From assembly GCA_032372955.1 (NCBI GenBank), contig GCA_032372955.1_4725.1: 64,000 nucleotides of DNA; one strand, written 5' to 3'. The notes under the pieces are model-generated. The model saw only the letters and a list, made by a program, of their open reading frames with translations. It had not been told where the DNA came from and did not search any database. Made by a program: the position numbers and the translations under genes. This document shows positions 1 through 64,000 of the stretch, one piece after another; position 1 is the stretch's first letter, and every line of letters starts with the position of its first letter. Source of the stretch: Escherichia coli (lineage in GTDB: Bacteria > Pseudomonadota > Gammaproteobacteria > Enterobacterales > Enterobacteriaceae).

Positions 1-74
1 AAACGTACAATGCTGGGTCAAGCGATCCTCATGCTCCGTATTTCGATTGTCTTATCCACAGCTTCGCTAAGCTG

Positions 75-605
75 ATGGAACCGCTGAACCATCTCATCAA
101 ACTGTTTGGTGATAAGTACGACGGTAAAGAGAACGGTTATTGTGATGTTACCTGGGTCGAGGATTTTGAACCGATCAATCAACATCGTGGTCAGATTCCG
201 CCAGCGAAATACAACATGGGTGTAACGCTGAACAGTCGTCCACAGCCGACGGTTAAGCCAAACCCATCAGCAGCTGCACATGAAGGTATGCAACCGCGTC
301 CTGCTTCAACAGGCAGTGTGATCGATAACCTGTTGGGTAAAACCGCACCTGTCCAACCTAATCAGTGGGAAAGTGGTGGTAACCAACCGGCAGGTAATAG
401 TACGTTTGATGCGTTGATGAACCGTGTTGCGGAACGTAACGGTACGATGTTCAATAATGCTGCTTGGCCAGGCATGGGCATGCAACCTGCTGGGTGGGGG
501 ATGCCGCCAGCACCGCAGTCGCCAAACGGTTTACGTCGTCGTGCTGAGATGGAACGTAACAACATCCTGAGCGCGTGGACAGGACATACTGTAAATCGTT
601 TCTGA
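75..605 (+). CDS. hypothetical protein, Gly/Pro/Gln-rich low-complexity; may be 5'-truncated by the window edge
   Basis: 176-codon ORF from first ATG; the same frame stays open back to nt 3, so the true start may lie upstream of the window. Confidence 0.45.
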   Translation: MEPLNHLIKLFGDKYDGKENGYCDVTWVEDFEPINQHRGQIPPAKYNMGVTLNSRPQPTVKPNPSAAAHEGMQPRPASTGSVIDNLLGKTAPVQPNQWESGGNQPAGNSTFDALMNRVAERNGTMFNNAAWPGMGMQPAGWGMPPAPQSPNGLRRRAEMERNNILSAWTGHTVNRF

Positions 606-625
606 TGTATTAAGTCATCGAACGA

Positions 626-670
626 CGGCATAAATGCCCTCCCTACGCTTTACGCTGTGGGAGGGTTATC
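626..670. terminator. GC-rich stem-loop between convergent genes; TTTATGCC follows on the minus-strand side
   Basis: CCCTCCC(637-643)/GGGAGGG(659-665); minus-strand reading gives stem then CATTTATGCCG. Confidence 0.5.
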
Positions 671-1024
671 TTAAGCGCTGTAGTGGATTGTGCGGTACTG
701 TTGTTTTAATGTGTTGATTGCGCTTGTATCGACAATCTTCATGGTTAGAACATCGGCGGTGTATTCCGTAGGGTCGCGATAACCATTGAGTCTCATGGTT
801 ATCCAGTGCATTGGTTCACTGCCCTCACCGAGCAGAACACGGCACAATCCATAAAAGTTACCATCGAATTCGTAGGCGCGTTCGGGTGGTATGTCTATCG
901 TAGAGACCAGTCCGGCATTTTTGAAATATTCCAGATGCATCTCAACAACGTTCCTGAAATCAAGATCGTGGATGAGGTCATCGGGGTTTGTCTTAAGAAA
1001 GTCGTTCAGGGGCGTGTTAGACAT
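671..1024 (-). CDS. hypothetical protein
   Basis: Minus-strand ORF; track start at 1036 is TTG, first ATG is at 1024; ends just after the stem-loop at 637..665. Confidence 0.45.
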   Translation of the reverse strand: MSNTPLNDFLKTNPDDLIHDLDFRNVVEMHLEYFKNAGLVSTIDIPPERAYEFDGNFYGLCRVLLGEGSEPMHWITMRLNGYRDPTEYTADVLTMKIVDTSAINTLKQQYRTIHYSA

Positions 1025-1055
1025 GACGTACCTCAATTCGATAATAGGAAGTCCT

Positions 1056-3224
1056 ATGCATTATAAAGAAAAACCTCTTTATGAATCTGTGAAGCAGGCA
1101 ATCGCTGAAGGTAAAATCATTCCCATTAAACAGGAGTATACTGGCGTAGGGACTGGACTTAACGGGCTACTGCATTATAACTCAGCACAGCGCGCTGCGA
1201 TGTTTGGTGGACATCTTAGCCAAGCGTTGGTTATCAAAGATGCGAAACCGTCCCGACTGACGACGGGGATCGAATACCAGTACGGACAGAACACGTGGTC
1301 AGTAGAGTTTCCAGTCGAATCTCGCATCATAGATATCATCCCACGTTTCCAACCGGGGCATACAGCAAACAGCATCAAAACAAACACGATGCATTACGTG
1401 CTGTATGAAAACCAAGAGGATGGTAACCGTCACGAGCTACGCTTGCTTGAAGTGCCTGAGCATCACATCATGCATCAGCAGTACGGTTTCCGTTTTCGAC
1501 CAACCAACTTGTTCCATTCCCTTCGTCGAGGCCAGATCGTACCGCGATATTCTCGTTTGATGGAAAGCCCAGCGATCAATCAAGAAACGCGCGAGTGGGG
1601 TTACGGTCGCGATTGCAAAGTGTGTTTCGGTAGCTTCTATCAATGTATCGAGGATGGTGGTGTTGCCCGTCGTGGTGTATTGAAGCATTTCACCAGTACC
1701 GGCATTGAGAAGCGAACGATCACATCAGGTAAATCACGATACCCAATCAATCTCTACGGTGATGATGAGGTATATCAAGCAATACCCGAGAACGGTGAGC
1801 GTATTCGTAAGGATGGGTTGCTTGCCGCAACACGCGAAATCGATCCTATCCTTAGCGTTGTTGACATGATGACGTGTAACCTTCAGCGTGTGGATTATGT
1901 TTACGACGATCTCACTTACGCTGAACCGAATGCGCGTGTAACGGATATCGATGTTGTCAGTGATCGACATCGTCGTTCTGGACGTCAAGCCCGCGAGCGT
2001 GCGATTATGATGGAAGAGAAGATGCGTCCTCCGTATCGTCAATTCCTGAAATACGAGAACGCAATCGGTTTGCTTTACACCCGAATTCAGGATGCTGTTC
2101 GTAAGTACGAACGTGAACGCGTTGGTACGTCGATACGTCATCATCAAACGGTGATGTGGTGGTTGAACCTGGCTGATGCTGAACACGGTATTGATATCCG
2201 CAATCCTAACGGACAGCTACGTCATGTGTTACCAACCCGCGATTACCGTAAAGAGAATCTCGATGATTGGCGTGTGACCATCACGTACACGTATGACGTT
2301 GTTCCAGGTATCGGGTTTAAATTCACCGGTATGGCGGGTGATAAATTCGTTGTAACCGACATCATGGAAGACGATGAAATGCCGGTTGACCAATGGGGTA
2401 ACGTTGCGGACTTCATGTTCGACGATAGTACGGTAATCAAAAGGATGAGTTTAAGTCGTGTTAACGCACCGTACATCAACGGCGTTGGCGATCAGATCAT
2501 GCGTGAACTGAAACCGGTGATGGATGCAGGCGATCTGGAGACCGCTTGGAACACACTGATGCGCTACTACTATATCGTCAGTCCTGAATTCGTGGAACAG
2601 GTTGTTGAAAAATACTGTATCACGGATGAGGATAAATGGGATCATTTACGGTACGTACAACGCCACGGTACGGAAGTTTATATCCCGACGGACAGTATCG
2701 CAGCCGGTTCAGAACGTATGGAGAATCTGATTCGTGAGTTCCCGTTGAAGAAAGGTCCTGTACGGTATCGTGGACGTTCTGGGCAATGGCGGACAACCAA
2801 GAACGATATTGCGATCGGCGACACGTACATCATGATGTTGGAGAAGACGGCGAACGACTGGTCAGCTGTGGGTATTCCTAAACTGCAAGCGCACGGATTA
2901 CCGTCGAAACTCAGTAATAGCGATAAATACAGTTCTCCGGGTAAAGAGCAACCGACTCGTTACTGTGGTGAATCTGAACATCGTGAAGTTACCGCCTTTG
3001 CTGGCGGATGGTTCGCAAGCGTCTTTATGGATTATGCGAACAATCCAAAACAGGTGGATAGCATCACTGAAAGCATCTACGCGACCGATAAGCCGTCAGC
3101 GATTCCTATTGCGACCAACTTCGAGAAGTATCCCATTGGCGGTAACCGTGCGTTGAGGATTCTGTATCATCAGCTGAACGTTGCTGGCGGACAAATCATC
3201 GACGCAGATGACTGCGAAAGCTAA
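1056..3224 (+). CDS. divergent multisubunit RNA polymerase beta-like subunit (C-terminal module)
   Basis: 722 codons from ATG 1056 with AGGAAG RBS (track ORF 891..3224 overlaps the divergent gene). GMAGDKFVVTDIMEDDEMPVD, IAIGDTYIMMLEKTANDWS and GESEHREVTAFAGGWF align by eye to RpoB GDKxAGRHGNKGV..EDMP, GYMYMLKLNHLVDDK and GEMEVWALEAYGA. Confidence 0.6.
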   Translation: MHYKEKPLYESVKQAIAEGKIIPIKQEYTGVGTGLNGLLHYNSAQRAAMFGGHLSQALVIKDAKPSRLTTGIEYQYGQNTWSVEFPVESRIIDIIPRFQPGHTANSIKTNTMHYVLYENQEDGNRHELRLLEVPEHHIMHQQYGFRFRPTNLFHSLRRGQIVPRYSRLMESPAINQETREWGYGRDCKVCFGSFYQCIEDGGVARRGVLKHFTSTGIEKRTITSGKSRYPINLYGDDEVYQAIPENGERIRKDGLLAATREIDPILSVVDMMTCNLQRVDYVYDDLTYAEPNARVTDIDVVSDRHRRSGRQARERAIMMEEKMRPPYRQFLKYENAIGLLYTRIQDAVRKYERERVGTSIRHHQTVMWWLNLADAEHGIDIRNPNGQLRHVLPTRDYRKENLDDWRVTITYTYDVVPGIGFKFTGMAGDKFVVTDIMEDDEMPVDQWGNVADFMFDDSTVIKRMSLSRVNAPYINGVGDQIMRELKPVMDAGDLETAWNTLMRYYYIVSPEFVEQVVEKYCITDEDKWDHLRYVQRHGTEVYIPTDSIAAGSERMENLIREFPLKKGPVRYRGRSGQWRTTKNDIAIGDTYIMMLEKTANDWSAVGIPKLQAHGLPSKLSNSDKYSSPGKEQPTRYCGESEHREVTAFAGGWFASVFMDYANNPKQVDSITESIYATDKPSAIPIATNFEKYPIGGNRALRILYHQLNVAGGQIIDADDCES

Positions 3225-3235
3225 CGAGGTATACG

Positions 3236-3646
3236 ATGGATCATTCGGATAGCGTGATAGCAATGATTACGCCACATCTGTTGCGCAACCTTCCAGCACC
3301 GAACGTCAAAACGAAGAATCATAATCGTCTTCTTGGATTATATCGAGACTGGCGGGATTCTGAAGGATTGACACGGATCGCGAACATCGATGCGGCTTAT
3401 GATGCATTTCGTGACGAACACGATGAAAACGGCAATCTTAAGCCCATTGCAGCGCAGTTACGTAAAGATGTCGGTGATGATGAAGTTCGCGATCTCCGCA
3501 TCTGCGAAGAGGTTGCTACGAAGACCGCTCGGGGGTTAATGTTGCTGGAACTCTTCGGTGAACAAGGCCGTACCGAATTGCAGTCTGAACTTATCGCTTG
3601 CTTCGAAGACACGTTGTTAGAATTTAAAGATCGTCCTCCTTTCTGA
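3236..3646 (+). CDS. hypothetical acidic protein
   Basis: 136-codon ORF, GAGG RBS, followed by stem-loop 3658..3686. Confidence 0.55.
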   Translation: MDHSDSVIAMITPHLLRNLPAPNVKTKNHNRLLGLYRDWRDSEGLTRIANIDAAYDAFRDEHDENGNLKPIAAQLRKDVGDDEVRDLRICEEVATKTARGLMLLELFGEQGRTELQSELIACFEDTLLEFKDRPPF

Positions 3647-3657
3647 TGCATATTACG

Positions 3658-3698
3658 CCTCCTCCTGCCCATGTGGTGGGAGGAGGATGTTTATGCTG
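3658..3698 (+). terminator. stem-loop plus ATGTTTATGCTG (terminator or promoter punctuation)
   Basis: CCTCCTCC(3658-3665)/GGGAGGAGG(3678-3686). Confidence 0.5.
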
Positions 3699-4112
3699 AT
3701 TAAAGGGACGGTTTATTTTAACTGCTTAACACTAGAATGTGAAGACTTAAAGAGGATCCCTGGTATGAGTGATAACGAAAATCGTTCCGTAGCAGTGAAC
3801 TACGTCAACAATTTAATCTTGCAAGAACTTACTCGTGATGCAGTAAGGGCATCAAATAAGCTAGGTTTTATCAACCACCACGGACACATCATCGACATTA
3901 ACAATCCTGACTGCCAGATCGTCGACATACGCAGCCAGGTCGAACACGTCGCTAACGTCATGGTTAAAGCTGAATACTGGCTGGAAACCATGAAAGAGCA
4001 TGTTATCCAACCCCAACAATTAGATATCGACGTTGATGAAATTATTGAACAAGTTGAAGAGTCGTTCAATGAACTTGTCAACCACCGTATCGAAAAAGTT
4101 TTAAAGTTTTAA
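3693..4112 (+). CDS. hypothetical protein (start ambiguous: 3687, 3693 or 3765)
   Basis: ORF in frame with the ATG of the TTTATGCTG motif directly after the stem-loop; the GGGAGGAGG 3' arm could act as an SD; alternative start 3765 has AGAGGA RBS. Confidence 0.45.
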   Translation: MLIKGTVYFNCLTLECEDLKRIPGMSDNENRSVAVNYVNNLILQELTRDAVRASNKLGFINHHGHIIDINNPDCQIVDIRSQVEHVANVMVKAEYWLETMKEHVIQPQQLDIDVDEIIEQVEESFNELVNHRIEKVLKF

Positions 4113-4145
4113 ACGATTGCTAACATTCACCTGAGGAAAAACATA

Positions 4146-4508
4146 ATGAACTTAATTCGCAAATTAACACTGCAAGAACTGGCCCGTCCAATCGGTATTG
4201 AGGCAGCACTGCATGATGAAGATAGCAATGCGCTACAAGTCGCCGTGTTTACAGCAACCACGAACTACGCTGTTGATGTAGGTACCATTGAACCCGTACG
4301 TAGTTTTGAAGAAGATGCAACCGTTATTGATACCGTTGCTCAAAACGTCGCACAGGGTTTGGTTGTACTTGACCTGGCTGGTGATGCTGGTGAAGAAGCA
4401 CTGCGCGAAGCGATGGCTGATTACGCAGCTAACTGGGATACCACCGTCACAATGAAAACATTCGATGGTTCTGAAGAGGAAGATACGGAAGAAGACAGCG
4501 TAGAATAA
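4146..4508 (+). CDS. hypothetical acidic protein
   Basis: 120 codons, GAGGAAAAA RBS, C-terminal SEEEDTEEDSVE. Confidence 0.55.
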   Translation: MNLIRKLTLQELARPIGIEAALHDEDSNALQVAVFTATTNYAVDVGTIEPVRSFEEDATVIDTVAQNVAQGLVVLDLAGDAGEEALREAMADYAANWDTTVTMKTFDGSEEEDTEEDSVE

Positions 4509-4522
4509 TAAACACGAATAAC

Positions 4523-4561
4523 CCTCCCTCTCCCATGCGGAGGTGGGAGGGAATTATGTCG
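4523..4561 (+). terminator. stem-loop plus AATTATGTCG
   Basis: CCCTCCC(4523-4529)/GGGAGGG(4545-4551) with inner CTCC/GGAG pairing. Confidence 0.5.
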
Positions 4562-4665
4562 TTGTTTTTATTTTCCGTTATTTCTGACGGAAATAAAGCA
4601 ATATATGCAAAGGCAACGTATATCCAACATGTCATCTATTTCTACGTAGAAGAGGAAATGAGATT

Positions 4666-5151
4666 ATGGAGATAGCACACGCCAACATATACGGCGATGG
4701 GTTAACGGTATATGAAGAAACATGGGCGAATGAACGAATTGTTTGGCTTAACGGATTCAATGTCAAAACGATCGAGGATCCTTCGTTAGGCGTCGCATAT
4801 ACGTATCCTGTCGATACCTTAGAACAGCTATTTCAGGATATTCGTAACGACCTCATTGAAGTGGAGGGTGTGGATGGAACGGTTTATGGCCGAGTCGATA
4901 AGTTCGGACGTGACCTTCGAGGCGATCATCCAAACATCATTTCTATTGGTGTTTATCCGTATTCGACATTCCCGTTTGTTGATGGCGTTTATGTTATCCG
5001 ACCAAAGTTGGTTGGTGAAGAAAACGTATACCGTAACGATAAAGGATTGCGTGTGACCGAAGTGAGACAGATAAAGGGCTTCATTCTCACGGTTGTTTCG
5101 GATATATCAGACGCTATGGATCCGTACGCTCTACGACAGAAAGCCGGGTAA
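4666..5151 (+). CDS. hypothetical protein
   Basis: 161 codons, AGAGGAAATGAG RBS. Confidence 0.55.
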   Translation: MEIAHANIYGDGLTVYEETWANERIVWLNGFNVKTIEDPSLGVAYTYPVDTLEQLFQDIRNDLIEVEGVDGTVYGRVDKFGRDLRGDHPNIISIGVYPYSTFPFVDGVYVIRPKLVGEENVYRNDKGLRVTEVRQIKGFILTVVSDISDAMDPYALRQKAG

Positions 5152-5296
5152 TGTCGCCGACTTTTACTCCGGCAGTGGAGATATATTAACACCTACATAA
5201 CCTAAGAGAAGGGATTCCCGATGCTATCATGGCGATAGTAAATTCCAACGGAATTGGTAAACCGTATGATAAAACCATTTAAATCGGAAAGTAATA

Positions 5297-7303
5297 ATGA
5301 TTACAACACAGACAACCACCACGAAACGTCGTGTGAGGGCACGCGAGCTTATGCATTGGCCGGTTGATGAGGTGTTCGAATGGGCACAGCCTAATGACCG
5401 TGTGTATATCGAGATGGACGATGGCGTTCATGAATTGCGTGCACGACGCATTTTCTTTAGTTACATGCACTGGTCTGTGCATCGCATGTATCCTGAGACC
5501 CCACTAACAAAAGAGAACCTGGTTGATAAACGCAAGTTCACAGCGGGTTCATCGGTTGCGTTGCAAAGCGCAGCGTATCGTCAATGCATGTATGCTTATC
5601 CACAAGAGAATCGTGAGGTTCTCTGGAAAGCATTGTTCGATATGTTTAACAATGTGTATAACTTCTTTACGTATGCGTTGGAGGAATACGTAACAACGAT
5701 TTGCGCGGACGATTTTTATCAGATTACCGTACACCCCGAAGTTAAGAAAATCATCGCCGAAGCGGAACCCACCCGCGAAGGTATCGAAAGCGCATACAAG
5801 AAACTGACAAAGGTACTGAGCACCGATAAAACGTTACACGCAAACCCTATTGCACGTGCGGTAAGAACCGAACACGTTTCGATCGGACAGGTGCTGCAGT
5901 GTATTGGGATGCGTGGATTCTTGACTGATATTAACTCCGAGATATTCCGTGACCCAGTGATGCGGTCATACGCAGCTGGTTTGATCTCTCTTCCAGACAG
6001 CTTGAAAGAAAGTCGTTCTGCGGCAAAATCGTTGCTGTTCAACAAAGAGCAGATTAAAAAGTCTGAATATTTCGGTCGTGAACTTCAGATAGCGACAGCG
6101 GTTGTACAACGACTCCATCCTGGTGATTGTGGTAGTAAAGAGACCATCCCGATGCCAATCCGTGATGAGACCGACCTGCGTGGCTTCCACGGTCGATTCA
6201 TTATTCGTGACGACGGTTCGTTGGTAGCGATACAACCACACATGAAAGAATTGATCGGCACCACAGTGCGCATGCGCTCTGTTAACTATTGTCATCATCC
6301 CGATCCTGCTGGGGTATGTACGACGTGTTACGGTGAATTAAGTCATAACTTCGCATTGACTGATAATGTCGGCGACGGTGCAGCGCGTACCTGTTCGCAA
6401 CAGGTAACGCAGAACATTCTTTCTACCAAACACCACGATGGTTCGTCAACGGTATCCACAGCACCAATCCCACCGGAATATCAACATATCCTTCGCTACA
6501 GCCAGAACATGAACGACATCAAACTCGCACGTGAGCTGAAAGGTAAACACGTGTTGATTAAGATGAAGTTAGGTCTTGCGAACATGTTGTACGACGTAGC
6601 GGAAGCGGAAGAAATCAGTTCGCTGATACCGCAACGTCTGTTTAACATGACGCTTTGCGATATGGAGATTTACGACAGGAAAGATGAAAGCTATCGTAAG
6701 CTCAAAGTCAATTTCGATTTCTGTGGTCGTCCTGTTGTACCGAGTAAAGCGTTTATCCGGTATCTCAAACGCCATAGCTGGGAAGTGACGTCTGACGGGA
6801 TTGTGATTTTCGACTTGAAACATTGGGACAATTCACGTACGTTATTCCAGATGCCGTTAATCCACAAAAACATGATGGAATACGCAAAAGAAATCGAACG
6901 TGAATTCAAATTCGGGAAAGGTTCTTTCAGTGCCGGATTCCTCTCGGAAGACGAAGCAACACCGGAAGAAGTTGCAAACGTGCTGTACTATTGGCATCGC
7001 CTGTGTGCTCAGCGTCTGCGAATGAACCTTTCGCATCTCGACGTTATTCTCTACGCCAGCATGATTCGTTCACCGCACACGAAAGATTATCGCATGCCGA
7101 AACAGGGAACAACACGATACTTCAGTACCTTCAAGAAGAACATGAACATGCGCTCCTTGAGTATGAAGTTCGCTCACCAAGAGCAGCTGGATGCGTTCCA
7201 AAACCCGAACAGTTATATCCCAACCATGAAGCCGGATCATCCGATCGACTACATGCTGTTACCGCGTAAAGAACCTAAACCGGAGGATGTAATCACGTTA
7301 TGA
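5297..7303 (+). CDS. divergent multisubunit RNA polymerase beta-prime-like subunit (C-terminal module with bridge-helix and trigger-loop-like segments)
   Basis: 668 codons. SAAKSLLFNKEQIKKSEYFGRELQIATAVV resembles the RpoC bridge helix, RLHPGDCG the following DDCGT, VRMRSVNYCHHPDPAGVCTTCYGEL the C-terminal Cys cluster, and RTCSQQVTQNILSTKHHDGS the trigger loop GTQLTMRTFHIGG. Confidence 0.6.
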   Translation: MITTQTTTTKRRVRARELMHWPVDEVFEWAQPNDRVYIEMDDGVHELRARRIFFSYMHWSVHRMYPETPLTKENLVDKRKFTAGSSVALQSAAYRQCMYAYPQENREVLWKALFDMFNNVYNFFTYALEEYVTTICADDFYQITVHPEVKKIIAEAEPTREGIESAYKKLTKVLSTDKTLHANPIARAVRTEHVSIGQVLQCIGMRGFLTDINSEIFRDPVMRSYAAGLISLPDSLKESRSAAKSLLFNKEQIKKSEYFGRELQIATAVVQRLHPGDCGSKETIPMPIRDETDLRGFHGRFIIRDDGSLVAIQPHMKELIGTTVRMRSVNYCHHPDPAGVCTTCYGELSHNFALTDNVGDGAARTCSQQVTQNILSTKHHDGSSTVSTAPIPPEYQHILRYSQNMNDIKLARELKGKHVLIKMKLGLANMLYDVAEAEEISSLIPQRLFNMTLCDMEIYDRKDESYRKLKVNFDFCGRPVVPSKAFIRYLKRHSWEVTSDGIVIFDLKHWDNSRTLFQMPLIHKNMMEYAKEIEREFKFGKGSFSAGFLSEDEATPEEVANVLYYWHRLCAQRLRMNLSHLDVILYASMIRSPHTKDYRMPKQGTTRYFSTFKKNMNMRSLSMKFAHQEQLDAFQNPNSYIPTMKPDHPIDYMLLPRKEPKPEDVITL

Positions 7304-8874
7304 AGTTAGCTCGTATCGACGTCTTCTCGCATGGCATGAGGCTGAGCGGATACGGACTTCGATTTGCCCATCTTATCGGCCATTACCTTCGAGACCGTTG
7401 TTTGCATCTGAGGAAACGGCGTGACCCTCGTACACGGAGAATGGTTACCGATACCATAAACACGTATGCCGCGGCAAGAAGCGATTATAGCGAGGTATAC
7501 TTACTCCGCGAACAGTTGAAATCGTTTTTGGATTTTATCTTTTCCCGAGGGATACGAAAAGAGTGGTTGGAAATCGTCTATCACGATCCGGTACCAGGTA
7601 AGGAAGTGGAGTTCGTAAAGAAATGGAAGTTTCCATGGCGTGAAGATCAGCAAGAATGGTTGGAGTACATGGACGGGGGTAAGGATACCCCCTTCAGAAT
7701 GAGCCTAAACACCGCTCAAACGGGGTCGGGTAAAACAGCCATGTCTCAGGAGATTACCTTCCGACGCGGTGTACGGACGGGCATCATTCTGTCGCCGAGA
7801 TACATGCCAGGCTGGCGAAGCTCACTACTGAACTTCTTCGGAATGGAACCAGGGGACGTTATCGAGATACGCGGGAACGCTAAGGAGGATCCACCGCATC
7901 CCGACATTCCTCGTTACAGTATGTTGGAGTTTCAAACCTTGGTTGAACAAGGTGAACTCGACTTCAAAATCGCATTGTTCTCCTTGAACATGTTCCAACG
8001 TTATATTGCGGACTACGAGAAGAATAACTGCGTTGCGCCATATGCCTTTCATCCCGCTGAGTTTTGGGAAAAGACCGGCATAGGTTTGCTGATTCATGAC
8101 GAGTGTCACGAAGCATTGCATTTCTTGTTTAAGGTCAAGTGTTACGCCAATATTCCGGAAATCATTTATCTGTCGGCAACAGCGGTATCCGATGATCCGT
8201 TTATCGAACAGATGCTGTATTTGATGTATCCGAAAGAAGCCCGTTATGCGAAAGGCGAATACAAGAAATACATTGCGGTAAATGCGGTAACGTACCGACT
8301 ACGCAGTACAGATAAAGTCAGATACAAAGGGTTTGGTGGAGCTTATTCGCACACGATATTCGAACAGTCTATCATGAAGAACAAGCAACTCAAACTCGCG
8401 TATTTTAACTTCATCTATACCGTTATTATCAAGGGTTTCATGAACCAGTATCAGGAAGGTATGAAGATGCTGGTGTATTGTGCGACCGTTGATATGTGTA
8501 AGTCGTTGTCGCATTATCTCAGTGAACGTATTCCTGAGCTAGAGATCGGTCCTTATACTGCTGAAGAAGATTTCATGGTCTTGCTGGATAACGATATTAG
8601 CGTTACGACAGTGAAATCGGCAGGTACCGGTATCGACCTTCCTGACTTGGTGATGACGTTCATGACGTTAGCGATGGGGTCACGAACCGGCAACATTCAG
8701 GTGTTGGGACGACTGCGTCAGCTGAAAGGGAAGTTTGAAGGAATGACGCCAACGTTCTGGTATCTGGTATGTACTTCTATCGAAGCGCACCGTAAATACC
8801 ATCAGCGCAAGGTGGAGTTCTTCAGCGACAAAGTGCTTACCCAGCGTGTTATCGATGAAGATTTTGAATTGTAA
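7300..8874 (+). CDS. SF2 helicase (DExH-type)
   Basis: ATGA overlap with upstream stop; Walker A AQTGSGKT, motif II HDECHE, motif VI-like QVLGRLRQ. Confidence 0.6.
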   Translation: MKLARIDVFSHGMRLSGYGLRFAHLIGHYLRDRCLHLRKRRDPRTRRMVTDTINTYAAARSDYSEVYLLREQLKSFLDFIFSRGIRKEWLEIVYHDPVPGKEVEFVKKWKFPWREDQQEWLEYMDGGKDTPFRMSLNTAQTGSGKTAMSQEITFRRGVRTGIILSPRYMPGWRSSLLNFFGMEPGDVIEIRGNAKEDPPHPDIPRYSMLEFQTLVEQGELDFKIALFSLNMFQRYIADYEKNNCVAPYAFHPAEFWEKTGIGLLIHDECHEALHFLFKVKCYANIPEIIYLSATAVSDDPFIEQMLYLMYPKEARYAKGEYKKYIAVNAVTYRLRSTDKVRYKGFGGAYSHTIFEQSIMKNKQLKLAYFNFIYTVIIKGFMNQYQEGMKMLVYCATVDMCKSLSHYLSERIPELEIGPYTAEEDFMVLLDNDISVTTVKSAGTGIDLPDLVMTFMTLAMGSRTGNIQVLGRLRQLKGKFEGMTPTFWYLVCTSIEAHRKYHQRKVEFFSDKVLTQRVIDEDFEL

Positions 8875-8942
8875 CGATAGCGTTTGGTGGAATCAAAAAT
8901 CAATGAGGGGCCTCGAAGCAGGCCCTTATAACCGGAGCATGT

Positions 8943-9836
8943 ATGTCACAAGTAAGAGGCGTGAAACAAATCGCCAATTTAATGATGTTAAGTGGTGAGA
9001 CACAGCAGGAACGTGAGCTGGTCTTCTTTGGTAAACTGGCTGAAGACGGTGTTGAACGTCTTCGTCAAGTCGCATCAAAAATCGAACATATGGTGCAACA
9101 TCAATGGTTGTTTGATAACACAGCCGTTGGTGGTGTGAAAGGTCAGGTGCGCGCACGTGCGATACAGATCGATAACGAAGAACCGAAATACATCATGACT
9201 ACGAAGGTGTATCGCGGTCCAGGTGATGCAACGGAAAGCGAAGTCGAAATTCCGGTCGAGATGTTTGACGCGATCGAACGTATGGCTCCTGAAGGCCAAG
9301 CGAAAACACGTTACACCGTAGAAAGCGCTGATGGTCTGGCATGGGAAGTTGACGTCATCTATACACGAGACCACCAGGTTGTTGAGTGGACGAAGATCGA
9401 TATTGAAATTCCGGCTGGAACTTATCTTCGTGAAAATCCGACGTTGCCTGAAGCGTTGAGTGATGTGTTTGTGCAGATGATCGATCGTCCTCACGCAAAA
9501 CGTACGGATGAAGAGAACGCTATTCTTGACGATCTGTTCAAGAACAAATTCTACATCAAGAACGATAAGGTTGTGGTGAGCAAACTTCCTGAAGGGTTTG
9601 AACGCTTTGTTGATCCTAAGGTCGTCATTGAAATGCTGATGCCTGCCATCGAACCTCTCGTAAATATGATTCCAGCGTTAAGCTACAACGAGAAGTATTT
9701 TGATTTCGATGAAGAAGGTCAGCTGAAAAGCGCTTTACAAGAACTCAAGCATGCCGCACTCAGTGTCTTACGTTTAAGTAAGAAGAACAACGAAGAGTGT
9801 GATTGCGACCAAGATAAGAATGGAGAAAATGAATGA
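8943..9836 (+). CDS. hypothetical protein
   Basis: 297 codons, GGAG RBS. Confidence 0.55.
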   Translation: MSQVRGVKQIANLMMLSGETQQERELVFFGKLAEDGVERLRQVASKIEHMVQHQWLFDNTAVGGVKGQVRARAIQIDNEEPKYIMTTKVYRGPGDATESEVEIPVEMFDAIERMAPEGQAKTRYTVESADGLAWEVDVIYTRDHQVVEWTKIDIEIPAGTYLRENPTLPEALSDVFVQMIDRPHAKRTDEENAILDDLFKNKFYIKNDKVVVSKLPEGFERFVDPKVVIEMLMPAIEPLVNMIPALSYNEKYFDFDEEGQLKSALQELKHAALSVLRLSKKNNEECDCDQDKNGENE

Positions 9837-10171
9837 ACGTACAACAAATCTGTTTAATCGATGATCAGTTCAGTGAAATTAACGGTGAGCGTTACAATGT
9901 TGTAAGCTGGACGCTTTCGATGGTCCAGGCTGCTGAACAATTCCCGATGGACAAACACAGCCCTGAAGCGTTCCGCGATGTCTATAAACAAACCCAGCTG
10001 GTTGACCGTAAACTACCCGAAGGTTACGACGACGAGAAACTACTGAACGATATTAAGCGTGCGTTCGCCTTACACATGCTAACCTTAACCGAAGACGATC
10101 CTTTAGAAATCCCTGACGAGTGGCTTATCTACGATATGGAAGCCTACTTCATGAAAGAACTCTGGTTCTAA
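9833..10171 (+). CDS. hypothetical protein
   Basis: 112 codons, ATGA start/stop overlap with upstream gene. Confidence 0.55.
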   Translation: MNVQQICLIDDQFSEINGERYNVVSWTLSMVQAAEQFPMDKHSPEAFRDVYKQTQLVDRKLPEGYDDEKLLNDIKRAFALHMLTLTEDDPLEIPDEWLIYDMEAYFMKELWF

Positions 10172-10188
10172 ATTAAATTGACATAAAC

Positions 10189-10244
10189 CTTCCTCCCCGC
10201 CCGTTATGGGTAGGGAGGAAGATATGCTAACTATTTTTTTTTTT
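10189..10244. terminator. bidirectional intrinsic terminator between convergent genes
   Basis: CTTCCTCCC(10189-10197)/GGGAGGAAG(10213-10221); plus side ATATGCTAAC then T11 run (10234-10244); minus side stem then TTTATGTCA. Confidence 0.65.
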
Positions 10245-11694
10245 ACTCGGTGAAGTGTGGTTTATAACCAGCCTGCCATGCGGCGGTCATGGCGTCGTAG
10301 TTGATGTGTGAAGTGCCTGCCGGGAATGTCCAACCACTCAGATCCTGATTGAACGCGAAGCACCCAGACAACATATTGTTTGCATTCTTAACAGACGAAA
10401 CATCCCACGAACCGATCGGTTGGTTGAATGTAGCGCAACCGTAGAAGAGGTCCTTCATTGAAGTAATGTTGCGGGTGTTCCATTTGGTGATGTTCACGTC
10501 GTTAATAACGCTGCATCGCGTAAACATACCTTCTAACGATGTCCAGTATGCCGGGATATAATCGGGAACCTTAGTTAAACTGTTCGCCGCAAGGAATGAT
10601 GGGGCCTTAGGTAATCCGTTGTTCCAGTCAACGATTTCAGTGATGTTACCACCGGTGAAGCTTTGCTGTACCTCTGTATCTTCAACATTGGTAGGGGTAC
10701 CCGTAGCGACGATCGTACGTTCCGTAGTGTCCGCATAAGTGTGCCGATATTCATTATCGCCTGAGTCCTGCGTCGTCTTATTCCCATCACCCCAATCGAT
10801 ATTGACATTTGTCCAACCATCTAATGACAATATAATGCTGCCGCCTTTTGTTTTAAGAACGTATTGGATTGGTTTAGGTGAAGCGTGACCAACAACCATA
10901 GCACCCTTAAGGCTACCGATAACCCAATCTTTCTTGGTGGTTACCAGTAACTCGGCGTCACCGTATGACCGCACCTCTACTCTACGAGCGTCTTCGCTTC
11001 CGTTAATTGTCTGCATTGCTTGTTGCATTTGTTCGCTGGTAATATCACCATAACGAACCATGACGTTCAGGATATTCTGGAAGTACGCAGCGTCAAGGAC
11101 ACCTTCAGTTGTTTCGGCATTTCCGTTTTCGCCGATAACCGAGGTTGTTGCTAACAGTAACGAACCAGATGTGTCAGCTTCAACGCCATCCAGATAAACC
11201 AGATTCGTAAGATTGGTTTGCTTGATGATCGTAATCAAGCTCAACGTATCGTTAGCGATATTGAACTGAAGATTACCAGCCCAAACATAAGACGTGTTTG
11301 CAACCGGAACCGTAATGTCTTTAATACCGGTGTCTTCGAACGTAATCTGCTTATTCAGCTCGGATTCGAGGAAGTCGACGGTTGTGTCGAATACCAATCC
11401 GTAACGTTCAGCGATCGTGTTGATGATATCCCTTACGGCGGTATCATTTTTAACGATAACCCGTAACGGGATCCCAGTGAAGTTTTTAGCGATGTCTCGA
11501 CGGATATAGGTCAGGGACTGCTCGTTAAAGTAACGGCTAGCATCGTTCGGTTTGATCGTAACAACAACCGTTCCGGGCACTTCGCTTACCGGTTCAGTTA
11601 GTTCAAATTTTACGTCGTCTAATGTCAGCTGTAAGCTGTTTTTGCTATTTACTAACGCGAGAAGTTCGTCTTTCCAGCTTTGTTTGAGTTTCAT
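10243..11694 (-). CDS. putative receptor-binding/tail-fibre family protein: shared N-terminal anchor domain plus C-terminal DUF285/BspA-like repeats
   Basis: N-terminal ~130 aa paralogous to ORFs 53839..54366 and 60057..62669 (WKDELL..RRDIAKNFTGIPLRVIV..ERYGLVFD); C-terminal FYGCATFNQPIGSWDVSSV..MLSGCFAFNQDLSGWTF matches the DUF285 repeat pattern. Confidence 0.55.
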   Translation of the reverse strand: MKLKQSWKDELLALVNSKNSLQLTLDDVKFELTEPVSEVPGTVVVTIKPNDASRYFNEQSLTYIRRDIAKNFTGIPLRVIVKNDTAVRDIINTIAERYGLVFDTTVDFLESELNKQITFEDTGIKDITVPVANTSYVWAGNLQFNIANDTLSLITIIKQTNLTNLVYLDGVEADTSGSLLLATTSVIGENGNAETTEGVLDAAYFQNILNVMVRYGDITSEQMQQAMQTINGSEDARRVEVRSYGDAELLVTTKKDWVIGSLKGAMVVGHASPKPIQYVLKTKGGSIILSLDGWTNVNIDWGDGNKTTQDSGDNEYRHTYADTTERTIVATGTPTNVEDTEVQQSFTGGNITEIVDWNNGLPKAPSFLAANSLTKVPDYIPAYWTSLEGMFTRCSVINDVNITKWNTRNITSMKDLFYGCATFNQPIGSWDVSSVKNANNMLSGCFAFNQDLSGWTFPAGTSHINYDAMTAAWQAGYKPHFTE

Positions 11695-11793
11695 TTATTC
11701 TGCCTTATTAAATAAGTACAACGCATATACGTCATACGATCTTGCAACAAATACAGCATAAAGCTCTGCATGATGTCAGGTAGAGCTTCTTAA

Positions 11794-13875
11794 TCACCAT
11801 TCCAAGAACGCAGGTCGTGGTTTAATATCGTATTCCGTGGTGTTTACGGTAACGTATTGATCGTATCCTTCCATCGCCAACGTTTCTTGCAAGTTAACAT
11901 CATCTTGCTTGTTCACAACATATTTGACACCCGTGATTTCTTCAACAAGCTGTCGACTTAACTCCATGATTTCGTGGCTACGTGTAGAAACGTTACCCTC
12001 GCTTCCCGTATCTAACATGAAACGATAAATCCGAACAGGTTGCGTTTGCCCTACACGGTCAAGACGGCTGATGGCTTGGATTTCATCGGATGAACGCCAT
12101 GGGTTGTTCAGGAAAAGACCGACATTACACATCAGCATCGGAACCCCTTCAGCTAAGCTATCAAATGTTGCGATAGCGGGACCGCTGTCAGGATCATCGC
12201 GTAAGCGAGCAAGTATCTGGTTGATGTTCTTGTTGGTCTTCCCGTAAATGGGTTCAGGTAAGAAACCCGCATCACGAAGCATGTTGTCGACGCGCTCAAC
12301 CACCTGAACGTACGACGTGAAGATCAACACTTTGGCTTCAGCGTTGTTGATGTACCCTTCGAAGTCGATGTACTCCACCATGTCGACATGACACCGAATG
12401 CGGGCTGCACCTAGAACACGGGCCAACGCTTCACCCTGAATTTTCAACCCAACGTACTTGATGACACTCTTGGCGTCTTTGAAAGCAATCCTTAAATCGG
12501 AAGGAAGAACCGGCATGATAGAACGTTTTTCAAACGCATTGCAGAACATCGCATCTTCTTTGTCTCTGACGGGATCGTAACCTTTCTGGAAACGAGCGAC
12601 GATCGATTCGTATCGAGATAGCTCTTTACGTTCTCCGTCGGTACGAATAGTCTTACGATAGTAGTCCAAGGCGTCATCAAAAATCTTTCTGTAGTGTCCC
12701 CAGTTATCCTTGTAATACTTCGCCCGATCGCGTACAAATATCGCCATGTCGTCGCGGATACTCGAGATGGTATAATCGCTGCCGTTAGGGAGCTTCACGT
12801 AAACATCCTGAACTTCCGGTCGGGTTTTACGATAAGCTTCTTTAGGTACAACATGCATCATGAACCCAAGACGATGTCTGAGGATATCGTTAGCGCGACT
12901 GCTGGTTAAACCGTAAATCGCTTTGAAGCTATCGACCACCTGTCCTTGGAACATCGGGTCGATACAACCTAAACATGGGATCATCTCAGAACCCATCTGT
13001 TTAACGGGCGTACCCGACATAAACAAGACATGCACATCCGCATTCATGGTCTGACGCATCGTCTGTACGAGATCAACCAATCGTTGGGAACGTTGGCTGT
13101 TCTTGTCGTTGAAGTTATGGCTTTCGTCAACCACGATCAACACGCGCTTCGCTGTGCGTTTATGCTTGATCATTACATCGTTTAATAAACCCATCGACTC
13201 GTAATGCAGAAAATAATACTTATCGCTTTTCTGCAACTGTGATGGTGGCATTGTATCTGACCAGAACGCGGTTTCTGTTGCGGGGTCAACGATGGCTTTG
13301 TTTACATCGGATTGCCATGCTGAACGCATGGTGTTCTTAGGACAGCAGACCACAAATACATCGACGTTCATTGCGGCGCTTAAAGCCAATGCGGTGATTG
13401 TTTTACCGGCACCAGCACCCATCGCACACACGTATCCTTTCAGTCGGTATTTAGGTACGTTACGGTTATAGATGTCGATAAACTCATCTTGATAATCGAA
13501 CAGGGAGAGCGTTAGCATTTTGTTCATGCGTGCTTTATCGAGGATTGCAGGTTGTTCGATTGTGGTATTTTGCAGCCACGTTTCCTGCAGCAGTACCTCA
13601 ATAAGGTGTTTCAGCATGCGTTTGTTACTGCGGGTATTCTTTGCTTCGATGATCGTTTCGAGAATATAAACGAAATCGGGAAGGTAAAAGTTGTGGAGAC
13701 TGAGTCCACTAGAAGAGAAATTACGAAACATATGTTTCATAAATCGGGAGGTACCCCATATTCGCTGAATGTCATCTGAAAGACGCCAGGCATCGATACC
13801 CCCGATATGCACGGTGTTGTTACTCTGATTTTTAACCGCTATTCGGTTCATTAAACGATTGATTCTATCCAACAT
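11794..13875 (-). CDS. SNF2/DEAD-like SF2 helicase
   Basis: Walker A GAGAGKT, motif II VVDESHN, motif III FMSGTP, motif VI AISRLDRVGQTQPV; ATG at 13875 preferred over GTG at 13923, which lies inside stem-loop 13911..13939. Confidence 0.6.
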   Translation of the reverse strand: MLDRINRLMNRIAVKNQSNNTVHIGGIDAWRLSDDIQRIWGTSRFMKHMFRNFSSSGLSLHNFYLPDFVYILETIIEAKNTRSNKRMLKHLIEVLLQETWLQNTTIEQPAILDKARMNKMLTLSLFDYQDEFIDIYNRNVPKYRLKGYVCAMGAGAGKTITALALSAAMNVDVFVVCCPKNTMRSAWQSDVNKAIVDPATETAFWSDTMPPSQLQKSDKYYFLHYESMGLLNDVMIKHKRTAKRVLIVVDESHNFNDKNSQRSQRLVDLVQTMRQTMNADVHVLFMSGTPVKQMGSEMIPCLGCIDPMFQGQVVDSFKAIYGLTSSRANDILRHRLGFMMHVVPKEAYRKTRPEVQDVYVKLPNGSDYTISSIRDDMAIFVRDRAKYYKDNWGHYRKIFDDALDYYRKTIRTDGERKELSRYESIVARFQKGYDPVRDKEDAMFCNAFEKRSIMPVLPSDLRIAFKDAKSVIKYVGLKIQGEALARVLGAARIRCHVDMVEYIDFEGYINNAEAKVLIFTSYVQVVERVDNMLRDAGFLPEPIYGKTNKNINQILARLRDDPDSGPAIATFDSLAEGVPMLMCNVGLFLNNPWRSSDEIQAISRLDRVGQTQPVRIYRFMLDTGSEGNVSTRSHEIMELSRQLVEEITGVKYVVNKQDDVNLQETLAMEGYDQYVTVNTTEYDIKPRPAFLEW

Positions 13876-13910
13876 AATCGCGCTCGATTTAATAGAATGT
13901 ATGATAAAAA

Positions 13911-13939
13911 CTCCTCCCCACACCTTTCCTGGGGAGGAG
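13911..13939. promoter_or_regulatory. GC-rich stem-loop in a divergent intergenic region
   Basis: CTCCTCCCC(13911-13919)/GGGGAGGAG(13931-13939) between the start of minus gene 11794..13875 and plus gene 14084..14770. Confidence 0.4.
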
Positions 13940-14018
13940 GCCGGGGATGTCCCTTAAAATGACGTCATTCGACAATCCATAAAATACGATGGGCATCGAA
14001 ACGGACCAACACAAATCC

Positions 14019-14042
14019 TTTCACGGCTATATTACTTACGTG
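14019..14042 (+). promoter_or_regulatory. candidate phage promoter, TATATTAC-containing conserved motif (copy 1)
   Basis: TTTCACGGCTATATTACTTACGTG, 20/20 nt core identical to 43431..43450; about 45 nt upstream of ATG 14084. Confidence 0.45.
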
Positions 14043-14083
14043 GGTAAAGAAAATTTATTAATAGATTCAAAGAGGTACGTGCG

Positions 14084-14770
14084 ATGAAATCTTTATATTC
14101 GTTGGATTGTTTAAATTTCTTATCTCAGGAAACACGCGCTGAAGTAATTGAAAATATTCGGAAGAACGATCTTGCCCATCAAGAAGAACATGTGCTTGCT
14201 GTTGTTGAACTGGCAAATGAACTTGCTGATGTGGTTGGTATCATCAAGCCCACGGAACGTCGTCGTCTATTAACGGCTGCTTTTATGCATGATATCGCTT
14301 GCCACGAAAACAGAACATACCACCACCTTATCGGGGGTATTCGTGCGTCGGTTATACTGCTTCGTAACGAGCAGCATATTTTCACACCGGAAGACATCGA
14401 GGAGATACGCGTACTTATTGCTGAGCATCGTGCGTCGTATTCTGGTCCACGTAGCTCGGTTGCTTCTCAGGTGCTTCGTCTGGCGGATATGGGTCGTCTC
14501 GATAGCGAACGTTTTGGTATCCGTGCAATCGAACATCGTTACGGTCAGATGAGCAAAGAGTTCGCATTACAGGAAACCGCCGACTATCTTATTTCTAAAT
14601 TTGCGCCTGATGGCTACGCTTGGATTACGTATCCGGCGTTAGGTCAGCAACTTTATATGAAAGAGATTGCGGTGATTAAATCGCTCTGTGCGGATCGTGA
14701 TAAACTCATTGCTTATTTGGATGATGTTTATACGTATGTTGAAAAGAAACATGGTGAAATCATGTGTTAA
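14084..14770 (+). CDS. HD-domain phosphohydrolase
   Basis: H..HD..H..D pattern (EEHVLAV, AAFMHDIACHE, AEHRAS, LRLADMG); AGAGG RBS. Confidence 0.55.
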   Translation: MKSLYSLDCLNFLSQETRAEVIENIRKNDLAHQEEHVLAVVELANELADVVGIIKPTERRRLLTAAFMHDIACHENRTYHHLIGGIRASVILLRNEQHIFTPEDIEEIRVLIAEHRASYSGPRSSVASQVLRLADMGRLDSERFGIRAIEHRYGQMSKEFALQETADYLISKFAPDGYAWITYPALGQQLYMKEIAVIKSLCADRDKLIAYLDDVYTYVEKKHGEIMC

Positions 14771-14792
14771 ACATGAAAGCGGAGAATAATGA

Positions 14793-15275
14793 ATGAGTAT
14801 CGTTGATTTAACATTAACAGAAGTTGGTGATGGTATTGAGGTTTCGATGAAAACCTCCGACGATCGCACCGTTGTTGCTAAACTGGAAGAAACCCTGTAC
14901 GGCAATTACGTGGTGGGCGTTTCAGGGAAGGTGAGTATGTATCGCCTGGCTGGTATTTTAAGCGTCTTTGATGGGGGATTGCTGCCGTCCGACCAACTCG
15001 AGCTCCAGAACAAATTGATCGACAATGACTTCTACACGGAAAATGTGAAAGTCTTTGGTTACAGCATGATGGGTGGTGTATTTAGCGCCGCGACGAACAC
15101 GCTTAACTTCGGTACCCAACAACTGATTCAGTTCAGTATCGAAAAGGGTAAACTGAAAACGGCGTGGAAAGGCAGCGCTGCATTCACACCAACCGATCTT
15201 CTGCTTACTTCCGCAGAACAGCATTTAAAAGCAAGTAAATCGGGTCGTGCGTTTCTGGAGCAATTAAATCAATGA
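14793..15275 (+). CDS. hypothetical protein
   Basis: 160 codons, GGAG RBS. Confidence 0.5.
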   Translation: MSIVDLTLTEVGDGIEVSMKTSDDRTVVAKLEETLYGNYVVGVSGKVSMYRLAGILSVFDGGLLPSDQLELQNKLIDNDFYTENVKVFGYSMMGGVFSAATNTLNFGTQQLIQFSIEKGKLKTAWKGSAAFTPTDLLLTSAEQHLKASKSGRAFLEQLNQ

Positions 15276-15829
15276 CCCCGGCCATCTTCTTTATGTCGGA
15301 TACCCATTTTGATAGCGAGCGTACCTGGACGTATTCACGCCGTCCGTTCGCAAGCGTCGCTGATATGAACCAGCACATGCTGAAAGCCATCAACAAGCTT
15401 CCAAAGAACAGTGTGTTGTGGCATTTAGGTGATTGGGGTAAGTTCGAGTTCGTGGAAGCCATTCGTTCTGATATCCAGGTTCAATTGGTATTGGGGAATT
15501 GGGACGAAGACGCATACAAAGCAACAGGATTAAGCTTTGAAGCGTGGCGTGATAAATTGCTCGGTATGGGGTTTGCTGCGGTTTATGAACATCCGTTGGT
15601 ATTGCCGATTAGCAATGACGAATCCTACTGGCTATGCCATAAGCCCAGCGAAAGAAACCCAGGCTACTTTAATTTATTCGGTCATATTCATCGCTGTATG
15701 TTAGCGAAGGCTAACGGACTTAATGTCGGCGTTGATCAGCATTTCTATGCGCCGATTAGTTTGGACACCGTGCGTTTTTGGCGTAATGCGATAGAAAATC
15801 ATTACGACGAAGAAGTATGGATGGAGTGA
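15272..15829 (+). CDS. calcineurin-like metallophosphoesterase
   Basis: Motifs SDTHF (DxH), HLGDWG (GD), LGNWDED (GNHD/E-like), FGHIH (GHxH). Confidence 0.6.
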   Translation: MTPAIFFMSDTHFDSERTWTYSRRPFASVADMNQHMLKAINKLPKNSVLWHLGDWGKFEFVEAIRSDIQVQLVLGNWDEDAYKATGLSFEAWRDKLLGMGFAAVYEHPLVLPISNDESYWLCHKPSERNPGYFNLFGHIHRCMLAKANGLNVGVDQHFYAPISLDTVRFWRNAIENHYDEEVWME

Positions 15830-15839
15830 TCATTAACCA

Positions 15840-15866
15840 CCCTCCCTTCGGGGAGGGTTTATGCTG
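15840..15866 (+). terminator. stem-loop with UUCG tetraloop plus TTTATGCTG
   Basis: CCCTCCC(15840-15846) TTCG GGGAGGG(15851-15857) TTTATGCTG(15858-15866). Confidence 0.55.
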
Positions 15867-15895
15867 CGTTACCAGCACCTGTTAAGGAGATAAAG

Positions 15896-16171
15896 ATGTC
15901 TCGATCATCGACACACCCTGATCCCTGGAAACGATTTCTTAAGGAGCTTCATTATCATGTCGCAGCTCGACCCGGTTTGAGCGCACACCAAATGGAAATC
16001 GTTCTACAGGCGTTACTCATACGACACCCTCAAGTTACACGTATTAAATCATTCATTGGATCTGGAGAGTTCTATGCTTGCAAAAACTGTTTTAGCCGTC
16101 GTGACCATTACATCTACTTCTATTATCGCGCGGTTCCTTCGTCAATGACGGGTCGCGGTGTGGATTTTTAA
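15896..16171 (+). CDS. hypothetical protein
   Basis: 91 codons, AAGGAGA RBS; preceded by 10-codon uORF that starts in the TTTATGCTG motif. Confidence 0.5.
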   Translation: MSRSSTHPDPWKRFLKELHYHVAARPGLSAHQMEIVLQALLIRHPQVTRIKSFIGSGEFYACKNCFSRRDHYIYFYYRAVPSSMTGRGVDF

Positions 16172-16245
16172 CACATGACTACGGTAAAAATTAACGGTTT
16201 TTCATGTTCGTATAGGACATGAAAACAAACAATAAAGGCGTTAGA

Positions 16246-16680
16246 ATGAAGAATTCCATTGTTCGTCACGATTCGGATCGCGGGTTTTTTATCGATACGG
16301 ATATCCTTCACGATATTTATTTCAATGACGATCGTGAATTAGCTGAGCTTGTAGACCAACGCTCGGAGACAATCGTCGCTGCTGGAGGAATATTTAAACC
16401 TCAACGATGGGAGGGACTTGATGTTAGTATCCGTCCCATCATCAGCCGAGAAACGCCTTTTGAATTACTCTTTATTTTCTCACCCCGATCGTTACCTGAT
16501 GAACAACCGACAACGTTATCCTTAACGGCTGAAGTTGGTTATTGGTCGTACCATATCGAACAAAACGGCGTGGTACGTGAGGGTACGCTCGAACCTTTGG
16601 AATTAAAGAAGTTTCTTGGTACCATCAAAGACCAAGAACGTAAACGTAACCGTGCAATACGGAAACAAAACCGGAATTAA
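16246..16680 (+). CDS. hypothetical protein
   Basis: Track ATG 16219 lies inside an AT-rich hairpin; next in-frame ATG at 16246 used. Confidence 0.45.
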   Translation: MKNSIVRHDSDRGFFIDTDILHDIYFNDDRELAELVDQRSETIVAAGGIFKPQRWEGLDVSIRPIISRETPFELLFIFSPRSLPDEQPTTLSLTAEVGYWSYHIEQNGVVREGTLEPLELKKFLGTIKDQERKRNRAIRKQNRN

Positions 16681-16726
16681 TTTATTAGCAATCTCGACCA
16701 CAGAAATCGGTCACTTTTAATAGGAA

Positions 16727-17257
16727 TTGAAAAGAATGAAAAAGTTGTTTCTTGCGGCTTTATTTATTACGGCTTCAGCACATGCTTGGGATTATAGCGA
16801 ACTGGAAACCGGACACGCCAAACTAGGCACGATGTATACCTGGTCATCAGCAGAAGTCAGTGCACCAACCGCCCTGGAAGTTAACTGCTTGTCTACGGGA
16901 GGCGCGTGGGTAAAACTGGATACGGAAGATGAAGGTTATCAGGCACCTCTTCTTCGTGACTATCCGGGTATCGTTAAAATCACGATTGGAACCGTTGATG
17001 GAATCAGTTATTTCAATGGAGAAACCGATCTTAACTTCTGGTCGAAGGGTGGACAACAGCGTTTGGTGAACTTCGTTAGTGAATTGAATCAAGCGTTGAC
17101 CATTTCGGTGTTAACCGATGATGGTAAAACGTACCGCGTTCGTCCGATCGAACCGGAGATGCGAATCGATGTCCGTAAATGTCCAGCGGGTGTGCCAGCA
17201 ATGGTTGACCCCAACACGCGTACCGTACGCACACCTGAAGAAATGAACGCACTTTAA
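16727..17257 (+). CDS. secreted protein (signal peptide)
   Basis: N-terminal MKRMKKLFLAALFITASAHA signal-peptide-like segment. Confidence 0.55.
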   Translation: MKRMKKLFLAALFITASAHAWDYSELETGHAKLGTMYTWSSAEVSAPTALEVNCLSTGGAWVKLDTEDEGYQAPLLRDYPGIVKITIGTVDGISYFNGETDLNFWSKGGQQRLVNFVSELNQALTISVLTDDGKTYRVRPIEPEMRIDVRKCPAGVPAMVDPNTRTVRTPEEMNAL

Positions 17258-17264
17258 CATGGAG

Positions 17265-17308
17265 GAAGGTGGATGGGCGTACCCATCCACCTTCACGAGG
17301 CTATTATG
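17265..17308 (+). terminator. perfect 13-bp stem-loop followed by CTATTATGG
   Basis: GAAGGTGGATGGG(17265-17277) CGTA CCCATCCACCTTC(17282-17294). Confidence 0.5.
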
Positions 17309-17536
17309 GCGAAGAAACCAAAGAAACGTAATAAGAGATACAATCCGAATAAACGTTCGAAGTTTACGCTGGTTTACATGACGGACACTGAGTTCCAGGA
17401 AGCCAATCGACGTCATCGTTGTCTACGGGAAGCTTACCTCAATGAACATGGCTCTAAGGTTCTAACGGCTGCTGACGATGTTCCTGAAGAACAGTTTACC
17501 GATATTCAGTTATTCTTATCAAAAGGAATTCAATAA
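17306..17536 (+). CDS. small basic protein
   Basis: Track start 17273 lies inside perfect 13-bp stem 17265..17294; ATG 17306 follows ACGAGG RBS; N-terminus MAKKPKKRNKR. Confidence 0.45.
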   Translation: MAKKPKKRNKRYNPNKRSKFTLVYMTDTEFQEANRRHRCLREAYLNEHGSKVLTAADDVPEEQFTDIQLFLSKGIQ

Positions 17537-18492
17537 TGAAAACGCTTATTGATACGACATGCCCTCATTGCGGACACGACATTTCGCTGGCATCGATTCG
17601 TTACGATATGTTTTCGGATATGCCGTTGCCGAACACGTGCTATGTTTGTACTAGCTGTTTGAAAACCGTTAAGGTATTTGTTGTCGATAACAGCGCAGAA
17701 CGCCATATTTCGTTTTTACCATCGGATGAAAAACACGAAGCGATTTGGTCGATTATTTTCTCTAATACAACTCGCCCAGCCAATCCGTTTGTTTCCAGTA
17801 CATCGATGGCTGTTGATGTCGATTGTTTTATGTCTGAGTTAACCTTGGGTACCGTCGAACATATTAATGCGATCGCCGATCTTTATATTGGTCAGTCGTT
17901 GAATCAAGGGCATCTGTCACCAAACGGGACTCTCTGTATCGAAGGAGACAACTACGAAGAGGCGATGTCGCATTACCGCACGCATCTGACGATACCCATG
18001 CGCTACATCAGCGATATTCAAGAAGCCGCACTTTTCGCAACCGATCTTGCGTGGTTATTTAATGCGGTTATCCATCAAGCAAATGAGGGTACGTTGTTGC
18101 AGAAAGTTGATGGTAAGATCGGCTGGTGCCACAGCGTGCGTAGTGCGGTTGTGATCGATTACTTATTGCGTAATCGGTGGATTGCCCAACTGTTTAATTA
18201 TTGGTATCAATACGTCTTGGATTACGACGTTGAGCCGGTTCTTTACAGTGCTGATGGTAGCGTCTGGTTGTCGCATGGGTTTGTTAAAGGGCTGGATGTT
18301 GATGAACCCCTGTTCCTCTATCCACGAGGATTTCGGGAACTAACGTTTGATGAGGCAATGGAACTGTTAAAACAGGATAATCCTGTCAACCACCATGAAG
18401 AGAACGCTCGTCGATTCAGTCCTGATCGTAAAGCGACGGATCTGTCCGACAGCAATGCTTCGATAATTCCAGCAGATCGTGTCTTGCATTAA
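17536..18492 (+). CDS. hypothetical protein with N-terminal zinc-ribbon-like CxxC pairs
   Basis: CPHCGH ... CYVCTSC near N-terminus; 318 codons. Confidence 0.55.
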   Translation: MKTLIDTTCPHCGHDISLASIRYDMFSDMPLPNTCYVCTSCLKTVKVFVVDNSAERHISFLPSDEKHEAIWSIIFSNTTRPANPFVSSTSMAVDVDCFMSELTLGTVEHINAIADLYIGQSLNQGHLSPNGTLCIEGDNYEEAMSHYRTHLTIPMRYISDIQEAALFATDLAWLFNAVIHQANEGTLLQKVDGKIGWCHSVRSAVVIDYLLRNRWIAQLFNYWYQYVLDYDVEPVLYSADGSVWLSHGFVKGLDVDEPLFLYPRGFRELTFDEAMELLKQDNPVNHHEENARRFSPDRKATDLSDSNASIIPADRVLH

Positions 18493-18507
18493 CAAGGGGG
18501 TCTCGGT

Positions 18508-19350
18508 GTGAAAATCAGTTATCAGGAACAGGATCATCGCTGTAAACACTGTGATAAAGATCTTAGTAAACCGATGCTTGCAGCATACGGTCAACACGAA
18601 CCAACGGTGGTATGTGATGACTGCGCAAGCCGCTACTCACTTGTGCGTGAAGGTGATGATGAGGGTATCCAACTTAAGTTACGTGATACCCATGAATATC
18701 GACTTCGTGTTGTCGCGGTACTGGCTCCACCGTACCAGAAAGGGAAACCCCGTAAAGCAGCATGGACGTTCGCGGAGTTCGATGTGGCGATTGATAAACC
18801 GATTACGAAAGGTCTTTCACCGTTCAACGACATCGTTGAGTATAACAACATCAAGAACGCGGTTGCTGATTTGCTCCCATTATCACCACACAGTTGTGTC
18901 TATGGGGTTGGAACGTTACCGCAGGTGTGTTGTGTCTTACCACGAGAAACATATATATCGTTAGGTGCCCGACAACTGATTAAGTTCTTTGGGGTATATG
19001 ACGATATGCTGAGTAAGATCGGTGAGCTTCTGGTTACCATGTCGAAAACCAAAGACGTTAGCCGGAAGAACAAAGATGTGCGTATTAGTCATGCGGTTTG
19101 TGCGCATCTGATGGCGGGGTCGATGTGGTTGGGTGATTACGCTAACACGGTTATTAGCCAGCTCCCCATTTCGTACGAGGTTGTGTTTAAAGATGGCGTT
19201 TTCTACGGCGTGCGTCGTAAAGATACGGCTTTCCAGCTGAAGAATATCATTCTCGACTTACCTATCGATCATCTTATCGCCACTGTTATTTCTGATCCCT
19301 CACGCGTTGTCGACATGGTACGTGGAAAACTAAAAGGTAACCCAGCATGA
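18508..19350 (+). CDS. hypothetical protein with N-terminal zinc-ribbon-like CxxC pairs
   Basis: GTG start after GGGGG RBS; CKHCDK ... CDDCAS. Confidence 0.5.
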   Translation: MKISYQEQDHRCKHCDKDLSKPMLAAYGQHEPTVVCDDCASRYSLVREGDDEGIQLKLRDTHEYRLRVVAVLAPPYQKGKPRKAAWTFAEFDVAIDKPITKGLSPFNDIVEYNNIKNAVADLLPLSPHSCVYGVGTLPQVCCVLPRETYISLGARQLIKFFGVYDDMLSKIGELLVTMSKTKDVSRKNKDVRISHAVCAHLMAGSMWLGDYANTVISQLPISYEVVFKDGVFYGVRRKDTAFQLKNIILDLPIDHLIATVISDPSRVVDMVRGKLKGNPA

Positions 19351-19658
19351 AACGACTATCTGCAAGACAGGTGTCGTTGTGTTACTACGGAATGGAGTAC
19401 GATGCCTTAGCAAAATTGTTTCGTCAGTATCTTGAAGATCATCACCTTACCAACGATGATCTCTTTTCTTATTCTTATTTGAACTACCCGATTAACATGA
19501 TACGCTACTCGGAAGCCGAAGGCGAATACCTGGTGGTTGCTTCCGTTATGCGTTATCTGTTAGTTGATCTATACAAACGTCTGTACCTGCCGGAGAGACT
19601 GCGTATACAAGAAACATTAAGGAGACTTCATAGTGAGCGTTTTACGGGAAGCGTTTAA
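19347..19658 (+). CDS. hypothetical protein
   Basis: 103 codons, ATGA overlap. Confidence 0.5.
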   Translation: MKRLSARQVSLCYYGMEYDALAKLFRQYLEDHHLTNDDLFSYSYLNYPINMIRYSEAEGEYLVVASVMRYLLVDLYKRLYLPERLRIQETLRRLHSERFTGSV

Positions 19659-20229
19659 GTTCGTTGCTGGAGAACAGACCGACGATGATATTCGGCGATT
19701 CATGGCATATATCGCACCGCTGAGTCACGATGGGGTTCCGGGACATAATGTGTTCCTGCCGTTGCGGGGTGTTTCGACAACAGCCGCCTATGTCCGTCTG
19801 TTAACCGAGATGTTGCGGATTAGCGAGCACCCTGGTGGTACCAACCGTGTTAGCTTGAAAGGGCTTGCTGAGCAATTATCTTACATGCCTGTTATCCGTG
19901 AGAAACCATCATGGGCGGAAGAACGTCGCGCGTTAACCCTGATACGCAATCTGGATTCTGATGCTTGGCGTGAGAACCTCATCACGTATTTGTTGATCAT
20001 CAAACGTCGTCAGAAACCAGCGAAGAGTCTGCTCATTATTGACGACAACGACCCGAACGTTGATTTGGTTGAGATCACACGAGCAATAAGCGCGTTGACC
20101 GGTGAATCAATCAATCCTAAACTTGAACCGTTGGCCGCAATCCGTCAGATGGTCAGCAGGCTGTCTGATAATACGGCCTTTGTCAATATTTGCAGCGATT
20201 ACGATAAAGAAAAGGAGAGTATTCGATGA
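19633..20229 (+). CDS. hypothetical protein
   Basis: GTG start after AAGGAGA RBS; 198 codons. Confidence 0.5.
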   Translation: MSVLREAFKFVAGEQTDDDIRRFMAYIAPLSHDGVPGHNVFLPLRGVSTTAAYVRLLTEMLRISEHPGGTNRVSLKGLAEQLSYMPVIREKPSWAEERRALTLIRNLDSDAWRENLITYLLIIKRRQKPAKSLLIIDDNDPNVDLVEITRAISALTGESINPKLEPLAAIRQMVSRLSDNTAFVNICSDYDKEKESIR

Positions 20230-20561
20230 TAGACAGTATCGAACTTAATGAAGAGCAGCCGTTATCGGTCGTACAACAACTTTTAGCGCAGCATGAGCTT
20301 GTTTGGTCGGAAGAGCGTACGCCATGTGAAAACTGTCGCTATAACCATGTTGTCGCTGAGACCGTTTTTGGTTCTCTAACTATCGAGTGGAAAGGTTGGA
20401 AGGATTATACCAGCTACGACTGCGATTTACCTTTCCCAGTCAACGATGAGTTTCCACACATCAACGCTGATAGTTTAGATGAAGCGAAAGCGAAAGTAAA
20501 AGCTTGGTACGACTACGTGATATTGGCTGGACTCGGCCTGACAACAGATAAACCAGAATAA
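20226..20561 (+). CDS. hypothetical protein
   Basis: 111 codons, ATGA overlap. Confidence 0.5.
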   Translation: MIDSIELNEEQPLSVVQQLLAQHELVWSEERTPCENCRYNHVVAETVFGSLTIEWKGWKDYTSYDCDLPFPVNDEFPHINADSLDEAKAKVKAWYDYVILAGLGLTTDKPE

Positions 20562-20573
20562 TGAAAAGGTGTT

Positions 20574-21899
20574 ATGATGAGCAAACTACTGTTTGAAATT
20601 AACGGGAAAGAATATACACCGCCCCAGGCAGTTATCGGTGCGTTATTACGATACACTGCATACCGGCGTCAAGGATGGTTGTTTGATATTGATGGACCGG
20701 CGTTTATTACAGCGATACAGGATGCTATCGCCCCGAAGAAATTATGCGATAATTACAATACTGAACTGTCGTACAAATTATCGCCTATGGTTCCATATGC
20801 GTCCTATAAGGAACTTTTGACGGGTATATGTTCGTATGAACAAGGTGGGTCCACATCGTACACGCGTGCGCTGGAATTCGTAGAAGAAATAGTGCGTCGA
20901 TTGAAAGTTGATCCGTATAACACGCGTAAGGGAATAATACAACTAATGGTGTACGATTTCTCGGCTAGCCAAGAAATCATCGCGGAGTATAATCCTTACT
21001 TACTTATACGTGCTTTCTTCTGGATCGATGCAGCGCTAGATGATCGTTCCGGACCATGCCGTTTAGCGATTCATGCCGGTGAACGCCAGTTGAAGCAATG
21101 GTTGGAAGATTGCGATATCAATTTGCATGGCATGACGATACCCGATTTCTTCGAAGACTATTTTTCGTTATCGGGACTCGATGATGCTGTAGTAGAACTG
21201 AAACCTACGGATACCGATCCGGTTGTCGTCGAACTTAAAACCGAATCGGATACCAGCAACCATTCGTTCGAGCCGTTAGCGGTAGAGAAGCCTGCATTTT
21301 GTTTAGATGTTGAAAACCTTAGTTTGGAAAAGAATGGAGTATTGCTGGAAATCGGTATCGTGTTCTTCGATCTGGCTAATCCAGAATCCATTGTTAACGG
21401 TCCGCGTATAGATATCTTCCCTGACGTTCATGGTCAAATCGCTGACGGCGGTCGTATCAGTGAATCAACAGTAGAATGGTGGCAAACCAAAGCACCAAAG
21501 GAAGCGCGCGACTATTGTTTTCAACATTGTAAGGCAATGGGTTATAAAGAAGCCATCGCCGAAGTAAATGCGTTCGTCAACAGTATTCGTGACAGAATGA
21601 CTGAATACTACGGTAAAGATACCTTCTATTATCTTGCTCGTGGTGAAACAGATTGGCCTCAATTAGAGCATTGGTTCCGTAAAGCGGGCTTTAAGCCAGT
21701 TTGTCGTTATAACCAGGTTCAGGATATCCGTTCGATGATTGCTGCGTATCAAGACAAACCGGTATCCATCTTAGGCACCAAAGAGTATCCAGACATGGGT
21801 ATTCCGCTGATCCGTCATACCGCTATCGGTGACGCAATCATGGATGCGTACGACGTTGCGTTAGCGCGAAGCATGGCGACGTCTAAGCTACTGAAGTGA
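20574..21899 (+). CDS. protein with C-terminal DEDDh-type 3'-5' exonuclease-like domain
   Basis: FCLDVENLS (Exo I D-x-E-like) and HTAIGDAIMDAYD (Exo III H-x4-D-like) in the C-terminal half. Confidence 0.45.
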   Translation: MMSKLLFEINGKEYTPPQAVIGALLRYTAYRRQGWLFDIDGPAFITAIQDAIAPKKLCDNYNTELSYKLSPMVPYASYKELLTGICSYEQGGSTSYTRALEFVEEIVRRLKVDPYNTRKGIIQLMVYDFSASQEIIAEYNPYLLIRAFFWIDAALDDRSGPCRLAIHAGERQLKQWLEDCDINLHGMTIPDFFEDYFSLSGLDDAVVELKPTDTDPVVVELKTESDTSNHSFEPLAVEKPAFCLDVENLSLEKNGVLLEIGIVFFDLANPESIVNGPRIDIFPDVHGQIADGGRISESTVEWWQTKAPKEARDYCFQHCKAMGYKEAIAEVNAFVNSIRDRMTEYYGKDTFYYLARGETDWPQLEHWFRKAGFKPVCRYNQVQDIRSMIAAYQDKPVSILGTKEYPDMGIPLIRHTAIGDAIMDAYDVALARSMATSKLLK

Positions 21900-21950
21900 T
21901 AGCACCCTGCGCAATGAATATGACGATGATCGTTTAATAAAGGAAAGAAG

Positions 21951-22265
21951 ATGTCTGAAAAGCATATTGAAATTCTTGATGCCGCTATCGCTTCGAAAGA
22001 TAGCGGTACATTCATCAAAGCGGTATTTGCAGAACAGCGTAATAACCCAGCAACGCTGAATAAAGTTCGTGATGCAATTGCATTCCGTCTTACCAAGTCA
22101 GATATTTCTGATGTGGATAAAACAACGATGCGTAAATTACGCGACGATCTTAATGCATACATCGCTCGTGGTTGTACGGATAAAACCGTTCGTGAGGTTC
22201 TCGATTCTAACGTGAAATACGAATCAGACTTCAAGAAGAACGGTTCAACACCGAAAACAGAATAA
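21951..22265 (+). CDS. hypothetical protein
   Basis: 104 codons, AAGGAAAGAAG RBS. Confidence 0.5.
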   Translation: MSEKHIEILDAAIASKDSGTFIKAVFAEQRNNPATLNKVRDAIAFRLTKSDISDVDKTTMRKLRDDLNAYIARGCTDKTVREVLDSNVKYESDFKKNGSTPKTE

Positions 22266-22274
22266 CAGCATATT

Positions 22275-22315
22275 CCCTCCTCCTTCCCTGATGGGTTGGA
22301 GGAGGGTTATGTTCG
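22275..22315 (+). terminator. stem-loop plus TTATGTTCG
   Basis: CCCTCCTCC(22275-22283)/GGAGGAGGG(22298-22306) with inner CCC-TGAT-GGG. Confidence 0.5.
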
Positions 22316-22328
22316 TATTGAGGTTAAC

Positions 22329-22628
22329 ATGCTCGATCGTGAACGATTGAAGAAAACGACAAAGCTCCTCGATGAGTTCAGAACCGCGGGTCAATTCGAG
22401 AGCTTCACTAAGAACCGAGCTATTGTTCGATTCCTTCTTTATTTGTGTTGCGTTGATTCGTCAGAGCGGGTTAGCCATACGTGTCCTCTGCTCAACGAAA
22501 ATCGTATTCCGTTATACAAAGCCGAAGAGTTATGTGAGTTCTTGATGAAATTCGGCGTTTTCTGTAACAGATATCGTGGCGATAGATCCGATGGGTATCT
22601 TGTCGAATTTAATGTCTTATTTCATTAA
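22329..22628 (+). CDS. hypothetical protein
   Basis: Track TTG start 22296 lies in the stem-loop; ATG 22329 has GAGG RBS. Confidence 0.4.
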   Translation: MLDRERLKKTTKLLDEFRTAGQFESFTKNRAIVRFLLYLCCVDSSERVSHTCPLLNENRIPLYKAEELCEFLMKFGVFCNRYRGDRSDGYLVEFNVLFH

Positions 22629-22675
22629 AACATTACTGAAATAGGATATCTAATGAGGTGAAATTCCTCGCTACT

Positions 22676-22700
22676 ACTTACTTACTATAATTACTTATTT
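22676..22700 (+). promoter_or_regulatory. possible variant of the TATATTAC motif upstream of paralog family A
   Basis: ACTTACTATAATTACTTATTTAC about 15 nt upstream of ATG 22714; one extra A relative to CTATATTACTTA. Confidence 0.25.
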
Positions 22701-22713
22701 ACCGAGGTATCAA

Positions 22714-23316
22714 ATGACTGTTTATTTGAAAATGATTAACGGGCATTCCAATGAAATTGCCGACGCTAATCGTCCTTTCAATTTATATCCCGTTCCTGAC
22801 GGAGCTTGTATTGAATTCAATCGTGATCCTACAGGGAATCCGTTCATTAATGTCGTCATGAGCGATAAAACAAAAAGATCGTTTTATCCGACAGGTAATA
22901 CCTATGTCGTTGAGGATAAAACGACGGTATCCAAGTTTGAGTTCGAAGAAAAATTTAGCGCTGAAGATCGTAAAGAGACGTTAGATTTTCTTCAGAGTTT
23001 GGATTCATATCAGAATTTACCGGCGGATATTAAATGCTTAAAAATCGAAGATATGCTGTTAGCATTAAAACATACACCTCTTAAATGTTCAGAGAAAACG
23101 CCACGCGTGTTTAATATCCGTCTATTGAAATACTGTACACAACCGGTTAGAGTGAAAGAGAGTCAAACTCCATTGCTGGAAAAGTTATTCAGCGATTGTG
23201 GTTATCCCCACGTTGGATTTATTTACCCGGAACCAGAAAAATCATCAACCGAAAGAACGGTAATGCACATTGTTGTTAAATTACCTTCGGCGGAGAATAT
23301 CCTGTCGGGTTGGTGA
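22714..23316 (+). CDS. hypothetical protein, paralog family A (member 1)
   Basis: N-terminus MxVxLKMxxG..NAxPFxLxxVPD..IEFNRD..G shared with the next two genes. Confidence 0.55.
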   Translation: MTVYLKMINGHSNEIADANRPFNLYPVPDGACIEFNRDPTGNPFINVVMSDKTKRSFYPTGNTYVVEDKTTVSKFEFEEKFSAEDRKETLDFLQSLDSYQNLPADIKCLKIEDMLLALKHTPLKCSEKTPRVFNIRLLKYCTQPVRVKESQTPLLEKLFSDCGYPHVGFIYPEPEKSSTERTVMHIVVKLPSAENILSGW

Positions 23317-23330
23317 TATACCTCAACCCT

Positions 23331-23356
23331 TGAAGGGGAGGGTTAAATCCCCTTCA
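23331..23356 (+). terminator. GC-rich stem-loop (G-arm first)
   Basis: TGAAGGGGA(23331-23339)/TCCCCTTCA(23348-23356). Confidence 0.45.
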
Positions 23357-23388
23357 TTACTACTACTAGGACTACTAAGGAATAAAAC

Positions 23389-23922
23389 ATGAGCGTTATT
23401 GTAAAAGTAATGGGCAACTGCGATACTAGCGATCGTAACAACGCAAAACCGTTTACATTGCATGTGGTACCAGATCGCTTGACCACAATTGAATTCAACC
23501 GCGATTCGATGGGTAGACCGACACTGGAATTCGTCGCCCATGGTGATAAGGATCAACGATTTATCGATTACCCAGGTGGTAACGTTTATGTGATGGACAA
23601 TGGTAACACCATCGCAACGTATGCCTATTCCTGTGGTTTTGGGAAGGATGATGTTGACCGTATGTACGCGTACGTCCGTGCTACGAAGTATGGGGAAGTG
23701 CTGGATGCGAGTGGTAAACTTGACGATCGCCTTATTTGTGCGTTGTTGGAAATCCGTTTAATCGATCGTGATATAAAACAAACGCGCAATATCGAGTTTG
23801 TAAAATCAGACAATCCTAACTTTGTTAGTCACGTAAATCGTCTTTTACAAGAGTTGTTTACTGGTGAATTAACGGCATATTACGCCGGTGCGAACGGCAA
23901 AATCATCGCGATCGTTAAGTAG
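23389..23922 (+). CDS. hypothetical protein, paralog family A (member 2)
   Basis: Paralogous to 22714..23316 and 24009..24557. Confidence 0.55.
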   Translation: MSVIVKVMGNCDTSDRNNAKPFTLHVVPDRLTTIEFNRDSMGRPTLEFVAHGDKDQRFIDYPGGNVYVMDNGNTIATYAYSCGFGKDDVDRMYAYVRATKYGEVLDASGKLDDRLICALLEIRLIDRDIKQTRNIEFVKSDNPNFVSHVNRLLQELFTGELTAYYAGANGKIIAIVK

Positions 23923-23931
23923 TAATCCCTA

Positions 23932-23955
23932 CGAGGGGGTGGGATAATACCCCCT
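23932..23955 (+). terminator. GC-rich stem-loop (G-arm first)
   Basis: GAGGGGGT(23932-23939)/ACCCCCTC(23948-23955). Confidence 0.45.
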
Positions 23956-24008
23956 CAATTTGTTGTACTATCTATCATTTCTATTATCTATTATCATGAG
24001 GTTCTATT

Positions 24009-24557
24009 ATGTCTATGTTTTTGAAAATGATGAGCGGTTACAATCTCCCCGATGAGAACAATGCGAAGCCTTGTACGGTTCTACCGCTTTCGGATAAATG
24101 TAAGATCGAATTCGGTCGCGACGAGTACGGCGCACCTGTTGTAACCGTCGCCTATGAAGACGGAACAATCGAGAGCTATCATCCTGATGGGAATACTTAC
24201 CTCACCGAAGATCGTCGTACGATCGCAGCGTATGCGTACTCTGAATACGTAGCGCCAGGTCGTCGTATGGCTGTCGAGGTCACGATGAAAGACCTTAAGC
24301 GCTACGACGATTATGCACAGTTCGCAACCAATAACCAGATTGCGCATTTCCTAACTGTGTTATCTTGCGTTCCTCGCGGATGCGGCATAACCCGTAAATG
24401 TCGTCTGTCTGTTGACGATCGTATCAATGTAGGCGATATTGATAAACTTAGCGATTTTATCGCGGATATGGGTTATCAATTTGCTGGCTATACCACAACA
24501 AATCCGATGGATGACGAAATTATTTACGTTCTCGAATTCGCTGTTCTCGTGAAATAA
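24009..24557 (+). CDS. hypothetical protein, paralog family A (member 3)
   Basis: Paralogous to the two preceding genes. Confidence 0.55.
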   Translation: MSMFLKMMSGYNLPDENNAKPCTVLPLSDKCKIEFGRDEYGAPVVTVAYEDGTIESYHPDGNTYLTEDRRTIAAYAYSEYVAPGRRMAVEVTMKDLKRYDDYAQFATNNQIAHFLTVLSCVPRGCGITRKCRLSVDDRINVGDIDKLSDFIADMGYQFAGYTTTNPMDDEIIYVLEFAVLVK

Positions 24558-24570
24558 GTTGATTGATGGA

Positions 24571-24599
24571 GCCTCCCGTAATGGGAGGCTTTTATGCTG
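24571..24599 (+). terminator. stem-loop plus TTTTATGCTG
   Basis: GCCTCCC(24571-24577) GTAAT GGGAGGC(24583-24589). Confidence 0.55.
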
Positions 24600-24721
24600 C
24601 CATATCCCGTCCATCAAAACTAACGGATTTTAAGAATTCTCTGAAGCCAGGAGAACCGACGTTGTAAGTAATTAGGGCGTCTCGACAAAACTCTATTTAC
24701 TTTTACGACGAGGTGAAAACG

Positions 24722-24925
24722 ATGTTAACGAAGGAATCCAAGAAGAACATTGAAGCATGGATTTTTGATAATGCGCCGTTGAATCTATCATTGGATCCGA
24801 AGGTTCGTGGTTTACAAGCTGATTTTGCGTATAACGTGTTACATGGTTGCTGTTACACGTTAAGCAATCCTAAATATCGTTATAAATTTCAGGAACTACT
24901 CGAAACACTTAGAGGATTAAAATGA
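24722..24925 (+). CDS. hypothetical small protein
   Basis: ATG after GAGGTG RBS; ATGA-coupled to thyA. Confidence 0.4.
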
Positions 24926-25941
24926 AACAGTATTTGGACCTTTTGCAAGACATCATGGATAACGGTCGCGATAAAGCCGATCGCACAGGTACCGGAACCC
25001 GTTCCGTATTCGGGCGTCAAATGCGTTTTGACTTGAAGAAAGGATTCCCGCTGGTAACCACCAAGAAGATTCACCTTAAGAGCGTTATCCACGAACTGCT
25101 CTGGTTTCTTAACGGTGATACGAACGTTGCTTATCTTCAAGATAACGGTGTTCGTATCTGGAATGAATGGGCTGACGAAGAAGGGAATCTAGGACCGATT
25201 TACGGCAAACAATGGCGGGAATGGATCGACTATAAAGTGGTTGTTCCGCACGATACAGAACGTACTCGTGAGTTGATGCAACGCGGCTATGAGTATTGCG
25301 GCATCCTTGACGCCGGTATGCTAAAACACCTCGTGTATGTTAAACCTCACGATCAGATTGCAAACGTAATGCGTCAGCTTAAAGAAGATCCTGATTCTCG
25401 ACGGATCATCGTTAGCGCGTGGAACGTAGGCGATTTAGACGATATGCATCTCGCTCCGTGCCATTCATTTTATCAGTTCTATACCCACGAGCTCACGATC
25501 GATGAACGCGTTGATTATGTTCAACGCAATGACGTATTAAGAACCCAATGGGTTACGGATGACGTACGGCATAGTGAAACGGAACTTTGGTTGAACGCGC
25601 ATAACGTACCAACACGTGCTTTATCCTGTCAGCTTTATCAGCGATCGTGCGACGCAGTGCTTGGGAAACCGTTCAACATCGCATCGTATTCGTTGTTAAC
25701 GCATATGCTTGCCCAACAGCTGAATATGGACGTTGGTGAGTTCGTGTGGACGGGTGGAGATTGCCACATCTATCACAACCACTTCGAACAGGTTAAAGAG
25801 CAGCTCAGTCGTGAGCCGTACCCATTACCGAAGCTAACAATCGTACGTAAACCGGAAAGTATTACGGATTACCGTTACGAAGACTTTGTGTTTGTTGGAT
25901 ATCAATCACATCCGGCTATCAAGGCTAAGGTGGCGGTGTAA
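24922..25941 (+). CDS. thyA: thymidylate synthase (ThyA) with two internal insertions
   Basis: [63 protein letters not shown] closely match E. coli ThyA; 339 aa versus about 264 aa. Confidence 0.9.
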
Positions 25942-25952
25942 ATTAACAACTG

Positions 25953-25972
25953 AGGGTGGGTACGCCCACCCT
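25953..25972 (+). terminator. GC-rich stem-loop after thyA
   Basis: AGGGTGGG(25953-25960) TACG CCCACCCT(25965-25972). Confidence 0.45.
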
Positions 25973-25988
25973 AATACGGAGAACTATC

Positions 25989-26282
25989 GTGGATGAAGTA
26001 AGTTCTGAACTGTTAGAAGCAATGGATGAGCGAGTAACCACTATCGGTTTTTATCTCACTGGTGTTACTGAAGCATTACCCATACCGAAAAATAGTTACG
26101 AGATGGAGGCTGATAGCATACTTACACAAACCCTTCCTATACAGCTTAAAGCAGAAATTAACGAACGTCTACGCGTCGATATGCTTACGAAAGAACAGCG
26201 TGAATCCTTGCTGGAAGCATTAGATACCATCGACAAGAGAATGACGCTTCTTAAATTAGGTTTTAAGAAGCAATTGCATTAA
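25989..26282 (+). CDS. hypothetical protein
   Basis: GTG start after GGAG RBS; track start 25956 lies inside stem-loop. Confidence 0.45.
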   Translation: MDEVSSELLEAMDERVTTIGFYLTGVTEALPIPKNSYEMEADSILTQTLPIQLKAEINERLRVDMLTKEQRESLLEALDTIDKRMTLLKLGFKKQLH

Positions 26283-26312
26283 GAATATCGAGATTTATTT
26301 TAGGAGTTTAGA

Positions 26313-26453
26313 ATGGCCTGGTCATACCCCTATCGTATTCTGATAGGTGTTAAAAATAAGAAAGGTCCCCGTAAAGGTAAATGGAGATACACCTGGTTAT
26401 GCGGACAGATAGAACTAAAACCAAGGATCTTCTCTGCCTGGAGTAAAAAGTGA
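26313..26453 (+). CDS. small basic protein with KKGPRKGK motif (46 aa)
   Basis: Not in ORF track (<60 aa); TAGGAG RBS; stop overlaps next start. Confidence 0.35.
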   Translation: MAWSYPYRILIGVKNKKGPRKGKWRYTWLCGQIELKPRIFSAWSKK

Positions 26454-26656
26454 TGATTAATTCTCTACAGCGCCACATACTAAATCATGTTATCAACGAC
26501 ATGATTGGTGTTCGTTTAGTCAAAGGAAAACACAAGAAAGGTTGCAATAAAGGAAAACGGTTCGTGGCGTATGTGGTACCAACGACTGAACGAAGGATCG
26601 CAAATGCTGCGGTGGATTCTATCGCGAAAGCGATGCCGTGGCTTATGTTGGACTGA
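26453..26656 (+). CDS. small basic protein
   Basis: 67 codons; KGKHKKGCNKGKRF motif. Confidence 0.4.
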   Translation: MINSLQRHILNHVINDMIGVRLVKGKHKKGCNKGKRFVAYVVPTTERRIANAAVDSIAKAMPWLMLD

Positions 26657-26682
26657 CTTTTTAGAGGAAAGAGAGGTTACGC

Positions 26683-26874
26683 ATGCAATGTCTCGAAGTG
26701 ACAGAAGCAGGTACGCTAGAATATATCGACCCGATGTATTCATCCCGATTTATCGCCACTCGATATTTGGATCGTGTTTATAACAAACGCGTTAAACGAG
26801 GCCCAGGTAAAGGCAGACAGAAGAAAGTAAGTATTTATAAATGCCATAAAGCGCCTAATCCGGTGTATTATTGA
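26683..26874 (+). CDS. small basic protein with KRGPGKGR motif
   Basis: 63 codons, GAGAGG RBS. Confidence 0.4.
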   Translation: MQCLEVTEAGTLEYIDPMYSSRFIATRYLDRVYNKRVKRGPGKGRQKKVSIYKCHKAPNPVYY

Positions 26875-27218
26875 AGATAGCGTTGAAGAGGATCTACCCT
26901 ATGCTTAGCATCACTTATTTTCGTCGATGCTGGTATATTCATCAGTACCGCAAAAACAGGAATCAGATTATCGATATAAAGTTTCATATTGACTCTTTAC
27001 TCAAACTAGAGAAGGTGAAAGAACAACCGTTGGTTGTCGTTCGGTTGAGGTCTTTATTAGAACGTTTACGTATAGCGTCGCAGGTGAATGAACAGCTTCA
27101 TCAGGCGAATAAAGCGCGTGCGCCAAGGGTTGTACGGAAATGTTATCGTTCCGGATTTAACCATCGATTGAAAAGTATACGTAACAGTTTAAAGCATATA
27201 ACGGAGAATATGGCATGA
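26871..27218 (+). CDS. hypothetical basic protein
   Basis: 115 codons, ATGA overlap. Confidence 0.45.
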   Translation: MKIALKRIYPMLSITYFRRCWYIHQYRKNRNQIIDIKFHIDSLLKLEKVKEQPLVVVRLRSLLERLRIASQVNEQLHQANKARAPRVVRKCYRSGFNHRLKSIRNSLKHITENMA

Positions 27219-27859
27219 AAGATATCGCGGAAACAAAAGAAGAGAAATACACCCAACTGAAGAAGAAACTGGAGAAACAAGGTTTTCTAGCGAAACGTTT
27301 AATCCGTGTTATGCGTTATAAATACAAATGCTATTTCGGTACGGAGCTATCGAACGGTGATGCGTTTGTTAACGAGTGTCGTCGGACAATATCTCGCATT
27401 AATGACTTACAAGCGCGTAATGATTGGTGGTACAAAGAATCGGAAAACTTCACTGATACCGACCGCCGTACCGTATCCCACTTAGAAAAACAGTTGAAGG
27501 AGTTAATGGAAGACAGAGCCGACTTACAACGTCGAATCCATCAGCGATTTGATGAGTGGGAGAAGGGGGCTTTTATTAACGGTGATGAGATACGTATCGA
27601 TAACATCATTAGACGTCTTATCGCTAAAGATGATGAGGAAGACTTACCGTTACCGGACGATCACGATACCGCGAAACAGGTTCTCGAACAAGCGGTACGT
27701 TGCATGGGTGCTTTGCTCTCCCTGGGTCATATCGAACGCAAAAAGATCGTTCAATGTAAATTCGAAAAGCTTCTCGTTCAGTTCCACCGCAAGTTCTTTT
27801 ATAGCACCGAAAAAGAAGTTGCTGTACAACTAATAGAAGGTATCAATGAAGTTAAATAG
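27215..27859 (+). CDS. hypothetical protein
   Basis: 214 codons, ATGA overlap. Confidence 0.5.
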   Translation: MKDIAETKEEKYTQLKKKLEKQGFLAKRLIRVMRYKYKCYFGTELSNGDAFVNECRRTISRINDLQARNDWWYKESENFTDTDRRTVSHLEKQLKELMEDRADLQRRIHQRFDEWEKGAFINGDEIRIDNIIRRLIAKDDEEDLPLPDDHDTAKQVLEQAVRCMGALLSLGHIERKKIVQCKFEKLLVQFHRKFFYSTEKEVAVQLIEGINEVK

Positions 27860-28214
27860 AACTGTTCGGAGTATACAGTCATTTTGGTATCGATATTGGT
27901 TTAATCGTAATTTACGTGACTTCGTTCGGCTTATCCGTTATGTGAAGCTCATGATAAATTGTCGTGAGTTAAATAGAGAGTTGGGGATAGGTAGTGCGAG
28001 GAAATATACGTACGATACAGACCCGTTTATCGAGTACTGCAATTCGTATATAAGAGATATCGTGGTTCTGATGAAATCGAGCCATGAGTTGTTTATGTAT
28101 TGCGATTCTTGCTACAAGTCCTTTCTCGGACGCCGTGTTCGTGCAAATCGAATAAGAAATGCGATCTCTATGTTACATTGGCGATTTTACTATTTTCCAG
28201 ACCCCGATAAATAA
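27846..28214 (+). CDS. hypothetical basic protein
   Basis: 122 codons. Confidence 0.45.
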   Translation: MKLNRTVRSIQSFWYRYWFNRNLRDFVRLIRYVKLMINCRELNRELGIGSARKYTYDTDPFIEYCNSYIRDIVVLMKSSHELFMYCDSCYKSFLGRRVRANRIRNAISMLHWRFYYFPDPDK

Positions 28215-28225
28215 ACAACGTGTAT

Positions 28226-28552
28226 ATGAATCAGACAGCTATAATTGATATTTATAACTATCGTAAATACACATCCATGCTCGATGCTGCGACTTCGCTG
28301 TTAGAGCACAAGTTACGCGAATGCAACGTACAGACCGCTACAGAAGAAGTTCTGGAAATCGCGCAGTTGTTACTTGATCGTTTAAAAGAACTTCGAATTT
28401 ACGTGGCGAGCATGTATGGGAATGGTCCCGATGCTGTAAGTATTGCTTACAACAAACCAAGATTGATGGTGGAGAAGATTATCGAGCAAACCGGTAACAT
28501 CGACAATGAAATCAGCGCCTTTATAAGCGGCGTCAATACGTTAAAACTTTAA
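28226..28552 (+). CDS. hypothetical protein
   Basis: ATG 28226 (track GTG 28220). Confidence 0.45.
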   Translation: MNQTAIIDIYNYRKYTSMLDAATSLLEHKLRECNVQTATEEVLEIAQLLLDRLKELRIYVASMYGNGPDAVSIAYNKPRLMVEKIIEQTGNIDNEISAFISGVNTLKL

Positions 28553-28557
28553 GAGAG

Positions 28558-28866
28558 ATGATAAAAATGAACGAAAACAATTGTGAACTGGTTCCAGAAG
28601 AAAGGTTGGTTGCGATTCGTGATTACTTCTTGGCTGATGAAGAGAACAAACCATTCTTCGTCTTTTCGGATAATAAACATCAAGCAACCTGTGAACTCGC
28701 TGCAGCCGAGGGTATGCGTGATGCGTTAGTGTATCGATTGGAAGCGAAACGATCTGTTGTATCAGACACGACAGAGATCGATAATGCAATCAAGGCGGTC
28801 GATCGTCGATATGACGAGTTACTTACCGAGTATGAGAAAGGGTCGCAAACGGTAATTCTTCACTAA
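28558..28866 (+). CDS. hypothetical protein
   Basis: 102 codons, AAGAGAG RBS. Confidence 0.45.
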   Translation: MIKMNENNCELVPEERLVAIRDYFLADEENKPFFVFSDNKHQATCELAAAEGMRDALVYRLEAKRSVVSDTTEIDNAIKAVDRRYDELLTEYEKGSQTVILH

Positions 28867-28896
28867 TCCGCCCCATCCATTTGCACGGAGACGCAG

Positions 28897-29178
28897 ATGT
28901 TCAACAGTTCGATGGTGTATTACGGTAGTATCGTTCAGGTATTGGTACCTTTCATCGATGATCGTACCTGTTTAGCAGCAGACGCACGGTATATTCAACG
29001 CTGGGTAAAACTTGGGCGATTAACACGAAAACATTTACAGCATGCGATGACTTCAACCCATGCTGCGATTCATCTTATCGACCCTAACTTTCGCGACGGT
29101 AAAAGACACATTCACCTTTATCGTGAAAGTTATGTCCGCTGGTTAGAAAACGCATTAAAGGATAAAGAACATGAGTAA
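28897..29178 (+). CDS. hypothetical protein
   Basis: 93 codons, GGAGACG RBS. Confidence 0.45.
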   Translation: MFNSSMVYYGSIVQVLVPFIDDRTCLAADARYIQRWVKLGRLTRKHLQHAMTSTHAAIHLIDPNFRDGKRHIHLYRESYVRWLENALKDKEHE

Positions 29179-29656
29179 CACAGTTAAACTTAATGAAAAC
29201 AATTTTTCAAAACTGGACGATTTTATCGAAGAATATATCGAGAAAAAGCAATGGGCTATTATCAGTGTCGCTCCTGATGAGGGAAGCGACGAGCCTGGCT
29301 TTATGTATACTGTTGGTCTAACCGAACACGGAATGCCGGAAATCTTCGTATCCGGTTACTGCCCTGCCCTTGGTTCAGCAATCAACAAACTGGGTAACTT
29401 CATGGTGAAGGCAAAGACCATCCCGTTAGGCGCGTTCGATGGTAATCTGATTTTGAAGGGTACGGGTGAAACCTTGCGTCTCGACGTACGCGAAATTGAG
29501 GATATTGAATCCTTCAACGAAGTGTATGCGATAGCGGCTTTCGCTCGATACGGTAAAAAAGTTGCAGGTATTCAGCTTGTTTGGCCTGACACCAGCAATA
29601 CGTTACCACATGAAGGTGGTTACGAATCATGCTGCTGTCCGCAGATCCTGCTTTAA
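29171..29656 (+). CDS. hypothetical protein
   Basis: 161 codons. Confidence 0.5.
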   Translation: MSNTVKLNENNFSKLDDFIEEYIEKKQWAIISVAPDEGSDEPGFMYTVGLTEHGMPEIFVSGYCPALGSAINKLGNFMVKAKTIPLGAFDGNLILKGTGETLRLDVREIEDIESFNEVYAIAAFARYGKKVAGIQLVWPDTSNTLPHEGGYESCCCPQILL

Positions 29657-29694
29657 TCTTAATACCAATAATTAAATTGTTTATAGGAGTTTTT

Positions 29695-29883
29695 GTGAAA
29701 TCGACCATCAACCGCACCGATTTTCATCCCGATCGTATTGCGGAGACCTTTGCTCGTATGGATAATAACACGTTCGCCATGTTGTTCAACAGCGGATTTG
29801 ATTCTACCCACGAGACCAGTCGTTCTACCGGTGTGATTATCGATGCGGAATGTGTCCATGTTAAGGAAACAAACGCGGAATAA
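29695..29883 (+). CDS. hypothetical small protein
   Basis: GTG after TAGGAG RBS; weak. Confidence 0.3.
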   Translation: MKSTINRTDFHPDRIAETFARMDNNTFAMLFNSGFDSTHETSRSTGVIIDAECVHVKETNAE

Positions 29884-29889
29884 GACGCA

Positions 29890-30264
29890 ATGTACGTTAT
29901 TATCGATGATGTTGAAGGACGACAGCTAACGCCAGTTCAATCGTTACGATTGCGTAATGCCGCATTGATGTACGCTGTGTTATGGTGGGACTGTAAAACA
30001 CGCTTACCTAGCGATGCAAAATCGATGCGGCGCTATTCAGAAGCATTAGTGTCGTGTGAACATGATGAGATTTTTCAACGACTCTTTGACCGGCTATCAG
30101 GTTATCAAGCAATCATTCGGAAGGGTTTGTTTGTCTCTATTGAATGGTTCGGTACTGAGTTACGGTTAATCGTTGACCGCAAGGGTATGACATTACGCCC
30201 TAACGCATTCGAGTCGACACGAGCGATTGCTTGGTGGGACGAGGAAGGTAATCGTCTCTGGTGA
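29890..30264 (+). CDS. hypothetical protein
   Basis: 124 codons; followed by stem-loop 30271..30289. Confidence 0.5.
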   Translation: MYVIIDDVEGRQLTPVQSLRLRNAALMYAVLWWDCKTRLPSDAKSMRRYSEALVSCEHDEIFQRLFDRLSGYQAIIRKGLFVSIEWFGTELRLIVDRKGMTLRPNAFESTRAIAWWDEEGNRLW

Positions 30265-30270
30265 TAAGCA

Positions 30271-30289
30271 CCCCGTCTTAATGACGGGG
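30271..30289 (+). terminator. GC-rich stem-loop
   Basis: CCCCGTC(30271-30277) TTAAT GACGGGG(30283-30289). Confidence 0.4.
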
Positions 30290-30341
30290 GATACGCTTAA
30301 GTAAAGGTATGAGATCAGACAACAACCGAACGAGGTGAAAC

Positions 30342-30458
30342 ATGGTGAATAATGACGAGCTTACGGAAATAAAATCTTGGGTTGCTAAAGCGCTGCTTGC
30401 GTATAGCGCCGTCGGCGTACTGTTTGCCGTAATTGGCATGGTAGGTATGCTACGATGA
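30342..30458 (+). CDS. possible small single-pass membrane peptide (38 aa)
   Basis: Not in track; GAGGTG RBS; hydrophobic core AKALLAYSAVGVLFAVIGMVGML; stop overlaps next start. Confidence 0.3.
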   Translation: MVNNDELTEIKSWVAKALLAYSAVGVLFAVIGMVGMLR

Positions 30459-30721
30459 GCATCGAGGATGACTTTTTACGGAACGCACTTGACTTTTATT
30501 CTAAACCATTAACACCCGGTGGGTTGGAATTGGGTGTGGTCGATCCTGATAAATTGCATCCAATTGCTAAATGGTTGAATCAACATCGAGAAGGGCTGTA
30601 TTCCGTTGACCAACCGGAACTGGTGGCACGTTGGCATATTAAGAAAAGCGGTCTCAATATGTCGTTACAAGCGCGTGCGAACAAAGACCATATTGCCCTA
30701 TCGATCATGGGTACTTTTTAA
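30455..30721 (+). CDS. hypothetical protein
   Basis: 88 codons. Confidence 0.45.
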   Translation: MSIEDDFLRNALDFYSKPLTPGGLELGVVDPDKLHPIAKWLNQHREGLYSVDQPELVARWHIKKSGLNMSLQARANKDHIALSIMGTF

Positions 30722-30735
30722 CGAGGATAATTTAC

Positions 30736-31713
30736 ATGGCTTCTGTTGGCCCAATCGATAAGACACGCGATGCGGTAAAGGCGTTGCTCGAAAGAATTTA
30801 TTTTGAGCTTGCGAATGCCGAACATCCAAGCGTGAGTCTTTTCGATGATAAACTCACAGCGATTAATAACGTTCATCCAATGCTGTATCAGGATCTCCTT
30901 ACGTCGTGGAAACCGATGGGTGTTTTCGCGAACGCTTTTTCAGATACCGTCGTAGCCAGCGGCTTTGAAAAACCGAAGCTACCTTTTGTCTATGAGCCGT
31001 CGGTCGATCCAAGACGGGAGCGTCTGGGTGTTTTAACGCACGCTCTGATTGACAGTATTGGTTATTATCTTTCCTCTGAATGGACAGCTAAATATACCGA
31101 GCTGTTAGACGAATACGAGCTGTGGCGTAATCAGATCTTAACGGATGCGGAGAAGAAAGCATACGCGATCGCGTTGGCGGAGAAAACCCGCGGGGACGTT
31201 GGTCGCTTAATCCACGATTTTTACGCGGTTTTGAAACCAACCTACTACGAAACAAAACGTCAACTGACCTGGGAAGAAGCACAGGCGTTGATGCAGAGCG
31301 CAGAAACAGCGGATGATATTTCGGGTATAATCCACGATTACTGTATGTCAAGAATCCTGCTGGATAAAGGCAATCAGAAATACGTTCGTGAGGTTCCGCT
31401 TCCCAATAACGCGATGGGGATCGCAAACGAGATTTTCGAGTTCCTGAACGAATGGAATCCGCCGTTACTTGCGATTACGTATATCTGCGATGATATTCTT
31501 ACCGAGGATCTGTTCCTTCCATTGTTAGGTGAAGCGTCGCTGCGACGTTATTCCCAGACGTTCAAGAACAGCGCAACGATGGCATCGACCGTACCGGTTA
31601 GTTTACCACGTCGTCGTAAAATGCTTACGGTATCCGCTGGCAAGATTAACCTCTTAGTGTTGTATTATGCTGTAAGAAACGGCCTGCCAACATTAATTTT
31701 CAGGAAAAAGTAA
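30736..31713 (+). CDS. hypothetical protein
   Basis: 325 codons, GAGGATAA RBS. Confidence 0.55.
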   Translation: MASVGPIDKTRDAVKALLERIYFELANAEHPSVSLFDDKLTAINNVHPMLYQDLLTSWKPMGVFANAFSDTVVASGFEKPKLPFVYEPSVDPRRERLGVLTHALIDSIGYYLSSEWTAKYTELLDEYELWRNQILTDAEKKAYAIALAEKTRGDVGRLIHDFYAVLKPTYYETKRQLTWEEAQALMQSAETADDISGIIHDYCMSRILLDKGNQKYVREVPLPNNAMGIANEIFEFLNEWNPPLLAITYICDDILTEDLFLPLLGEASLRRYSQTFKNSATMASTVPVSLPRRRKMLTVSAGKINLLVLYYAVRNGLPTLIFRKK

Positions 31714-32130
31714 ATGGCTGAAGCGACTGTACAAAACCCCCTTTCATTGATTCAGCAAATAAACATACAGATTTCTCCAAAATGCTGTTCTCTTGAACTT
31801 GCATTATCCCACGTCGAAAGCTGGGTAACCTTTCGCCGCACGGTGCATCCGCGTTTCCCGGTAAATATCAGTCCTGTCATCGTGGTGGCATTAGAAAACG
31901 AAGACCTTACTCAAGACATGTGGCAACGCATCCGTGGACGCATACCGCAATACGTAAATGTGATGGGTGTTCTGTTAGTAAGTGACACCGAAGCATTCGA
32001 AAGCCATCCGTTGTGTTACGCCGATGTGGTGGTTACGGATAACCCGATGATGCTTGAACGTATGCGTGCTGTGCTGACTAATCCGGTTCGAACGGAAATA
32101 CTCATCGACATTAAACAGGATGCTTCTTAA
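31714..32130 (+). CDS. hypothetical protein
   Basis: 138 codons. Confidence 0.5.
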   Translation: MAEATVQNPLSLIQQINIQISPKCCSLELALSHVESWVTFRRTVHPRFPVNISPVIVVALENEDLTQDMWQRIRGRIPQYVNVMGVLLVSDTEAFESHPLCYADVVVTDNPMMLERMRAVLTNPVRTEILIDIKQDAS

Positions 32131-32440
32131 CAGTTTGGGTGATAACATGCGTTATTGGAAACTTTCAGCTTATCAAATTGCGTTATTGGGTATCGACACC
32201 AAAGAGAAAGAATTGTTGCACGGTGAACTCGACACCGCTTACCTTTCAGAAAACAACATGGTTGTATGTAAATTTGTTGGGTTAACGACGCGACGTAATA
32301 CGGTACATGAAACCTATGCGTTGAAGGGTAAAGGCATGCAGGAAGTTGCTGCCGTGATTCGTACCGGTATCGTGGTACCGCCAGGTGTAAGTGATAATCT
32401 TGATGAGGTGTTACATGGAACTCGTAAAGCAACCCGTTAA
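32120..32440 (+). CDS. hypothetical protein
   Basis: 106 codons; start uncertain (32120 or 32147). Confidence 0.4.
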   Translation: MLLNSLGDNMRYWKLSAYQIALLGIDTKEKELLHGELDTAYLSENNMVVCKFVGLTTRRNTVHETYALKGKGMQEVAAVIRTGIVVPPGVSDNLDEVLHGTRKATR

Positions 32441-33023
32441 TGCGTGGACGATCATGCCGGATGAAGCTGTTCGCTATGGCTTCCTGAAGAAGCACGCGCC
32501 GAAGCTCATCGATGGTACCATCGGACCGGAACAGGATTTGTTGTATGCCGTGCTGTTTGATGACTATCGTGCGATGGCGGTTTATGGTGAGTCAGGAAAA
32601 GCACACGTCGTAAGCATCGAACGTTACGTGTTTAATGAGCCGGGTGTTAAGGAACAGCTTGATGCCATCATGATGAACACGAAACCCGTACCTGAACATA
32701 TCAAGCTTCAGTTCCTCGAGATGCTGAATCCAGATGAACGGACGGTGCGGCTTATTCGTAACGATCCTGCCACCCAGGAACTCACGGAAGTATTACTGGA
32801 CCTGAAACTGCATGTCGCCCTCGAACGTGCTGAAGGGGGTAAGGTTAATACCTGTATCCGTCAATTCTGTAAATCCCGTGAAGCGAAGGTTAAACACCAT
32901 CAAACACGGAATATCCTGAAAGCGATTCGTTCCGTCGCGTTACCTGAAATTAAAATGAAGGAAGTGCTGTCGTTATACGAAGCTTATATGAACGACGAAG
33001 TCGAATGCGTCGTGAAGTCGTGA
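32415..33023 (+). CDS. hypothetical protein
   Basis: ATG 32415 after GAGGTG RBS; overlaps preceding gene in another frame. Confidence 0.45.
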   Translation: MELVKQPVNAWTIMPDEAVRYGFLKKHAPKLIDGTIGPEQDLLYAVLFDDYRAMAVYGESGKAHVVSIERYVFNEPGVKEQLDAIMMNTKPVPEHIKLQFLEMLNPDERTVRLIRNDPATQELTEVLLDLKLHVALERAEGGKVNTCIRQFCKSREAKVKHHQTRNILKAIRSVALPEIKMKEVLSLYEAYMNDEVECVVKS

Positions 33024-33044
33024 CGAAATAAAAGCATATTGCCT

Positions 33045-33083
33045 GTGTCCCTCCCATCATGGGCGGGCACGGGCGTTATGCTG
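33045..33083 (+). terminator. imperfect GC-rich stem-loop plus GTTATGCTG
   Basis: GTCCCTCCC/GGGCGGGCAC imperfect pairing; TTATGCTG at 33076-33083. Confidence 0.4.
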
Positions 33084-33130
33084 ATGTACATTTTGACAAT
33101 TTTTTGGTTTCGTATGGAGGAAACGACAAC

Positions 33131-36181
<3,051 letters not shown>

Positions 36182-36185
36182 GAAA

Positions 36186-36506
36186 ATGGGTAAATGTTGG
36201 ACGGATAAAGAAGATGAAGCGTTGCTGCTTATTCTTAGCACGTCACCAAAAGCGAGTTATAAAGAAGTAGCACGTTGCATGAATCGAACACCATGTTCTA
36301 TTCGCGCACGTTACATCAGGTTGAGGAAACGACGTGGTGATCTACCGCCTCGCGGGGGAGCTTACACACCCGAAGAAAGGGTTAGGATTACCATGCTTGC
36401 AAAGAAACATACCCTAAAAGAAATTGCTGAAATAATGAATCGTAGCGTACACGCCATCCGGTGTTATTGTTTTCGAAACAAGATATCGCTTAAAGTAAGA
36501 CGTTGA
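36186..36506 (+). CDS. tandem-HTH (Myb/SANT-like or sigma-r4-like) protein, paralog 1 of 6
   Basis: WTDKEDEALLLIL..YKEVARCMNRTPCSIRARY and YTPEERVRI..LKEIAEIMNRSVHAIRCY. Confidence 0.55.
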   Translation: MGKCWTDKEDEALLLILSTSPKASYKEVARCMNRTPCSIRARYIRLRKRRGDLPPRGGAYTPEERVRITMLAKKHTLKEIAEIMNRSVHAIRCYCFRNKISLKVRR

Positions 36507-36518
36507 TGGGGTGGCACT

Positions 36519-36986
36519 ATGGTCAAGGACTGGACACCCGAAGAAGACGCGATATTGATTACCCTGTACCGAAACGGTATCCCGATGCAAGAGATTGCGG
36601 CACGGCTTGACCGAACAGAAGGTTCGGTTCAAGGTCGAATTAACCGTAATCGCAAGCGCTGGAAACTCATGTCGCGTCACCGCTATTGTTGTTTCGAAGA
36701 ACGCGTGATGTTAGCCGATTATCTTAAGACGCATAGCGTAAAAGAAGCTGCAGCGATGTTCAACCGTAGCGTGGACGCAATCGCTAAACTCTGCTACCGT
36801 TACGGTATTGTTGCATGCAAAGCGCAACGTCGAGAGATGATTTATTATCGAATACATACGCTTAGAAAAGAGAATAACACCTGGGAGAGAATACGGAATA
36901 TCATCAATAACGAATTTAACACCCATTACACGTTAAGCGGTGTTCATAGCCTCTACTACACTCAAGCATTAAAACGCGTAGAATAG
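36519..36986 (+). CDS. tandem-HTH protein, paralog 2 of 6
   Basis: WTPEEDAILITLY..MQEIAARLDRTEGSVQGR plus second HTH-like repeat. Confidence 0.55.
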   Translation: MVKDWTPEEDAILITLYRNGIPMQEIAARLDRTEGSVQGRINRNRKRWKLMSRHRYCCFEERVMLADYLKTHSVKEAAAMFNRSVDAIAKLCYRYGIVACKAQRREMIYYRIHTLRKENNTWERIRNIINNEFNTHYTLSGVHSLYYTQALKRVE

Positions 36987-36999
36987 GAGAAATCTCGTT

Positions 37000-37503
37000 G
37001 TGAAACCTCCAGTACGACGATGGAATCGTAAGGATGATGAACAGTTGCTGGAATTGTACTATCGTCACCCGAAATTAAAAATCCGTGAAATCGCAGAAAT
37101 CATGGAAACAACGTACGGTGCAATTAAATCGAGGTTGATATACTTAAATGTTGAACGTCGTAAACCGCATAAACGTTTCAGTGTCGATGAGTTGGAATAC
37201 ATCAGAGTGCACTGCAAACACAAAAGTTACAAACAACTCGCACGCGATTTAAACAGGGATCCAAACAGTATTAGAACGATTGCACACCGTCATGGTTTCA
37301 AGCGGTTAAGCGAGGCTGATACTAAGATCTTCATAGCCTTCGTTGATACATTGTTAGAAGAAACACAGGATTGGCACCACATTGCTGAACGGGTTAATGC
37401 GCATTTCGGTATAACACGTACGAAGCAGGCTGTCTATCAGCGTTGGTGGCATCATAGAAAGAAAAGAGGGATACAAGATGGGACGATCTCGACCGTGGCG
37501 TGA
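37000..37503 (+). CDS. tandem-HTH protein, paralog 3 of 6
   Basis: GTG start after AGGAGA RBS; WNRKDDEQLLELY..IREIAEIMETTYGAIKSR; FSVDELEYI..YKQLARDLNRDPNSIRT. Confidence 0.55.
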   Translation: MKPPVRRWNRKDDEQLLELYYRHPKLKIREIAEIMETTYGAIKSRLIYLNVERRKPHKRFSVDELEYIRVHCKHKSYKQLARDLNRDPNSIRTIAHRHGFKRLSEADTKIFIAFVDTLLEETQDWHHIAERVNAHFGITRTKQAVYQRWWHHRKKRGIQDGTISTVA

Positions 37504-37981
37504 CGACGAGCTGAAAGATGTTACGCATCTGTATTTGAACACATCGATGACGATTGATGAAATCGCGCAACGGACAGGGCGAACACGCGCCAGCGTCGAC
37601 GCGCGTCTGGGGCGTTTGGGAATACGTCAACGTCAAAAGCATCGGCCGTATACGGAAGAAGAACGCACATACATCAAGTCGGTAATCAAACAAAAATCGC
37701 TGAGGGAGATTGCGTACGATTTAAACCGTTCGTATGACTCGGTTCGTCAGTTTATACGGCTTAATAGAATTCGTCGTGCGCTAACCAAGCAAGAACGGGA
37801 AGCGATTATCGCGTTTATCGCGGAACGACTTAACGTTACCCAAAATTGGAATGTTATCACATACGACGTTGTTGTTAAATTTGGGATTACAACGAATAAA
37901 CATGCGTTGTATCAACGTTGGTGTTACTACACGAAAAACAAAGGAGCTGCCTATGCGCAAATACCGTCGCTGGACAGATGA
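37478..37981 (+). CDS. tandem-HTH protein, paralog 4 of 6
   Basis: WRDDELKDVTHLY..IDEIAQRTGRTRASVDAR; YTEEERTYI..LREIAYDLNRSYDSVRQ. Confidence 0.55.
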   Translation: MGRSRPWRDDELKDVTHLYLNTSMTIDEIAQRTGRTRASVDARLGRLGIRQRQKHRPYTEEERTYIKSVIKQKSLREIAYDLNRSYDSVRQFIRLNRIRRALTKQEREAIIAFIAERLNVTQNWNVITYDVVVKFGITTNKHALYQRWCYYTKNKGAAYAQIPSLDR

Positions 37982-38483
37982 GGAACTCTCACGCCTCGAG
38001 AATTACGCGGACCAGATACCCAGACCACCGGTTAGTGAGCTGGCTGCTGTATTTCAACGCACAGAAAGCGCGATTAAGAATAAGTTGTATATGTTGTTCC
38101 CTTCGATGAGAACCAATGAGGCATATACAGACAACGAGATTTCCTATATTCGCGACAATATCCACAGATACTCGGTTAAACAACTGTCAAATCATCTTGG
38201 CCGATCGAGAGCGAGTGTCGCCTCCGTAATACGACGACTTAAGCTACGTCGATACGACCCAGATGAATGGTGCAAAATTTCAGACCGTATTACAGCACTT
38301 CGACGTGAAGGAGTTAACTGGAGGGAAGTTGCTCGCATTATCAGCGTCGAGTTCAAACGGGAGTATCGTCACACACATCTTTGTCAGCGTTACTATTATA
38401 ACACACGTGGTAAGAAATGGCAGCAGGTAAAGAATACACAACAACCGAAATCGCATTCATACGCCGAAACGCGGGCGTCATGA
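37953..38483 (+). CDS. tandem-HTH protein, paralog 5 of 6
   Basis: ATG 37953 after AAAGGAG RBS (track 37851 start is upstream in-frame); WTDEELSRLENY..VSELAAVFQRTESAIKNK; YTDNEISYI..VKQLSNHLGRSRASV. Confidence 0.55.
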   Translation: MRKYRRWTDEELSRLENYADQIPRPPVSELAAVFQRTESAIKNKLYMLFPSMRTNEAYTDNEISYIRDNIHRYSVKQLSNHLGRSRASVASVIRRLKLRRYDPDEWCKISDRITALRREGVNWREVARIISVEFKREYRHTHLCQRYYYNTRGKKWQQVKNTQQPKSHSYAETRAS

Positions 38484-38923
38484 CATCGAAAGAAATAGGT
38501 GAAGCGTTAGGACGGAGTCAGAGAGCAATTAGCGCGATTGCTTCAATGCTTAACATCAAACTGAGTCATCGTAATCGGAACGATATTTTATCGCGGGTTG
38601 TCCATTTACGTGATGGCGAGAACCGTCGATGGCGGGAGATCATTACCATCATTCAGGATGAGTTTGATGTCACGTATTCCGAATCGGGACTACAGCGTGG
38701 ATATCAACGCGTGAAGCTCACGACGATAAAGAACACCGATCCTACTCGTCTTCGTATGTTAAATGAAATCCATCGTTATCGGCAATACGATAAACTTCCA
38801 TGGAAAGAGGTGCAAAAACGTATCGAGGTGCGTTACAACAAACATTATCAAATCACAACACTTTGTCAAATGTACCGACGTCATCGTAATCGACTGTTAG
38901 GTAATGAGGGAATTTTAGCATGA
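38417..38923 (+). CDS. tandem-HTH protein, paralog 6 of 6
   Basis: YTTTEIAFI..SKEIGEALGRSQRAISAI; overlaps the previous gene by 67 nt in another frame; alternative start 38480. Confidence 0.5.
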   Translation: MAAGKEYTTTEIAFIRRNAGVMTSKEIGEALGRSQRAISAIASMLNIKLSHRNRNDILSRVVHLRDGENRRWREIITIIQDEFDVTYSESGLQRGYQRVKLTTIKNTDPTRLRMLNEIHRYRQYDKLPWKEVQKRIEVRYNKHYQITTLCQMYRRHRNRLLGNEGILA

Positions 38924-39453
38924 GCATCAAAACAGTAGTTATTAATGAACGGCCGTTCTATTGCGTTATCGCCTCAACGGCCGCCGATCCACACCTTTAC
39001 CCACATAAACGACAGATTCGTGAGCTGTACCGTATTCTCGACGACGTAGAATCAGAGGCATGGGCTACCACGTTTATGTTTGAGAATATCCCCGATTTAA
39101 AACGCGAGTACGATGCCTTAGAACTAGAAAAGCGTTTACCAGACACCGCAAAGTTGGTCGTTATGATCGACGCCATCGCTTCGATGCCGGTAGGCCTCTT
39201 GGAAGTGAATATAGAGAGCCATATGGGTATTCATGACGTTACATCGATTATTGTAAAACCCGAATATCGCGGACGTGGTATCGGCCACGCCTTGATGAAC
39301 GAAGCACGTAACATCGCTTACCAGTGCGGTGGGCATTCTATTGGCCTGGATGTTCGTGCCGATAACGCTGAAGCCCAGGCGTTCTATGAGTCTGAGGGTT
39401 TCACGGTAAGATCGTCCTGGTTAACATCGTCCGTAAAACAGAAAGGAGCTTAA
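38920..39453 (+). CDS. GNAT-family N-acetyltransferase
   Basis: IVKPEYRGRGIGHALMNEA..GLDVRADNAEAQAFYESEGF acetyl-CoA-binding pattern. Confidence 0.65.
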   Translation: MSIKTVVINERPFYCVIASTAADPHLYPHKRQIRELYRILDDVESEAWATTFMFENIPDLKREYDALELEKRLPDTAKLVVMIDAIASMPVGLLEVNIESHMGIHDVTSIIVKPEYRGRGIGHALMNEARNIAYQCGGHSIGLDVRADNAEAQAFYESEGFTVRSSWLTSSVKQKGA

Positions 39454-39454
39454 C

Positions 39455-39883
39455 ATGAGCTGGTTCGATCGTAAATTCTTCACGTTGGAAGAAGTCTTGA
39501 ACCTACCTTGCGACGCGAATAAGGAAAAGATCGCCGACATGCAACGAATCGCATTAACTCACGCGATTAATGATGTCTCACAGTTCTCTATCGGTGATCG
39601 TGTTGAGCTTCCGTTCGGAACCGGCGAAGAAGGAGATAACACAGCGGTTAAATTCGTTCCCGCTGTTGTCGTGGGTGTCCATTTCACGGCATCACAAGTC
39701 AGTTACGACCTTGCGATACCTATCGACGGTTGTGACTTGTTTATGGTCTTCAACAATTTCCGTGGTGATATGCGCACGATAGACGGAAGCAATGCGACCG
39801 ATTTCATCGAGAAACGTGTTGCCGAGGCGTTGGTGAAGAAAACGCTCGGTACGCCGAATCTTAAAGTTATTGAAAATGAATAA
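39455..39883 (+). CDS. hypothetical protein
   Basis: 142 codons. Confidence 0.5.
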   Translation: MSWFDRKFFTLEEVLNLPCDANKEKIADMQRIALTHAINDVSQFSIGDRVELPFGTGEEGDNTAVKFVPAVVVGVHFTASQVSYDLAIPIDGCDLFMVFNNFRGDMRTIDGSNATDFIEKRVAEALVKKTLGTPNLKVIENE

Positions 39884-39888
39884 TTGTA

Positions 39889-39916
39889 CCCTCCCGGCAT
39901 GGGAGGGCTTATGCCG
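39889..39916 (+). terminator. stem-loop plus CTTATGCCG
   Basis: CCCTCCC(39889-39895) GGCAT GGGAGGG(39901-39907). Confidence 0.55.
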
Positions 39917-39932
39917 ATAAAAAGGAAACAAA

Positions 39933-40583
39933 ATGAACGACGTTATTGCATTAGTCACGCAAGGCGAAACCAAAATGCCGTTGCCGTACCAGCAGCTTGC
40001 TGCTATCTTAGAACCAATGACGCACCATCAACAATGGATCGTGCGTGAAGAATATACCCAGCGCATCGGGTGGTCATTGTTAACCATGGATACCGCGCTC
40101 CAGTTAGCGAGCATCTGTTACGGGCGACGCGTCGCTGACCTGGGTTGTGGGACGGGTTACCTGACTTACGTGTTACGTAAACTCGGTGTTGAGGATATTA
40201 CCGCGTACGACATCGCAATACATCCCCATCCGTTTATTGATGATATCCAGCAAGCGGACTACACAAACATCGATCTTTCACAGTACGACGTTATTTTACT
40301 GTCGTGGCCACCTTACGACAAACCACAAGCGGCATTGGTTGCCGCACGTATTCAACCTCACCAGCTTTTGGTCTATCAGGGTGAAGGATACGGAGGCTGC
40401 ACTGGAGATGACACCTTCCATTCGATGCTTCGTTCGGATTTTGCCTCTGTGGAAGAATTCACCGTTAACTTAAATGCACGTCATTTGAACTTTTACGGTA
40501 TATACGACTCATGGACGGTTTATCGCAAGCAATCAGAATTTACAAAACAAAAGGATGATTTGGAAGATATGCGTCATGAATGA
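39933..40583 (+). CDS. SAM-dependent methyltransferase (motif I then PPY motif)
   Basis: VADLGCGTGYLTY (motif I) followed about 55 aa later by LLSWPPYD (NPPY/DPPY-like). Confidence 0.55.
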   Translation: MNDVIALVTQGETKMPLPYQQLAAILEPMTHHQQWIVREEYTQRIGWSLLTMDTALQLASICYGRRVADLGCGTGYLTYVLRKLGVEDITAYDIAIHPHPFIDDIQQADYTNIDLSQYDVILLSWPPYDKPQAALVAARIQPHQLLVYQGEGYGGCTGDDTFHSMLRSDFASVEEFTVNLNARHLNFYGIYDSWTVYRKQSEFTKQKDDLEDMRHE

Positions 40584-40593
40584 AGGAAAAGAA

Positions 40594-41280
40594 ATGGAGG
40601 ACCGTTTTATGTTAATCGTAACCAGCAGGCAGGAAGTATCCGATTGGCTTAACATTCATCTTAACGCTAACGCCTCCCCAGGGGGCGTTGTGATCAATCC
40701 CGTTTATAATGGGCTGCCGTTCAAAGCTCGATATGAACGAGGTGCGTTGGTATCTGCGAAAGTGAATGACGTCTCATTAAATCCGGAACATGCTTTACGC
40801 GTATTTCGTATTCCGTTAACGATCAATTATCGTGGTTTAGCAAAAGTGATGGTCGTTTCTGGTACGGTATGTAAATACGCTGAAGCGTCTATCGATGATT
40901 TTCATAATGGGGTAAGGCACTTTAGTGCGGTTGCTGTAGGTTATCCTGAAGCGGATCGGGTTGAGGTTATCGAACAGGGATCTACAGCTATTCCGTCCGA
41001 CGTGTTTAAACTGCGTTGTTTGTTCGAGACTTGGCGCTTAGCCAGCTTCAAACAGTCGCGAATCGTTCCACATCGAACAGTATCGGACGCGCTACGACAG
41101 CTTGATGTGATCGTCGCAACGTTAAATCGGACAAAAGGTATTTCTGCGTTGTTGTTTTCGTTGAACAGTCCAGAAGACCGTTCACGAACGCAGAATCCAG
41201 ACTGTGTGTTCTTAACCCCGGAAGGAGTTATCCATGGTTTACCGAAGAAGTCTCTGGAAGGTAAGATGGCAACGTCTTAA
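40594..41280 (+). CDS. hypothetical protein
   Basis: ATG 40594 after GAAGGA RBS (alternative 40576). Confidence 0.45.
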   Translation: MEDRFMLIVTSRQEVSDWLNIHLNANASPGGVVINPVYNGLPFKARYERGALVSAKVNDVSLNPEHALRVFRIPLTINYRGLAKVMVVSGTVCKYAEASIDDFHNGVRHFSAVAVGYPEADRVEVIEQGSTAIPSDVFKLRCLFETWRLASFKQSRIVPHRTVSDALRQLDVIVATLNRTKGISALLFSLNSPEDRSRTQNPDCVFLTPEGVIHGLPKKSLEGKMATS

Positions 41281-41324
41281 GTGGTTATGTAAAGAGAAAT
41301 GGAAAAAGATAAAGAGGGCTTTAA

Positions 41325-41924
41325 ATGACAGTGGTGAGTATTACTGAGCCGCGGTTTATCCGCGAAGTTATCGACCGTCGTCGATCGGTGATCGTTGCTT
41401 ACGGACGAATGGAAAGTACCGCACCTCAAGAACTTTGCGTGCTATTCCAGGGGTGTTTCGTACACCGACAGGAAGGCCATAAGGGTAAAATCGTTCCTGG
41501 TGATTTGATTAAAGCGATGCGTAAGATCGATGTTGAACAACGCAAGCTGAATCTGTCGCATCGTCTGCCTCCCCTCGATGAGGCCGAAGCCAAAGACTTC
41601 GCCGATCGGGTTATGAAATCAGCTATCGTTCAGTACTTCGGAAACATGCCAAGCAAACGTAATAAAGCCTTACATGTTGAATCCGATCAGCTGCTTCATT
41701 GGAATTCGAAAGCGTTCCGATTCGAAGAGGTGTTCTTACCCACTTTCGGTAAACGGTTGGCGTGGGACTTTTCAACAGAGTATGTTTACAGCGGAGACAT
41801 CCCGCCAGAAATACAACATAAGAAAGGGAAAGTACTAGAAGAGCAAACAGAAGCTGCAGTCATCGAACAGGTTTACCAGCGTCTGACATTCTGGTTGTTC
41901 GGACCAATACTGGAACCTAAGTAA
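41325..41924 (+). CDS. hypothetical protein
   Basis: 199 codons, AGAGGG RBS. Confidence 0.5.
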   Translation: MTVVSITEPRFIREVIDRRRSVIVAYGRMESTAPQELCVLFQGCFVHRQEGHKGKIVPGDLIKAMRKIDVEQRKLNLSHRLPPLDEAEAKDFADRVMKSAIVQYFGNMPSKRNKALHVESDQLLHWNSKAFRFEEVFLPTFGKRLAWDFSTEYVYSGDIPPEIQHKKGKVLEEQTEAAVIEQVYQRLTFWLFGPILEPK

Positions 41925-42002
41925 AACATTACATACACCAAATAACTTTTTAATACCGGGTAAATCCTCCTTATCTAAACATATTTCAAAAGGACAGTAA
42001 TC

Positions 42003-42449
42003 ATGCAAATTACAAAAGCAGAACGTATCGAAATTTTCAAAACCACAAAAACCAACGAACAGAATCGAATCGCTAACAATACTCGACTGGTTGCTCGAAT
42101 GTTGCGTGCGGGCTACGAGCAAGCCTCTCGATTTACCAGCCATTTAAAGCAGACTGGCATTGCTTATTACGACGAAGATAAAGACATTCTGATTTACACC
42201 GGATGGATCGAAAACCATTGCTGGTGCGATCACGGACATGCGATAATGCACCTGCTCCCAAGCGGTAACGTTAGCGTAACGTTTACATTAACGCCGTTGA
42301 TGGTGCGTCGTGCGTTCCGTATGAATAACTTCATGGAACTGCAGGCGTACGTCCCAATAGCAGCAAAGATGGTATTACCGACCATCCACGATTGCACGGA
42401 TATTGTATTCGATGGAAAAGACCTATCCATCACGTACTATTTAGATTGA
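42003..42449 (+). CDS. hypothetical protein
   Basis: 148 codons, AAAGGA RBS. Confidence 0.5.
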   Translation: MQITKAERIEIFKTTKTNEQNRIANNTRLVARMLRAGYEQASRFTSHLKQTGIAYYDEDKDILIYTGWIENHCWCDHGHAIMHLLPSGNVSVTFTLTPLMVRRAFRMNNFMELQAYVPIAAKMVLPTIHDCTDIVFDGKDLSITYYLD

Positions 42450-42456
42450 GGGAAAG

Positions 42457-43413
42457 ATGATGGCTGTGCTAACGCCCAGATACTTCACCTTCGTTTGCGG
42501 TAATAAACCGAAATTTAGTTACAGTGATGATATCCATCGCATGCTACGTAACCGCGTAGCAAAAGCGTTGATTGCACTCATTTCGGAGCGTTACGGGTTT
42601 GGTCTCGATTACCCCAAAGAAGGAGGTCGGCTGGTTGCTCCGTTACCACCGAATGATCATCCGATACACCCGTTATTGGATACGGTGATTCTTCCCCTGT
42701 TCACTGAACAGACGCCCCTAACAAAAAGTTTATGTCGCCATTTGCTCTATGATTACAGTGTGCTGTGGGAGCCATTACGTACGATGCAACCACCGCGTAA
42801 TTTAGGCGTATTTGACAAGTATGAAGTGTCAACCATTGTTAATCTGCTTGGCGGCGAACATGCTTTAGGTTGGCGCGTTGCCGATGAACTTACGATAAGT
42901 TGGGGGGTGAGTAACGTCACAGATTACGATATAGACCGTAAACAAATCTGTCTTTGGGAGCATACCGGCCCGACAGTGCAAGAACTGCTTGATATGCCCA
43001 ATCTCTTCTACACGGGAGTGATACTGGGTTATCGGCCAGGGGATAAGGACTTCTACCTCGAAAATCATCGATGGTTAACGCAATATGGGCACACTTTAAC
43101 CTACCCAAAACTTGAAGAAATGGGGAATAATGTTTGGTGTATCCGTAATTTAGCCATTCTTCCCGATAACGAGCATTTTGCGAAAATACTTGCCGATAAA
43201 GGAGGCATGGAAGATATTTACAGCGTGTGTTTTGATTTAGGCATCGCCTGTGTCTTTCGTATCGCTGACGTCGGAGGGAGTCCGCGCATCGAGATGGTTG
43301 AACGCTATCGTTGGGCAGAAGGTACGATACCACCTGATGAAATACTCAAACTTTTCCCTGAGGTTGTGGTTAAACGGATTAATGAGATCCAACCCTACTT
43401 AGCAAAAGCGTGA
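42457..43413 (+). CDS. hypothetical protein
   Basis: 318 codons, GAGGGAAAG RBS. Confidence 0.55.
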   Translation: MMAVLTPRYFTFVCGNKPKFSYSDDIHRMLRNRVAKALIALISERYGFGLDYPKEGGRLVAPLPPNDHPIHPLLDTVILPLFTEQTPLTKSLCRHLLYDYSVLWEPLRTMQPPRNLGVFDKYEVSTIVNLLGGEHALGWRVADELTISWGVSNVTDYDIDRKQICLWEHTGPTVQELLDMPNLFYTGVILGYRPGDKDFYLENHRWLTQYGHTLTYPKLEEMGNNVWCIRNLAILPDNEHFAKILADKGGMEDIYSVCFDLGIACVFRIADVGGSPRIEMVERYRWAEGTIPPDEILKLFPEVVVKRINEIQPYLAKA

Positions 43414-43430
43414 ATGGGTTAATACATTAA

Positions 43431-43480
43431 TTTTCACGGCTATATTACTTAGGTGAAGCAATGCAGTAATCAGCTTCACC
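43431..43480 (+). promoter_or_regulatory. candidate phage promoter, TATATTAC motif (copy 2), followed by a 5' hairpin
   Basis: TTTTCACGGCTATATTACTTAGGTG then GGTGAAGC(43452-43459)/GCTTCACC(43473-43480). Confidence 0.45.
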
Positions 43481-43521
43481 TTGAATTATTAGCAACCAAT
43501 CCAATATAAAAGGATGTCAAG

Positions 43522-43839
43522 ATGAGTATGTTTAAAATGGCTGTATTCGCTATTCGTAATAATCGCGATATCTTAGGTCATTTGGAAGCCGACGCGGAAG
43601 GAACATTGATTCGTTTCATGCGTCGTGTTAAAGAAGCCTTTGATAATCGCGAGTATCTCGTGGAAGTTGTTGAGGACCTTCCACCGAACTCGATGCGTTT
43701 TGTCGCTATCGATGGGTCCGCAACCGACATCCGTTTCATCACCGTTAACGGAACAATGATGATGTTTTCGGGCGATGATACTGTTACAGGGCTGTTTCCA
43801 ATCGTAACGGTTCTGGGTCATTTCTTACGTGCAAACTAA
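43522..43839 (+). CDS. hypothetical protein
   Basis: 105 codons, AAAGGA RBS; downstream of TATATTAC motif and 5' hairpin. Confidence 0.5.
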   Translation: MSMFKMAVFAIRNNRDILGHLEADAEGTLIRFMRRVKEAFDNREYLVEVVEDLPPNSMRFVAIDGSATDIRFITVNGTMMMFSGDDTVTGLFPIVTVLGHFLRAN

Positions 43840-43841
43840 TC

Positions 43842-43874
43842 AGGCCCCCCTAAATGGGGGGGCCTTTATACCGA
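43842..43874 (+). terminator. stem-loop plus TTTATACCG
   Basis: AGGCCCCCC(43842-43850) TAAAT GGGGGGCCT(43857-43865). Confidence 0.5.
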
Positions 43875-43899
43875 TTTTATTTCAACGAGGATCTTTATC

Positions 43900-44322
43900 A
43901 TGAAACTGTTCAAAAATATCGCATTCGCTATCGTCACCACTCTGGCTTTTGTTAGCACGCAAGCACAGGCTAACTGGATGGCTCGTGGGAATAACTGTTA
44001 CGCCTACAGCGAAGACGGTCGTTATCAGATTGGTATCTCCGATCGTTCGCTTGTTGTCATGGGTCAATTTCAATGCCGTGCGCACTATCCGATGTCTGAT
44101 ACCGTAGGAATCAATGGACGTGTATACCAAGCATTGAATATCTGCAGTCCGGACATGCGTTTGATCCCGGTTATTAGCCTTGCGAATACAGATCAAGCTG
44201 CTAGCGCAATCGCCAGCCTTAAAGAAGCACGTCGTGCGCGTATTCGTGCGTTTAACGAAACCATCATCGTAAATACCGATGATATTCAGGCATGCGCTAA
44301 CAGTGTAGCGGCCGTACGTTAA
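43900..44322 (+). CDS. secreted protein (signal peptide)
   Basis: MKLFKNIAFAIVTTLAFVSTQAQA signal-peptide-like N-terminus. Confidence 0.5.
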   Translation: MKLFKNIAFAIVTTLAFVSTQAQANWMARGNNCYAYSEDGRYQIGISDRSLVVMGQFQCRAHYPMSDTVGINGRVYQALNICSPDMRLIPVISLANTDQAASAIASLKEARRARIRAFNETIIVNTDDIQACANSVAAVR

Positions 44323-44358
44323 TAGGTATTGTAACATTTTACTTTCGAGGAAAATATC

Positions 44359-44709
44359 ATGAAAACGTTAACTAAATTGTTTGTTGCTGTTGCTATTCTG
44401 TTCGGTAGTGTTGTCGGTTCAGCACAGGCTGGATTGCTGGATAGCCCAGAGGTTTACGATAAAGCAAAAGCAATCTACATGGCCATGGAGAGCATGACGC
44501 CAGCAGACCTTGAAGAATGTGGTGTTGATTTCGGTACCCCGAAAGAACTTCCCGGAGTTAAGAACCCTACCAACCCCAGCGTGAAATTGAAAGTGGCAGA
44601 CTTCGAAGTTTTCAACCCCTCTTTCAAGACCTACGCGCGGGTTCGTATACTTGTTGATCCAGCAACCGGTGTTGTTCAGGGCGGTGAATATCTCTATCTG
44701 GGTAAATAA
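44359..44709 (+). CDS. secreted protein (signal peptide)
   Basis: MKTLTKLFVAVAILFGSVVGSAQA signal-peptide-like N-terminus. Confidence 0.5.
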   Translation: MKTLTKLFVAVAILFGSVVGSAQAGLLDSPEVYDKAKAIYMAMESMTPADLEECGVDFGTPKELPGVKNPTNPSVKLKVADFEVFNPSFKTYARVRILVDPATGVVQGGEYLYLGK

Positions 44710-44727
44710 TTGAGTAAGGACAATACG

Positions 44728-44937
44728 ATGATTCCAGCTAACCCTCTTTTAAGTATCAATCCTTTCCACAGCAATCCTGGTGTCGATCAGATACAACCTG
44801 CTTTTTTATCACAGTTCCGGGCTGATTATGATGGCGACACCGTAACTGGAAACAGTATCCGTCTGTTGAATCGCCGCAAGAAAGGTCCAGGTAAAGGCAA
44901 AGTAAAAATCATTCAACGTTTAATCTCTTATGTATAA
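44728..44937 (+). CDS. small basic protein with RADYDGD and KKGPGKGK motifs
   Basis: ATG 44728 after AAGGA RBS (track TTG 44710); QIQPAFLSQFRADYDGDTV resembles the RNAP beta-prime NADFDGD loop; followed by stem-loop 44955..44980. Confidence 0.4.
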   Translation: MIPANPLLSINPFHSNPGVDQIQPAFLSQFRADYDGDTVTGNSIRLLNRRKKGPGKGKVKIIQRLISYV

Positions 44938-44954
44938 ACCAACACTGTTTGATA

Positions 44955-44980
44955 AGTGCCGCCTACATATGGGCGGCACT
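44955..44980 (+). terminator. GC-rich stem-loop
   Basis: AGTGCCGCC(44955-44963)/GGCGGCACT(44972-44980); TCTTTATGTTG about 10 nt downstream. Confidence 0.45.
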
Positions 44981-45110
44981 GCTCTGGTCTTTATGTTGTA
45001 CAACAGTTGTCAAGGAGGTATGTGGGTACGTGCGTTGTTACTCGCATTCGCGTTAGTGATGTTTCTAAAATTTGAATCATCGCTTTATCAGAAAAAGTAA
45101 GAAGGAGTTC

Positions 45111-45305
45111 ATGATGGGACATATGCTACTACGGGGATTAACGGGGATGGTTCTAGCATGGATGGTCATTGGGTTTTGTGGGATGATGTTCTTCATGGTC
45201 GATGAACCTGCTGCCCGAATTAACGTAGGGTTATGGTTCGTCTTCTTGATGATAGCGGTATTCGTTATCGTTACCTTGTTAAGGAATGTAGGAAAGCGCA
45301 AATAA
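45111..45305 (+). CDS. small two-TM membrane protein (holin-like candidate)
   Basis: AAGGAG RBS; two hydrophobic helices, basic C-terminus NVGKRK. Confidence 0.45.
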   Translation: MMGHMLLRGLTGMVLAWMVIGFCGMMFFMVDEPAARINVGLWFVFLMIAVFVIVTLLRNVGKRK

Positions 45306-45321
45306 ACGAACGGGAAAAGCC

Positions 45322-45693
45322 ATGGGTTTAAAGACATACGCAAAAATCTATTTCATTTTCACTTTTATAATGATTGGGATTTCTGCAGCGAATATCGATT
45401 TTGAAACAACGACGGAACGCGTTTATTACGTTATCCGAACCATCGTTTGTGTTATAGGGCAGCTTCCCCTTTTGTATATTTGTACATGGTCGACGCGTAA
45501 CATCAGACGGTTTGTCGTGTATGGGTTCGCGTACGTTCTTTTTATGCTTGTTATGTGGCAGGTCGATGCTCGACTGAGCGATATCGCAAATATCATCGCA
45601 ACGGCGATTCTCAGTGCAACAAGCTGGTGTTTATTTTTACCGATGTGTCGACGTGTCGAGGATGAAGGTTATGGGTATCATGGAGAATCTTAA
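45322..45693 (+). CDS. multi-pass membrane protein
   Basis: Three to four hydrophobic segments. Confidence 0.45.
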   Translation: MGLKTYAKIYFIFTFIMIGISAANIDFETTTERVYYVIRTIVCVIGQLPLLYICTWSTRNIRRFVVYGFAYVLFMLVMWQVDARLSDIANIIATAILSATSWCLFLPMCRRVEDEGYGYHGES

Positions 45694-45982
45694 GTTAACT
45701 AATCGCATCCTTGTCGATAGAGAAGTTGTTTTACGCGAGATACGAAGCGTGATGGCGATCTTTAATCTGGATCATCGATCTGCCATTATGTCTATTCTCT
45801 TGAATAAAACAACCTTTAATATCCGGGAGATACGTCGTATTCACAACGGTATGGAACGACGGCATAAATTAAGCGACGAACTCGTACATTGCGAGTTTAT
45901 ACCGCATCAAGTCTATCGACGTATTTATCGTGATCCATGCCTTCGGGATAAATACAACCTATGGCTCGACGGTAGAGGTTAA
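45671..45982 (+). CDS. hypothetical protein
   Basis: Start uncertain (45662/45671/45680); overlaps upstream gene. Confidence 0.35.
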   Translation: MGIMENLKLTNRILVDREVVLREIRSVMAIFNLDHRSAIMSILLNKTTFNIREIRRIHNGMERRHKLSDELVHCEFIPHQVYRRIYRDPCLRDKYNLWLDGRG

Positions 45983-46234
45983 CATCTTTGAGAAACTATA
46001 TGAATTCAAACGATGTACACCTTTACCGCGTTGGATGCGGGAAATGGGTTCTGTTATCCAACGTTATGTTTATTGCCAAACCAGAGGAGACCGTAATTTC
46101 AGTACCGTTTATTTCTGTCGTGGATGTCGGGCAAACATCTGACGCTAACCTGCTGCCCGCTGAATAGAACAACCCGATGACGGGATGCGTTATCAAGACG
46201 CCAGTGGACAGCACCTTATCGTGAGGTTATTAAG

Positions 46235-46732
46235 ATGCAAGGTATTTTACACACGTTGATTTTAGGGCTTGTTATGTTGCTTATCACACCGTTCAGTCAA
46301 GCATCGGTGAACGCAGGACCTAGAATCGATTGCCGGAAAGAGATCGTCGCATGCGCTGTGTATATGGAAGCCAGAGGCGAATCTGTAAAAGGGCAATACT
46401 CCGTGGCGTTTTTAATACATAATCGATCTATGGACTACCGATTCCCTACGAACGTCAAAGACGTCGTACTGCAAAGAGGTCAATTCCCCTGGACAAAACA
46501 AAGGCGTATTGTCATACGCGATCACGCTGCTTTTGAGCGAGCAAGAGCAATAGCACGAGAGGTCGCAACATTACGTTACACTGACATTGCGGCTTACCAT
46601 AAAGCCGACCCAACACGAGGAGCCGTATTCTTTAACGCGAAACATCTTCGCCCTAAACATTTCAGAAAACATGCTACCAATATCACCGTGGTAGACAGCC
46701 ACATTTTCTTTGGTAAACGACGTCACACGTAA
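46235..46732 (+). CDS. SleB/CwlJ-like cell-wall hydrolase (endolysin candidate) with N-terminal signal or anchor
   Basis: CAVYMEARGES..GQYSVAFLIHNR..FP..VKDVVLQRGQFPW matches the Hydrolase_2 pattern; hydrophobic N-terminus. Confidence 0.65.
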   Translation: MQGILHTLILGLVMLLITPFSQASVNAGPRIDCRKEIVACAVYMEARGESVKGQYSVAFLIHNRSMDYRFPTNVKDVVLQRGQFPWTKQRRIVIRDHAAFERARAIAREVATLRYTDIAAYHKADPTRGAVFFNAKHLRPKHFRKHATNITVVDSHIFFGKRRHT

Positions 46733-46746
46733 AACAAATCCGTATG

Positions 46747-46780
46747 CCCTTCCTGCGTAATGCAGGAAGGGTTTATGCTG
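46747..46780 (+). terminator. stem-loop plus TTTATGCTG
   Basis: CCCTTCCTGC(46747-46756) GTAAT GCAGGAAGGG(46762-46771) TTTATGCTG(46772-46780). Confidence 0.55.
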
Positions 46781-46825
46781 TTAAACTGACTAAATGTAAT
46801 CATCCTAATAAAGAAGGAAATCATC

Positions 46826-47083
46826 ATGAAAACGATCAAAGCAACTAAATCCGTTAAAACAAATAAAACTAACGTTCAGCCGCTGCACCATATCACGGTT
46901 TACCGTAACAAAGATAACGCCATCACCAAGTTCCGCGTTCGTGTAAAAGCGGCTGAATCCGTATTAGAGAAATTGGTTGATATGACGGTTTCTGTCGATG
47001 CCTATGATTCGTATCAGAAAGCAATGCTGGCAGCAATTCAAATCCGCGATAAAGCGCTGAACAACCCAATCAACGCATTTTAA
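46826..47083 (+). CDS. hypothetical basic protein
   Basis: 85 codons, AAGGAAA RBS. Confidence 0.45.
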   Translation: MKTIKATKSVKTNKTNVQPLHHITVYRNKDNAITKFRVRVKAAESVLEKLVDMTVSVDAYDSYQKAMLAAIQIRDKALNNPINAF

Positions 47084-47212
47084 TTACTTAGCAACTTAGC
47101 AAACGGTTCTTCTCTTCCTGAAGCTGTGGAGGGGAAGAACCAGAAAGGAGTAATTATGTTTTCTTTTGTTGTCAGCGAAGAACAATTAGCGAAATTCAAA
47201 TAACGTGCATGG

Positions 47213-47656
47213 ATGGCTATCAAGGAAGGAGTCATTGAACCCGGAATATTACCCGCGTGCCAGGCGTTGTTAGATGCGCCTGGTGTTGCACCGATGTGGT
47301 CATGCGAAGGACACGATAATGTAACCCGTAAAGTGGTCGTTGATGGGAAAACAAGCACAAAGGTTGTTCGTAAGCACCCGCACGTTATCGTCGCTGTAAC
47401 GACCGAAGGGTTGTCTTATATAGACGCTATAGGTGAATGCTTACGACGCCAACCCGCTGATTATATTTGGCGAATTGGGGTTAACAGATTGAGCGATCCC
47501 ACCAAAGAAGATGACACGTCGGAGACACTCTATTGGGCTTGGGATATCCACTCGGTTAATTTCAAACATCGCGATGGCGGGACAATGGAGGAACGCGGTC
47601 AACGATTAAACGCTGCTATTCTGGAAGCGGTAGAGTTCGTAAAGAACAAGAATTAA
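47213..47656 (+). CDS. hypothetical protein
   Basis: 147 codons; weak RBS. Confidence 0.45.
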   Translation: MAIKEGVIEPGILPACQALLDAPGVAPMWSCEGHDNVTRKVVVDGKTSTKVVRKHPHVIVAVTTEGLSYIDAIGECLRRQPADYIWRIGVNRLSDPTKEDDTSETLYWAWDIHSVNFKHRDGGTMEERGQRLNAAILEAVEFVKNKN

Positions 47657-47733
47657 CTTTTACAGAAATTCAGTAACCTGTGTACTTGTAATCATGTCGC
47701 GTAAAAGACAATCTTTTGTTTGAGGAATAGAAA

Positions 47734-48483
47734 ATGCAAGAAGCACGTTATCAAGGAAGCATCATGCTTTCCTGTGGTTTTGTTATCGAACACCCAACGC
47801 TTGGTAAATTGTTCATCAAAGAAGAAATACGTAAACCAGGACAATCGAAGAACTTTTCGCCGCTTTTAGCCGCTAAAGCCTTATTAGAATCGTTCGAGGA
47901 TATTAACGTCGTCACTTATCACACAACGTTATATCAAGCTGATGGGTACAGATGGTTCGACGGATGGATTCGTGTTCATCACGATCAGATCGAGGTCGCT
48001 GTGGGAAACCTAGACGCTCTTCCGTTTACCCGTCATGATATCGATGCTGTTAAAATCGATCATAGTGACGCGGTGATCAAACTGCAGGACGATGAGTTGA
48101 TCCAAGATGTACGTCGTTTCTGGTCGAACTATCAGGATAACATTTTGATTCCGGTACCTGACGAACTCTCTAAAGTTTATGATGGACTGGTTAGCGAGAA
48201 GGGGGACGTATGGCGCACGTGCGAAGATCCCTATCGCTTCTTTACACGTAAACAAAAAGAACGTTTGATGGTACGCGGCTGGATTGAGAATCCTCTCGGC
48301 GATGTTTACCATTACGTTGATGCGGAAGCTGTGGTAAGTGACGAACGGCATAAATTTGATATTCGTGATGAACAGTTAATATGGACAGCGCAGCGTTCAG
48401 TAGAGCAAGATGATGTGATTACTATGTTCTATGATCCTGAAATCAAATTGACTCTGTTTGTAGAAGGGGATATTGACGAATGA
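47734..48483 (+). CDS. hypothetical protein
   Basis: 249 codons, GAGGAATAG RBS. Confidence 0.5.
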   Translation: MQEARYQGSIMLSCGFVIEHPTLGKLFIKEEIRKPGQSKNFSPLLAAKALLESFEDINVVTYHTTLYQADGYRWFDGWIRVHHDQIEVAVGNLDALPFTRHDIDAVKIDHSDAVIKLQDDELIQDVRRFWSNYQDNILIPVPDELSKVYDGLVSEKGDVWRTCEDPYRFFTRKQKERLMVRGWIENPLGDVYHYVDAEAVVSDERHKFDIRDEQLIWTAQRSVEQDDVITMFYDPEIKLTLFVEGDIDE

Positions 48484-49055
48484 ATTGGATTAAGGTAGTG
48501 TTGTTTATTATACTTGTTGCTGTATCTATCGGACTATTCTTTTACACACGTCGGAAAGAACAGAAACGTAAACCGAGCAGACCGTTGGTTACCGGTGTTG
48601 TAACACCCGCAAAACAGTCTGAATTACCTAAATCGCTTTATATGACGGAAGTGACTTTAGATGCATCTAAAGGCAATGAGCTTGTGCTCGAAATGTTAAT
48701 GCAGAAACATTATAAAGATGCTGTATTGACTGCCGAGTATTGGGTTGATCCTAACAGGCCAGGCAAACGCTGGCGCGCATGGTATCCTTTACATGTGCCG
48801 TGCACAAACACCTGGATTGAGTGGCCTGCATTGGTTAGCTATCGTTCAACCGATAAAGCGAACAAAGCAGCGTTCTTCTTAGACACCAATCGTTTCAAAT
48901 GGTATCCCGATAAGGTAACGAATGAGCCGGTATGGATGCCTAAGAAAGGTGGTACGTGCTTTACTGTTGGACAAGTCCTGTTAACAGATTTGGACGACCA
49001 GAACAACTTCTTTGTCATTGAAGAAGAAAAGCTTAACGATCTGATTCCTTACTAA
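48480..49055 (+). CDS. membrane-anchored protein (N-terminal TM helix)
   Basis: WIKVVLFIILVAVSIGLFFY followed by RRKEQKRK; followed by strong intrinsic terminator. Confidence 0.5.
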   Translation: MNWIKVVLFIILVAVSIGLFFYTRRKEQKRKPSRPLVTGVVTPAKQSELPKSLYMTEVTLDASKGNELVLEMLMQKHYKDAVLTAEYWVDPNRPGKRWRAWYPLHVPCTNTWIEWPALVSYRSTDKANKAAFFLDTNRFKWYPDKVTNEPVWMPKKGGTCFTVGQVLLTDLDDQNNFFVIEEEKLNDLIPY

Positions 49056-49075
49056 TCGTTCGATATAACGGTACA

Positions 49076-49134
49076 CGGTGTTCATCCCTAAAAAGGATGA
49101 ACACCGTTTTCCTATTTTTCGTTTTTTTTTTTTG
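49076..49134 (+). terminator. strong Rho-independent terminator (12-bp stem plus long T tract)
   Basis: CGGTGTTCATCC(49076-49087)/GGATGAACACCG(49095-49106) then TTTTCCTATTTTTCGTTTTTTTTTTTT. Confidence 0.75.
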
Positions 49135-49192
49135 AGGTTCCCATGGTATGAATTAGGTTTCTTTCCTATCAACGATCATCTATGAGGTCAGT

Positions 49193-50023
49193 ATGTATCC
49201 TGAAGCATCGTGGCAGGAAGAAGCGTTATCTAAAATAAACGCTTATCTCCAGCATCCGTTGTCTCTGTCAGACATTACGTTAACGCCAGCCTGGTATGGT
49301 GCATCAGGTCGGTTACGCCTTTCTATAGCCCCCACACCACAATCGGTTTACTACGTCGAAGACCCCGTACAGGTTTATCTTCAACGTCGCGATATTAATA
49401 AGCTCTTTATCAAACACCAACCTTTTATTGTCGTTGCTGATATGACGACGACAGCAGACTGCTTAACGCAGCTGTTTAAGAAGTATGGGTTGAAGATCGA
49501 TTTAACGATCTTTGATTCTTCAGCGTTAGCGTTACCGGTTAAATTTGAAAGCGGTGAGAAAACCATATCTGTTCCCGTTCTTTCTGACGCATCAGCATCG
49601 TGGTACGGTACGTTTCAATTCCTCGCACGAAAAGATGTAAGTGCCGATATTAGCGAACTGATTACGGTACGAGAACCGCTAACCTCGTATTATCCAGAAG
49701 ATAGTAAACAAGGGGATTTCCACACATTCAGTACATACGGCATCAAGCTAAATATACCGCCGCAAGATGCGATACGTTCGATGTCGGTTGGAGATACTCC
49801 CGAAGGATACAACGCATTCCGTTTAGCCTCATCGCTGATTTCAATGAGTTATACCTCAGCTTGGGAACTCATCACAACAGCCAGTGTCGTTTATAATGGA
49901 AAAGTTGCCGATGCGAACGATTTAGATGTTCCAATACTTCCGTCGTTCGGAAGCTCTGTTCTGGTGTTAAAACCTCATTCCGATAGCGGCGTCAGCAGCA
50001 AACTTTATTTTAGTTACGATTAA
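49193..50023 (+). CDS. hypothetical protein (possible virion/tail component by position)
   Basis: 276 codons, GAGGT RBS; first gene after terminator 49076..49134. Confidence 0.5.
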   Translation: MYPEASWQEEALSKINAYLQHPLSLSDITLTPAWYGASGRLRLSIAPTPQSVYYVEDPVQVYLQRRDINKLFIKHQPFIVVADMTTTADCLTQLFKKYGLKIDLTIFDSSALALPVKFESGEKTISVPVLSDASASWYGTFQFLARKDVSADISELITVREPLTSYYPEDSKQGDFHTFSTYGIKLNIPPQDAIRSMSVGDTPEGYNAFRLASSLISMSYTSAWELITTASVVYNGKVADANDLDVPILPSFGSSVLVLKPHSDSGVSSKLYFSYD

Positions 50024-50036
50024 GGTGGAGTAAATA

Positions 50037-53000
50037 ATGGCGACATTCTTACCTGACGATAAGCAGGATCTGGTTGACCAACTCAATATACTAAATAAAA
50101 CAGATATCCCGGTTGATGGTATCGCAGTCACTGCTGTTGGCGATAGTCAAAAACTTGATGGTGTTGGAAAATACACGGGGACGGTTACGGTTAATAAACC
50201 AAAACGGTCATTCGCGACATTGTTTCCGTTCGGCGCGATCATGAAAAAAGAAACCGGTGATGAGGATGTTACTGGTCGCGCTGCGCTCGCGTTGTTGAAC
50301 GAGCAGTTCCATCTGACGATTGCAGAAAGTTACTTCACAGAAGAATCTTTAAATGCGACATACCAGTTAGGGACATGGAACAGCATCTTCGCACAAATCG
50401 CTTTAGAACCAACCGAGGATAACCCGTACTGGAAAGATACGCTGTTCATCTCAATGTATCGGTCAACGCTAGGTGCTTTGGAGACATATAGTGCAAGCGC
50501 ATCATCGAGTATTTATGTTGATTTAGGATCGGCTAGAAAAGCGTTCGATCTGAATCGTACTGGCGTATACAAGTTACCTTTACCAACAACGTCCGGTAGT
50601 GTACCGAACCGTTATGAATGGTGTCAGTTATTAGAGATTACCCCATCGGTGGTTGGTGGACAGATTGATTGGAGCAACTACTTAACGCTGGAGCCGTTAA
50701 CGCCGACGTTCCCAGTGATGGAAATCAATACAACCTATTACTTCTTGCTCTGGACATTTAACCGTAAAGATTGGCACGTGAAACAAATCACCGCATCGGA
50801 GCGTTATAACGATGTTGCTCAACTTATCGGTAAATGGGTGCTTACGGCGTCGCCGGTTAATTTCGTTGGTTATGGTCATGCAAGATTCTTAACCCGAAAT
50901 ACGGGAACGTTTACCAATCCAGAAACCGATCATTACGTGTTAAATGAAAGCGGGGTCATGGTAAACAACCGTCATTTCATTGCAGCGACACGACAAGAAG
51001 CGCAACCGGATGGTGACGCAACAACAGAAGGACAGTCGCTGTTAATTCTGGGTGCTGGTATATTCAGTCATACAACGGATGATACCAAGCTTAAAGCGCA
51101 CTATCTCACATTAGCAGAGTCATCGTTCGATGCGTATATAAAAGCGTTCTATGCGGACCTTGAACCACCGGATACACCGGCACGCTGGATCGCTAACTGG
51201 ATTGTTAATGGTAAACAACCCGTGCTGGCCCATTATCCTCTTGCAAAAGACGATTACCCAACACACGGTGGTTTCCATGACACCGCGGTTACATTTACCA
51301 ACGGTATTGGAAAAATAACACACGGCGCACCCACGTTCGGGGAATACATGGATCTTGTTGTTCAGGTCTATGAGGGTAAACTCGGCTGGCAGAATTTGAA
51401 CGCGGATGTGTTCAAAACCAATGATGATGGGACAATTGACTGGGATACAAAGGGTACGGTGTTTCCTATCGAGAAAGTTGCGTTACGCACAAAACGTTAC
51501 GTAAGTGCGGACGGGGACGATCTTGAAGCGTGTACTGACGATGAAGTAGGTACCATCGTACTCAAAGATAAATCCGTCAACGGCTCTTACTTGGTTGCAT
51601 GGGCACCCCGTGTTCCTGTTGAATACGGTGGATACCTCATCAAAACAAACGAGTGTCAGCATAACCGACCGATCCAGGTGCCGGTCACCAGAGACTACAT
51701 GGGAAACGCGTCAGACGCTGAACAGTGGTTTTGTGAAGCAGCCTACACCTTATACCGTTTAACGCAGCAGGAGCGTTATCAGAAAGCGTACAAGGCATCG
51801 TTGTTTACGATTGAAGAATATACCCGTATCGACGCCAATGATAAGTTCTTCCGTCAGGTAAAAGGAACCGATCGTTACGACACCGACGGTATCGCTTACA
51901 CGTATACATACCCATCGAAAGCACCGTTTACAATCACGCGTGATACCGATGGCTGGATCGTGATTCAAGCATCTTCAGCACAAATTTACCTTGAGCAGCA
52001 GGCCATTCCGTTCCGCGTCAATCGTGATTCAATTCTTCGTGTAACCTGCGGAGGTAAAGATACAGCAGGTGTTGCAATTCCGGTTGAGATCTCATTATCG
52101 CTTTCTTTGGACAAAACCGAAGCGAACGCCAAAACGTACAAGCTGGTTTTACCTTCCAGCGTTGAACCGAAAGGATGGGATTTCAAAATAGGCTCGTTGA
52201 TTCCTGCTGACGCGGTTGATGAAGCTTCAACACCAACCGGTGATGCTGTTACAGGTTCTGTGTTGATATCGGCTGATAAAGTCGGCTGGAAAGATGATGT
52301 CGCCATCACAACAGAATTCAGCGAAGCGGTGGAAGATTCCTGGGATGGGTTGTTCCTAAAAGCGCAGCTTACTGCAGCAGGCGGGCAATTTGAATTCAAT
52401 CCAACCGCAAAACAGATCGTAAGGCAGGTCAGTTATTTCGCGTCGATTGACTACAACGTTCGTGTAGAAGATGCAAATGGTTGGCGATGGTGGTATATGC
52501 TACCGGCTACCACAGCAAGAAATACATTGACGCTTTCGGCGAACGGATGGACGCTCTCAGGGTATCAACCCGGACACGCTGATACTGACCCTAGACCTTC
52601 CGCACCCGTGTGGGGCGATGGCTCAACTGAAATTCTGTTCTTGCCTGACGACAGCGATATCGCTGAAGGGGTATTTAAGCTTTACGCCATCAACAATCCA
52701 CCGTCAACATACACCACCGATGACGGATATACCATGTTGTTTACGTTAAAAGCAACCTTTGAGGCAGAGGGAACATTACGTGTTGGTGATTGCACGATTG
52801 TCAACCAACGTCTCGATCCGTTGCCTTATACTCCGGGTATTATTCCGTTCTCGAACAACTATATCCCTAACGCACCGACGTTCGACAGTTGGCGTGGTCA
52901 GCCTTATCCCGGCTACCAGCATCCATGGGTTTTCCTGGATATGGACGTACCGGCTGAACGACGTGACCTCATGATTCAGAACGTTGTGAATTTCTGGTAT

Positions 53001-53633
53001 GATTCACAGCAGTGGTATTATCAGAAATTCGGGGTTTTAGGGCCGGGTGCGAGTGCGTACGTGTGGGATCGTTGGGATGCGCCAAGCGGATCAAAAGTTA
53101 ATGATTTTACGATGTACCACTTCGGCGATCAGACGGCATGGTCTGGTTATCAGCCGAGGGCTTTCTTTTCAGCGGTGAGGCTTTATGCTGGACTGCTCGA
53201 TCGTGGTTTGGCTGTCCCTGAGAAGTTATCCACTTACATCAGTCACTGGATCGATTTCTTGTTTACGTATCAACAGGAAAACGCTTATCAATCTCCTACG
53301 GATTTTCCGATGGATAAACCTCCTGCTTTTATTCCTAATGACTTTACTGGTCACATGGCAGGATTATGGTTGGCGGGTGCGTCGTTAGCAATGTTGTACG
53401 GACATCCCAACGATAAAGGTTATTCTGTTGCTGTTAATGCTTATAACGAAATCGTTGGGAACTACATCAACCATTACACCGTTGACGACGTAATGAATGG
53501 TGGGTGGAGTCCTGCACCAGATAGCGCTAATCTCGGTAGAGACGGAATGTATTTTGGTTTCTGGAGTGGGGAGATCCTCCGAGGATTAGGCTATTATATT
53601 GCCTTATTACGTGATGTAAAACCAACAATTTAA
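50037..53633 (+). CDS. large putative virion structural protein (tail/baseplate-associated)
   Basis: 1198 codons, AAGGTGGAG RBS; immediately upstream of fibre genes; no enzymatic motif identified with confidence. Confidence 0.55.
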   Translation: MATFLPDDKQDLVDQLNILNKTDIPVDGIAVTAVGDSQKLDGVGKYTGTVTVNKPKRSFATLFPFGAIMKKETGDEDVTGRAALALLNEQFHLTIAESYFTEESLNATYQLGTWNSIFAQIALEPTEDNPYWKDTLFISMYRSTLGALETYSASASSSIYVDLGSARKAFDLNRTGVYKLPLPTTSGSVPNRYEWCQLLEITPSVVGGQIDWSNYLTLEPLTPTFPVMEINTTYYFLLWTFNRKDWHVKQITASERYNDVAQLIGKWVLTASPVNFVGYGHARFLTRNTGTFTNPETDHYVLNESGVMVNNRHFIAATRQEAQPDGDATTEGQSLLILGAGIFSHTTDDTKLKAHYLTLAESSFDAYIKAFYADLEPPDTPARWIANWIVNGKQPVLAHYPLAKDDYPTHGGFHDTAVTFTNGIGKITHGAPTFGEYMDLVVQVYEGKLGWQNLNADVFKTNDDGTIDWDTKGTVFPIEKVALRTKRYVSADGDDLEACTDDEVGTIVLKDKSVNGSYLVAWAPRVPVEYGGYLIKTNECQHNRPIQVPVTRDYMGNASDAEQWFCEAAYTLYRLTQQERYQKAYKASLFTIEEYTRIDANDKFFRQVKGTDRYDTDGIAYTYTYPSKAPFTITRDTDGWIVIQASSAQIYLEQQAIPFRVNRDSILRVTCGGKDTAGVAIPVEISLSLSLDKTEANAKTYKLVLPSSVEPKGWDFKIGSLIPADAVDEASTPTGDAVTGSVLISADKVGWKDDVAITTEFSEAVEDSWDGLFLKAQLTAAGGQFEFNPTAKQIVRQVSYFASIDYNVRVEDANGWRWWYMLPATTARNTLTLSANGWTLSGYQPGHADTDPRPSAPVWGDGSTEILFLPDDSDIAEGVFKLYAINNPPSTYTTDDGYTMLFTLKATFEAEGTLRVGDCTIVNQRLDPLPYTPGIIPFSNNYIPNAPTFDSWRGQPYPGYQHPWVFLDMDVPAERRDLMIQNVVNFWYDSQQWYYQKFGVLGPGASAYVWDRWDAPSGSKVNDFTMYHFGDQTAWSGYQPRAFFSAVRLYAGLLDRGLAVPEKLSTYISHWIDFLFTYQQENAYQSPTDFPMDKPPAFIPNDFTGHMAGLWLAGASLAMLYGHPNDKGYSVAVNAYNEIVGNYINHYTVDDVMNGGWSPAPDSANLGRDGMYFGFWSGEILRGLGYYIALLRDVKPTI

Positions 53634-53637
53634 CCGA

Positions 53638-53658
53638 TGGGGTGGTTACCACCCCATG
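53638..53658 (+). terminator. GC-rich stem-loop after the 1198-aa structural gene
   Basis: GGGGTGG(53640-53646)/CCACCCC(53650-53656). Confidence 0.45.
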
Positions 53659-53694
53659 AACTTTGGAGTCCAGCAGTATAATCGTATTATCTTC

Positions 53695-53734
53695 CCCTCT
53701 ATCTCGCTTTGTCGGGGTAGAGGGGCAATATGCG
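53695..53734 (+). promoter_or_regulatory. stem-loop plus CAATATGCG
   Basis: CCCCTCTA(53695-53702)/TAGAGGGG(53719-53726); TTTTATGCGG about 12 nt further downstream. Confidence 0.4.
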
Positions 53735-53838
53735 CGGAATTTTATGCGGTCGTCTGGACTGTTTACGCTTACCTCGAATCGCACTTTGGTTTCGAGGAGT
53801 TATATATCTTAATTTGATTGTTGGAGGAGGGTGCGCTT

Positions 53839-54366
53839 ATGCGTTCACTTTACCCGCCATGGAAAGACGAACTGATTACGTTGATAAACAGACGTAACAG
53901 TAGCGTGTTCAGCAGCTCCGATCTTACATTAACCTTGGATGGGAGTTCTGGTGCTAACAGGGCAAAAGTGATCGTCACAGCAAATGAAGGAACAAAGTGG
54001 TGTGGTGAAAGTTTTATCGTTTACGCCCGACGCGATATCGCGAAGGCATTTTTAGGAATACCGGTAAAAATCGTTTTAGAGTCCGTTGAGACAACAACTA
54101 TACATGCGATTATTCGGGCGATTTCAGATCAATACGGGTTCGTCTTTGACCCCGACGTTGATTTTGATGCGGTTACCCTTGCCACTGTTATTGATTTTCG
54201 TGACGATATATCCAAAAAGATTTCTATCCCCATCGCGAATACCTCCATGGTTTGGCGTGGTCGATTGGATCTTACTGTGACAAACCAACACGATGTATCT
54301 CCGGCTCATCTTTACGCCGGTGCCACAACCGTCATTGGTGATATCATCACTATTTATCCAGGATAA
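53839..54366 (+). CDS. short protein carrying the shared receptor-binding-protein N-terminal anchor domain
   Basis: ATG 53839 after GGAGGAGGG RBS; WKDELITLIN..ARRDIAKAFLGIPVKIVLE..DQYGFVFDPDVDF paralogous to N-termini of 10243..11694 and 60057..62669. Confidence 0.5.
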   Translation: MRSLYPPWKDELITLINRRNSSVFSSSDLTLTLDGSSGANRAKVIVTANEGTKWCGESFIVYARRDIAKAFLGIPVKIVLESVETTTIHAIIRAISDQYGFVFDPDVDFDAVTLATVIDFRDDISKKISIPIANTSMVWRGRLDLTVTNQHDVSPAHLYAGATTVIGDIITIYPG

Positions 54367-54372
54367 AACACC

Positions 54373-57300
54373 ATGAGTACAGCATATATAACGGTAGTTA
54401 CCGATAAAGGAGCAGAACGTATCACCGCTGCGTTACTTCCCGACGGTGAGAAACTAAAAATCACACACTTTGCCGTTGGTGATGGTAACGGCTCGATCCC
54501 AACCCCGAACGCCAGCCAAACAGCGCTTGTTCACGAAGTTTATCGTGGGGAAGTTTCTAATATCCACGCGGATGGCGATAGCACAACCAGGATTATCGTT
54601 GAGGGTATTATTCCTGCTGGTCAAGGTGGGTTCTGGGTACGTGAGATCGGTCTGTACGATGACCAAGGTGTTCTGATTGCCGTCTGCAGTGCACCAGAAA
54701 GATATAAGCCTACGCCTACCGAAGGCGCAACCAGCGTTCTTAACTGCCAGGTGCATGTCGTTGTTAGTAATACGAGTGCGATACAGCTTAAGGTGTTGGA
54801 TAACGCATTTCTTCCTGATGCAACGACTGCTACACGCGGTTTAACTATTCTAAGTAATGAAACCGATAGCGACGACGAGACAAAATCGGCCACGCCTAAA
54901 GCTGTTAATGCCGTTCGTAAACAATTGCCCGTTGTTGTAACAGATATTCGTGACCGTACCAGCGGACGAGTGGCTCTACCCGGTATGTTCGGTTATGGGG
55001 CAATACTTACCGACGTTAAGAATTTTAGCGGCACCGCTGGAGTAACAGAATTCTTAACATGGGTTAAAGCCGCAACCCCGGGGATTTACCAGGTATCACA
55101 GTCAGCTGGAGACAATAAAATAATTCCAGGAGTGACGTTTACCGGTCTTATTGAAATCAATTACATCAGCTCGTCACGGAACAGTTCTGGCCCACAAAAC
55201 GAAGAGAAGGGAATATTCTTTTTAGGCGTTAACGGTGACTTCTGGTATAACCGTTATCATGCCAGCAGTGGTGGTTCTCTCATCGGGTGGGAAAACCTGA
55301 AAGTCGATGTCGACGCACTTAAACGTCTCATCGCGCTCAAGGCAGATCTTAATAGCCCTGTGTTCACCGGTATCCCGGCAGCGCCCACCGCAGCAGTTAA
55401 CAATAGCAGTCGACAGATTGCCAACACGGAATTTGTGATGCGCGCGATCGCAGCGCTGATCGACTCGTCACCAGCGACGCTAAATACGCTTAATAAGCTG
55501 GCTCGAGCTATAGGAAGTGATCCTAATTTCGCAACGACGGTAACAAATGCGTTAGCTGGGAAGCAGCCCCTTAACGCATTACTGACCGCCTTTTCAGGTT
55601 TAGCAACATCAGCAAACAAATTCCCGTATTTTACCGATACGAATAAGGTTGATTTAGCGACGATCACACCGACAGCACGGACGTTACTACAGCAATCTAG
55701 CATTGAAAGCATGCAAGCATTGTTGCGGTTATCGGCAACACTATTCCAGCGTTTTCGAGGACAGCTCCCCACCGACGCAAATCTGAATACCTACGGTCCG
55801 GTTGAAGCGTCTGTGGGTATTTGGTCTAAACCAGTATCAACGAACGCGGACGTCGCCCACAATTTCCCTGAAGCAAATGCCGCAGGTTACATTGAAGTGC
55901 TCCCAACTGGGCAATTCGGTGGAACGCAACGTTACACTGTATGTACAGGCAATATTTACGTACGTAGTTTAACGGCAGCATGGAACGGCCAGGATGGTCC
56001 ATGGGATGATTGGCTGAAAGTGGGTAATAATGCAGCCACAGCAGCTAAACTTGCTACCGCAAGAACGATAGGTGGCGTCAGCTTCGATGGTTCTGCTAAC
56101 ATCGATCTCCCCGGTGTTAACAAAGCTGGCACCCAGAATACCAGCGGTAACGCTGCTAGTGCAACCAAGCTACAAACTGCACGTAGAATCGGTGGCGTTG
56201 CCTTTGACGGAACAGCGGATATTGCATTACCGGGTGTGAATGCGACAGGTAACCAAAACACCACGGGGAATGCGGCAACCGCCACGAAATTGAAAACCGC
56301 TGTTACGATCGGCGGTGTGAGTTTCGATGGTTCGGCCAGCATCAGTCTACCGGGTGTTAACGCCGCGGGAAACCAAGACACCAGCGGAAACGCAGGAAGC
56401 GCAACCAAAATTCAGACCGCGAGAACCATCGGGGGTGTTTCTTTTGATGGTACTGCGAACATTGATTTACCAGGCGTAAATAAAGCGGGCACGCAAAATA
56501 CCAGCGGCAACGCGGCTACAGCGACAAAGCTACAGACCGCCCGTAAAATCGGTGGTGTTGCGTTCGATGGTACGGCCGATATCGCATTACCAGGCGTTAA
56601 TGCGGTTGGCAATCAGAATACGACGGGTAACGCCGCGACAGCCACGAAATTGAAAACACCGATCACGATCGGCGGAGTTTCTTTTGATGGCTCTGCTAGC
56701 ATTAACCTACCAGGTGTCAACGCGGCAGGTAATCAAAGCACTTCCGGAAACGCTGGTTCAGCAACAAAACTTCAGACGGCGAGAACCATAGGGGGCGTGT
56801 CCTTTGATGGTACTGCCAACATTGATTTACCGGGTGTGAACAAAGCAGGTAATCAGAGTACCTCTGGTAATGCGGCTACTGCCACGAAACTCCAAACAGC
56901 ACGGAAGATTAATGGGGTCGCCTTTGACGGTACAACTGATATTAGCTTTAGCATTAACGTGCTCGCTTCCAAGGGACGGGTCACCGCTTTAGCTAATGCG
57001 ACCCAGGGCAGCAGTACGGGTATTCAGATGTATGAAGCGTACAATAACGGATACCCTACAGCCTACGGTAACATTGTTCATCTTAAAGGTGCTTCATCGG
57101 TTGGTGAAGGTGAAATCCTCATTGGGTGGTCGGGTACCTCGGGCGCGCACGCTCCAGCTTATTTACGTTCGCGTCGGGATGCAACCGATGCGAAATGGTC
57201 GGAATGGGCGCAGATCTACACATCTAAGGATAGTATCCCGGGTGTGAATACAACAGGTAACCAAAACACCACGGGGAATGCGGCAACCGCCACGAGGTTG

Positions 57301-58251
57301 CAAACGGCAAGGACGATTGGTGGTGTCTCATTTAACGGGACGGCAAATATCAACCTGCCTGGGGTAAACACCACCGGTAACCAAGACACGACCGGTAATG
57401 CTGCCACGGCGACAAAACTGAAGACAGCCCGCACCATTGGTGGGGTGTCTTTCGACGGTAGTGCGAACATCAATCTGCCTGGTGTTAACGCCGCGGGAAA
57501 CCAGAATACATCAGGAAACGCAGCAACGGCAACGAAGTTGCAGACCGCGCGCACGATTAACGGTAAACCTTTCGATGGTACAGCTAATATCACGTTAGCA
57601 GCTAAAGATCTTGGTTTAGCCGATTCTAGTGGATATGTCGGGCGTTTACTGAATATGCGGGTTTTCACATCGTCAGGGACGTACACCCCAACACAAGGAA
57701 CAAAACGGATTAGAGTAACGATAACCGGTGGTGGCGGTGGCGGTGGCGGTTGTCAGGCTTATTCCAACAGCGAAACGTTTTTTGGCGCTGGAGGAGGAGC
57801 TGGCGGAACAGTAATTTCGGTTATAACGGTAGCAGCTGCTAGTTATTCTGTTATAATTGGTTCTGGTGGTTCCGGTGGCTCTGGGGCGACGAATGGGAAC
57901 GGGGGTGGAGATAGTAAATTTGCATCCCTGCTAACTGCTCCCGGCGGGCAAGGCGCAGGAAAAACAACTGTCACAAACACTGGCGGTGGCTATGGGGGCG
58001 CACCTACTACCGGGGATATACGCATTCCGGGTGGAGACGGTAGCGATGGACAAGCCGGTACTCTTGCCGCCGGTGGATGTGGGGGTGCGTCATATTGGGG
58101 CGGTGGCGGTCGCGCTGGTGTTGGCACCGCCCATAACGGCCTCGCGCCTGGTTCGGGTGGTGGTGGTGCTTACGATAACTCTTACTCAGGAACCGCTAAG
58201 CCTGGTGGGCGTGGCGCTAATGGGATTTGCATCATCGAGGAGTTTATGTAA
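54373..58251 (+). CDS. long tail fibre protein (P2 gpH-like N-terminus, tandem 37-aa fibre repeats, Gly-rich C-terminal tip)
   Basis: N-terminus [42 protein letters not shown] resembles phage tail-collar fibre domain; 13 repeats of [40 protein letters not shown]; C-terminus rich in GG/GGxGG. Confidence 0.85.
56028..57600 (+). repeat. in-frame tandem repeats (111 nt / 37 aa) inside the tail-fibre gene; boundaries approximate
   Basis: Nine consecutive units then four more after a non-repeat spacer; protein near-identical, DNA mostly diverged at synonymous sites, but an identical ~40-nt stretch (CAGGTAACCAAAACACCACGGGGAATGCGGCAACCGCCACGA) recurs near 56247 and 57252. Confidence 0.8.
57727..57750 (+). 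repeat. (GGT/GGC)8 glycine-codon microsatellite in the fibre tip
   Basis: GGTGGTGGCGGTGGCGGTGGCGGT encodes an 8-Gly run. Confidence 0.6.
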
Positions 58252-58667
58252 TGAGTACATTATACGCTGTTATTGAAAATGGAGTGGTAGTAAACACGAT
58301 TGTTTACGACGGTGAAGCAGAGCTCGATATATTCGACAATCAGCAGTTGGTTCATATCGACGATAAGGAGGCTGTGTCACCTGGAATAGGTTGGTCATAC
58401 TCAAATGGTGAGTTTACCGCACCTCCGGAACCCGAGCGGCAACACGAAGATCTCGTCGCCGAGGCAGAACAGATAAAACAATCTTTGATTGATTCTGCGC
58501 TGGCTTCCATCGATCTTATTCAGTTAAAATTACGGGCTGGGCGAAAACTGACTCCGGAAGAAACGACCCGACTTAATGCTGTTTTGGATTACACTGATGC
58601 GGTGACTGCTGTCGATACCGATGCTGCACCAAATATCGATTGGCCGGAATTTCCTACAACTGTGTAA
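58251..58667 (+). CDS. tail fibre assembly chaperone (Tfa-like)
   Basis: ATG overlaps fibre stop (TAATG); [21 protein letters not shown] ... DAAPNIDWPEFP typical of lambda/P2-type Tfa. Confidence 0.75.
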   Translation: MSTLYAVIENGVVVNTIVYDGEAELDIFDNQQLVHIDDKEAVSPGIGWSYSNGEFTAPPEPERQHEDLVAEAEQIKQSLIDSALASIDLIQLKLRAGRKLTPEETTRLNAVLDYTDAVTAVDTDAAPNIDWPEFPTTV

Positions 58668-58708
58668 TTACTATGGAAATCACTCCCGTTAACACATGAG
58701 GAAATCCG

Positions 58709-59215
58709 ATGACAAAGAAACTTTGCGCGATCGTTCTTGGTATGCTGATGGTGCTTTCTCTGGGTGGGTGTGCTACGCTGGAAGGTTTACCGAACCTGGA
58801 TAAAGACCTGACGCAACTGGTGGGGTTAAAACCTGTTGAGAAGAACAGCAATCTCGCTGTGTATTCTTGCTGGGGTGCAACCCAGGAATTCGAACATTGG
58901 AAACCGAAGTTCTCAACCACTGAAATCTGGAACGATAAGGTTCTGGTTGTGGATGAAGGTAGTCAATTTACCGTTGACTCTCCGGTAACCGTTTTCGAGT
59001 CCACCCAGTTGTATACCACGGTGAAAGACTACGTTGACCTGGGGTTCAATACCGCAACCAGCGAACGCTTCTACCGCATGAACAAACCAACATTGTCTTA
59101 CGCAAGTTCAACCCTGAACTCGAACGGCGATGGTGTTGGGATGGTCTTCTTCAATTGTTCTACCGACCGTGCATTGATCGCTGATCCCAACTCCATTGAG
59201 GTTATCAGTAAGTAA
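58709..59215 (+). CDS. lipoprotein (signal peptide with lipobox-like LGGC)
   Basis: MTKKLCAIVLGMLMVLSLGGC N-terminus. Confidence 0.55.
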   Translation: MTKKLCAIVLGMLMVLSLGGCATLEGLPNLDKDLTQLVGLKPVEKNSNLAVYSCWGATQEFEHWKPKFSTTEIWNDKVLVVDEGSQFTVDSPVTVFESTQLYTTVKDYVDLGFNTATSERFYRMNKPTLSYASSTLNSNGDGVGMVFFNCSTDRALIADPNSIEVISK

Positions 59216-59223
59216 TTAAGTAC

Positions 59224-59263
59224 GCTCCTCCAACCCGTCAGGGAAGGAGGAGCTGCTATGGCG
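59224..59263 (+). terminator. stem-loop with 14-nt loop AACCCGTCAGGGAA plus GCTATGGCG
   Basis: GCTCCTCC(59224-59231)/GGAGGAGC(59246-59253). Confidence 0.5.
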
Positions 59264-59392
59264 TCATCGTATGAAATTTCCTTTTTGAGAATAGAAACGA
59301 GGTAGAAAATGGCGATAGCGCGAACTATAGGGTTCACGTCCAGCACACATCCGATATCCGCCACTTCAACCACCAACGTATAGGACAAGACC

Positions 59393-60034
59393 ATGGCTAT
59401 AAGTACAGATAAAACACCGAATAGCGGCGCACGTTTACAAGATGGTAACTCATGGCACGATAACACCGACGCTTACTACAACACCATGATCTGCTGGACG
59501 TTCGACGTTCGTGATATTGCGACACAAGTCCAGAACAATTATCCTGGTACCAAATACCTCGAATCGATAAACGGCTATGTGAACACAAAAGAAAAGAAAC
59601 ACGGACAAGGTACCAACCCCGTTATCATTCCGAATATTCCACCGCAGCAATTTACCTCACTTAAGAACATGAGTCCGTCGCTATGGTGGAACGCGGGCGG
59701 ACGCGGTAGCAACGGCAATGTGTATTGCGACTCGCGTAGTCACACTTGGCATCCATGGAACGCGAATGCGAACTGGTCAGCCGTCCCTGTGACCGAATTG
59801 TTATCGTCGCCTTTACCCGTTGCGTTTGTCTTTAAGGCGGTTTCTGGTAAACATAACGTTGCGGTATGGAATTGCCATCTCCACAATTTAACTTTCTATT
59901 ACATCCGTCCCGGATTCCCTGGTTGGTGTGGTAACATCATGAGCCAGAATGGTAGAGCTGTTCCAGGCTGGGTATCACAACTCGTCAGCGGGAACTGGTT
60001 AACTTCCTTCGTGGGCGGTAAGCAGTACATCTAA
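59393..60034 (+). CDS. hypothetical Trp-rich protein
   Basis: 213 codons. Confidence 0.5.
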   Translation: MAISTDKTPNSGARLQDGNSWHDNTDAYYNTMICWTFDVRDIATQVQNNYPGTKYLESINGYVNTKEKKHGQGTNPVIIPNIPPQQFTSLKNMSPSLWWNAGGRGSNGNVYCDSRSHTWHPWNANANWSAVPVTELLSSPLPVAFVFKAVSGKHNVAVWNCHLHNLTFYYIRPGFPGWCGNIMSQNGRAVPGWVSQLVSGNWLTSFVGGKQYI

Positions 60035-60056
60035 TTCTAAAGGGCTGAGGTTTTTA

Positions 60057-62669
60057 ATGAAGTTACATGAAACCGCGCAAAATGAAATACTAAGATTGGT
60101 CAACGAGAAAAACGGACTTTCTCTTACTTCCGACGATGTTGTATTTGCACGTGTTCTATCGGCACCCGAAACAACCTCCATTCTTTTTAAAGGGAAAGAT
60201 GGAAGCCGGTATTACAAATCCGTATTCGTCTCGTTGGTTAAACGAGACCTCGCTAAAGCGTTCTTGGGAATACCTGTCAAGATTATCATTGAAGAAGATA
60301 CCCAGTTACGTGAAATCATGCAAGAGGTCGCTGACCGTTACGGTATTGCCTTTGATCTCGCAACCGACTTCCTACAAGGACAATTAAATAAAACGACAAC
60401 AACGTCTACCACAGGCCGCCAATCCGTTAAAGTAACAGCGGATGAGGGAAGTTTGGTTTGGGCGGGCGATCTTGTACTAACCGTTGAAAACCGTAAATAC
60501 AACCTGTTGTCGCTTATTCAGCATCTTGACCTTACCGGACTGAAATATCTTAACGACGATAGAACGAAGGGTGACGTCGAGTTATTGATTGCTGGCATCG
60601 ACCCCGTTCGCTTTGTAGGTCTCGCAAACTTACAACAGGGTGAGGTCATTTACCCCGCCTTAGCCCACCGCATCGCGGATGCGATTCATCGAGAAAACGC
60701 GCCGGAAGATATCGGTTTACCCGCGCTACGTGGGTTATTTGAAAACGCAACAGTCACGAAGGTCGAACGTACGGACCTCGGCGATGCGTACAGTGTTCCG
60801 ATTAATACGAACGACCATTATCAAGGTACTGCCGTATTCCATCTCAATAATGGCAACCCTAAAGGCGCACCAACCTACCGCTACGCAAAAGGTACGCGTA
60901 ACCTCTGGCAACCGATGTATTGGATTATCAACGGTCAGTCAACAGAGAACTTCGCGGTTGTCAGTGAAGACATGGTACTTAATGCGTATATGCGATGCCA
61001 TACCGCTAACGGGTTGGTCGGGATAGAATGGCGGACAACGGATACGCTGGATCACGGCTGTATTGCGTATGATCCCATGACGTCGTTGCTTGGTTTGATC
61101 TTTAAAGCGAAGATCACGTTTACTGGCGATCAGCGTAACTTTGCAGATACCGAACACCCGCCGGTTTTAACCGTTGTACACAAAGACGATAGCCGTCAGT
61201 ATATCTCATTAACCCGATACGCGACAGATGTCTCTGAAGACGGTAGAAGCGCAATCGTAACGATCGATTTCAACGACGCAATGGCGGGGTTCTATGCTGA
61301 CGAACCTATCGAACTCGAATCGGTAACGTCGTTGATGTTCAGCATGAGTTCTCGACATTATAAGGAAGATGCGACTGAAACGACCTATCTGGAAACACCG
61401 ATCGACCTCGGCTTAACCATCGAGATTCTTCCTATCGATGGGGTGTATCAGGAAATGACGGTTAGTCGCCACCACTGTACGCCACACGAACTTCGTGCGA
61501 TAACCGCTTATGATGACCATTACAACATCACGCCGGAGCGTGTATTTGAGAACCTGGTGTATGCGGGATATCAAGATGAATTAGTGCATTATGTTGGGAT
61601 GTCGCATTTCTACGATACTGTCTGGACACCAAGTGCGGGTAAGTTACTGGTGAACACCACGGATGTATTAAATCCGCCCTGTATTGCGTGGCATGAAGCG
61701 TTCGCCGCATATGCTGCAAAACACCATTTCTCTGTCACCATCAGTTTAAGTTACGAATTGATGAGTACAGCATGCCCGTTCGAGTGGGCGCAGCAGGATT
61801 GGGAAGGAAACATCGCAGCAACCGGATATACGCCACCGTCTTGGTTGTTGTCTCCATGCAACCAACAGGCGATGGCGTGGTTAGGGGATGTGTTAACCGC
61901 GTTTGCCGATATCATCTACCCTCATGTCCAGGACATTTGTGTGCAGGTAGGTGAACCTTGGTGGTGGATCAACACGGCGAACAACAAACCGTGTATCTAC
62001 GATTACCAAACCAAACTGGCTTTCAATAACCGATATCCCAACAAATATGCCGCAGACATCGGTGATATCAACAACCCATTATCCGGCGGTGACTACGATC
62101 TCTACGTTGAGTTTTGTAACGACCAGTTAGGATACAGTTGCTGGAATCTCGTTAACCGGGTAAAATCGAAATACACGCAGATCAAAACCGGTATTCTTCC
62201 GTTCTTACCGACGATCATGTCGAATGCGTTCACGGAGAAACTCAATCTTCCCAAAGCATGGTATAATCCAGAGAAATTCGATCGGTTCTATTCGGAGTGT
62301 TACGACTGGATTATTGAGACGCATGTCACCAAGGCTGAGCAAGCGATCACCATTCCGCGAGATACGCTTGGTTTCCCGGTTAGTCAGATCCACTATTACC
62401 TGGGATTTGTTCCTGGTGAAGATCTCGCACCGCTTTATGGATTCGATGTTAAAACGCCGTATAAACGCGAACTCTGGAAACGTATCATGGGTAACCACGC
62501 AAATAACCTGGATATGTTCGAAGGACTCACTCAGTACATCTGGGCGTATCCGCAGTTCATCGGTGATAGCATCATTCCAGGCCAGGTTCCCGAAGAGTTT
62601 TATTTCCTCGGAAAACGTTATGATATCATTCGTACGGACATTCCTTTTGATTTTACGCCGGACGCTTAA
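60057..62669 (+). CDS. putative receptor-binding protein / tailspike with shared N-terminal anchor domain
   Basis: GAGG RBS; N-terminus NEILRLVNEKNGLSLT..VKRDLAKAFLGIPVKIIIE..DRYGIAFDLATDF paralogous to 10243..11694 and 53839..54366; large unrelated C-terminal domain. Confidence 0.55.
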   Translation: MKLHETAQNEILRLVNEKNGLSLTSDDVVFARVLSAPETTSILFKGKDGSRYYKSVFVSLVKRDLAKAFLGIPVKIIIEEDTQLREIMQEVADRYGIAFDLATDFLQGQLNKTTTTSTTGRQSVKVTADEGSLVWAGDLVLTVENRKYNLLSLIQHLDLTGLKYLNDDRTKGDVELLIAGIDPVRFVGLANLQQGEVIYPALAHRIADAIHRENAPEDIGLPALRGLFENATVTKVERTDLGDAYSVPINTNDHYQGTAVFHLNNGNPKGAPTYRYAKGTRNLWQPMYWIINGQSTENFAVVSEDMVLNAYMRCHTANGLVGIEWRTTDTLDHGCIAYDPMTSLLGLIFKAKITFTGDQRNFADTEHPPVLTVVHKDDSRQYISLTRYATDVSEDGRSAIVTIDFNDAMAGFYADEPIELESVTSLMFSMSSRHYKEDATETTYLETPIDLGLTIEILPIDGVYQEMTVSRHHCTPHELRAITAYDDHYNITPERVFENLVYAGYQDELVHYVGMSHFYDTVWTPSAGKLLVNTTDVLNPPCIAWHEAFAAYAAKHHFSVTISLSYELMSTACPFEWAQQDWEGNIAATGYTPPSWLLSPCNQQAMAWLGDVLTAFADIIYPHVQDICVQVGEPWWWINTANNKPCIYDYQTKLAFNNRYPNKYAADIGDINNPLSGGDYDLYVEFCNDQLGYSCWNLVNRVKSKYTQIKTGILPFLPTIMSNAFTEKLNLPKAWYNPEKFDRFYSECYDWIIETHVTKAEQAITIPRDTLGFPVSQIHYYLGFVPGEDLAPLYGFDVKTPYKRELWKRIMGNHANNLDMFEGLTQYIWAYPQFIGDSIIPGQVPEEFYFLGKRYDIIRTDIPFDFTPDA

Positions 62670-62690
62670 CACGTTGGAGGTGGTGTCTAC

Positions 62691-63260
62691 ATGAAAGTAA
62701 AAGACCTTTACAAAATAAAACCGCAAACGATGGGTACTGCGAGCTTGGTTCTCGTTGATGGGCGCTCCCTGGTTGATGCGCTTAATAGTTACGACAACAT
62801 CAACATTCCTGTCGGTCAACGATTAAGCATACAGCGGTTAAAAAACTATCTCGATGATGCTGGATTAGCTCCTGACACACGAAAAGAAATCGAAGAATTG
62901 GAAATCGATGAAACGAGTTCCGTTGAAGGTAATCTTCCTGATCTTACCGCTATTCACGATAAGGCTAATCAACCCGCTGTCCAAAACTTCGTTGTGGTCA
63001 TTGCAACAATCTCTCTCTTTTTGGTGACGTTAGTATACACCGGTATCTGGGCATGGCTTGCGTTCGTCGCGCAAACCAAACCGAGCATTAACCATCTGTT
63101 CGTTCTGGCTGCTTGCTGGACGATGGTGATCTGGAAATCACAAGGCATCATCAGTCGCGAACGTCGTGATTTGATGTCGGTTATCGTCGGCGATGCGCCA
63201 AGTAAAAATCGCTTTTGGGATAATATCGAAAGCCTAGGTAAAGTGATGAAGAATCGTTGA
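62691..63260 (+). CDS. membrane protein
   Basis: GGAGGTGG RBS; two or three hydrophobic helices in the C-terminal half. Confidence 0.5.
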   Translation: MKVKDLYKIKPQTMGTASLVLVDGRSLVDALNSYDNINIPVGQRLSIQRLKNYLDDAGLAPDTRKEIEELEIDETSSVEGNLPDLTAIHDKANQPAVQNFVVVIATISLFLVTLVYTGIWAWLAFVAQTKPSINHLFVLAACWTMVIWKSQGIISRERRDLMSVIVGDAPSKNRFWDNIESLGKVMKNR

Positions 63261-63269
63261 GGGTAACAC

Positions 63270-63644
63270 ATGGCTGATACCACCCCACCATGGATCGATC
63301 TGAATGTGCATCTTGTCTGGCGTTACGCTGGACGTTACACCCACGCGCACGATTTTAACGACGGTAAACTTAGTTATTACAGCATCGCTTTTACCGAAGC
63401 ACAAATACGTGCGTGGTTCGCTCAACTGAATTATCCCAATTTGATTGCAAAGAAAAGCTATTCAATGTCAAGAACACGATTAACTGTGACATTGGAGCTG
63501 TTCAATAAATCAACGTGGGTTGACGCGTACCGGCTTCGTGAGGTTATTGATAGGCAGTTCCGTAAGCATCGTCATGAAGTGCCATCAATGCCGAAGAAAG
63601 ATCCTATTGTTCCACCGGAAGATGCCATCTGGAACGAACATTAA
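63270..63644 (+). CDS. hypothetical protein
   Basis: 124 codons. Confidence 0.5.
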   Translation: MADTTPPWIDLNVHLVWRYAGRYTHAHDFNDGKLSYYSIAFTEAQIRAWFAQLNYPNLIAKKSYSMSRTRLTVTLELFNKSTWVDAYRLREVIDRQFRKHRHEVPSMPKKDPIVPPEDAIWNEH

Positions 63645-63659
63645 TAACATAACAGCATA

Positions 63660-63698
63660 AGCCCTCTCCCAACCCGTAAGGGAAGGGAGAGGGCTATG
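63660..63698. terminator. stem-loop with 14-nt loop AACCCGTAAGGGAA between convergent genes; CTATG follows
   Basis: AGCCCTCTCCC(63660-63670)/GGGAGAGGGCT(63685-63695). Confidence 0.55.
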
Positions 63699-63709
63699 TT
63701 ACCTTTACA

Positions 63710-63994
63710 TTAGAACAAGTAGAAATGAACGTTTGGTACGGTGGCAAGATACTGTTTGATTTGTGCGCGTACCCATTGAGGCTGGATTGTCTCGGATTGT
63801 CCGTAACCGATATTACCGCAACCAGAACCGACCGGAGGAATTGCAACGATCAGCGGTTCAGCCGGACGCCGATATGAGAAGCCGTCTCTTTCGAACTGAA
63901 GCTCCAATAACCACGCTTTTAACGCCAGTAAACCGTTAACGATATACTCGCGTCGTGTTCTTTCGCGCCAATCCGATTTTGATGGAAACAACAC
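63710..63994 (-). CDS. hypothetical protein (near window edge)
   Basis: Minus-strand ORF converging on stem-loop 63660..63695. Confidence 0.4.
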   Translation of the reverse strand: MLFPSKSDWRERTRREYIVNGLLALKAWLLELQFERDGFSYRRPAEPLIVAIPPVGSGCGNIGYGQSETIQPQWVRAQIKQYLATVPNVHFYLF

Positions 63995-64000
63995 GTAGGT

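Follow-up and report, generated by a model that had tools for sequence, protein, structure and literature searches.

Our analysis of a 64,000-nucleotide stretch of phage DNA (the window) indicates that the GC-rich hairpins recurring between its genes, together with the TTATG-type tail that follows them, are very likely factor-independent (intrinsic-type) transcription terminators of a type that phiKZ-like nucleus-forming jumbo phages have in common. This assignment carries a function over from phiKZ, whose polymerase subunit shares only ~30% protein identity. The signal is real, but it is mostly known already from mapping in phiKZ, and the TATG abutting the hairpin very probably belongs to the stop signal rather than marking the transcription start of the next gene.

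Sequence comparison identified Escherichia phage Goslar (Chimalliviridae) as a ~95% relative of the window. Phages of this phiKZ-like, nucleus-forming group are transcribed by their own multisubunit RNA polymerases, and the window has genes for two RNAP subunits of the beta type, at about 1056-3224 and 5297-7303, which place it among the phages with phiKZ-type split multisubunit RNAPs; the product of the second gene shares 29.5% protein identity with phiKZ gp74.

Composition and statistics of the element

An earlier, sequence-only reading of the window had claimed at least 14 hairpins between genes, their 5' arms C-rich and their 3' arms G-rich. All the sites it cited exist, and we counted 15, with the polarity of the phiKZ element (CCYCCCC in the 5' arm, GGGRRGG in the 3' arm). 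The TTATGC-type motif that it described close after the hairpins is likewise present, usually as (T)TATG located 0-6 nt downstream of the stem and mostly as TTATGCYGT, in line with the TTAT(K)YYGT tail of phiKZ; the window consensus is CCCTCCC..GGGAGGG followed by TTATGCYGT. On the plus strand, the hairpin is followed by a strict TTATGC(T/C)G at 3691, 15859, 24592, 33076, 39909 and 46773, and by TATG only at 4555, 10223, 22308, 53729, 59257 and 63695. The minus-strand copies reported at convergent gene ends (626-636 and 10178-10187) were found as described, and our analysis added others at 63653-63660, 22269-22272, 33035-33038 and 3649-3652, as well as a non-C-rich hairpin followed by TTATGCTGT (11753-11789).

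RNA folding, a check proposed with that reading, gave energies of -14.6 to -32.5 kcal/mol and z-scores of -2.0 to -6.9 against shuffles. Stems differ among copies, yet pairing is kept; between the window and Goslar both stems and motif are conserved, with changes mainly in the loops, and one Goslar ortholog carries TTCATG in place of TTATG, a point against the terminator reading. Five orthologous hairpins bear a putative-terminator label in the Goslar record.

The comparison of motif frequency with chance was split: TTATGC alone is not enriched in the window (33 copies versus 35 expected), whereas GGRGG-N0-8-TTATGC occurs 7 times versus 0.34 in 200 dinucleotide shuffles. A flexible version of the phiKZ motif has 5 copies (0.00 in shuffles), and the strict phiKZ IUPAC motif with up to 3 mismatches has one match (0 expected). 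Moreover, 16 of the 66 intergenic TATG sit 0-6 nt past a strong hairpin (3.4 expected), and TTAT and TATG are the top two among all 4-mers at this position. Among hairpins whose 3' arm is purine-rich, 13 of 28 have a TATG tail; the figure is 0 of 12 where that arm is pyrimidine-rich, and 6 of 267 for the rest. The placement of TTATGC after hairpins is thus strongly non-random.

Since GGAGG lies 4-6 nt upstream of an ATG, GGGAGGG could be read as a Shine-Dalgarno sequence, with the ATG of TTATG starting a small ORF or the next gene and the hairpin masking the ribosome-binding site. A few Goslar genes are indeed annotated with the motif ATG as start codon (a distance of 1), and the ATG at 3693 is in frame with the downstream gene. 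However, ORFs opening at the motif ATG mostly span 3-25 codons and share neither frame nor peptide, the CYGT after the ATG is conserved at the nucleotide level, copies at convergent ends run into antisense sequence, and the motif also follows hairpins that have no GGAGG (11753-11789; copies in RP12 and Eowyn). We therefore consider a translation signal extremely improbable, and agree with the earlier proposal of a nucleic-acid signal rather than a coding start.

Individual elements in the window

For some sites we give E-values from R1, a covariance model built from 8 copies of the window and Goslar only. Three elements are putative bidirectional terminators. The first (626..670, minus strand; R1 E=0.008) lies between a plus-strand gene ending at 605 and a minus-strand gene ending at 671; its hairpin (637-665; -17.9 kcal/mol) is flanked by GGGAGGG-CATTTATGCCG on the minus strand (636->626) and GGGAGGG-TTATC on the plus strand (666-670). 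The second (10178..10230, both strands) separates gene ends at 10171 and 10243, with a hairpin at 10189-10221 (-27.5 kcal/mol) flanked by ATATGCTAA on the plus strand and GGTTTATGTCAA on the minus strand. The third (63652..63701, both strands) separates gene ends at 63644 and 63710; its hairpin (63661-63694; -32.5 kcal/mol, z -6.9) is flanked by CTTATGCTGT (minus) and CTATGTTA (plus), and the Goslar record calls its ortholog a putative terminator.

Three plus-strand candidates carry a mirror copy of the tail on the minus strand. The element at 3646..3698, after gene 3236..3646, has a hairpin at 3658-3686 (-23.9 kcal/mol) followed by ATGTTTATGCTG, with TTATGCTG at 3691-3698 and a weaker mirror copy, TAATATGCAT (3652->3649). 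The one at 22265..22314, after gene 21951..22265, has a long hairpin (22275-22306; -26.6 kcal/mol) with a 2x2 internal loop, TTATGTTC on the plus strand and the mirror copy AATATGCTGT. At 33031..33083, after gene 32391..33023, the hairpin (33041-33074; -26.3 kcal/mol) is followed by GTTATGCTG and mirrored by AATATGCTTT.

The remaining plus-strand candidates also follow gene ends in most cases. At 4522..4561, after gene 4146..4508, a hairpin (4522-4551; -21.8 kcal/mol) precedes AATTATGTCG. Compact copies are found at 15839..15866, after gene 15272..15829 (ACCCTCCC-TTCG-GGGAGGGT, then TTATGCTG; R1 E=5e-7), at 24570..24599, after gene 24009..24557 (AGCCTCCC-GTAAT-GGGAGGCT, then TTTATGCTG; R1 E=8e-7), which agrees with the published phiKZ IUPAC motif at up to 3 mismatches, and at 39889..39916, after gene 39455..39883 (CCCTCCC-GGCAT-GGGAGGG, then CTTATGCCG; R1 E=5e-6). 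An endolysin-like gene (46235..46732) is followed by the element at 46747..46781 (hairpin 46747-46771, then TTTATGCTGT; -23.2 kcal/mol, z -6.2; R1 E=0.002). A terminator-like element at 53694..53736 combines a hairpin (53694-53725; -22.3 kcal/mol) with CAATATGCGCG, and a second TTTTATGCGG lies further on (53739-53748). Finally, the element at 59222..59263, after gene 58709..59215, has a long hairpin (-25.4 kcal/mol) followed by CTATGGCG; a second TATG nearby (CATCGTATGA, 59270) may serve as a late promoter of its own.

Departures from the consensus were also seen. The minus-strand candidate at 11753..11789, absent from the earlier reading, lies between two minus-strand genes and has a stem that is not C-rich (AAGCTCT...AGAGCTT; R1 E=0.15), and its Goslar ortholog carries a putative-terminator annotation. 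A variant terminator is predicted at 43842..43873 on the plus strand, after gene 43522..43839 (AGGCCCCCC-TAAAT-GGGGGGCCT, then TTATACCG; R1 E=0.008), where the tail is TTAT without the G. The C-first hairpin at 13911..13939 (minus strand, tail TTTTTATC) has no TATG and is found between divergent genes, 36 nt ahead of the start of a helicase gene, where it could act in attenuation or as an antisense terminator. These last two hairpins, of the same type but without the G or the whole motif, count against the terminator reading, as does a U-tract (UUUAU) shorter than that of classical intrinsic terminators: tails in the window are T1-3-A-T-G and lack the ~6-8 U found right after a classical hairpin. 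A generic terminator scan of the first 20 kb of the window picked up only 2 elements. For comparison, the window also has one terminator of the classical T-run type (49075-49107, followed by a T12 run).

Position relative to genes

Across the window, the hairpin starts 4-21 nt past the stop codon in 15 of 16 sense copies, a tight spacing compared with the loose 21-136 nt that separate the element from the next start codon, and all 3 convergent junctions carry an element. In Goslar, 50 of 56 strong elements come after a same-strand gene end (median stop-to-TATG distance of 49.5 nt) and none of the 56 is in a pure promoter position. Of the 19 convergent Goslar junctions, 12 have an element, in 7 cases on both strands, compared with none of the 20 divergent ones (Fisher p=1.3e-5). 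Placement past gene ends, bidirectional at convergent pairs, is therefore of the phiKZ type in both genomes, and these positions favor a terminator and disfavor a promoter. Goslar tandem junctions hold 30 sense and 5 antisense copies; the latter, which have no obvious transcript to stop, count against the terminator reading.

The earlier reading had proposed terminator and late-promoter punctuation. As a late promoter, or a combined terminator and promoter unit, the TATG would be the late-promoter motif of the nvRNAP, its G would start the downstream transcript, and the hairpin might help to open the DNA. Late promoters of phiKZ have TATG as their defining motif, its G being +1 (Yakunina 2015; GP123 pocket, IUCrJ 2026), and the bias at tandem junctions means that the motif mostly faces the next gene. 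Nevertheless, the absence from divergent junctions, the loose spacing to the following start codon, the presence of the motif on either flank of convergent elements with no gene to follow, and the DNA-metabolism clusters found downstream in the window besides late structural genes all speak against this alternative, which we regard as quite improbable.

Placement also bears on the idea that the palindromes are REP- or MITE-like repeats, selfish or recombinogenic, which have multiplied across the genome and play no part in transcription. Near-identical long copies do occur at many Goslar loci (CCCTCCTCCTTCCCTTACGGGTTGGAGGAGGG, for example, at four), and loop or central segments are flipped among orthologous copies. 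Yet the placement after stop codons is strict, orientation tracks the gene strand, the downstream motif is conserved in phages whose stems differ, and mapped RNA ends of phiKZ fall on the element, so that this explanation is also extremely improbable.

Match to mapped phiKZ terminators

In phiKZ, 61 of 133 mapped transcription termination sites (TTS) share a conserved terminator motif, a stem-loop plus tail of the form 5'-BCCYCCCCHWWDGGGRRGGBYTTATKYYGT-3' (Putzeys et al., 2024, microLife). Searching 92 kb of phiKZ with R1 matched 14 sites at E<=0.011, one of them directly past the major head gene (E=1e-6), and matches coincide with the published TTS T034, T039, T040, T057, T059, T060 and T067; a single model of sequence and structure is thus common to the window, Goslar and phiKZ. 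The mapped phiKZ 3' ends fall at the last T of TTAT (T034, T040, T050, T059 and T064) or 1-3 nt past it (T036, T039, T051, T057, T060, T065, T067 and T068), that is, 5-9 nt past the stem, the classical geometry of termination. The terminator half of the punctuation proposal is therefore well supported by the phiKZ motif and by 3' ends on TTAT(G).

The promoter half is not. None of the 119 phiKZ start sites uses the G of a hairpin-abutting TATG, and no hairpin is found at P119L, the late promoter used as reference. The idea of a punctuation unit retains some support from about a dozen phiKZ start sites located 10-45 nt past a terminator tail, but each has its own promoter motif: the late start sites P049 (94330) and P075 (145659), just 5-10 nt past the TTAT of a terminator, use a second TATG, and some ten more lie at 20-45 nt.

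Mapped 3' ends may also arise by processing, since termination and 3' processing look alike in ONT-cappable-seq data, which resolve ends to ~2 nt. The polymerase would then read through, a nuclease would cut within the single-stranded UUAUGCYGU, and the hairpin would shield and stabilize the new 3' end; in a variant of this idea, the conserved tail could be the binding site of a phage RNA-binding or export protein. Conserved sequence does run past the 3' end, which a pure hairpin and U-tract mechanism does not need, and chimalliviruses encode RNA-binding proteins and have to move their mRNA out of the phage nucleus. Against this, ARNold classed most of these phiKZ sites as intrinsic terminators, the 3' ends show termination geometry, and no specific binding motif for ChmC has been found. 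In addition, eight terminators of phage 201phi2-1, picked for >99% termination efficiency in phage data, differed significantly in termination activity when a reporter trap was used to test them in uninfected cells. We regard processing as quite improbable.

RNA-level structure and proposed mechanism

G-U pairs make up 39 of 390 pairs in sense folds and 10 of 353 in antisense folds, a difference that includes some selection bias, as the hairpins were defined on the sense strand. This concentration on the sense strand favors an RNA hairpin over a DNA hairpin promoter. Together with the 0 of 20 divergent junctions and the hairpin-free P119L, it speaks against the hairpin-dependent promoter that had been offered as an alternative to punctuation.

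According to the sequence statistics, a GC-rich hairpin forms in the nascent RNA 4-21 nt past the stop codon. As demonstrated in phiKZ, the transcript would then end 5-9 nt past the stem, at the last U of UUAU or 1-3 nt further, within TTATGCYGT. Judging from position, one palindromic hairpin with the motif on both flanks would stop transcription in both directions at convergent ends. A classical terminator would need a longer U-tract, so the phage polymerase probably recognizes the conserved TATG(CYGT) as a sequence-specific signal to pause or release. The polymerase pocket that reads late promoters may also read this TATG.

Comparison with known systems

DNA hairpins located upstream of early genes serve as promoters for the N4 virion RNA polymerase, a single-subunit RNAP. 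These promoters resemble the present elements in having a short GC-rich inverted repeat near a transcription signal. The hairpins described here, in contrast, come after genes and tolerate G-U pairs on the sense strand only, where an N4-type promoter would pair equally on both strands and precede a gene, and the element marks RNA 3' ends, as mapped in phiKZ.

The phiKZ late promoter shares the tetranucleotide TATG. Late promoters such as P119L, however, have no upstream hairpin and are expected upstream of genes, including in divergent regions, where Goslar has no element (0 of 20 junctions), and the hairpin-abutting TATG of phiKZ is a mapped 3' end and not a 5' end.

Bacterial intrinsic (rho-independent) terminators share the GC-rich hairpin in nascent RNA, the 3' end 5-9 nt past the stem and bidirectional use at convergent genes. 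They differ in the tail, which here has a U-tract of only UUUAU and then a conserved GCYGT that is absent from classical terminators.

The closest likeness is to the terminator motif of phiKZ, nearly the same in sequence, with a C-rich/G-rich stem (CCYCCCC/GGGRRGG), a 4-5 nt loop and then TTATKYYGT, placed past gene ends and in both directions at convergent pairs, in a genome with split multisubunit RNAPs. phiKZ differs in its Pseudomonas host and ~37% GC (E. coli and ~46% GC for the phage studied here), and its 3' ends were mapped, whereas the elements described here are known from sequence. Many copies in our phage are also longer, with a 2x2 internal loop (CCCTCCTCC-TT-CCC-loop-GGG-TT-GGAGGAGGG). 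Terminator motif A of 201phi2-1 (n=59; Microb Biotechnol 2024), which its authors state strongly resembles the phiKZ motif, is described there as sometimes extended by a second motif into a longer hairpin, like the long form found here.

Relationship of the window to phage Goslar

The window shares ~95% identity with Escherichia phage vB_EcoM_Goslar, a jumbo phage of the nucleus-forming Chimalliviridae, and is collinear with Goslar positions 156820 to 93138 in reverse orientation, with a few segments replaced. It carries two genes for RNA-polymerase beta-type subunits, one of which has 29.5% protein identity to phiKZ gp74, no other phage in the collection being closer than 32%. The comparison set comprised the complete annotated Goslar genome, 92 kb of phiKZ, and ~41 kb from each of seven other jumbo phages encoding RNA polymerases. 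Three segments (20566-21279, 22696-23357, and 55635-57237) are unaligned to Goslar or align at only 65-82%; they cover part of an exoribonuclease-like gene, a 200 amino acid gene (22714..23316) absent from Goslar, and an internally repetitive tail-fibre gene, and it is likely here that functional or host-range differences between the two phages lie. The otherwise dense genome also has unusually long intergenic stretches (236-417 nt) at 26454-26870, 44938-45321, and 45694-45929, which probably hold small unannotated genes or RNAs.

Inventory and placement of the elements

Each element consists of an intergenic GC-rich hairpin followed by (T)TATG, usually TTATGCYGT (hairpin + TTATGCTGT). All sites cited in an earlier sequence-only reading are present in the window. 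On the plus strand, a hairpin precedes the strict TTATGC(T/C)G at 3691, 15859, 24592, 33076, 39909, and 46773, and TATG only at 4555, 10223, 22308, 53729, 59257, and 63695. The minus strand carries the copies cited by that reading (626-636 and 10178-10187), further copies at 63653-63660, 22269-22272, 33035-33038, and 3649-3652, and one element it had overlooked, whose stem is not C-rich (11753-11789). Folding energies of the hairpins range from -14.6 to -32.5 kcal/mol (z-scores -2.0 to -6.9); an RNALfold-based classification was not used, as it drew the flanking GCATAA/TTATGC into stems and misclassified sites.

An excess of the motif over shuffled sequence was borne out for its hairpin-coupled form (GGRGG-N0-8-TTATGC, 7 copies in the window vs 0.34 in 200 dinucleotide shuffles), but not for TTATGC alone, which by plain count in the window is not enriched (33 copies vs 35 expected). 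Intergenic TATG lies 0-6 nt after a strong hairpin in 16/66 cases in the window (3.4 expected) and 50/214 in Goslar (11.2 expected). TTAT and TATG are the top two intergenic 4-mers at this distance, and TTATG ranks first among all 5-mers after hairpins in Goslar (41 vs 8.3, p = 3e-16), the window, and phiKZ. A hairpin precedes TATGCYG in 13 of 32 occurrences, compared with 1-3 of 17-41 for control heptamers of the same composition. The signal resides in the position of TTATGC behind hairpins, and this placement is strongly non-random.

ORFs starting at the motif ATG span 3-25 codons in most copies, on which grounds we rejected a small-ORF reading; the earlier view of a nucleotide signal rather than a coding start thus holds. 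A REP-like repeat reading was likewise rejected, given the strict placement after stop codons and the orientation with the gene strand. One hairpin followed by TTATGCTTGA (13142-13165, plus strand) lies within the minus-strand helicase gene in antisense orientation, and could be a chance occurrence or an antisense terminator.

Identity with the phiKZ terminator motif

The transcript ends of phiKZ have been mapped by ONT-cappable-seq (Putzeys et al.), and a study on phage 201phi2-1 describes the same terminator motif as in phiKZ. The window consensus, CCCTCCC-loop-GGGAGGG followed by TTATG-C-Y-G-T, equals the published phiKZ motif. A flexible form of that motif occurs 5 times in the window vs 0.00 in shuffles, while the fixed-length IUPAC version, too rigid for variable stems, gives one match. 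Near-identical copies are found in phiKZ itself, including double-sided ones at convergent gene pairs. Aligning all copies with MAFFT gave structurally inconsistent results; instead, a covariance model was seeded with eight window and Goslar copies only, its structure being set by hand. This model recovered 32 sites in the window and Goslar and 14 in the 92 kb of phiKZ (E <= 0.011), the best of which directly follows the major head protein gene; Rfam held no family matching the element in the window. Judged by sequence and predicted fold, the element of this Goslar-type E. coli phage is of the kind already described in phiKZ and 201phi2-1.

Terminators and promoters

As terminators and promoters predict different positions, we took a census of the elements in Goslar, whose annotation marks few of them and only as generic predictions. 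Fifty of the 56 strong intergenic elements lie downstream of a same-strand gene end (median stop-to-TATG distance 49.5 nt), and none of the 56 occupies a pure promoter position. Elements occur at 12/19 convergent junctions (7 on both strands), 31/207 tandem junctions, and 0/20 divergent ones (Fisher p = 1.3e-5, convergent vs divergent). An element is present at each of the three convergent junctions of the window, where the hairpin of sense copies in general begins 4-21 nt past the stop codon (15/16 copies), and 21-136 nt separate the element from the next start codon.

We placed the 3' ends T034-T076 of phiKZ (Table S4, bioRxiv version) on the 92 kb sequence. Within this part of the table, T034, T040, T050, T059, and T064 fall on the last T of TTAT, and T036, T039, T051, T057, T060, T065, T067, and T068 fall 1-3 nt beyond it. 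The 3' ends at these motif terminators thus lie 5-9 nt past the stem, as in intrinsic termination, and the conserved TATG straddles the release point.

The sequence-only reading had proposed that the elements may be terminator and late-promoter units, phiKZ late promoters being defined by a short TATG motif; in phiKZ, the G of this motif is +1. The lack of elements at divergent junctions of Goslar speaks against a promoter role of the TATG abutting the hairpin, as does inspection of the phiKZ start sites P008-P126 (Table S3, with 50 nt upstream), none of which uses the G of such a TATG; no hairpin accompanies the reference late promoter P119L, which is located in a divergent region. In the same range, the late start sites P049 and P075 initiate from another TATG, 5-10 nt past that of the terminator, and a further 10 or so starts, of the early, middle, and late classes, follow a terminator tail at a distance of 20-45 nt. 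Such starts have promoter motifs of their own. The proposed punctuation units survive in part: terminator-then-promoter arrangements exist in phiKZ, but the promoter is a separate motif. Taken together, placement at gene ends, motif identity, and the phiKZ 3' ends at TTAT make it highly probable that the elements are transcription terminators, by analogy with phiKZ as regards the 3' ends; a promoter function of the TATG next to the hairpin is not supported.

In the window, a second TATG stands 13-14 nt past the terminator TATG at 59266-59275 and 53739-53748 (CATCGTATGA and TTTTATGCGG). The former resembles phiKZ late promoters ending in ATCGTATG (P045, P047), precedes structural genes, and is a candidate separate late promoter.

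RNA hairpins and stem variation

Pairing is kept although stems differ between copies. Among 31 one-sided Goslar elements, G-U pairs account for 39/390 pairs in the sense fold vs 10/353 in the antisense fold, a comparison with some selection bias in that the hairpins had been defined on the sense strand; the sense fold is more stable in 25 of 29 informative Goslar cases. Because of this G-U excess and greater stability, the data favour an RNA hairpin over a DNA hairpin. A hairpin-dependent promoter, the other proposal of the sequence-only reading, was rejected in its DNA-hairpin form on the predominance of G-U pairs in the sense fold and the position of the hairpins after stop codons.

Stems and motif hardly differ between the window and Goslar; changes fall mostly in loops. 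In the orthologous hairpins at 63661-63694, 46747-46771, and 22275-22306 the loop or central part is flipped (e.g., AACCCGTAAGGGAA vs TTCCCTGCTGGGTT; GTAAT vs CTTAC), a pattern suggestive of an inversion inside the palindrome or of conversion by a copy of opposite orientation.

Distribution among related phages

The relatives were scanned as ~41-kb samples by a motif-anchored test with control heptamers, which replaced a broad scan after weak hairpins that was too noisy in GC-rich relatives. Hairpin + TTATGCYGT is present in the samples of Erwinia phage RAY, Klebsiella phage Eowyn, Ralstonia phage RP12, and a Vibrio phage. The element was not seen in the ~41-kb AR9 sample, was not seen or weak in that of Aeromonas phage PS1, and was weak in that of SPN3US. 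As many stems in the four positive relatives have a G-first polarity, conservation is stronger for the downstream motif than for stem polarity; in phages infecting Escherichia, Pseudomonas, Erwinia, Klebsiella, Ralstonia, and Vibrio, TTATGCYGT is kept although the stems are unrelated. Conservation across phages of at least six host genera, whose own terminators look different, shows that termination is adapted to the polymerases these phages encode. In annotation, the elements mark transcription-unit ends in a Goslar-type phage and offer a usable model for other chimalliviruses.

Other putative regulatory signals

A conserved motif, TTTCACGGCTATATTACTTA(C/G)GTG, occurs on the plus strand at 14003-14045 and 43416-43458, 56-81 nt ahead of gene starts. 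The 8 intergenic copies in Goslar are all sense and precede a gene by 39-131 nt, in one case the nuclear shell protein gene. Early (virion RNAP) promoters mapped in phiKZ resemble this motif (e.g., ..TTTAAGATCTATATTACTAA..), and its copies are probably early promoters of the window phage.

Intergenic hairpins of opposite polarity (G-rich 5' arm, C-rich 3' arm) begin 3-31 nt past stop codons at 8906-8927, 23331-23356, 23933-23956, 25953-25972, and 53637-53657. TATG follows none of them; they may represent another class of terminators or 3' hairpins that stabilise the RNA. A classical-looking terminator, unlike the TTATG class, lies between genes 48480..49055 and 49193..50023 (49075-49107, with a T-run to ~49135), where a 13-15 bp hairpin is followed by TTTCCTATTTTTCG and a T12 run.

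At 17265-17294, a very stable hairpin of 13 bp (GAAGGTGGATGGG-CGTA-CCCATCCACCTTC, -25.4 kcal/mol) overlaps both the start codon and the ribosome-binding region of gene 17273..17536, whose translation it may control. Finally, the divergent intergenic region ahead of the DEAD/DEAH helicase gene holds a C-first hairpin followed by TTTTTATC (13911-13939, minus strand), 36 nt upstream of the start codon. Goslar has an identical copy, annotated there as a terminator; the hairpin may act as an attenuator in the 5' leader or halt antisense transcription.

A possible role of the TATG pocket in termination

GC-rich hairpin, motif, and gene-end position are all present in the sequence, the RNA 3' ends being those of phiKZ; the short UUAU tract would be aided by a sequence-specific pause at TATG. 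Late-promoter TATG is recognised on the non-template strand by a pocket that lies under the beta-lobe (phiKZ GP123). With an overall identity of 29%, the Goslar homologue keeps the pocket residues F151, K158, and H331 as well as K190, with F replacing Y406. Since this pocket is part of the core enzyme, the polymerase could engage it again during elongation when it reaches TATG, the RNA 3' end then being at U-1, where many of the phiKZ 3' ends examined map. The same four bases would then direct initiation on naked DNA, and pausing and release when a nascent hairpin lies 5-9 nt behind. That the terminator TATG is read in this way is a tentative proposal, which we consider rather unlikely; no paper linking the promoter pocket to termination was found in the literature searched. 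If true, it would explain why a short UUAU tract suffices, why phiKZ 3' ends pile up at TTAT|G, and why TTATGCYGT is conserved behind unrelated stems across six host genera.

The TATG common to late promoters and terminators is an entry point and a testable handle for understanding pausing and release by the sigma-less, split phage polymerases. Re-engagement at TATG would resemble the sigma-dependent or core-recognition-element pausing of bacteria.

Follow-up and report, generated by a model that had tools for sequence, protein, structure and literature searches.

A DUF7941-DUF285 protein of a Goslar-like chimallivirus as a candidate virion-associated accessory adhesin

The peripheral baseplate and fibres of nucleus-forming jumbo phages are, to our knowledge, unresolved even in cryo-EM structures. 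The closest described system is phage Goslar, for which a recent preprint lists ten DUF7941 proteins, gp161 included, counts DUF7941 members among the most abundant virion proteins and puts forward a model in which head-to-tail polymerisation of DUF7941 modules gives filaments that are anchored at the baseplate and bear host-recognition domains (10.64898/2026.04.21.720040). The same work reports that purified gp22 forms filaments, that head-to-tail docking is predicted by AF3 and that PhiKZ gp126-gp127 fit peripheral-baseplate density, while in the Goslar cryo-EM no density was assigned to any DUF7941 protein (10.64898/2026.04.21.720040). In CsCl-purified Goslar virions gp161 was represented by 27 peptides (53.8% coverage) at ∼111 copies per virion (Table S4, 10.64898/2026.04.21.720040), and gp86, gp92 and gp93 by ∼5 copies each, a roughly 6-fold stoichiometry; the same preparation held non-virion chimallin (∼126 copies) and PhuZ, and co-purification of large assemblies is stated by the authors themselves (10.64898/2026.04.21.720040).

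Here we describe the counterpart of Goslar gp161 in a 64,000-nucleotide stretch of an Escherichia coli assembly (hereafter the window). The gene (10243..11694, minus strand) is a complete CDS with an ATG start that encodes 483 aa plus stop, and its exact protein is WP_257259263.1. The window is colinear with Goslar at ∼95% nucleotide identity; its source is a Goslar-like chimallivirus, and the gene thus belongs to a nucleus-forming jumbo phage genome. Its ortholog, HOV27_gp161 (YP_009820846.1), is also 483 aa long and shares 95.9% nucleotide and 95.4% amino acid identity with it; the 22 amino acid differences include 18 after aa 185 and five in the last 20 residues. An earlier note on this DNA had proposed virion mass spectrometry as a check; this 96%-identical Goslar ortholog was detected in CsCl-purified virions, though together with known contaminants (10.64898/2026.04.21.720040). 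The gene itself is real, but the proposal that it serves host recognition is already contained in the 2026 preprint on the near-identical Goslar protein. What is new here is the contrast between a frozen N-terminus and a hypervariable C-terminal part, a 584-aa paralog in the tail module of related phages, and the existence of nonsense and frameshift alleles.

The gene is set among replication and transcription genes, between helicase genes, with an SNF2 helicase (gp160), an SF2 helicase and RNA polymerase beta subunits as neighbours. It lies outside the tail/baseplate module, ∼42 kb from the tail-fibre genes gp86-gp93, in agreement with a first estimate of about 40 kb and with the opposite orientation noted at the time. 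The idea that a helicase-adjacent locus is kept in distant chimalliviruses was rejected, as the homologs in EarlPhillipIV (Erwinia) and PCH45 (Serratia) lie within arrays of structural-gene paralogs.

Residues 1-185 of gp161 (11140..11694, minus strand) are a conserved, putative assembly module consisting of the DUF7941 N-terminal globular domain and a linker. [quoted passage not shown] The preprint describes gp86 and gp92 in the same way, and gp23 too is missing the C-terminal globular domain (10.64898/2026.04.21.720040). The earlier note had recognised that this N-terminus is common to two ORFs of the tail region, and the similarity is indeed far beyond chance. One is the 870-aa paralog gp86 (60057..62669, plus strand), which carries DUF7941, N4-gp65-like NCTSP_N and TIM-barrel domains and is 36% identical to gp161 over 215 aa (E=5e-38); the other is the 175-aa paralog gp91 (53839..54366, plus strand), composed of the DUF7941 N-terminal domain only, encoded directly upstream of the tail-fibre gene gp90 and 38% identical over 148 aa (E=4e-30). 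Both score above the DUF7941 gathering cut-off of 27, with 150 and 58 bits respectively. The shared stretch is therefore genuine and, at ∼150-215 aa, longer than the ∼130 aa first given. As for the suggested attachment to one virion site, the conserved module stands and a simple one-site plug probably does not, since the preprint argues for a module that polymerises head-to-tail (10.64898/2026.04.21.720040).

An HMM built from gp161, gp86 and gp91 also recovered the 276-aa paralog gp93 (49193..50023, plus strand; E=7.8e-15), which has been named as a DUF7941 protein (10.64898/2026.04.21.720040). The adjacent gp92, a tail protein of 1198 aa (50037..53633, plus strand; phrog_2871), has a weak DUF7941 N-terminus (Pfam E=0.0088). 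A DUF7941 family profile (A5) matched PhiKZ gp127 ('PHIKZ127', PDB 9xqd chain 0) with E=1e-5 over 147 profile positions, linking the family to a protein modelled in the solved PhiKZ virion; when PDB sequences were searched, the whole-family profile gave no match and it was the N-terminal-domain profile alone that found gp127. All named matches to the DUF7941 profile belonged to jumbo phages or to contigs of 222-251 kb, and in jumbo phages of Erwinia, Cronobacter and Salmonella the homologs of gp161 bear the annotation virion structural protein. A profile search for fusions of DUF7941 to other domains yielded nothing but short DUF7941-only proteins, the probable cause being the word prefilter; the fusions considered here come from other searches and from the preprint. 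Confidence in the AF2 monomer model of the DUF7941 part is low (pLDDT <50 for aa 65-175), a behaviour of linker and core that is compatible with folding on a partner but does not demonstrate it. A collar or whisker role for gp161 was considered and dropped, the Goslar collar filaments having been assigned to gp126 (10.64898/2026.04.21.720040).

Beyond the module, the AF2 model places helices at aa 202-237 followed by short strands in a middle region (aa 186-270; 10885..11139, minus strand), and then a beta-sandwich domain (aa 271-358; 10621..10884, minus strand) with a pLDDT of 83-96. The sandwich carries a WGDG motif at aa 301-304 in which W301, G302, D303 and G304 are nearly invariant, immediately followed by the most variable part of the protein, the entropy peak in the sandwich loops at aa 305-345; the domain is deleted in one allele (L013/L014). 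The remainder (aa 359-483; 10246..10620, minus strand) is confidently modelled as an LRR-type solenoid close to 4fs7, 4h09 and 6mlx, laid out as two degenerate capping turns, three canonical 26-residue repeats and a variable C-terminal cap (aa 463-483). The repeats are of the DUF285/PARCEL type and stand in register at aa 385-410, 411-436 and 437-462 (together 10309..10542). Three DUF285 repeats had been read from the letters beforehand, and this was borne out by a PF03382 match at aa 385-456 (E=1.2e-21, 77.1 bits against a cut-off of 25) and by recovery of the motifs FYGCATFNQPIGSWDVSSV and MLSGCFAFNQDLSGWTF. TIGR02167 detected one repeat in gp161 at 26.4 bits, against a cut-off of 30, and gave 73.8 bits for a seven-repeat paralog (P0099). 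By inspection gp161 has no signal peptide or lipobox; its N-terminus, MKLKQSWKDELLALVNSKNS, is polar and part of DUF7941.

Comparison of orthologs divides the protein sharply in two. The N-terminal part is 92-99% identical among those of 483-485 aa, and identity in the C-terminal part falls to 30-60%. The conserved anchor with a swappable binding module that the earlier note described is real as an architecture. Across 54 orthologs aa 1-180 are almost invariant, entropy jumps at aa 181, and variability is greatest in the loops of the sandwich, along one face of the repeats and at the C-cap. Relative to Goslar, omega is 0.04 in the N-terminus and 0.49 in the C-terminal part (Fisher p=7e-5). Two relatives, L005 and L007, have flanking genes 93-100% identical to those of the window, yet their gp161 C-terminal parts are 74% and 41% identical to it, respectively. 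The sharpness of the boundary and the raised dS of the C-terminal part point to exchange by recombination, and the abrupt onset of variability at about aa 181, seen together with mosaic identities, is likely to mark the recombination joint. Close relatives thus share a conserved attachment end and differ in a hypervariable distal end, and these alignments support the view that the C-terminal part may behave like a receptor-binding domain, hypervariable between conserved flanks. Natural populations also contain nonsense and frameshift alleles, which show that gp161 is dispensable in at least some settings; one natural allele is split into a 153-aa head and a remainder of 271 aa.

The same combination of domains is found in the tail module of related phages. 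In L004 and L008 a 584-aa DUF7941-DUF285 paralog fills the slot of gp93 and gp92, beside the tail-fibre gene, a placement that likewise favours a receptor-binding-like C-terminal part. Each such genome also encodes an ortholog of gp161. These proteins (P0062, P0099) have the three-part architecture of gp161 and are ∼47% identical to it overall, rising to 54-57% in the N-terminal domain. They differ in having seven repeats against three, and in being encoded within the tail-fibre module, where they replace gp93 and gp92, whereas gp161 lies outside it.

The non-coding flanks of the gene were searched for hairpins and promoters. Just past the gp161 stop lies a strong hairpin (10187..10223; -26 kcal/mol, z -5.3) flanked by an A-run and a T-run, which is likely to be a bidirectional terminator common to gp161 and the convergent gp162. 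The hairpin between gp160 and gp161 (11760..11789, minus strand) is weak in the window (-10.4 kcal/mol, z -1.15) and stronger in Goslar (-25.8 kcal/mol, z -5.8), where it is annotated as a terminator; alignment of the two attributes the weakening to two non-compensated substitutions. Sigma-70-like promoter sites occur at chance level (six found against 4.0 expected). A conserved block upstream of gp161, ATCGTATGACGTATA, is unique within the window, and the motif TTTATGCTGT is enriched (20 found against 4.3 expected) but placed after hairpins; it could be the tail of a terminator instead of a promoter of the TATG type.

The DUF285 repeats had been regarded as foreign to enterobacterial phage fibres, a view contradicted by DUF285 matches to 108 phage records, including phages of Serratia, Klebsiella, Citrobacter, Edwardsiella, Kosakonia and Pantoea; in Tr1, a Citrobacter phage, the gene right after a tailspike gene encodes a DUF285 protein. 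It had further been suggested that the module was acquired horizontally; read as a recent event, this would mean that a surface-protein gene of Mycoplasma or Firmicute type donated it to an anchor already in place. DUF285/PARCEL repeats are horizontally dispersed among very different microbes (PMC2996958), and the best NCBIfam full model for gp161 is a Mycoplasma bovis lipoprotein family, albeit at 52.7 bits, far below the 500-bit cut-off. However, the compositional test for recent transfer of gp161 was negative: GC is 0.462 against 0.459 ± 0.023 for the window genes, genome-referenced CAI is 0.768 against 0.756 ± 0.032, and the DUF285 segment has a high GC3 (0.61) rather than an AT bias. The fusion is also old, because it is present in all Goslar-like relatives found and its paralogs are only 47% identical. 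The strongest organism-named matches outside the Goslar group are phages of Gram-negative bacteria and giant viruses; in a large protein database the strongest such matches are metagenome proteins together with one Bacteroidetes and one archaeal MAG protein. We consider a recent capture highly improbable.

Our preferred reading, to which we assign a probability of roughly 0.6, is that gp161 serves this Goslar-like chimallivirus as an accessory adhesin, associated with the virion, borne on filaments and binding the host surface. The DUF7941 module, globular domain and conserved linker together, would let it co-assemble with the abundant DUF7941 proteins, which in Goslar are gp22 and gp23; both are encoded outside the window and have been proposed to build long, flexible filaments by head-to-tail polymerisation, with their base at the peripheral baseplate. 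The beta-sandwich and the short BspA/PARCEL-type solenoid would be displayed on these filaments and may bind a variable surface structure of enterobacterial cells; this first contact, reversible and multivalent, would precede commitment by the tail fibre and baseplate. A search of the literature found no binding, adsorption or genetic tests of gp161 or of any phage DUF285 protein.

The abundance of gp161 could also be read differently. At ∼111 copies per virion it far exceeds the roughly 6-fold stoichiometry of gp86, gp92 and gp93, as might be expected of a virion decoration that binds mucus glycoproteins, the extracellular or biofilm matrix or non-host particles rather than a host receptor, and so keeps the phage where hosts live, as the Ig-like Hoc of T4 does, without determining which bacterium is infected. 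Bacterial BspA-family LRR proteins do have host extracellular-matrix proteins as ligands, the Goslar-like contigs derive from Enterobacteriaceae assemblies of gut or faecal origin, and the dispensability of gp161 in natural variants would suit such a role. We nevertheless think it unlikely, as in related phages a paralog built like gp161 takes the place of a tail-module protein beside the tail fibre, and hypervariability between near-identical phages is what bacterial surface diversity would drive.

The virion signal might itself mislead, given that chimallin and PhuZ contaminate the preparation at similar abundance. In that case gp161 would be a non-structural protein, cytoplasmic or injected, whose LRR binds a host or phage protein in the cell and which is expressed together with the neighbouring helicase and transcription genes; the proximity of the SNF2 and SF2 helicases and RNA polymerase beta subunits and the weak hairpin after gp160 would fit. 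Against this, DUF7941 is homologous to PhiKZ baseplate proteins, the most abundant Goslar virion proteins and proteins annotated as virion structural in other jumbo phages, the same-architecture paralog sits within the tail-fibre module, and the pairing of a conserved head with a hypervariable tail typifies binding proteins exposed at a surface. A non-structural role thus appears quite improbable.

If gp161 is a filament-borne adhesin, its combination of a filament module specific to chimalliviruses with a hypervariable LRR domain offers a concrete handle on the host range of Goslar-like phages, which we found in E. coli, Salmonella, Shigella and Enterobacter assemblies. Our comparisons point to aa 181-270 or thereabouts as the zone in which to cut or swap, and to the sandwich loops (aa 305-345), the repeat face and the C-cap as the residues of first interest. 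More speculatively, and with the odds somewhat against us, PARCEL/BspA-type LRR domains might form a widespread, unrecognised class of phage receptor-binding domains, displayed at about 100 per particle on micron-long DUF7941 co-polymer filaments as a "fishing net", with cassettes swapped between the gp93/gp92 slot and the gp161 locus to retune host range.

Among known systems the nearest is Goslar gp161, with the same locus after the SNF2 helicase and the same DUF7941 and LRR architecture. Goslar gp22/gp23 and PhiKZ gp126/gp127 share the DUF7941 family with gp161, a family of abundant virion proteins; gp161 differs from them in having helices, a beta-sandwich and an LRR solenoid in place of the C-terminal globular domain, and filaments have been seen in vitro for gp22. 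DUF285/PARCEL/BspA-like proteins (PF03382, TIGR02167) occur in Mollicutes, Listeria, Bacteroidetes and many large viruses, and gp161 resembles them in its 26-residue repeats, its F..C..FNq..s.W signature and its LRR-type solenoid. Unlike the bacterial BspA-type proteins, it has only three canonical repeats and is tethered to a phage assembly domain, not to the cell envelope. Modular receptor-binding proteins such as T7 gp17-type fibres and the tailspike sets of phi92 and the Ackermannviridae combine, as gp161 does, a conserved N-terminus with an exchangeable C-terminus. In contrast to these, gp161 has neither a trimeric fibre nor a beta-helix tailspike fold, is present at ∼111 copies rather than 3-18, and is proposed to attach by co-polymerisation instead of docking to a baseplate adaptor.

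The open reading frame at 10243..11694 on the minus strand is intact over 483 codons, from ATG to stop, and is the ortholog of gp161 of Escherichia phage vB_EcoM_Goslar, whose gene numbers we apply to all counterparts in the window. Its DNA is 95.9% identical to that of Goslar, the entire window is colinear with Goslar 93138..156820 at ∼95% identity, and the exact protein is WP_257259263.1, found on a contig of 237,848 bp from an E. coli assembly. An earlier note had linked its N-terminus to those of gp91 (53839..54366) and gp86 (60057..62669), and this kinship is borne out (38% identity over 148 aa, E=4e-30, and 36% over 215 aa, E=5e-38, respectively), with the shared region extending over 150-215 aa rather than the 130 aa originally proposed. 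All three proteins match Pfam DUF7941 far above the gathering score; an HMM built from them also recovers gp93 (49193..50023, E=7.8e-15), and gp92 (50037..53633) gives a weak Pfam DUF7941 match (E=0.0088). The three C-terminal DUF285-type repeats that the note had described are likewise present, as PF03382 matches aa 385-456 (E=1.2e-21) and 26-residue repeats lie in register at aa 385-410, 411-436 and 437-462.

From an alignment of 57 sequences, AlphaFold2 gave a model of high confidence for aa 180-483 (pLDDT mostly 85-98) but poor for aa 65-175 (<50). It places helices at aa 202-237, beta structure up to ∼aa 358, in which the WGDG motif at aa 301-304 hardly varies, and a solenoid from ∼aa 359 to the C-terminal end. 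The repeats are labelled PARCEL by NCBIfam, whose single-repeat model scores 26.4 bits for gp161 against a cut-off of 30, a seven-repeat paralog being clearly above it. A profile of ten DUF7941 N-terminal domains matches “PHIKZ127” in PDB 9xqd (E=1e-5), which independently ties the N-terminus of gp161 to a protein whose model is part of a solved virion structure.

A database search recovered 472 relatives; many contigs of 235-248 kb, bearing the labels E. coli, Salmonella, Shigella or Enterobacter, carry the DUF7941-DUF285 fusion. Among orthologs of 483-485 aa the N-terminal 185 residues are 92-99% identical and the remainder only 30-60%. In 54 orthologs, column entropy stays within 0.04-0.17 as far as aa 180 and rises suddenly at aa 181. 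Its peaks fall on the loops of the sandwich (aa 305-345), aa 364-372, the final 20 residues and repeat positions 4-5, 8-9 and 11-12, which form one face of the solenoid. Compared with Goslar, non-synonymous differences number 4 in the N-terminal domain and 20 in aa 186-483, and synonymous ones 25 and 11, giving omega values of 0.04 and 0.49, respectively (Fisher p=7e-5). In two relatives, L005 and L007, the proteins of the flanking genes are 93-100% identical to those of the window, against 74% and 41%, respectively, for the C-terminal part of gp161, which thus stands out as hypervariable amid replication and transcription genes that are very conserved. Synonymous divergence from L005 is three to four times higher in this C-terminal part, which points to recombinational replacement beyond mere point mutation.

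The earlier note regarded DUF285 as foreign to enterobacterial phage fibres, a view contradicted by tblastn matches of the C-terminal part to 108 phage records. Many are jumbo phages of Serratia, Klebsiella, Kosakonia, Edwardsiella, Pantoea, Vibrio, Aeromonas and Pseudomonas, frequently with multiple DUF285 copies per genome; in Citrobacter phage Tr1 (Stephanstirmvirinae), moreover, a Tail_spike_N protein is directly followed by a Big_2-DUF285 protein. Outside phages, the giant virus AaV packages DUF285 proteins into its particles (PMC7507832). Recent capture of the module from Mollicutes or Firmicutes, a form of the horizontal acquisition that the note had suggested, is very improbable: GC content (0.462 against 0.459 ± 0.023), CAI (0.768 against 0.756 ± 0.032) and the GC3-rich DUF285 segment gave no compositional trace of recent transfer, and deep divergence within the clade indicates that the fusion is old.

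The same architecture was found in the tail module of two further Goslar-like genomes, L004 (GCA_961210045.1, 235,874 bp) and L008 (ERZ19210725, 241,206 bp). Both encode a seven-repeat DUF7941-DUF285 protein of 584 aa (L004:6001-7755; L008:8001-9755) between the gp94 and gp91 homologs, directly upstream of the tail-fibre gene and in the exact place of gp93 and gp92 (window 49193..53633), so that the architecture belongs to the tail-fibre module of related phages; L004 retains a gp161 ortholog at the helicase locus. A 775-aa version on a more distant contig is flanked by other DUF7941 proteins. In L004, moreover, gp86 is missing and the tail fibre is a different one (967 aa, Peptidase_S74). Given these replacements, the genes around the tail fibre that join DUF7941 to other domains look like a hotspot of cassette exchange. 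In Erwinia phage EarlPhillipIV (114509-127060) a DUF7941 homolog lies within a 13-gene tandem array, all annotated as virion structural proteins of 270-460 aa, which suggests that this family has undergone large paralog expansions in other chimalliviruses.

Two types of disrupted gp161 allele occur in public assemblies of related phages. In L012 (4001-5452) a nonsense change turns codon 277 from CAA into TAA, so that the head ends after 276 aa and a separate ORF of 193 aa encodes DUF285. In L013 and L014 (3543-4816) a 2-nt insertion at about codon 152, exactly on the boundary between head domain and linker, cuts a head of 153 aa off from the remaining 271 aa, which also lack ∼63 residues of the beta-sandwich; this allele is present on 8 contigs from independent samples. 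Judged from these sequences, the gene is accessory. Many host-range factors are likewise accessory.

Hairpins lie on both sides of the gp161 gene, the downstream one strong (-26 kcal/mol) and the upstream one degraded in the window (-10.4 against -25.8 kcal/mol in Goslar). A search for sigma-70-like promoter sites for gp161 returned chance levels only. The motif TTTATGCTGT, with up to one mismatch, occurs at 20 sites in the window against 4.3 expected; both exact copies (11753..11762 and 46772..46781) are intergenic and immediately follow a GC-rich hairpin, and the motif could be a phage terminator tail or could serve the non-virion RNA polymerase as a TATG-type promoter.

Several other loci deserve mention. 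Beyond the SNF2 helicase gene gp160 (11794..13875, minus strand), gp158 (14793..15275; 160 aa, function unknown) shares the non-structural neighbourhood of gp161 and is listed at ∼926 copies per virion in the Goslar preprint discussed below (10.64898/2026.04.21.720040). The ortholog of the collar-filament protein gp126 (10.64898/2026.04.21.720040) at 30736..31713 (325 aa, 97.8% identical) is a further case of a virion appendage encoded away from the tail-fibre module (gp86-gp93). The helicase gp164 (SF2; 7300..8874) has 524 aa here against 753-876 aa in some relatives (L007:8823-11084, L012:6822-8831, L014:6187-8816), whose longer versions carry a weak LAGLIDADG_3 match and probably represent an intein or homing-endonuclease insertion missing from the window. 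Segments 20574..21899 and 22714..23316 are replaced or inserted relative to Goslar and encode a 441-aa ORF only 60% identical to the gp147 exoribonuclease and an additional 200-aa paralog of gp143 (28% identical). The repeat-rich centre (55634..57600) of the tail-fibre gene gp90 (54373..58251) is only ∼82% identical to Goslar, against ∼95% for the rest of the window, indicating drift in repeat number and sequence; gp90 has 1292 aa here, 32 fewer than the 1324 aa of its Goslar counterpart.

The virion context comes from an April 2026 bioRxiv preprint that presents a cryo-EM structure of Goslar together with its virion proteome (10.64898/2026.04.21.720040). It names ten DUF7941 proteins (gp22, gp23, gp31, gp33, gp34, gp86, gp91, gp92, gp93 and gp161), of which gp86, gp92 and gp161 continue into carbohydrate-binding, glycoside-hydrolase or LRR domains. 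[quoted passage not shown] The preprint's authors propose a baseplate-anchored “DUF7941 fibre cloud” serving host recognition. In Table S4, gp161 is covered to 53.8% by 27 peptides and estimated at ∼111 copies per virion (range 74-174), alongside gp23 (∼2144), gp22 (∼577), gp33 (∼112), gp90 (∼43), gp92, gp93 and gp86 (∼5 each) and gp91 (∼1).

The best-supported reading, to which we give a probability of roughly 0.6, is that the conserved head and linker insert gp161 into DUF7941 filaments at the peripheral baseplate, and that the variable sandwich-LRR unit is a putative binding module whose contact with some variable structure on the bacterial surface would come first and be multivalent. Provided that the mass-spectrometry estimate holds, a ratio of ∼111 copies to some 2,700 of gp22 plus gp23, with six proposed anchor points, suggests placement along the filaments rather than as a cap. 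The same variable unit might bind non-host material such as mucus, which we consider unlikely. Less likely still, gp161 would be a non-structural, intracellular protein and its mass-spectrometry signal a contamination: chimallin (∼126 copies) and PhuZ were in the same virion preparation, and the authors note that large non-virion assemblies co-purified (10.64898/2026.04.21.720040); on the other side stand the shared DUF7941 head and the occurrence of its architecture beside the tail fibre in L004 and L008.

The feature is real and biologically interesting, but its Goslar ortholog had already received the same annotation and interpretation. To that account our comparison adds the sharp conservation boundary, the hypervariable surfaces, the broken alleles and the cassette exchange with the tail module, in which the placement of a DUF7941-DUF285 protein is, as far as we have seen, not described in the preprint (10.64898/2026.04.21.720040).

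Follow-up and report, generated by a model that had tools for sequence, protein, structure and literature searches.

Two copies of a short motif in the window (the whole 64,000-nt stretch of DNA that was analysed) are very probably early promoters of a Goslar-like chimallivirus, presumably read by the virion polymerase (vRNAP) and followed by predicted transcription starts. This reading is directly supported by the existence of a motif family, its placement, its match to published consensi, its position across genera and the location of every Goslar copy at an early start or step-up of transcription. The window is ~95% identical to, and colinear with, the genome of Goslar, a nucleus-forming jumbo phage that serves as the E. 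coli model for such phages and for the early-infection (EPI) vesicle. The element type is known, and it has apparently not been written down before for the Goslar phage group. The Goslar GenBank record has no promoter annotation, the literature searched describes no early-promoter motif for this phage, and the words 'promoter' and 'motif' are absent from its RNA-seq preprint (bioRxiv 10.1101/2023.09.20.558163). Through the finding, a promoter class known from Pseudomonas phages is seen in an enterobacterial genus as well; it reveals no new mechanism. The 24- to 37-nt family, with 13 members in Goslar and two in the window, provides a map of vRNAP transcription units, and its copies can serve as templates for the biochemistry of the virion polymerase and as a portable early-expression element for phage engineering.

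The repeated element in the window

A window search places the 20-mer TTTCACGGCTATATTACTTA exactly at 14019–14038 and 43432–43451, both on the plus strand. The identity reported by the sequence-only reading thus stands, with its second coordinate (43431–43450) displaced by one nucleotide because four T's stand before the C. CGTG comes after the first copy and GGTG after the second, as that reading also said, and the repeat is therefore 24 nt long with 23 of 24 positions identical (14019–14042 versus 43432–43455). No match to TTTCACGGCTATATTACTTA with up to three mismatches arose in 100 dinucleotide shuffles. A check for a longer repeated element gave a negative result: the repeat ends after 24 nt and the flanks of the two copies are unrelated, so that it does not form part of anything longer. 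The motif ends 45 and 70 nt 5' of the ATGs at 14084 and 43522, in agreement with the spacing first proposed.

The central box TATATTAC, taken by itself, has no further occurrence in the window; with 2.87 occurrences expected, this is not unusual. The cross-genus pattern TTTCA-N4-TAYATTAY-N4-GTG, with at most one mismatch allowed, yields these two sites alone in the window against 0.02 expected. PWM scores are 34.9 bits for the copy at 14019 and 40.1 bits for that at 43432, the 99.99th percentile of the background being 0.6. A −30 block (TTAAT) is found at copy 2 and is missing at copy 1. A co-oriented gene precedes copy 2, which begins 18 nt past its stop codon; no terminator lies between the two. 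No host copy of the motif was found. Neither copy has in or beside it the TATG that stands at the start in phiKZ-type late promoters, and the hairpin plus TTTATGC elements at 15851, 39901 and 46765 constitute a family apart, which bears out the earlier suggestion that the motif is distinct from the hairpin-TATG class. The coordinates are collected in Table 1.

Table 1. Features of the window associated with the motif copies; starts and promoter assignments are predictions.
Feature	Position	Strand	Evidence or remark
Very probable early promoter, copy 1	14019..14042	+	Exact 20-mer, 24-nt repeat, PWM, Goslar orthology
Copy 1, TTTCACG block	~-23 to -17	+	Followed by GC spacer
Copy 1, box TATATTAC	14028-14035 (~-14 to -7)	+	Followed by TTAC and GTG; predicted start is the last G
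Predicted transcription start, copy 1	14042 +/-2 nt	+	Predicted 5' UTR ~42 nt
Very probable early promoter, copy 2	43419..43455	+	Repeat, PWM 40.1 bits, Goslar orthology
Copy 2, blocks	TTAAT 43419-43423; TTTCACG 43432-43438; TATATTAC 43441-43448; TTAG; GTG 43453-43455	+	
Predicted transcription start, copy 2	43455 +/-2 nt	+	Predicted 5' UTR ~67 nt
Stem-loop, GGTGAAGC / 13-nt loop / GCTTCACC	43452..43480	+	At predicted transcript 5' end
Possible weak third copy, TACATAACCTAAGAGA	5182..5209	+	PWM 16.7 bits, third best in window
HD-domain phosphohydrolase gene, first of early unit	14084..14770	+	Goslar gp159 orthologue, 98.7% aa identity
Hypothetical gene (105 aa), first 3' of copy 2	43522..43839	+	Goslar gp105 orthologue
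Early-expressed array (Goslar gp159 to gp094 orthologues)	14042..49055	+	Goslar RNA-seq and window-Goslar colinearity

Two further sites were considered. The variant CTATAATTACTTA that had been placed before the gene at 22714 is physically present (22685–22697, 16 nt before the ATG), but its membership of the family is rejected: it is without the TTTCA and GTG blocks, and its PWM score is −12.4 bits, or −0.1 if a 1-nt deletion is permitted, versus 34.9 and 40.1 for the real sites. The site at 5182 is a possible third promoter copy. It lies ~89 nt 5' of one of the two RNA polymerase beta-like genes of the window (891–3224 and 5297–7303; the latter is the one concerned), and the Goslar expression data show a small step nearby, with gp166 at +0.07 and gp165 at +0.48.

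A motif family in Goslar and its counterparts in other phages

A genome-wide search of Goslar, with measurement of the distance to the start codon as the sequence-only reading had suggested, reveals 13 copies upstream of genes. Every one of them lies on the coding strand in the orientation of the next gene; 12 are intergenic, and the distance from motif to start codon, which corresponds to the predicted 5' UTR, ranges from 25 to 205 nt. The family consensus is (TTAAT/A-rich)-TTTCACGnC-TAYATTAC-YTnn-GTGA, in which TAYATTAC is present in every copy, TTTCACG stands 2 nt 5' of this box and GTG(A) 4 nt 3' of it. Twelve copies score at least 48 bits, the next-best genome match scoring 11; leave-one-out PWM scores run from 23 to 39 bits in 12 cases, the remaining copy scoring 10.9. 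Window copy 1 is orthologous to Goslar 142809–142786 and copy 2 to Goslar 113806–113783. One Goslar copy is located 80 nt upstream of chimallin, the identity of which was confirmed against PDB 7SQT; an early promoter also precedes the chimallin gene of phiKZ.

The motif is retained at equivalent positions in more distant phages. In RisingSun, ACP1, N1M2 and OBP, which represent four other genera, the HD-hydrolase orthologues are preceded by TTTCA-N4-TAYATTAY-N4-GTG 44–58 nt before the ATG, and the N1M2 copy (before pORF 242) is a published predicted promoter (Table S4 of the N1M2 paper). At the counterpart of copy 2 in IMG/VR contig 3300011560_000001, 10 substitutions fall in the 45 nt before the motif and a single one within it, at a degenerate Y; the TTAAT block is unconserved in this orthologue.

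The Goslar consensus matches the published early-promoter consensi of 201phi2-1, OBP, N1M2 and phiKZ block for block. These consensi include TATATTAC for phiKZ and TTAWTAVAA_HYWTTTRARR_BTATATTACDWHDGTG for 201phi2-1 (PMC7058600 Table 2), so that the resemblance to phiKZ early promoters proposed in the sequence-only reading proves correct. The TTTCACG...GTG arrangement of Goslar fits TTTRARR...GTG of 201phi2-1 and TTTCARR...GTG of N1M2, as well as the published conservation at −10, −20 and −30. With 201phi2-1 the motif shares block order and spacing (TTAWTA-like, T-rich TTTxAxx, TATATTAC, 4-nt spacer, GTG), a small number of copies per genome, placement before small hypothetical early genes, and an end at the transcription start region. 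It differs in having TTTCACG plus a G/C-rich spacer in place of the −20 block TTTRARR, in accepting the box variant TACATTAC, in a TTAAT block that several copies have in weak form or lack, and in its host, E. coli instead of Pseudomonas.

The phiKZ early promoters have the identical 8-mer TATATTAC, there an extended −10 box, a T-rich element at ~−20, a copy before chimallin and host-independent early transcription. They number 28–32 copies, mapped by primer extension, dRNA-seq and ONT-cappable-seq, whereas Goslar has only 13 detectable copies and very long units (~35–50 kb); the −2 and −20-block positions are more conserved in Goslar than in phiKZ, as published likewise for 201phi2-1. The promoters of Pseudomonas phage OBP and Klebsiella phage N1M2 (...TTTCARRYAKATATTATYWAAGTGWA) share TTTCA-N4-(T)ATATTAY-N4-GTG and a copy before the HD phosphohydrolase gene, with ATATTAT as box versus TAYATTAC in Goslar, and are bioinformatic predictions, whereas the Goslar family is tied to RNA-seq.

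Transcription of Goslar at the motif copies and alternative readings

We compared the motif positions with published RNA-seq data of chimallin knockdown versus control at 30 mpi (Sup. Table 2, bioRxiv 10.1101/2023.09.20.558163), which were obtained with Goslar, ~95% identical to the window. Chimallin knockdown arrests infection in the early programme of vRNAP and the EPI vesicle (bioRxiv 10.1101/2023.09.20.558163). Goslar displays 10 knockdown-resistant gene blocks, each of which opens at a motif copy (chance 1.4e-15), and the other three copies are located at step-ups inside resistant blocks. The motif family thus explains the block structure of the data set, and the earlier proposal of a site recognised by a protein, in the simplest case a class of promoter, is borne out by 13 co-oriented copies at every one of which early transcription begins or steps up. 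No motif could be detected at one resistant step, that from gp184 to gp183.

At the orthologue of copy 1 the log2 knockdown/control value changes from −5.4 (gp160, gp161) to +1.0 (gp159), and the read density from 0.9–1.4 to 79–124 reads per 100 nt, in a comparison in which the upstream genes are on the opposite strand. The genes from gp159 to gp094 are all knockdown-resistant (log2 −0.5 to +1.3), with gp160, gp161 and gp093 at −5 to −6. The step at the orthologue of copy 2 is smaller: gp106 is at +0.1 and gp105 at +1.0, the block-level value rises from ~0 (gp110–106) to +1.14 (gp105–101; p=1.5e-7), and the knockdown read density increases only about 2.5-fold. All five vRNAP subunits have been detected in Goslar virions by mass spectrometry, and tagged vRNAP (sfGFP-vRNAP) colocalises with the injected DNA.

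Several other readings were weighed against these data. Transcription of the early genes by E. coli RNA polymerase from a host sigma-70 promoter, with TATATT as −10, is highly improbable. TATATT matches TATAAT at five of six positions, the AT-rich hexamer lies ~10 nt before a predicted purine start that follows a T, and copy 2 offers a 9/12 sigma-70-like arrangement (TTAATA-16-TATATT), but a TTGACA-like −35 at 16–18 bp has no match at copy 1, and the match at copy 2 is at the chance level (1.1 expected). Moreover, the TTAAT block that would act as −35 is unconserved, and the most conserved non-AT blocks, TTTCACG and GTGA, abut the box on both sides without having a role in a sigma-70 promoter. 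The transcripts also accumulate while the EPI vesicle encloses both the genome and vRNAP, and phiKZ-type early transcription is rifampicin-resistant according to published work, which argues against the host polymerase. A middle-class promoter for the non-virion polymerase is just as improbable. Middle promoters of phiKZ consist of an A-rich tract and a TACT element 5' of the start, and some Goslar-family copies do have an A-tract, the motif itself containing TTACT; the full-length match, however, is to the early consensus and not to the middle one, and in the chimallin knockdown the genes dependent on the nucleus and the non-virion polymerase drop 8- to 100-fold, whereas the genes directly 3' of every copy rise ~2-fold.

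It is very unlikely, if somewhat less so, that the motif is an operator for a phage or virion-borne regulator acting on early promoters whose polymerase reads something else. TCAC on one flank is the reverse complement of GTGA on the other, 17 nt away, which resembles a dimer site, and a separate recognition protein is conceivable in that no sigma-like factor is known for vRNAP from published work; against this, the half-sites show no covariation among the 13 copies, the motif centre is asymmetric, all 13 copies face the gene in the same way, and block and start-codon spacing are conserved across genera as in the mapped early promoters of phiKZ and 201phi2-1, with the motif ending at the transcription start. 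Were the regulator an initiation factor, the operator reading would merge into that of a vRNAP early promoter. An extremely small probability is assigned to an RNA processing or stability site in read-through transcripts, with the steps reflecting differential decay: upstream read-through and a stem-loop after the motif fit this at copy 2, but 9 of the 13 copies have an upstream neighbour with virtually no expression in the knockdown (log2 −3 to −7), and there is therefore nothing to process and initiation is de novo. The chance that the motif is a mobile or repeat remnant, or a functionless chance repeat, is close to nil. A recent duplication would leave exact 20-nt identity at distant loci, but the repeat stops at 24 nt between unrelated flanks with zero chance matches expected, there are 13 co-oriented copies, 12 of them intergenic, and in diverged relatives the motif is kept while the flanks change.

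Proposed mechanism and 5' stem-loops

In the preferred reading, that of an early promoter, vRNAP, alone or with a co-injected specificity factor, would recognise a composite element made up of a variable TTAAT or A-rich block at ~−35 to −25, TTTCACG at ~−23 to −17, TAYATTAC at ~−14 to −7, and an initiating T-G-A. We infer that the motif's reader is vRNAP itself; in reviews, in vitro characterisation covers the non-virion polymerase only, and this role could therefore belong to a co-injected factor instead. Transcription would begin at ~14042 and ~43455. These exact start nucleotides are predicted from the published −10/−19 geometry, in which an AT-rich box is centred at ~−10 (PMC7598289) and a T-rich element lies upstream of −19 (PMC8244752) in jumbo-phage early promoters, and from the TG(A), which is invariant or nearly so in the 13 Goslar copies; the sole published statement on a transcription start, in the legend of Extended Data Fig. 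4, is ambiguous. Copy 1 would open a ~35-kb array of small early genes headed by the HD phosphohydrolase gene, and copy 2, with no terminator before it, would act as a booster promoter inside this array.

The vRNAP of coliphage N4 consists of a single subunit and recognises a DNA hairpin that precedes the start. The two systems agree in outline, an injected virion polymerase reading a few phage-specific promoters to begin infection. Unlike in N4, the motif described here has no hairpin, and the stem-loops are located 3' of the predicted start. A stem beginning at the predicted +1 is found at 10 of the 13 Goslar copies, versus 23–26% in the null, which indirectly supports a box centred at ~−10 from the start; at copy 2, the stem is unchanged and the loop has four substitutions in IMG/VR contig 3300011560_000001. 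Two further readings are speculative and unlikely: that the stem-loop is a 5'-terminal signal of early mRNAs coupled to the promoter, and that vRNAP shows unusual processivity or antitermination. Such a signal could act on early mRNAs made inside the membrane-bound EPI vesicle, for example in their export or in protection against host 5'-end-dependent decay. If the first reading were true, promoter and stem would form a composite early-expression cassette in Goslar-like phages; the second would follow from only ~13 promoters serving ~70% of genes early, in units of up to 35–50 kb.

An early-promoter element at two sites in the window

Two copies of a 24-nt element in this Goslar-like DNA belong to the early promoters of phiKZ/chimallivirus type. 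The enzyme that reads both is most probably the virion RNA polymerase (vRNAP), which the phage injects. Copy 1 (site 1) starts an early gene array of ~35 kb at a predicted ~14042, and copy 2 (site 2) boosts it at ~43455. The window is ~95% identical and colinear, as the reverse complement, with positions 156820-93138 of Goslar (vB_EcoM_Goslar), a nucleus-forming E. coli jumbo phage of 237 kb (Goslarvirus) whose record annotation includes terminators and no promoters.

The 20-mer TTTCACGGCTATATTACTTA occurs twice in the window, exactly and on the + strand, at 14019-14038 and 43432-43451; the sequence-only reading had recognized the identity at both sites, with the second coordinate one off. As it had also claimed, the copies continue with CGTG and GGTG, respectively, which yields a repeat of 24 nt (23/24 identical). 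Likewise in line with that reading, the 20-mers end 45 and 70 nt before the ATG codons at 14084 and 43522. No match to the 20-mer, even with up to three mismatches, was found in 100 dinucleotide-preserving shuffles. A repeat search (family D12) ended at 24 nt, with unrelated flanks, and rules out that the motif is part of a longer repeat or of a mobile element. On its own, the 8-mer TATATTAC is statistically unremarkable in the window (2 found, 2.87 expected); the significance of the motif resides in the longer element.

A supposed one-base variant upstream of the ATG at 22714 does not belong to the family. This stretch, CTATAATTACTTA at 22685-22697, is devoid of the TTTCA and GTG blocks and was dropped on its matrix score of -12.4 bits (-0.1 with a 1-nt deletion permitted). 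It is located at the border of a segment absent from Goslar, and therefore lies beyond the reach of the Goslar RNA-seq.

Motif copies and associated elements (positions refer to the window; scores are those of the early-promoter matrix, compact for copies 1 and 2)
Feature	Position	Strand	Score or sequence
Early promoter copy 1	14019-14042	+	34.9 bits
Early promoter copy 2	43432-43455	+	40.1 bits
Possible weak third early promoter	5182-5209	+	16.7 bits; TATATTAACACCTACATAACCTAAGAGA
Stem at predicted +1 of site 2 (8 bp)	43452-43480	+	
Hairpin followed by TTTATGC(T/C)G	15835-15866	+	
Hairpin followed by TTTATGC(T/C)G	39885-39916	+	
Hairpin followed by TTTATGC(T/C)G	46747-46780	+	
Hairpin upstream of helicase gene (10 bp)	13911-13941	-	
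Motif upstream of HD gene, Erwinia phage RisingSun			TTTCAaatcTACATTACtaatGTGA
Motif upstream of HD gene, Aeromonas phage ACP1			TTTTCAaacaTATATTATtattGTG
Motif upstream of HD gene, Klebsiella phage N1M2			TTCAgacgTATATTATtagcatGTA
Motif upstream of HD gene, Pseudomonas phage OBP			TCAAgcagATATTATtatgttGA

The motif family and early transcription in Goslar

The Goslar genome was assembled from five pieces and scanned. TAYATTAC occurs 13 times in the right context, always on the strand that matches the + strand of the window, with the family consensus (t)TAAT / A-rich – TTTCACGnC – TAYATTAC – YTnn – GTGA; four of the copies contain the exact 20-mer. The weight matrix gives a clean split: 12 sites score 48 bits or more, another scores 32, and nothing else in the genome exceeds 11. 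In a leave-one-out analysis with a compact 28-nt matrix, 12 sites scored 23-39 bits and the weakest 10.9, and the scores of the two window sites compare with a 99.99th percentile of 0.6 bits for the window background. All 13 Goslar copies are co-oriented with the next gene, with predicted 5' UTRs of 25-205 nt, and 12 are located in annotated intergenic DNA. The gene 80 nt downstream of one copy is Goslar_00189, which encodes the nuclear-shell protein chimallin (PDB 7SQT match, E=0). The thirteenth lies within the 62-codon ORF Goslar_00047 (49584-49772; motif core at 49732, predicted start at 49718). Because it overlaps an early-promoter copy, the start of this ORF is doubtful; the ORF is probably over-annotated, and its annotated coding start not real.

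With chimallin knocked down, the Goslar genome stays confined to the early-infection vesicle, along with the virion polymerase, and the knockdown transcriptome at 30 mpi matches the wild-type one at 5-20 mpi (Armbruster et al., bioRxiv 10.1101/2023.09.20.558163). The Goslar per-gene counts of Supplementary Table 2 of that work were used, with the mapping to RefSeq locus tags checked at site 1, site 2 and chimallin. Ten gene blocks resist the knockdown (log2 knockdown/control of ~0 to +1.3), while the remainder drops by 3 to 8 log2 units. In each of the ten, the first gene is the one that immediately follows a motif copy (gp004, gp021, gp040, gp047, gp075, gp159, chimallin, gp225, gp214 and gp200), and the other three copies lie within blocks, precisely at step-ups of the ratio (gp105, gp175 and gp182). 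For 13 gene boundaries drawn at random, the probability of covering all ten block starts is 1.4e-15.

At the orthologue of site 1, knockdown reads per 100 nt rise from 0.9-1.4 in gp160 and gp161, on the opposite strand, to 79-124 in gp159-157. At that of site 2, the increase in read density is 2.5-fold under knockdown, compared with 1.16-fold in the control, and the log2 ratio moves up from 0.00 in gp110-106 to +1.14 in gp105-101 (p=1.5e-7). The ratio is +1.0 at gp159, declines to ~0 at gp106 and returns to +1.0 at gp105, the pattern that an internal booster promoter would give. The family and the block starts show that the sequence-only reading, which proposed a promoter class apart from the hairpin-TATG elements, was essentially right. 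The words "promoter" and "motif" are absent from the text of bioRxiv 10.1101/2023.09.20.558163, and a search of the literature on Goslar with promoter, vRNAP and transcription start retrieved no account of the motif. The finding is useful for work on Goslar and holds no mechanistic surprise.

A further step occurs at the gp184/gp183 boundary (Goslar ~166925-166967), where gp183 (+1.0, versus +0.34 for gp184) resists the knockdown as much as the genes that immediately follow motif copies. For gp183 itself, no upstream copy can be detected, and the family does not account for this step.

Relation to known early promoters and conservation in other phages

Early-promoter consensi of related jumbo phages, predicted or mapped, are listed in Table 2 of PMC7058600: TATATTAC for phiKZ, TTAWTAVAA_HYWTTTRARR_BTATATTACDWHDGTG for 201phi2-1, …TTTYARRYAKATATTATYWWADTG for OBP and …TTTCARRYAKATATTATYWAAGTGWA for N1M2. 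The phiKZ entry bears out the type of consensus that the sequence-only reading had named for phiKZ. The blocks of the Goslar-type motif and their spacing agree with these consensi (TTAAT…TTTCACG-GC-TATATTAC-TTAG-GTG). According to reviews and transcriptome papers, jumbo-phage early promoters are read by the virion RNA polymerase and contain an AT-rich box of ~10 nt centred near -10 and a T-rich element upstream of -19, with conservation at -10, -20 and -30. Goslar virions contain all five vRNAP subunits. With the box placed at -14 to -7, the predicted +1 becomes the final G of GTG, which gives a T(-1)G(+1) start at 14042 and 43455; this register is based on review statements.

The first gene after site 1 encodes an HD phosphohydrolase with orthologues across chimalliviruses, and its upstream region was compared in six phages (RisingSun, ACP1, N1M2, OBP, RAY and PCH45). 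The motif precedes the gene in the first four, 44-58 nt from the ATG versus 48 nt in the window, and the N1M2 copy is a predicted promoter (pORF 242) in Supplementary Table 4 of the N1M2 paper. In RAY the HD gene has no intergenic gap upstream, and in PCH45 the match is doubtful.

Besides Goslar itself, a pattern scan of IMG/VR identified two more Goslar-like genomes with the motif, 3300011560_000001 and 3300045988_173921. At the site 2 orthologue of 3300011560_000001, the 45 nt preceding the motif carry ten substitutions, and the 40 nt spanning motif to first stem arm carry one, at a Y position of the family; in the hairpin downstream, the loop carries four changes and both arms of the 8-bp stem are unaltered. 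Around site 1 the entire intergenic region is ~99% conserved among the three Goslar-like genomes, so that no contrast is seen. The scan also returned distant contigs, namely four of jumbo size (214-228 kb; 3300041411_000178, 3300015261_000002, 3300015262_000001 and 3300048924_000100) that contain TTTCACGTCTATATTACTTGGGTGA, the last with an additional, weaker copy on that strand at a distance of 1.9 kb, and two of ~96 kb. None has tblastx similarity to Goslar near the sites. Because ~7 chance matches are expected (by estimate) in a collection of this size, these are not counted as evidence; the matches in the four jumbo contigs may be accidental, or may mean that an unrelated group of jumbo phages has promoters of this class.

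Alternative readings and neighbouring elements

A host sigma-70 promoter is unlikely, as a consensus scan was negative at site 1 and reached 9/12 at site 2, a match at chance level, and this reading would leave the conserved TTTCACG and GTGA blocks unexplained. A host-derived site was likewise rejected, since the motif is absent from 5426 E. coli genomes apart from partial matches in three (E=6). The knockdown data contradict a promoter of a non-virion polymerase, and an RNA processing site fails to account for the copies with a silent upstream neighbour. The 24-nt limit and the unrelated flanks exclude a remnant of a repeat or mobile element. It is possible that a separate DNA-binding factor reads the motif; such a factor, if any, would most likely be an initiation factor. 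The reverse-complementary TCAC…GTGA flanks, considered as a dimer operator or hairpin, show no covariation among the 13 copies, and this candidate was rejected.

A stem-loop starts at the predicted +1 in 10 of the 13 Goslar copies (172978, 166069, 160791, 113797, 86705, 49732, 15067 and others), against a null of 23-26% (p ~1e-4). Other registers also yield 7-8 stems in 13, and register specificity is therefore moderate. Site 2 of the window has such a stem and site 1 is without one. This putative element could act in 5'-terminal stabilization or export.

Three intergenic GC-rich hairpins (at 15851, 39901 and 46765; for example CCCTCCC-loop-GGGAGGG) directly precede TTTATGC(T/C)G. They form a class distinct from the early-promoter motif, resemble the phiKZ-type arrangement of terminator and TATG late promoter, and are probably the hairpin-TATG class of the sequence-only reading. 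Another GC-rich hairpin, with TTTTTAT after it, precedes by ~30 nt the ATG (13878, minus strand) of a helicase gene that is late and knockdown-sensitive; it is a terminator in the Goslar annotation, yet no co-oriented gene precedes it.

The third-best matrix score in the window, at 5182-5209, exceeds the leave-one-out score of 10.9 bits of the weakest Goslar copy, which still marks an early block. This possible weak promoter is located ~89 nt upstream of an RNA polymerase beta-like gene (5297-7303), and the Goslar RNA-seq displays a small step at the equivalent position (gp166 +0.07, gp165 +0.48).

Two short segments of the window, 20566-21280 and 22687-23358, have no Goslar counterpart. The ORF at 22714-23316, within the latter, is paralogous at its N-terminus to the ORF at 24009-24557 (repeat family D9), which suggests a local gene duplication or replacement in the window phage. 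The large tail-fibre gene (54373-58251) contains a tandem array at 56029-57576, with seven copies at a periodicity of 120 nt and 61-74% identity, and this array is the region of the window least like Goslar (83-89%).

Follow-up and report, generated by a model that had tools for sequence, protein, structure and literature searches.

Two probably active phosphohydrolases encoded in a clade-specific early cassette of a Goslar-type jumbo phage

Introduction

The stretch of DNA analysed here (the window, 64,000 nucleotides) encodes an HD-domain phosphohydrolase and a metallophosphoesterase (MPE) within 1.8 kb, and the locus raises the question of whether these two enzymes work as a pair, and on what. 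A reading of the letters alone, hereafter the sequence-only reading, proposed a candidate counter-defence or nucleotide-metabolism module. The nucleotide-target idea has been published: Iyer et al. 2021 predicted that the HD and calcineurin-like phosphodiesterases of jumbo phages counter nucleotide signalling (PMC7824862). The window is 95.8% identical at the nucleotide level to the E. coli jumbo phage Goslar, and the Goslar orthologs of the three genes concerned are gp159 (HD), gp158 and gp157 (MPE). Since RefSeq gives gp159 and gp157 the same domain names as those used here, and the idea of a nucleotide target is already in print, little is new in the two genes as found. What is novel here is the anatomy of the unit, promoter-HD-gp158-MPE-terminator.

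Results

The three genes are all encoded on the plus strand. The HD gene at 14084..14770 (228 aa, 98.7% amino acid identity to Goslar gp159) is preceded by an AAGAGG ribosome-binding site, and is followed by the gp158 ortholog at 14793..15275 (160 aa, no recognisable domain) and by the gene for a small MPE of the AQ_665/COG4186 type at 15272..15829 (185 aa, 98.9% amino acid identity to Goslar gp157). The two enzyme ORFs lie exactly where the sequence-only reading had placed them, and both products pass their Pfam thresholds. An early-promoter-like element, CCTTTCACGGCTATATTACTTACGTG, is located at 14016..14041 on the plus strand, about 45 nt 5' of the HD start codon. At the other end, an intrinsic-terminator-like hairpin on the plus strand (15840..15862; CCCTCCC-TTCG-GGGAGGG, then TTTAT) begins 11 nt past the MPE stop codon. 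The Goslar annotation places a terminator under the match to this hairpin, and a TTCG-loop hairpin with a T-run was also found 3' of the MPE gene in the diverged locus L055. Upstream, a GC-rich hairpin on the minus strand (13903..13939; CTCCTCCCC...GGGGAGGAG, then TTTTTAT) forms a terminator-like boundary between the cassette and a divergent SNF2 helicase gene, whose RefSeq start is equivalent to window position 13875; the Goslar annotation has a minus-strand terminator at L001 8014-8038, which corresponds to 13913-13937 of the window. The early-type promoter, the three genes and the downstream terminator make up one three-gene operon.

The element upstream of the HD gene was compared within the window and with Goslar. 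Its exact 12-mer occurs twice in the window, and its exact 15-mer is present at four places in Goslar, one of them the cassette site, all of them intergenic and co-oriented with the downstream gene. The element is kept 5' of the HD gene in the diverged loci L054 and L079. The 8-mer TATATTAC, which may resemble the phiKZ early-promoter consensus, was ruled out as an enriched promoter core (2 exact matches vs 2.9 expected), and the longer element is the informative signal. A scan for sigma-70 promoters upstream of the cassette gave no match, and none is expected because the phage uses its own RNA polymerases. A near-identical copy of CCTTTCACGGCTATATTACTTACGTG starts about 91 nt 5' of the chmA ATG, and the chmA transcription start site sequence displayed by Armbruster et al. 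starts at that element. These positions suggest that the element at 14016..14041 acts as an early promoter.

The published RNA-seq data for Goslar were examined for the timing of expression. The genes gp157-159 share the early, phage-nucleus-independent class with the whole gp106-gp159 block. When ChmA was knocked down, their transcripts at 30 min changed by a log2 fold of +0.66 to +1.1 against the control, and the reads of the helicase gp160 fell from about 1,200 to about 11. The cassette would be transcribed as a separate early unit of a Goslar-type nucleus-forming jumbo phage, from the genome as injected and both before and independently of the phage nucleus.

The HD protein passes the Pfam HD model (PF01966; E 5.7e-8, 33.5 bits vs a cut-off of 22) and matches phrog_3921 (E 2e-30). 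Its H..HD..D motif consists of H36, H69-D70 and D135, and these residues are invariant in a family alignment of 49 sequences, together with N28, D29, A31, H32, C73, R77, H80, H81, E114, H115, R116, R147 and K172. In the phage protein, six residues form an H..HD..H..H..D pattern, which suggests a dinuclear site, unlike the mononuclear one of YpgQ. When the family profile was compared with the PDB, 2PQ7 was found at 2.4e-7 and YedJ at 3.5e-7, with the D-x-A-H-x3-H motif included, and YpgQ was aligned across the whole HD core, but without significance (E 0.63). The best Foldseek matches of the HD model belong to the same YedJ/2PQ7/YpgQ group, and by sequence the nearest cellular relatives appear to be stand-alone HD hydrolases of this type. 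As a separate observation, R136, F140 and H158 of YpgQ fall opposite R147, position 151 and H168 of the HD protein when matched by spacing, not by alignment. The signature motif of HD-GYP proteins is HHExxDGxGYP; no full-length HD-GYP domain match with this motif was found in the HD protein.

YpgQ is a Mn-dependent (d)NTP pyrophosphohydrolase, and PenF is an NMP phosphatase (PMC8177086, PMC11592144). The HD family comprises about 95 phage records, mostly chimallivirus-like, and is spread over the phiKZ-like jumbo phages. In pTD1-like Vibrio phages, an HD homolog is located between the genes for DHFR and ThyA (5 loci, 4 of them distinct), a neighbourhood limited to one clade of Vibrio/Photobacterium phages. 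A second 'putative phosphohydrolase' near the HD gene of Salmonella phage SA002 was also considered, and neither an HD nor an MPE domain was detected in it. A role on nucleotides, as the sequence-only reading had it, stands as the most reasonable guess for the HD protein from its YpgQ/PenF relatives and the DHFR-thymidylate synthase context, and the part of that proposal concerned with immune signals gained no match to a known anti-defence family.

The MPE passes Pfam Metallophos_2 (PF12850; E 4e-8, 33.8 bits vs a cut-off of 27) and matches phrog_547 (E 1e-30). The Pfam and PHROG matches of both enzymes are far beyond chance. The motifs of the MPE are D10-x-H12, G53-D54, G75-N76-W-D78-E79 and G137-H138-x-H140, with H123 in addition. 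Across 52 homologs, D10, H12, G53, D54, H123, G137, H138 and H140 never vary; G75 and N76 are kept in 90% or more. Motif III of the family is GN(Y/W)(E/D), with GNWD here and GNYE in the family, not the classical GNH(D/E), and lacks the classical His. The AF2 model (pLDDT 97) matches AQ_665 (1XM7) with a Foldseek E of 4.9e-9, a probability of 1.00, a TM of 0.68 in both directions and 21% identity, and a RefSeq note likewise gives the Goslar MPE as COG4186. The profile and structure searches confirmed the HD superfamily and the Metallophos_2/AQ_665-type fold, and the two proteins encoded in the window have every metal ligand of the motifs named by the sequence-only reading (H..HD..D and DxH/GD/GNxDE/GHxH).

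Synonymous and nonsynonymous substitutions were counted for the three genes. The ratios were 28:11, 35:6 and 71:14 in three comparisons of the MPE gene, 38:14 for gp158 and 21:3 for the HD gene, the last in the comparison with Goslar only; the HD counts for L063-L065 were left out because a coordinate offset of 1-2 nt distorts them. Both enzymes are most likely active, because their metal-binding sites are complete and purifying selection is seen in gp158 and the MPE gene, and in the HD gene in one comparison.

A division of labour like that of phage T5 was weighed for this pair, in which the MPE would be a nuclease on host DNA and the HD protein would dephosphorylate the freed nucleotides, as T5 Dmp does. 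The genes of the T5 pre-early region are arranged alike, as dmp, two small genes and A1; PenF, a relative of YpgQ, is a 5'-nucleotidase; and DNase together with anti-defence activity has been documented for a phage MPE (PMC12287305). For mycobacteriophage A10ZJ24 gp48, nuclease action on host DNA has been shown, and for T5 A1 it has been proposed. After AQ_665, the next fold matches of the MPE model are to the exonuclease subunit of PolD, but these are weak (E 0.01-0.02, TM 0.4-0.5). A local match to the ligase-associated endonuclease PdeM (TIGR04123, NCBIfam) covers residues 117-147 only and stays below threshold, at 19.7 bits vs a cut-off of 150. The 185-aa MPE carries no DNA-binding module, and homology to T5 Dmp, T5 A1 or Bxb1 gp47 was not detected (hhalign probability of 1% or less, no Pfam matches). 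We consider such host-DNA disposal quite improbable.

The MPE family holds about 129 records, including Yoloswag-like phages and phages of Enterococcus, Bacillus and Streptomyces, and a search of its loci for a recurrent neighbour that would reveal function gave none beyond synteny within lineages. RNA ligase genes lie 2-4 genes away from the MPE homolog in Yoloswag and in Vibrio phage D479, which brings up RNA end-healing: the MPE, the HD protein or both would strip 2',3'-cyclic or 3'-phosphates, ahead of ligation, from RNAs that host anticodon nucleases have cleaved. Iyer et al. suggested that calcineurin-like and HD domains may supply the phosphatase role in some jumbo phages, and CthPnkp and lambda phosphatase are MPEs with 2',3'-cyclic phosphodiesterase activity (PMC2190708). 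On the other hand, the Goslar annotation contains neither an RNA ligase nor a polynucleotide kinase, the D479 and Yoloswag ligases have no homolog in Goslar or in the window, and RNA ligase is not a recurrent neighbour over 35 MPE loci. Coupling of the cassette to RNA repair was set aside with the missing Goslar ligase, and the reading is highly improbable.

The linkage of the three genes was followed through other loci. The HD-gp158-MPE triad is present in 12 of the 12 other loci that bear a gp158 homolog, in three lineages. Outside this clade the two enzyme families were never found close together: an HD-family gene was near the MPE gene in 0 of 35 other MPE loci (IMG/VR, flanks of about 10 kb), and of the 19 HD loci from beyond the Goslar clade, two of which are duplicate records, none had an MPE gene nearby. 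The pairing as a two-enzyme module, proposed by the sequence-only reading, does not survive these counts. Our own interim view that the pairing is not conserved at all was revised by the 12 gp158 loci to conservation within the Goslar clade only. The HD-MPE adjacency is a gene order fixed in that clade, and no widely conserved two-enzyme system. Within the clade, the gene next downstream varies between lineages, and the triad is retained together with its promoter and terminator. This retention hints at selection to keep the three together, for which independent functions would give no explanation. In the Goslar-like group, gp158 ends and the MPE gene begins within a shared ATGA, which suggests translational coupling of gp158 and the MPE, and the two diverged lineages have gaps of 10-20 nt instead.

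The gene between the two enzymes gave no match in Pfam, PHROG, NCBIfam, PADLOC or the PDB. Its family forms only 3 clusters among 1.84 billion representative proteins. A tblastn search against phages had made gp158 look like a strict ORFan, which was overturned by homologs of 38% and 36% identity on metagenomic contigs. The conserved gene downstream of HD in RisingSun, Miami, ACP1, OBP and Yubaba was considered as a homolog from which gp158 had diverged, and was rejected (BLASTP E 1.4, hhalign probability 0.06%); its products have an N-terminal hydrophobic helix, and gp158 has none. Published LC-MS/MS of CsCl-purified Goslar virions found gp158 at about 926 copies per virion (19 peptides, 62% coverage), which ranks it second by abundance among the unmodelled virion proteins. 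The 'one small gene' of the sequence-only reading is there, with a product of 160 aa, but it is no spacer; its product ranks among the most abundant proteins of Goslar virion preparations.

The same data gave about 75 copies of the MPE per virion (14 peptides, 63% coverage), equal to the tail-fibre protein gp029, and about 1 copy of the HD protein. These numbers raise the possibility that gp158 and the MPE are loaded in the capsid and delivered with the DNA, so that the MPE would act at injection, in or around the early infection vesicle, and the HD protein only after de novo synthesis. The ATGA overlap that joins the two genes fits this arrangement, but not their separation in the diverged lineages. 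Most virion proteins are late and nucleus-dependent (gp22, gp23, gp41), but early transcription is compatible with packaging because the modelled structural proteins gp126 (collar) and gp146 (capsid latch) also come from genes of this early-class block. The 75 MPE copies are within the range of carry-over, because PhuZ and chimallin, both of them intracellular, were detected in the same preparation at about 171 and about 126 copies, and the Goslar proteins validated by GFP fusion include neither gp158 nor gp157. Packaging of gp158 and the MPE as delivered proteins appears rather unlikely on this balance.

Discussion

The reading that we prefer, at a probability of roughly 0.5, is that of an early Goslar-type operon in which the HD protein is a nucleotide-pool enzyme and the MPE an independently acquired phosphodiesterase, without a shared two-enzyme system. 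Most likely, the HD protein would act early in infection in the cytoplasm of the host, hydrolysing a free nucleotide and so conditioning or sanitising the pool. The candidate reactions are (d)NTP to (d)NMP and PPi, (d)NMP to nucleoside and Pi, and possibly the cleavage of a cyclic mononucleotide. The MPE belongs to a different family, scattered among unrelated large phages, and is probably a phosphodiesterase acquired on its own. Against this reading stand the close relatives YedJ, 2PQ7 and AQ_665, which are structural-genomics proteins without an established substrate, the suggested dinuclear site of the HD protein, the limitation of the DHFR-ThyA neighbourhood to one phage clade, and the joint retention of the triad.

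Alternatively, one or both enzymes might degrade host immune signalling nucleotides in the cytoplasm before the phage nucleus forms, the proposed targets being cyclic mono-, di- or oligonucleotides or ADPR-derived signals. The early, nucleus-independent expression would suit this role, but such timing is weak evidence because 175 of the 249 Goslar genes are early. An extended His-rich site like that of the HD protein is typical of dinuclear HD phosphodiesterases (rule: PMC8177086), and HD and gp158 diverge faster across lineages (identity down to 34-38%) than the neighbouring helicase (55-62%). One MPE homolog, that of L056, has DHHA1, NADAR and Acb1 genes in its surroundings, but this context is a single observation. 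The prediction of Iyer et al. points the same way. Conversely, neither enzyme matches Acb1, Apyc1 or any other known anti-CBASS, anti-Pycsar or anti-Thoeris family; Pfam gives the HD and Metallophos families only for the cassette proteins, and PADLOC has no match for gp157 or gp158, and its one match for the HD protein, to Cas10 HD, is marginal (E 0.007). We regard counter-defence as unlikely: nucleotide-pool conditioning would most likely be the role, and counter-defence is possible but unsupported.

A combined form of these ideas seems improbable, in which gp158 would carry the MPE into the capsid, the HD protein would be made at once from an early promoter, and the proteins would jointly eliminate a host nucleotide signal or nucleic acid ahead of nucleus formation. 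If true, chimalliviruses would have an enzymatic counter-defence packaged in the virion, a type that has not yet been described for them. Overall, the locus probably encodes two active, independently acquired phosphohydrolases in a clade-specific early cassette, and the caveat of the sequence-only reading that function is not determinable from sequence alone stands.

The cassette is of interest as an early operon that is self-contained, having a promoter and a terminator of its own, which is conserved as one unit in three diverged Goslar-like lineages and places an abundant virion-associated protein between two intact phosphohydrolases. The role of the enzymes before the nucleus forms is directly approachable because RNA-targeting knockdown, GFP-virion assays and quantitative virion proteomics exist for Goslar. 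A substrate for either enzyme would annotate phrog_3921 or the AQ_665/COG4186-type MPEs.

Comparison with known systems

Among known systems, Acb1 (2H fold) and Apyc1 (metallo-beta-lactamase fold) are anti-CBASS and anti-Pycsar nucleases that hydrolyse signalling nucleotides, and with the HD-GYP cyclic-dinucleotide phosphodiesterases they represent the function class proposed by the sequence-only reading. In phage T5, Dmp (a dNMP phosphatase) and the calcineurin-like A1 (host-DNA degradation) form an early phosphoesterase-type pair, separated by a few small genes, that is expressed first upon injection. A1 has 556 aa vs the 185 aa of the MPE, and the hhalign probabilities were 1.0% for Dmp against the HD family and 0.5% for A1 against the MPE family; Dmp was dismissed as an HD relative, with no Pfam match and no profile similarity. 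The mycobacteriophage MPEs A10ZJ24 gp48 and Bxb1 gp47 (DNase, anti-defence) are expressed early and have all five motifs (PMC12287305). Bxb1 gp47 (255 aa) reached an hhalign probability of 0.7% against the MPE family of the window, and the ten host genera that recur most often in the MPE tblastn matches do not include those of mycobacteriophages.

The class I cyclic-nucleotide phosphodiesterases (PDE7A, PDE8A, PDE4D and others) are larger eukaryotic proteins (about 320 aa) with 10-18% identity to the HD protein, and their profiles match it in the H..HD stretch only (E about 0.09). The class I signature is H-D-x-x-H, where the phage protein has H-D-x-x-C. Aquifex aeolicus AQ_665 (1XM7, COG4186 'predicted phosphoesterase', 186 aa) has the size and fold of the MPE and is its only significant structural match in Foldseek; it transfers no substrate because it is a structural-genomics protein without an assigned function. 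YedJ (E. coli, 3GW7), 2PQ7 (Thermotogales) and YpgQ (B. subtilis, 5DQV) are stand-alone HD hydrolases which, like the phage HD protein, are all-helical and single-domain, of about 200-240 aa, and appear to have the D-x-A-H-x3-H...HD...H...D pattern in common with it. They share only about 20% identity with it, and the phage family has in addition the invariant C73, R77, H80/H81 and E114-H115-R116 and a C-terminal K-F-x3-G-Y-x-W segment.

Gene organization and candidate promoter element

The window belongs to a phage closely related to Escherichia phage vB_EcoM_Goslar, one of the nucleus-forming jumbo phages in the Chimalliviridae; positions 13900-16200 share 95.8% nucleotide identity with NC_048170. 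Three co-oriented ORFs are found here on one strand: an HD-domain phosphohydrolase gene (HD; 14084-14770, 228 aa), a middle gene (14793-15275, 160 aa) and a metallophosphoesterase gene (MPE; 15272-15829, 185 aa). They correspond to Goslar gp159, gp158 and gp157 with 98.7% (amino acid), 96.9% and 98.9% identity, which RefSeq labels 'HD domain-containing protein', 'hypothetical protein' and 'metallophosphoesterase family protein', respectively. The positions of the HD and MPE ORFs in the sequence-only reading agreed exactly with our ORF calls. The NCBI cluster of the MPE, named 'metallophosphoesterase family protein [Escherichia coli]', comprises 211 sequences, and that of HD 282; this name and these counts suggest that bacterial assemblies or sequencing runs contain DNA of Goslar-like phages. 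A megablast search of window 14000-15900 against 5,426 complete E. coli genomes gave no match.

The cassette is compact. A ribosome-binding site (AAGAGG) is located 5' of the HD gene, the 22-nt spacer between HD and gp158 contains GGAG, and the gp158 stop overlaps the MPE start (ATGA); gp158 and MPE appear to be translationally coupled. A terminator-like hairpin (CCCTCCC-TTCG-GGGAGGG, then TTTAT) is located 11 nt past the MPE stop, and another on the minus strand (13903-13939) separates the cassette from a divergent SNF2 helicase gene. The mechanical ORF call for this helicase starts with GTG at 13923 (709 aa) and overlaps the GC-rich minus-strand hairpin; the RefSeq start, equivalent to 13875 (693 aa), is more plausible. 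Window 10243-11694 (-) encodes a DUF7941 and DUF285/leucine-rich-repeat protein (Goslar gp161), which is among the chimallivirus-specific proteins tied to host recognition in the 2026 Goslar structure preprint; in the diverged metagenomic locus L079, two DUF7941 genes occupy the equivalent position.

The element CCTTTCACGGCTATATTACTTACGTG was found at 14016-14041 (+), about 45 nt 5' of the HD ATG, and its exact 12-mer has one further window copy, intergenic, at 43438. The element of about 25 nt (TTTTCACGGCTATATTACTTAGGTG) occupies 43429-43454 (+) as well as 14016-14041, and about 22066-22089 (-) in Goslar, intergenic and co-oriented with the downstream genes. Goslar has four copies of the exact 15-mer, one of them at the HD gene; all are intergenic and co-oriented with the next gene (gp159, gp004, gp105 and gp182). 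In Goslar, TTTCAGGGTTATATTACCTAGGTG starts about 91 nt 5' of the chmA start codon, the position at which the chmA early transcription start site (TSS) sequence displayed by Armbruster et al. also starts. Because the element matches this sequence with its mapped early TSS, it is probably an early promoter read by the virion RNA polymerase, and we infer that it represents this promoter type in the Goslar-like phage group. Two diverged lineages also keep the element 5' of their HD genes. The Goslar papers examined give no consensus for an early-promoter element.

Early transcription and virion association

In the published Goslar RNA-seq data (ChmA knockdown versus control, 30 min), two classes are seen: structural and late genes go down by 3-7 log2 units, and early genes change by 0 to +1.3. 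The log2 fold changes of gp157, gp158 and gp159 were +0.66 to +1.1 and stay in the early class, and therefore the cassette is transcribed early and independently of the phage nucleus. Their raw reads were similar in size (about 380-690 in controls), and the whole block gp106-gp159 responded in the same way. Reads of the divergent helicase gp160 went from about 1,200 to about 11 in the knockdown.

Quantitative LC-MS/MS of CsCl-purified Goslar virions (10.64898/2026.04.21.720040, Table S4), in which copy numbers are estimates, detected gp158 by 19 peptides (62% coverage) at 926 copies per virion on average (617 low, 1454 high), gp157 by 14 peptides (63%) at 75 copies (50 low, 118 high), and gp159 by 2 peptides (14%) at about 1 copy. 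Among ten unmodelled high-copy proteins without predicted function, gp158 ranked second, behind gp23. The intracellular proteins PhuZ and chimallin were present in the same preparation at about 171 and 126 copies, and thus the MPE copy number is within the carry-over range, while that of gp158 is 5-7 times above this level. The middle gene is early and nucleus-independent, yet its product is abundant in purified virion preparations. We consider it unlikely that gp158 and MPE are packaged as a pair that acts at injection, a reading that can coexist with the others. Early transcription is compatible with packaging, because this early-class block also contains the genes of two modelled structural proteins, gp126 (collar) and gp146 (capsid latch).

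Families and genomic contexts of the two enzymes

Both hydrolase folds recognized in the sequence-only reading were confirmed by Pfam scores, intact and conserved catalytic residues, and confident AlphaFold models. HD scored 33.5 bits against Pfam HD (threshold 22) and 2e-30 against phrog_3921, and its model has a pLDDT of 94.2. H36, H69-D70 and D135 are invariant in a 49-sequence alignment, as are N28, D29, A31, H32, C73, R77, H80, H81, E114, H115, R116, R147 and K172. A PDB search with the single sequence gave no significant match. The family profile matched 2PQ7 at 2.4e-7 (a 'predicted HD superfamily hydrolase') and YedJ of E. coli at 3.5e-7, in alignments that include the D-x-A-H-x3-H motif; it aligned with YpgQ over the whole core but weakly (E 0.63), and with HD-GYP enzymes over only 38-39 residues (E 0.01). 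A review of the HD superfamily (PMC8177086) describes YpgQ as a (d)NTP pyrophosphohydrolase that depends on Mn, and PenF, an NMP phosphatase, has a predicted YpgQ-like core (PMC11592144). The phage family carries the extended H..HD..H..H..D pattern, which denotes a dinuclear site (rule in PMC8177086). Candidate classes for HD are mononucleotide phosphohydrolase and cyclic-nucleotide phosphodiesterase.

The HD family has 95 phage records, almost all from chimallivirus-like jumbo phages (Erwinia, Aeromonas, Vibrio, Klebsiella, Serratia). In other chimalliviruses the gene has one of two locations: it is either part of a protease-to-tail-sheath block, where the next gene encodes a small protein that starts with a hydrophobic helix, or, in the pTD1-like phages of Vibrio and Photobacterium, it is flanked by DHFR and ThyA. 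Sequence comparison showed no relationship of this small protein to gp158. In pTD1 (L005/L076 4393-6657; likewise L069-L071), dihydrofolate reductase overlaps HD by 4 nt and thymidylate synthase follows; pTD1-like phages have a NUDIX hydrolase 3 kb downstream of the HD region. As far as gene context goes, this neighbourhood gives the clearest hint that the HD family may act in nucleotide metabolism.

MPE scored 33.8 bits against Pfam Metallophos_2 (threshold 27) and 1e-30 against phrog_547, with a model pLDDT of 97.3. D10, H12, G53-D54, H123 and G137-H138-x-H140 are invariant in 52 homologs, and G75-N76 is kept in at least 90% of them. Motif III of the family is GN(Y/W)(E/D), not GNH(D/E), and the C-terminus has a family-specific signature, LNVGVD...AIENHYDE. 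A PDB sequence search gave no match; the sole significant fold match was Aquifex AQ_665 (1XM7; E 4.9e-9, TM 0.68), after which the PolD exonuclease subunit and Vps29 matched weakly. A literature search found no characterisation of COG4186 or AQ_665.

The 129 MPE records are from Yoloswag-like Erwinia phages and large Enterococcus, Bacillus and Streptomyces phages, and the IMG/VR loci have no recurrent neighbour gene beyond within-lineage synteny. Homologs are close to GTP cyclohydrolase, RNA ligase and dNMP kinase in Vibrio phage D479, to RNA ligase, sigma factor, SSB and RecA in Yoloswag, and to HNH endonuclease and SprT-like protease in Streptomyces phage Gilson. In Herelleviridae-type Enterococcus phages (EFDG1, L046 4467-7172; also L025, L028-L031, L033, L038), two tandem paralogs directly follow RNase H, and a NinI-like Ser/Thr phosphatase two genes on makes three calcineurin-type genes in a row. 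The next-closest homolog after the triad loci (46% identity) is on an 83-kb metagenomic contig (L056, 4217-13432) with ThyX, DHHA1, 5'-3' exonuclease, NADAR, Acb1 (anti-CBASS) and UvdE, and with neither HD nor gp158; this region resembles an accessory island for counter-defence and nucleic-acid functions. A counter-defence role, with degradation of a signal, is for the window cassette a tentative and somewhat doubtful reading; a PADLOC search of the cassette proteins gave nothing meaningful.

Conservation of the triad

Homologs of gp158 occur in 12 further loci, namely nine Goslar-like contigs (gp158 91-100% identity) and three metagenomic contigs of two deeply diverged lineages, and every one of these keeps the order and orientation HD-gp158-MPE. 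Identities in the metagenomic loci L054/L055 are 38% (HD), 38% (gp158), 51% (MPE) and 46-55% (helicase), and those in L079 are 34%, 36%, 49% (fragment at contig end) and 62%. The gene that follows MPE in L055 lacks a window homolog, and a TTCG-loop terminator is still located 3' of MPE. The invariant triad and the shared terminator thus define a unit that is specific to the clade and conserved at its boundaries. When 1.84 billion representative proteins were searched exhaustively, only these three gp158 lineages were found, so that inherited gene order fits this conservation equally as well as functional linkage. The pairing that prompted the proposal of a counter-defence or nucleotide-metabolism module is conserved as a gene order only within the Goslar clade: an HD-family gene was found in 0 of 35 IMG/VR MPE loci (about 10 kb flank), and MPE in 0 of 19 HD loci outside the clade (two duplicate records). 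Purifying selection was seen on gp158 and MPE, and also on HD in the single valid comparison.

The SNF2 helicase of L054 (2-2437 (-)), homologous to window 11794-13875 (-), has an insertion of about 360 aa inside the Walker A region (after ..LQGYV, ending ..VTHN before T). The window helicase lacks this insertion, which looks like an intein.

Likely role and comparison with characterised systems

The most likely reading, at a probability of about 0.5, is that HD and MPE are both active early phosphohydrolases that were acquired independently of each other, and that HD conditions the nucleotide pool. HD would act on free nucleotides in the cytoplasm, and MPE may act as a phosphodiesterase. Goslar encodes Tmk, ThyA, a macro-domain protein and NAD-dependent DNA ligase; RNA end-healing is highly improbable, because ligase-coupled repair is unlikely in a phage with no recognisable RNA ligase or polynucleotide kinase.

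The T5 pre-early region (L081 124-3376), with dmp (dNMP phosphatase), two small genes and A1 (host-DNA degradation), is strikingly similar in layout to the cassette. However, no homology of T5 Dmp or A1 to the window HD or MPE was detectable, and neither matched a Pfam model at E 0.01; host-DNA disposal of the T5 type is very unlikely. The Bxb1 relative of A10ZJ24 gp48 (anti-defence DNase, PMC12287305) likewise had no detectable homology to MPE, and MPE scored far under the PdeM cut-off.

The adjacent HD and MPE genes are already present in the public Goslar annotation, and a 2021 paper (PMC7824862) had predicted the proposed function class in jumbo phages. Our synthesis adds the operon structure with its inferred early promoter, the clade-specific conservation, the middle gene product as a high-copy virion-associated protein, and the negative results of membership tests with all characterised phage counterparts. 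The enzymes would not surprise a specialist, and the early-transcribed, virion-abundant gp158 between them is mildly intriguing.
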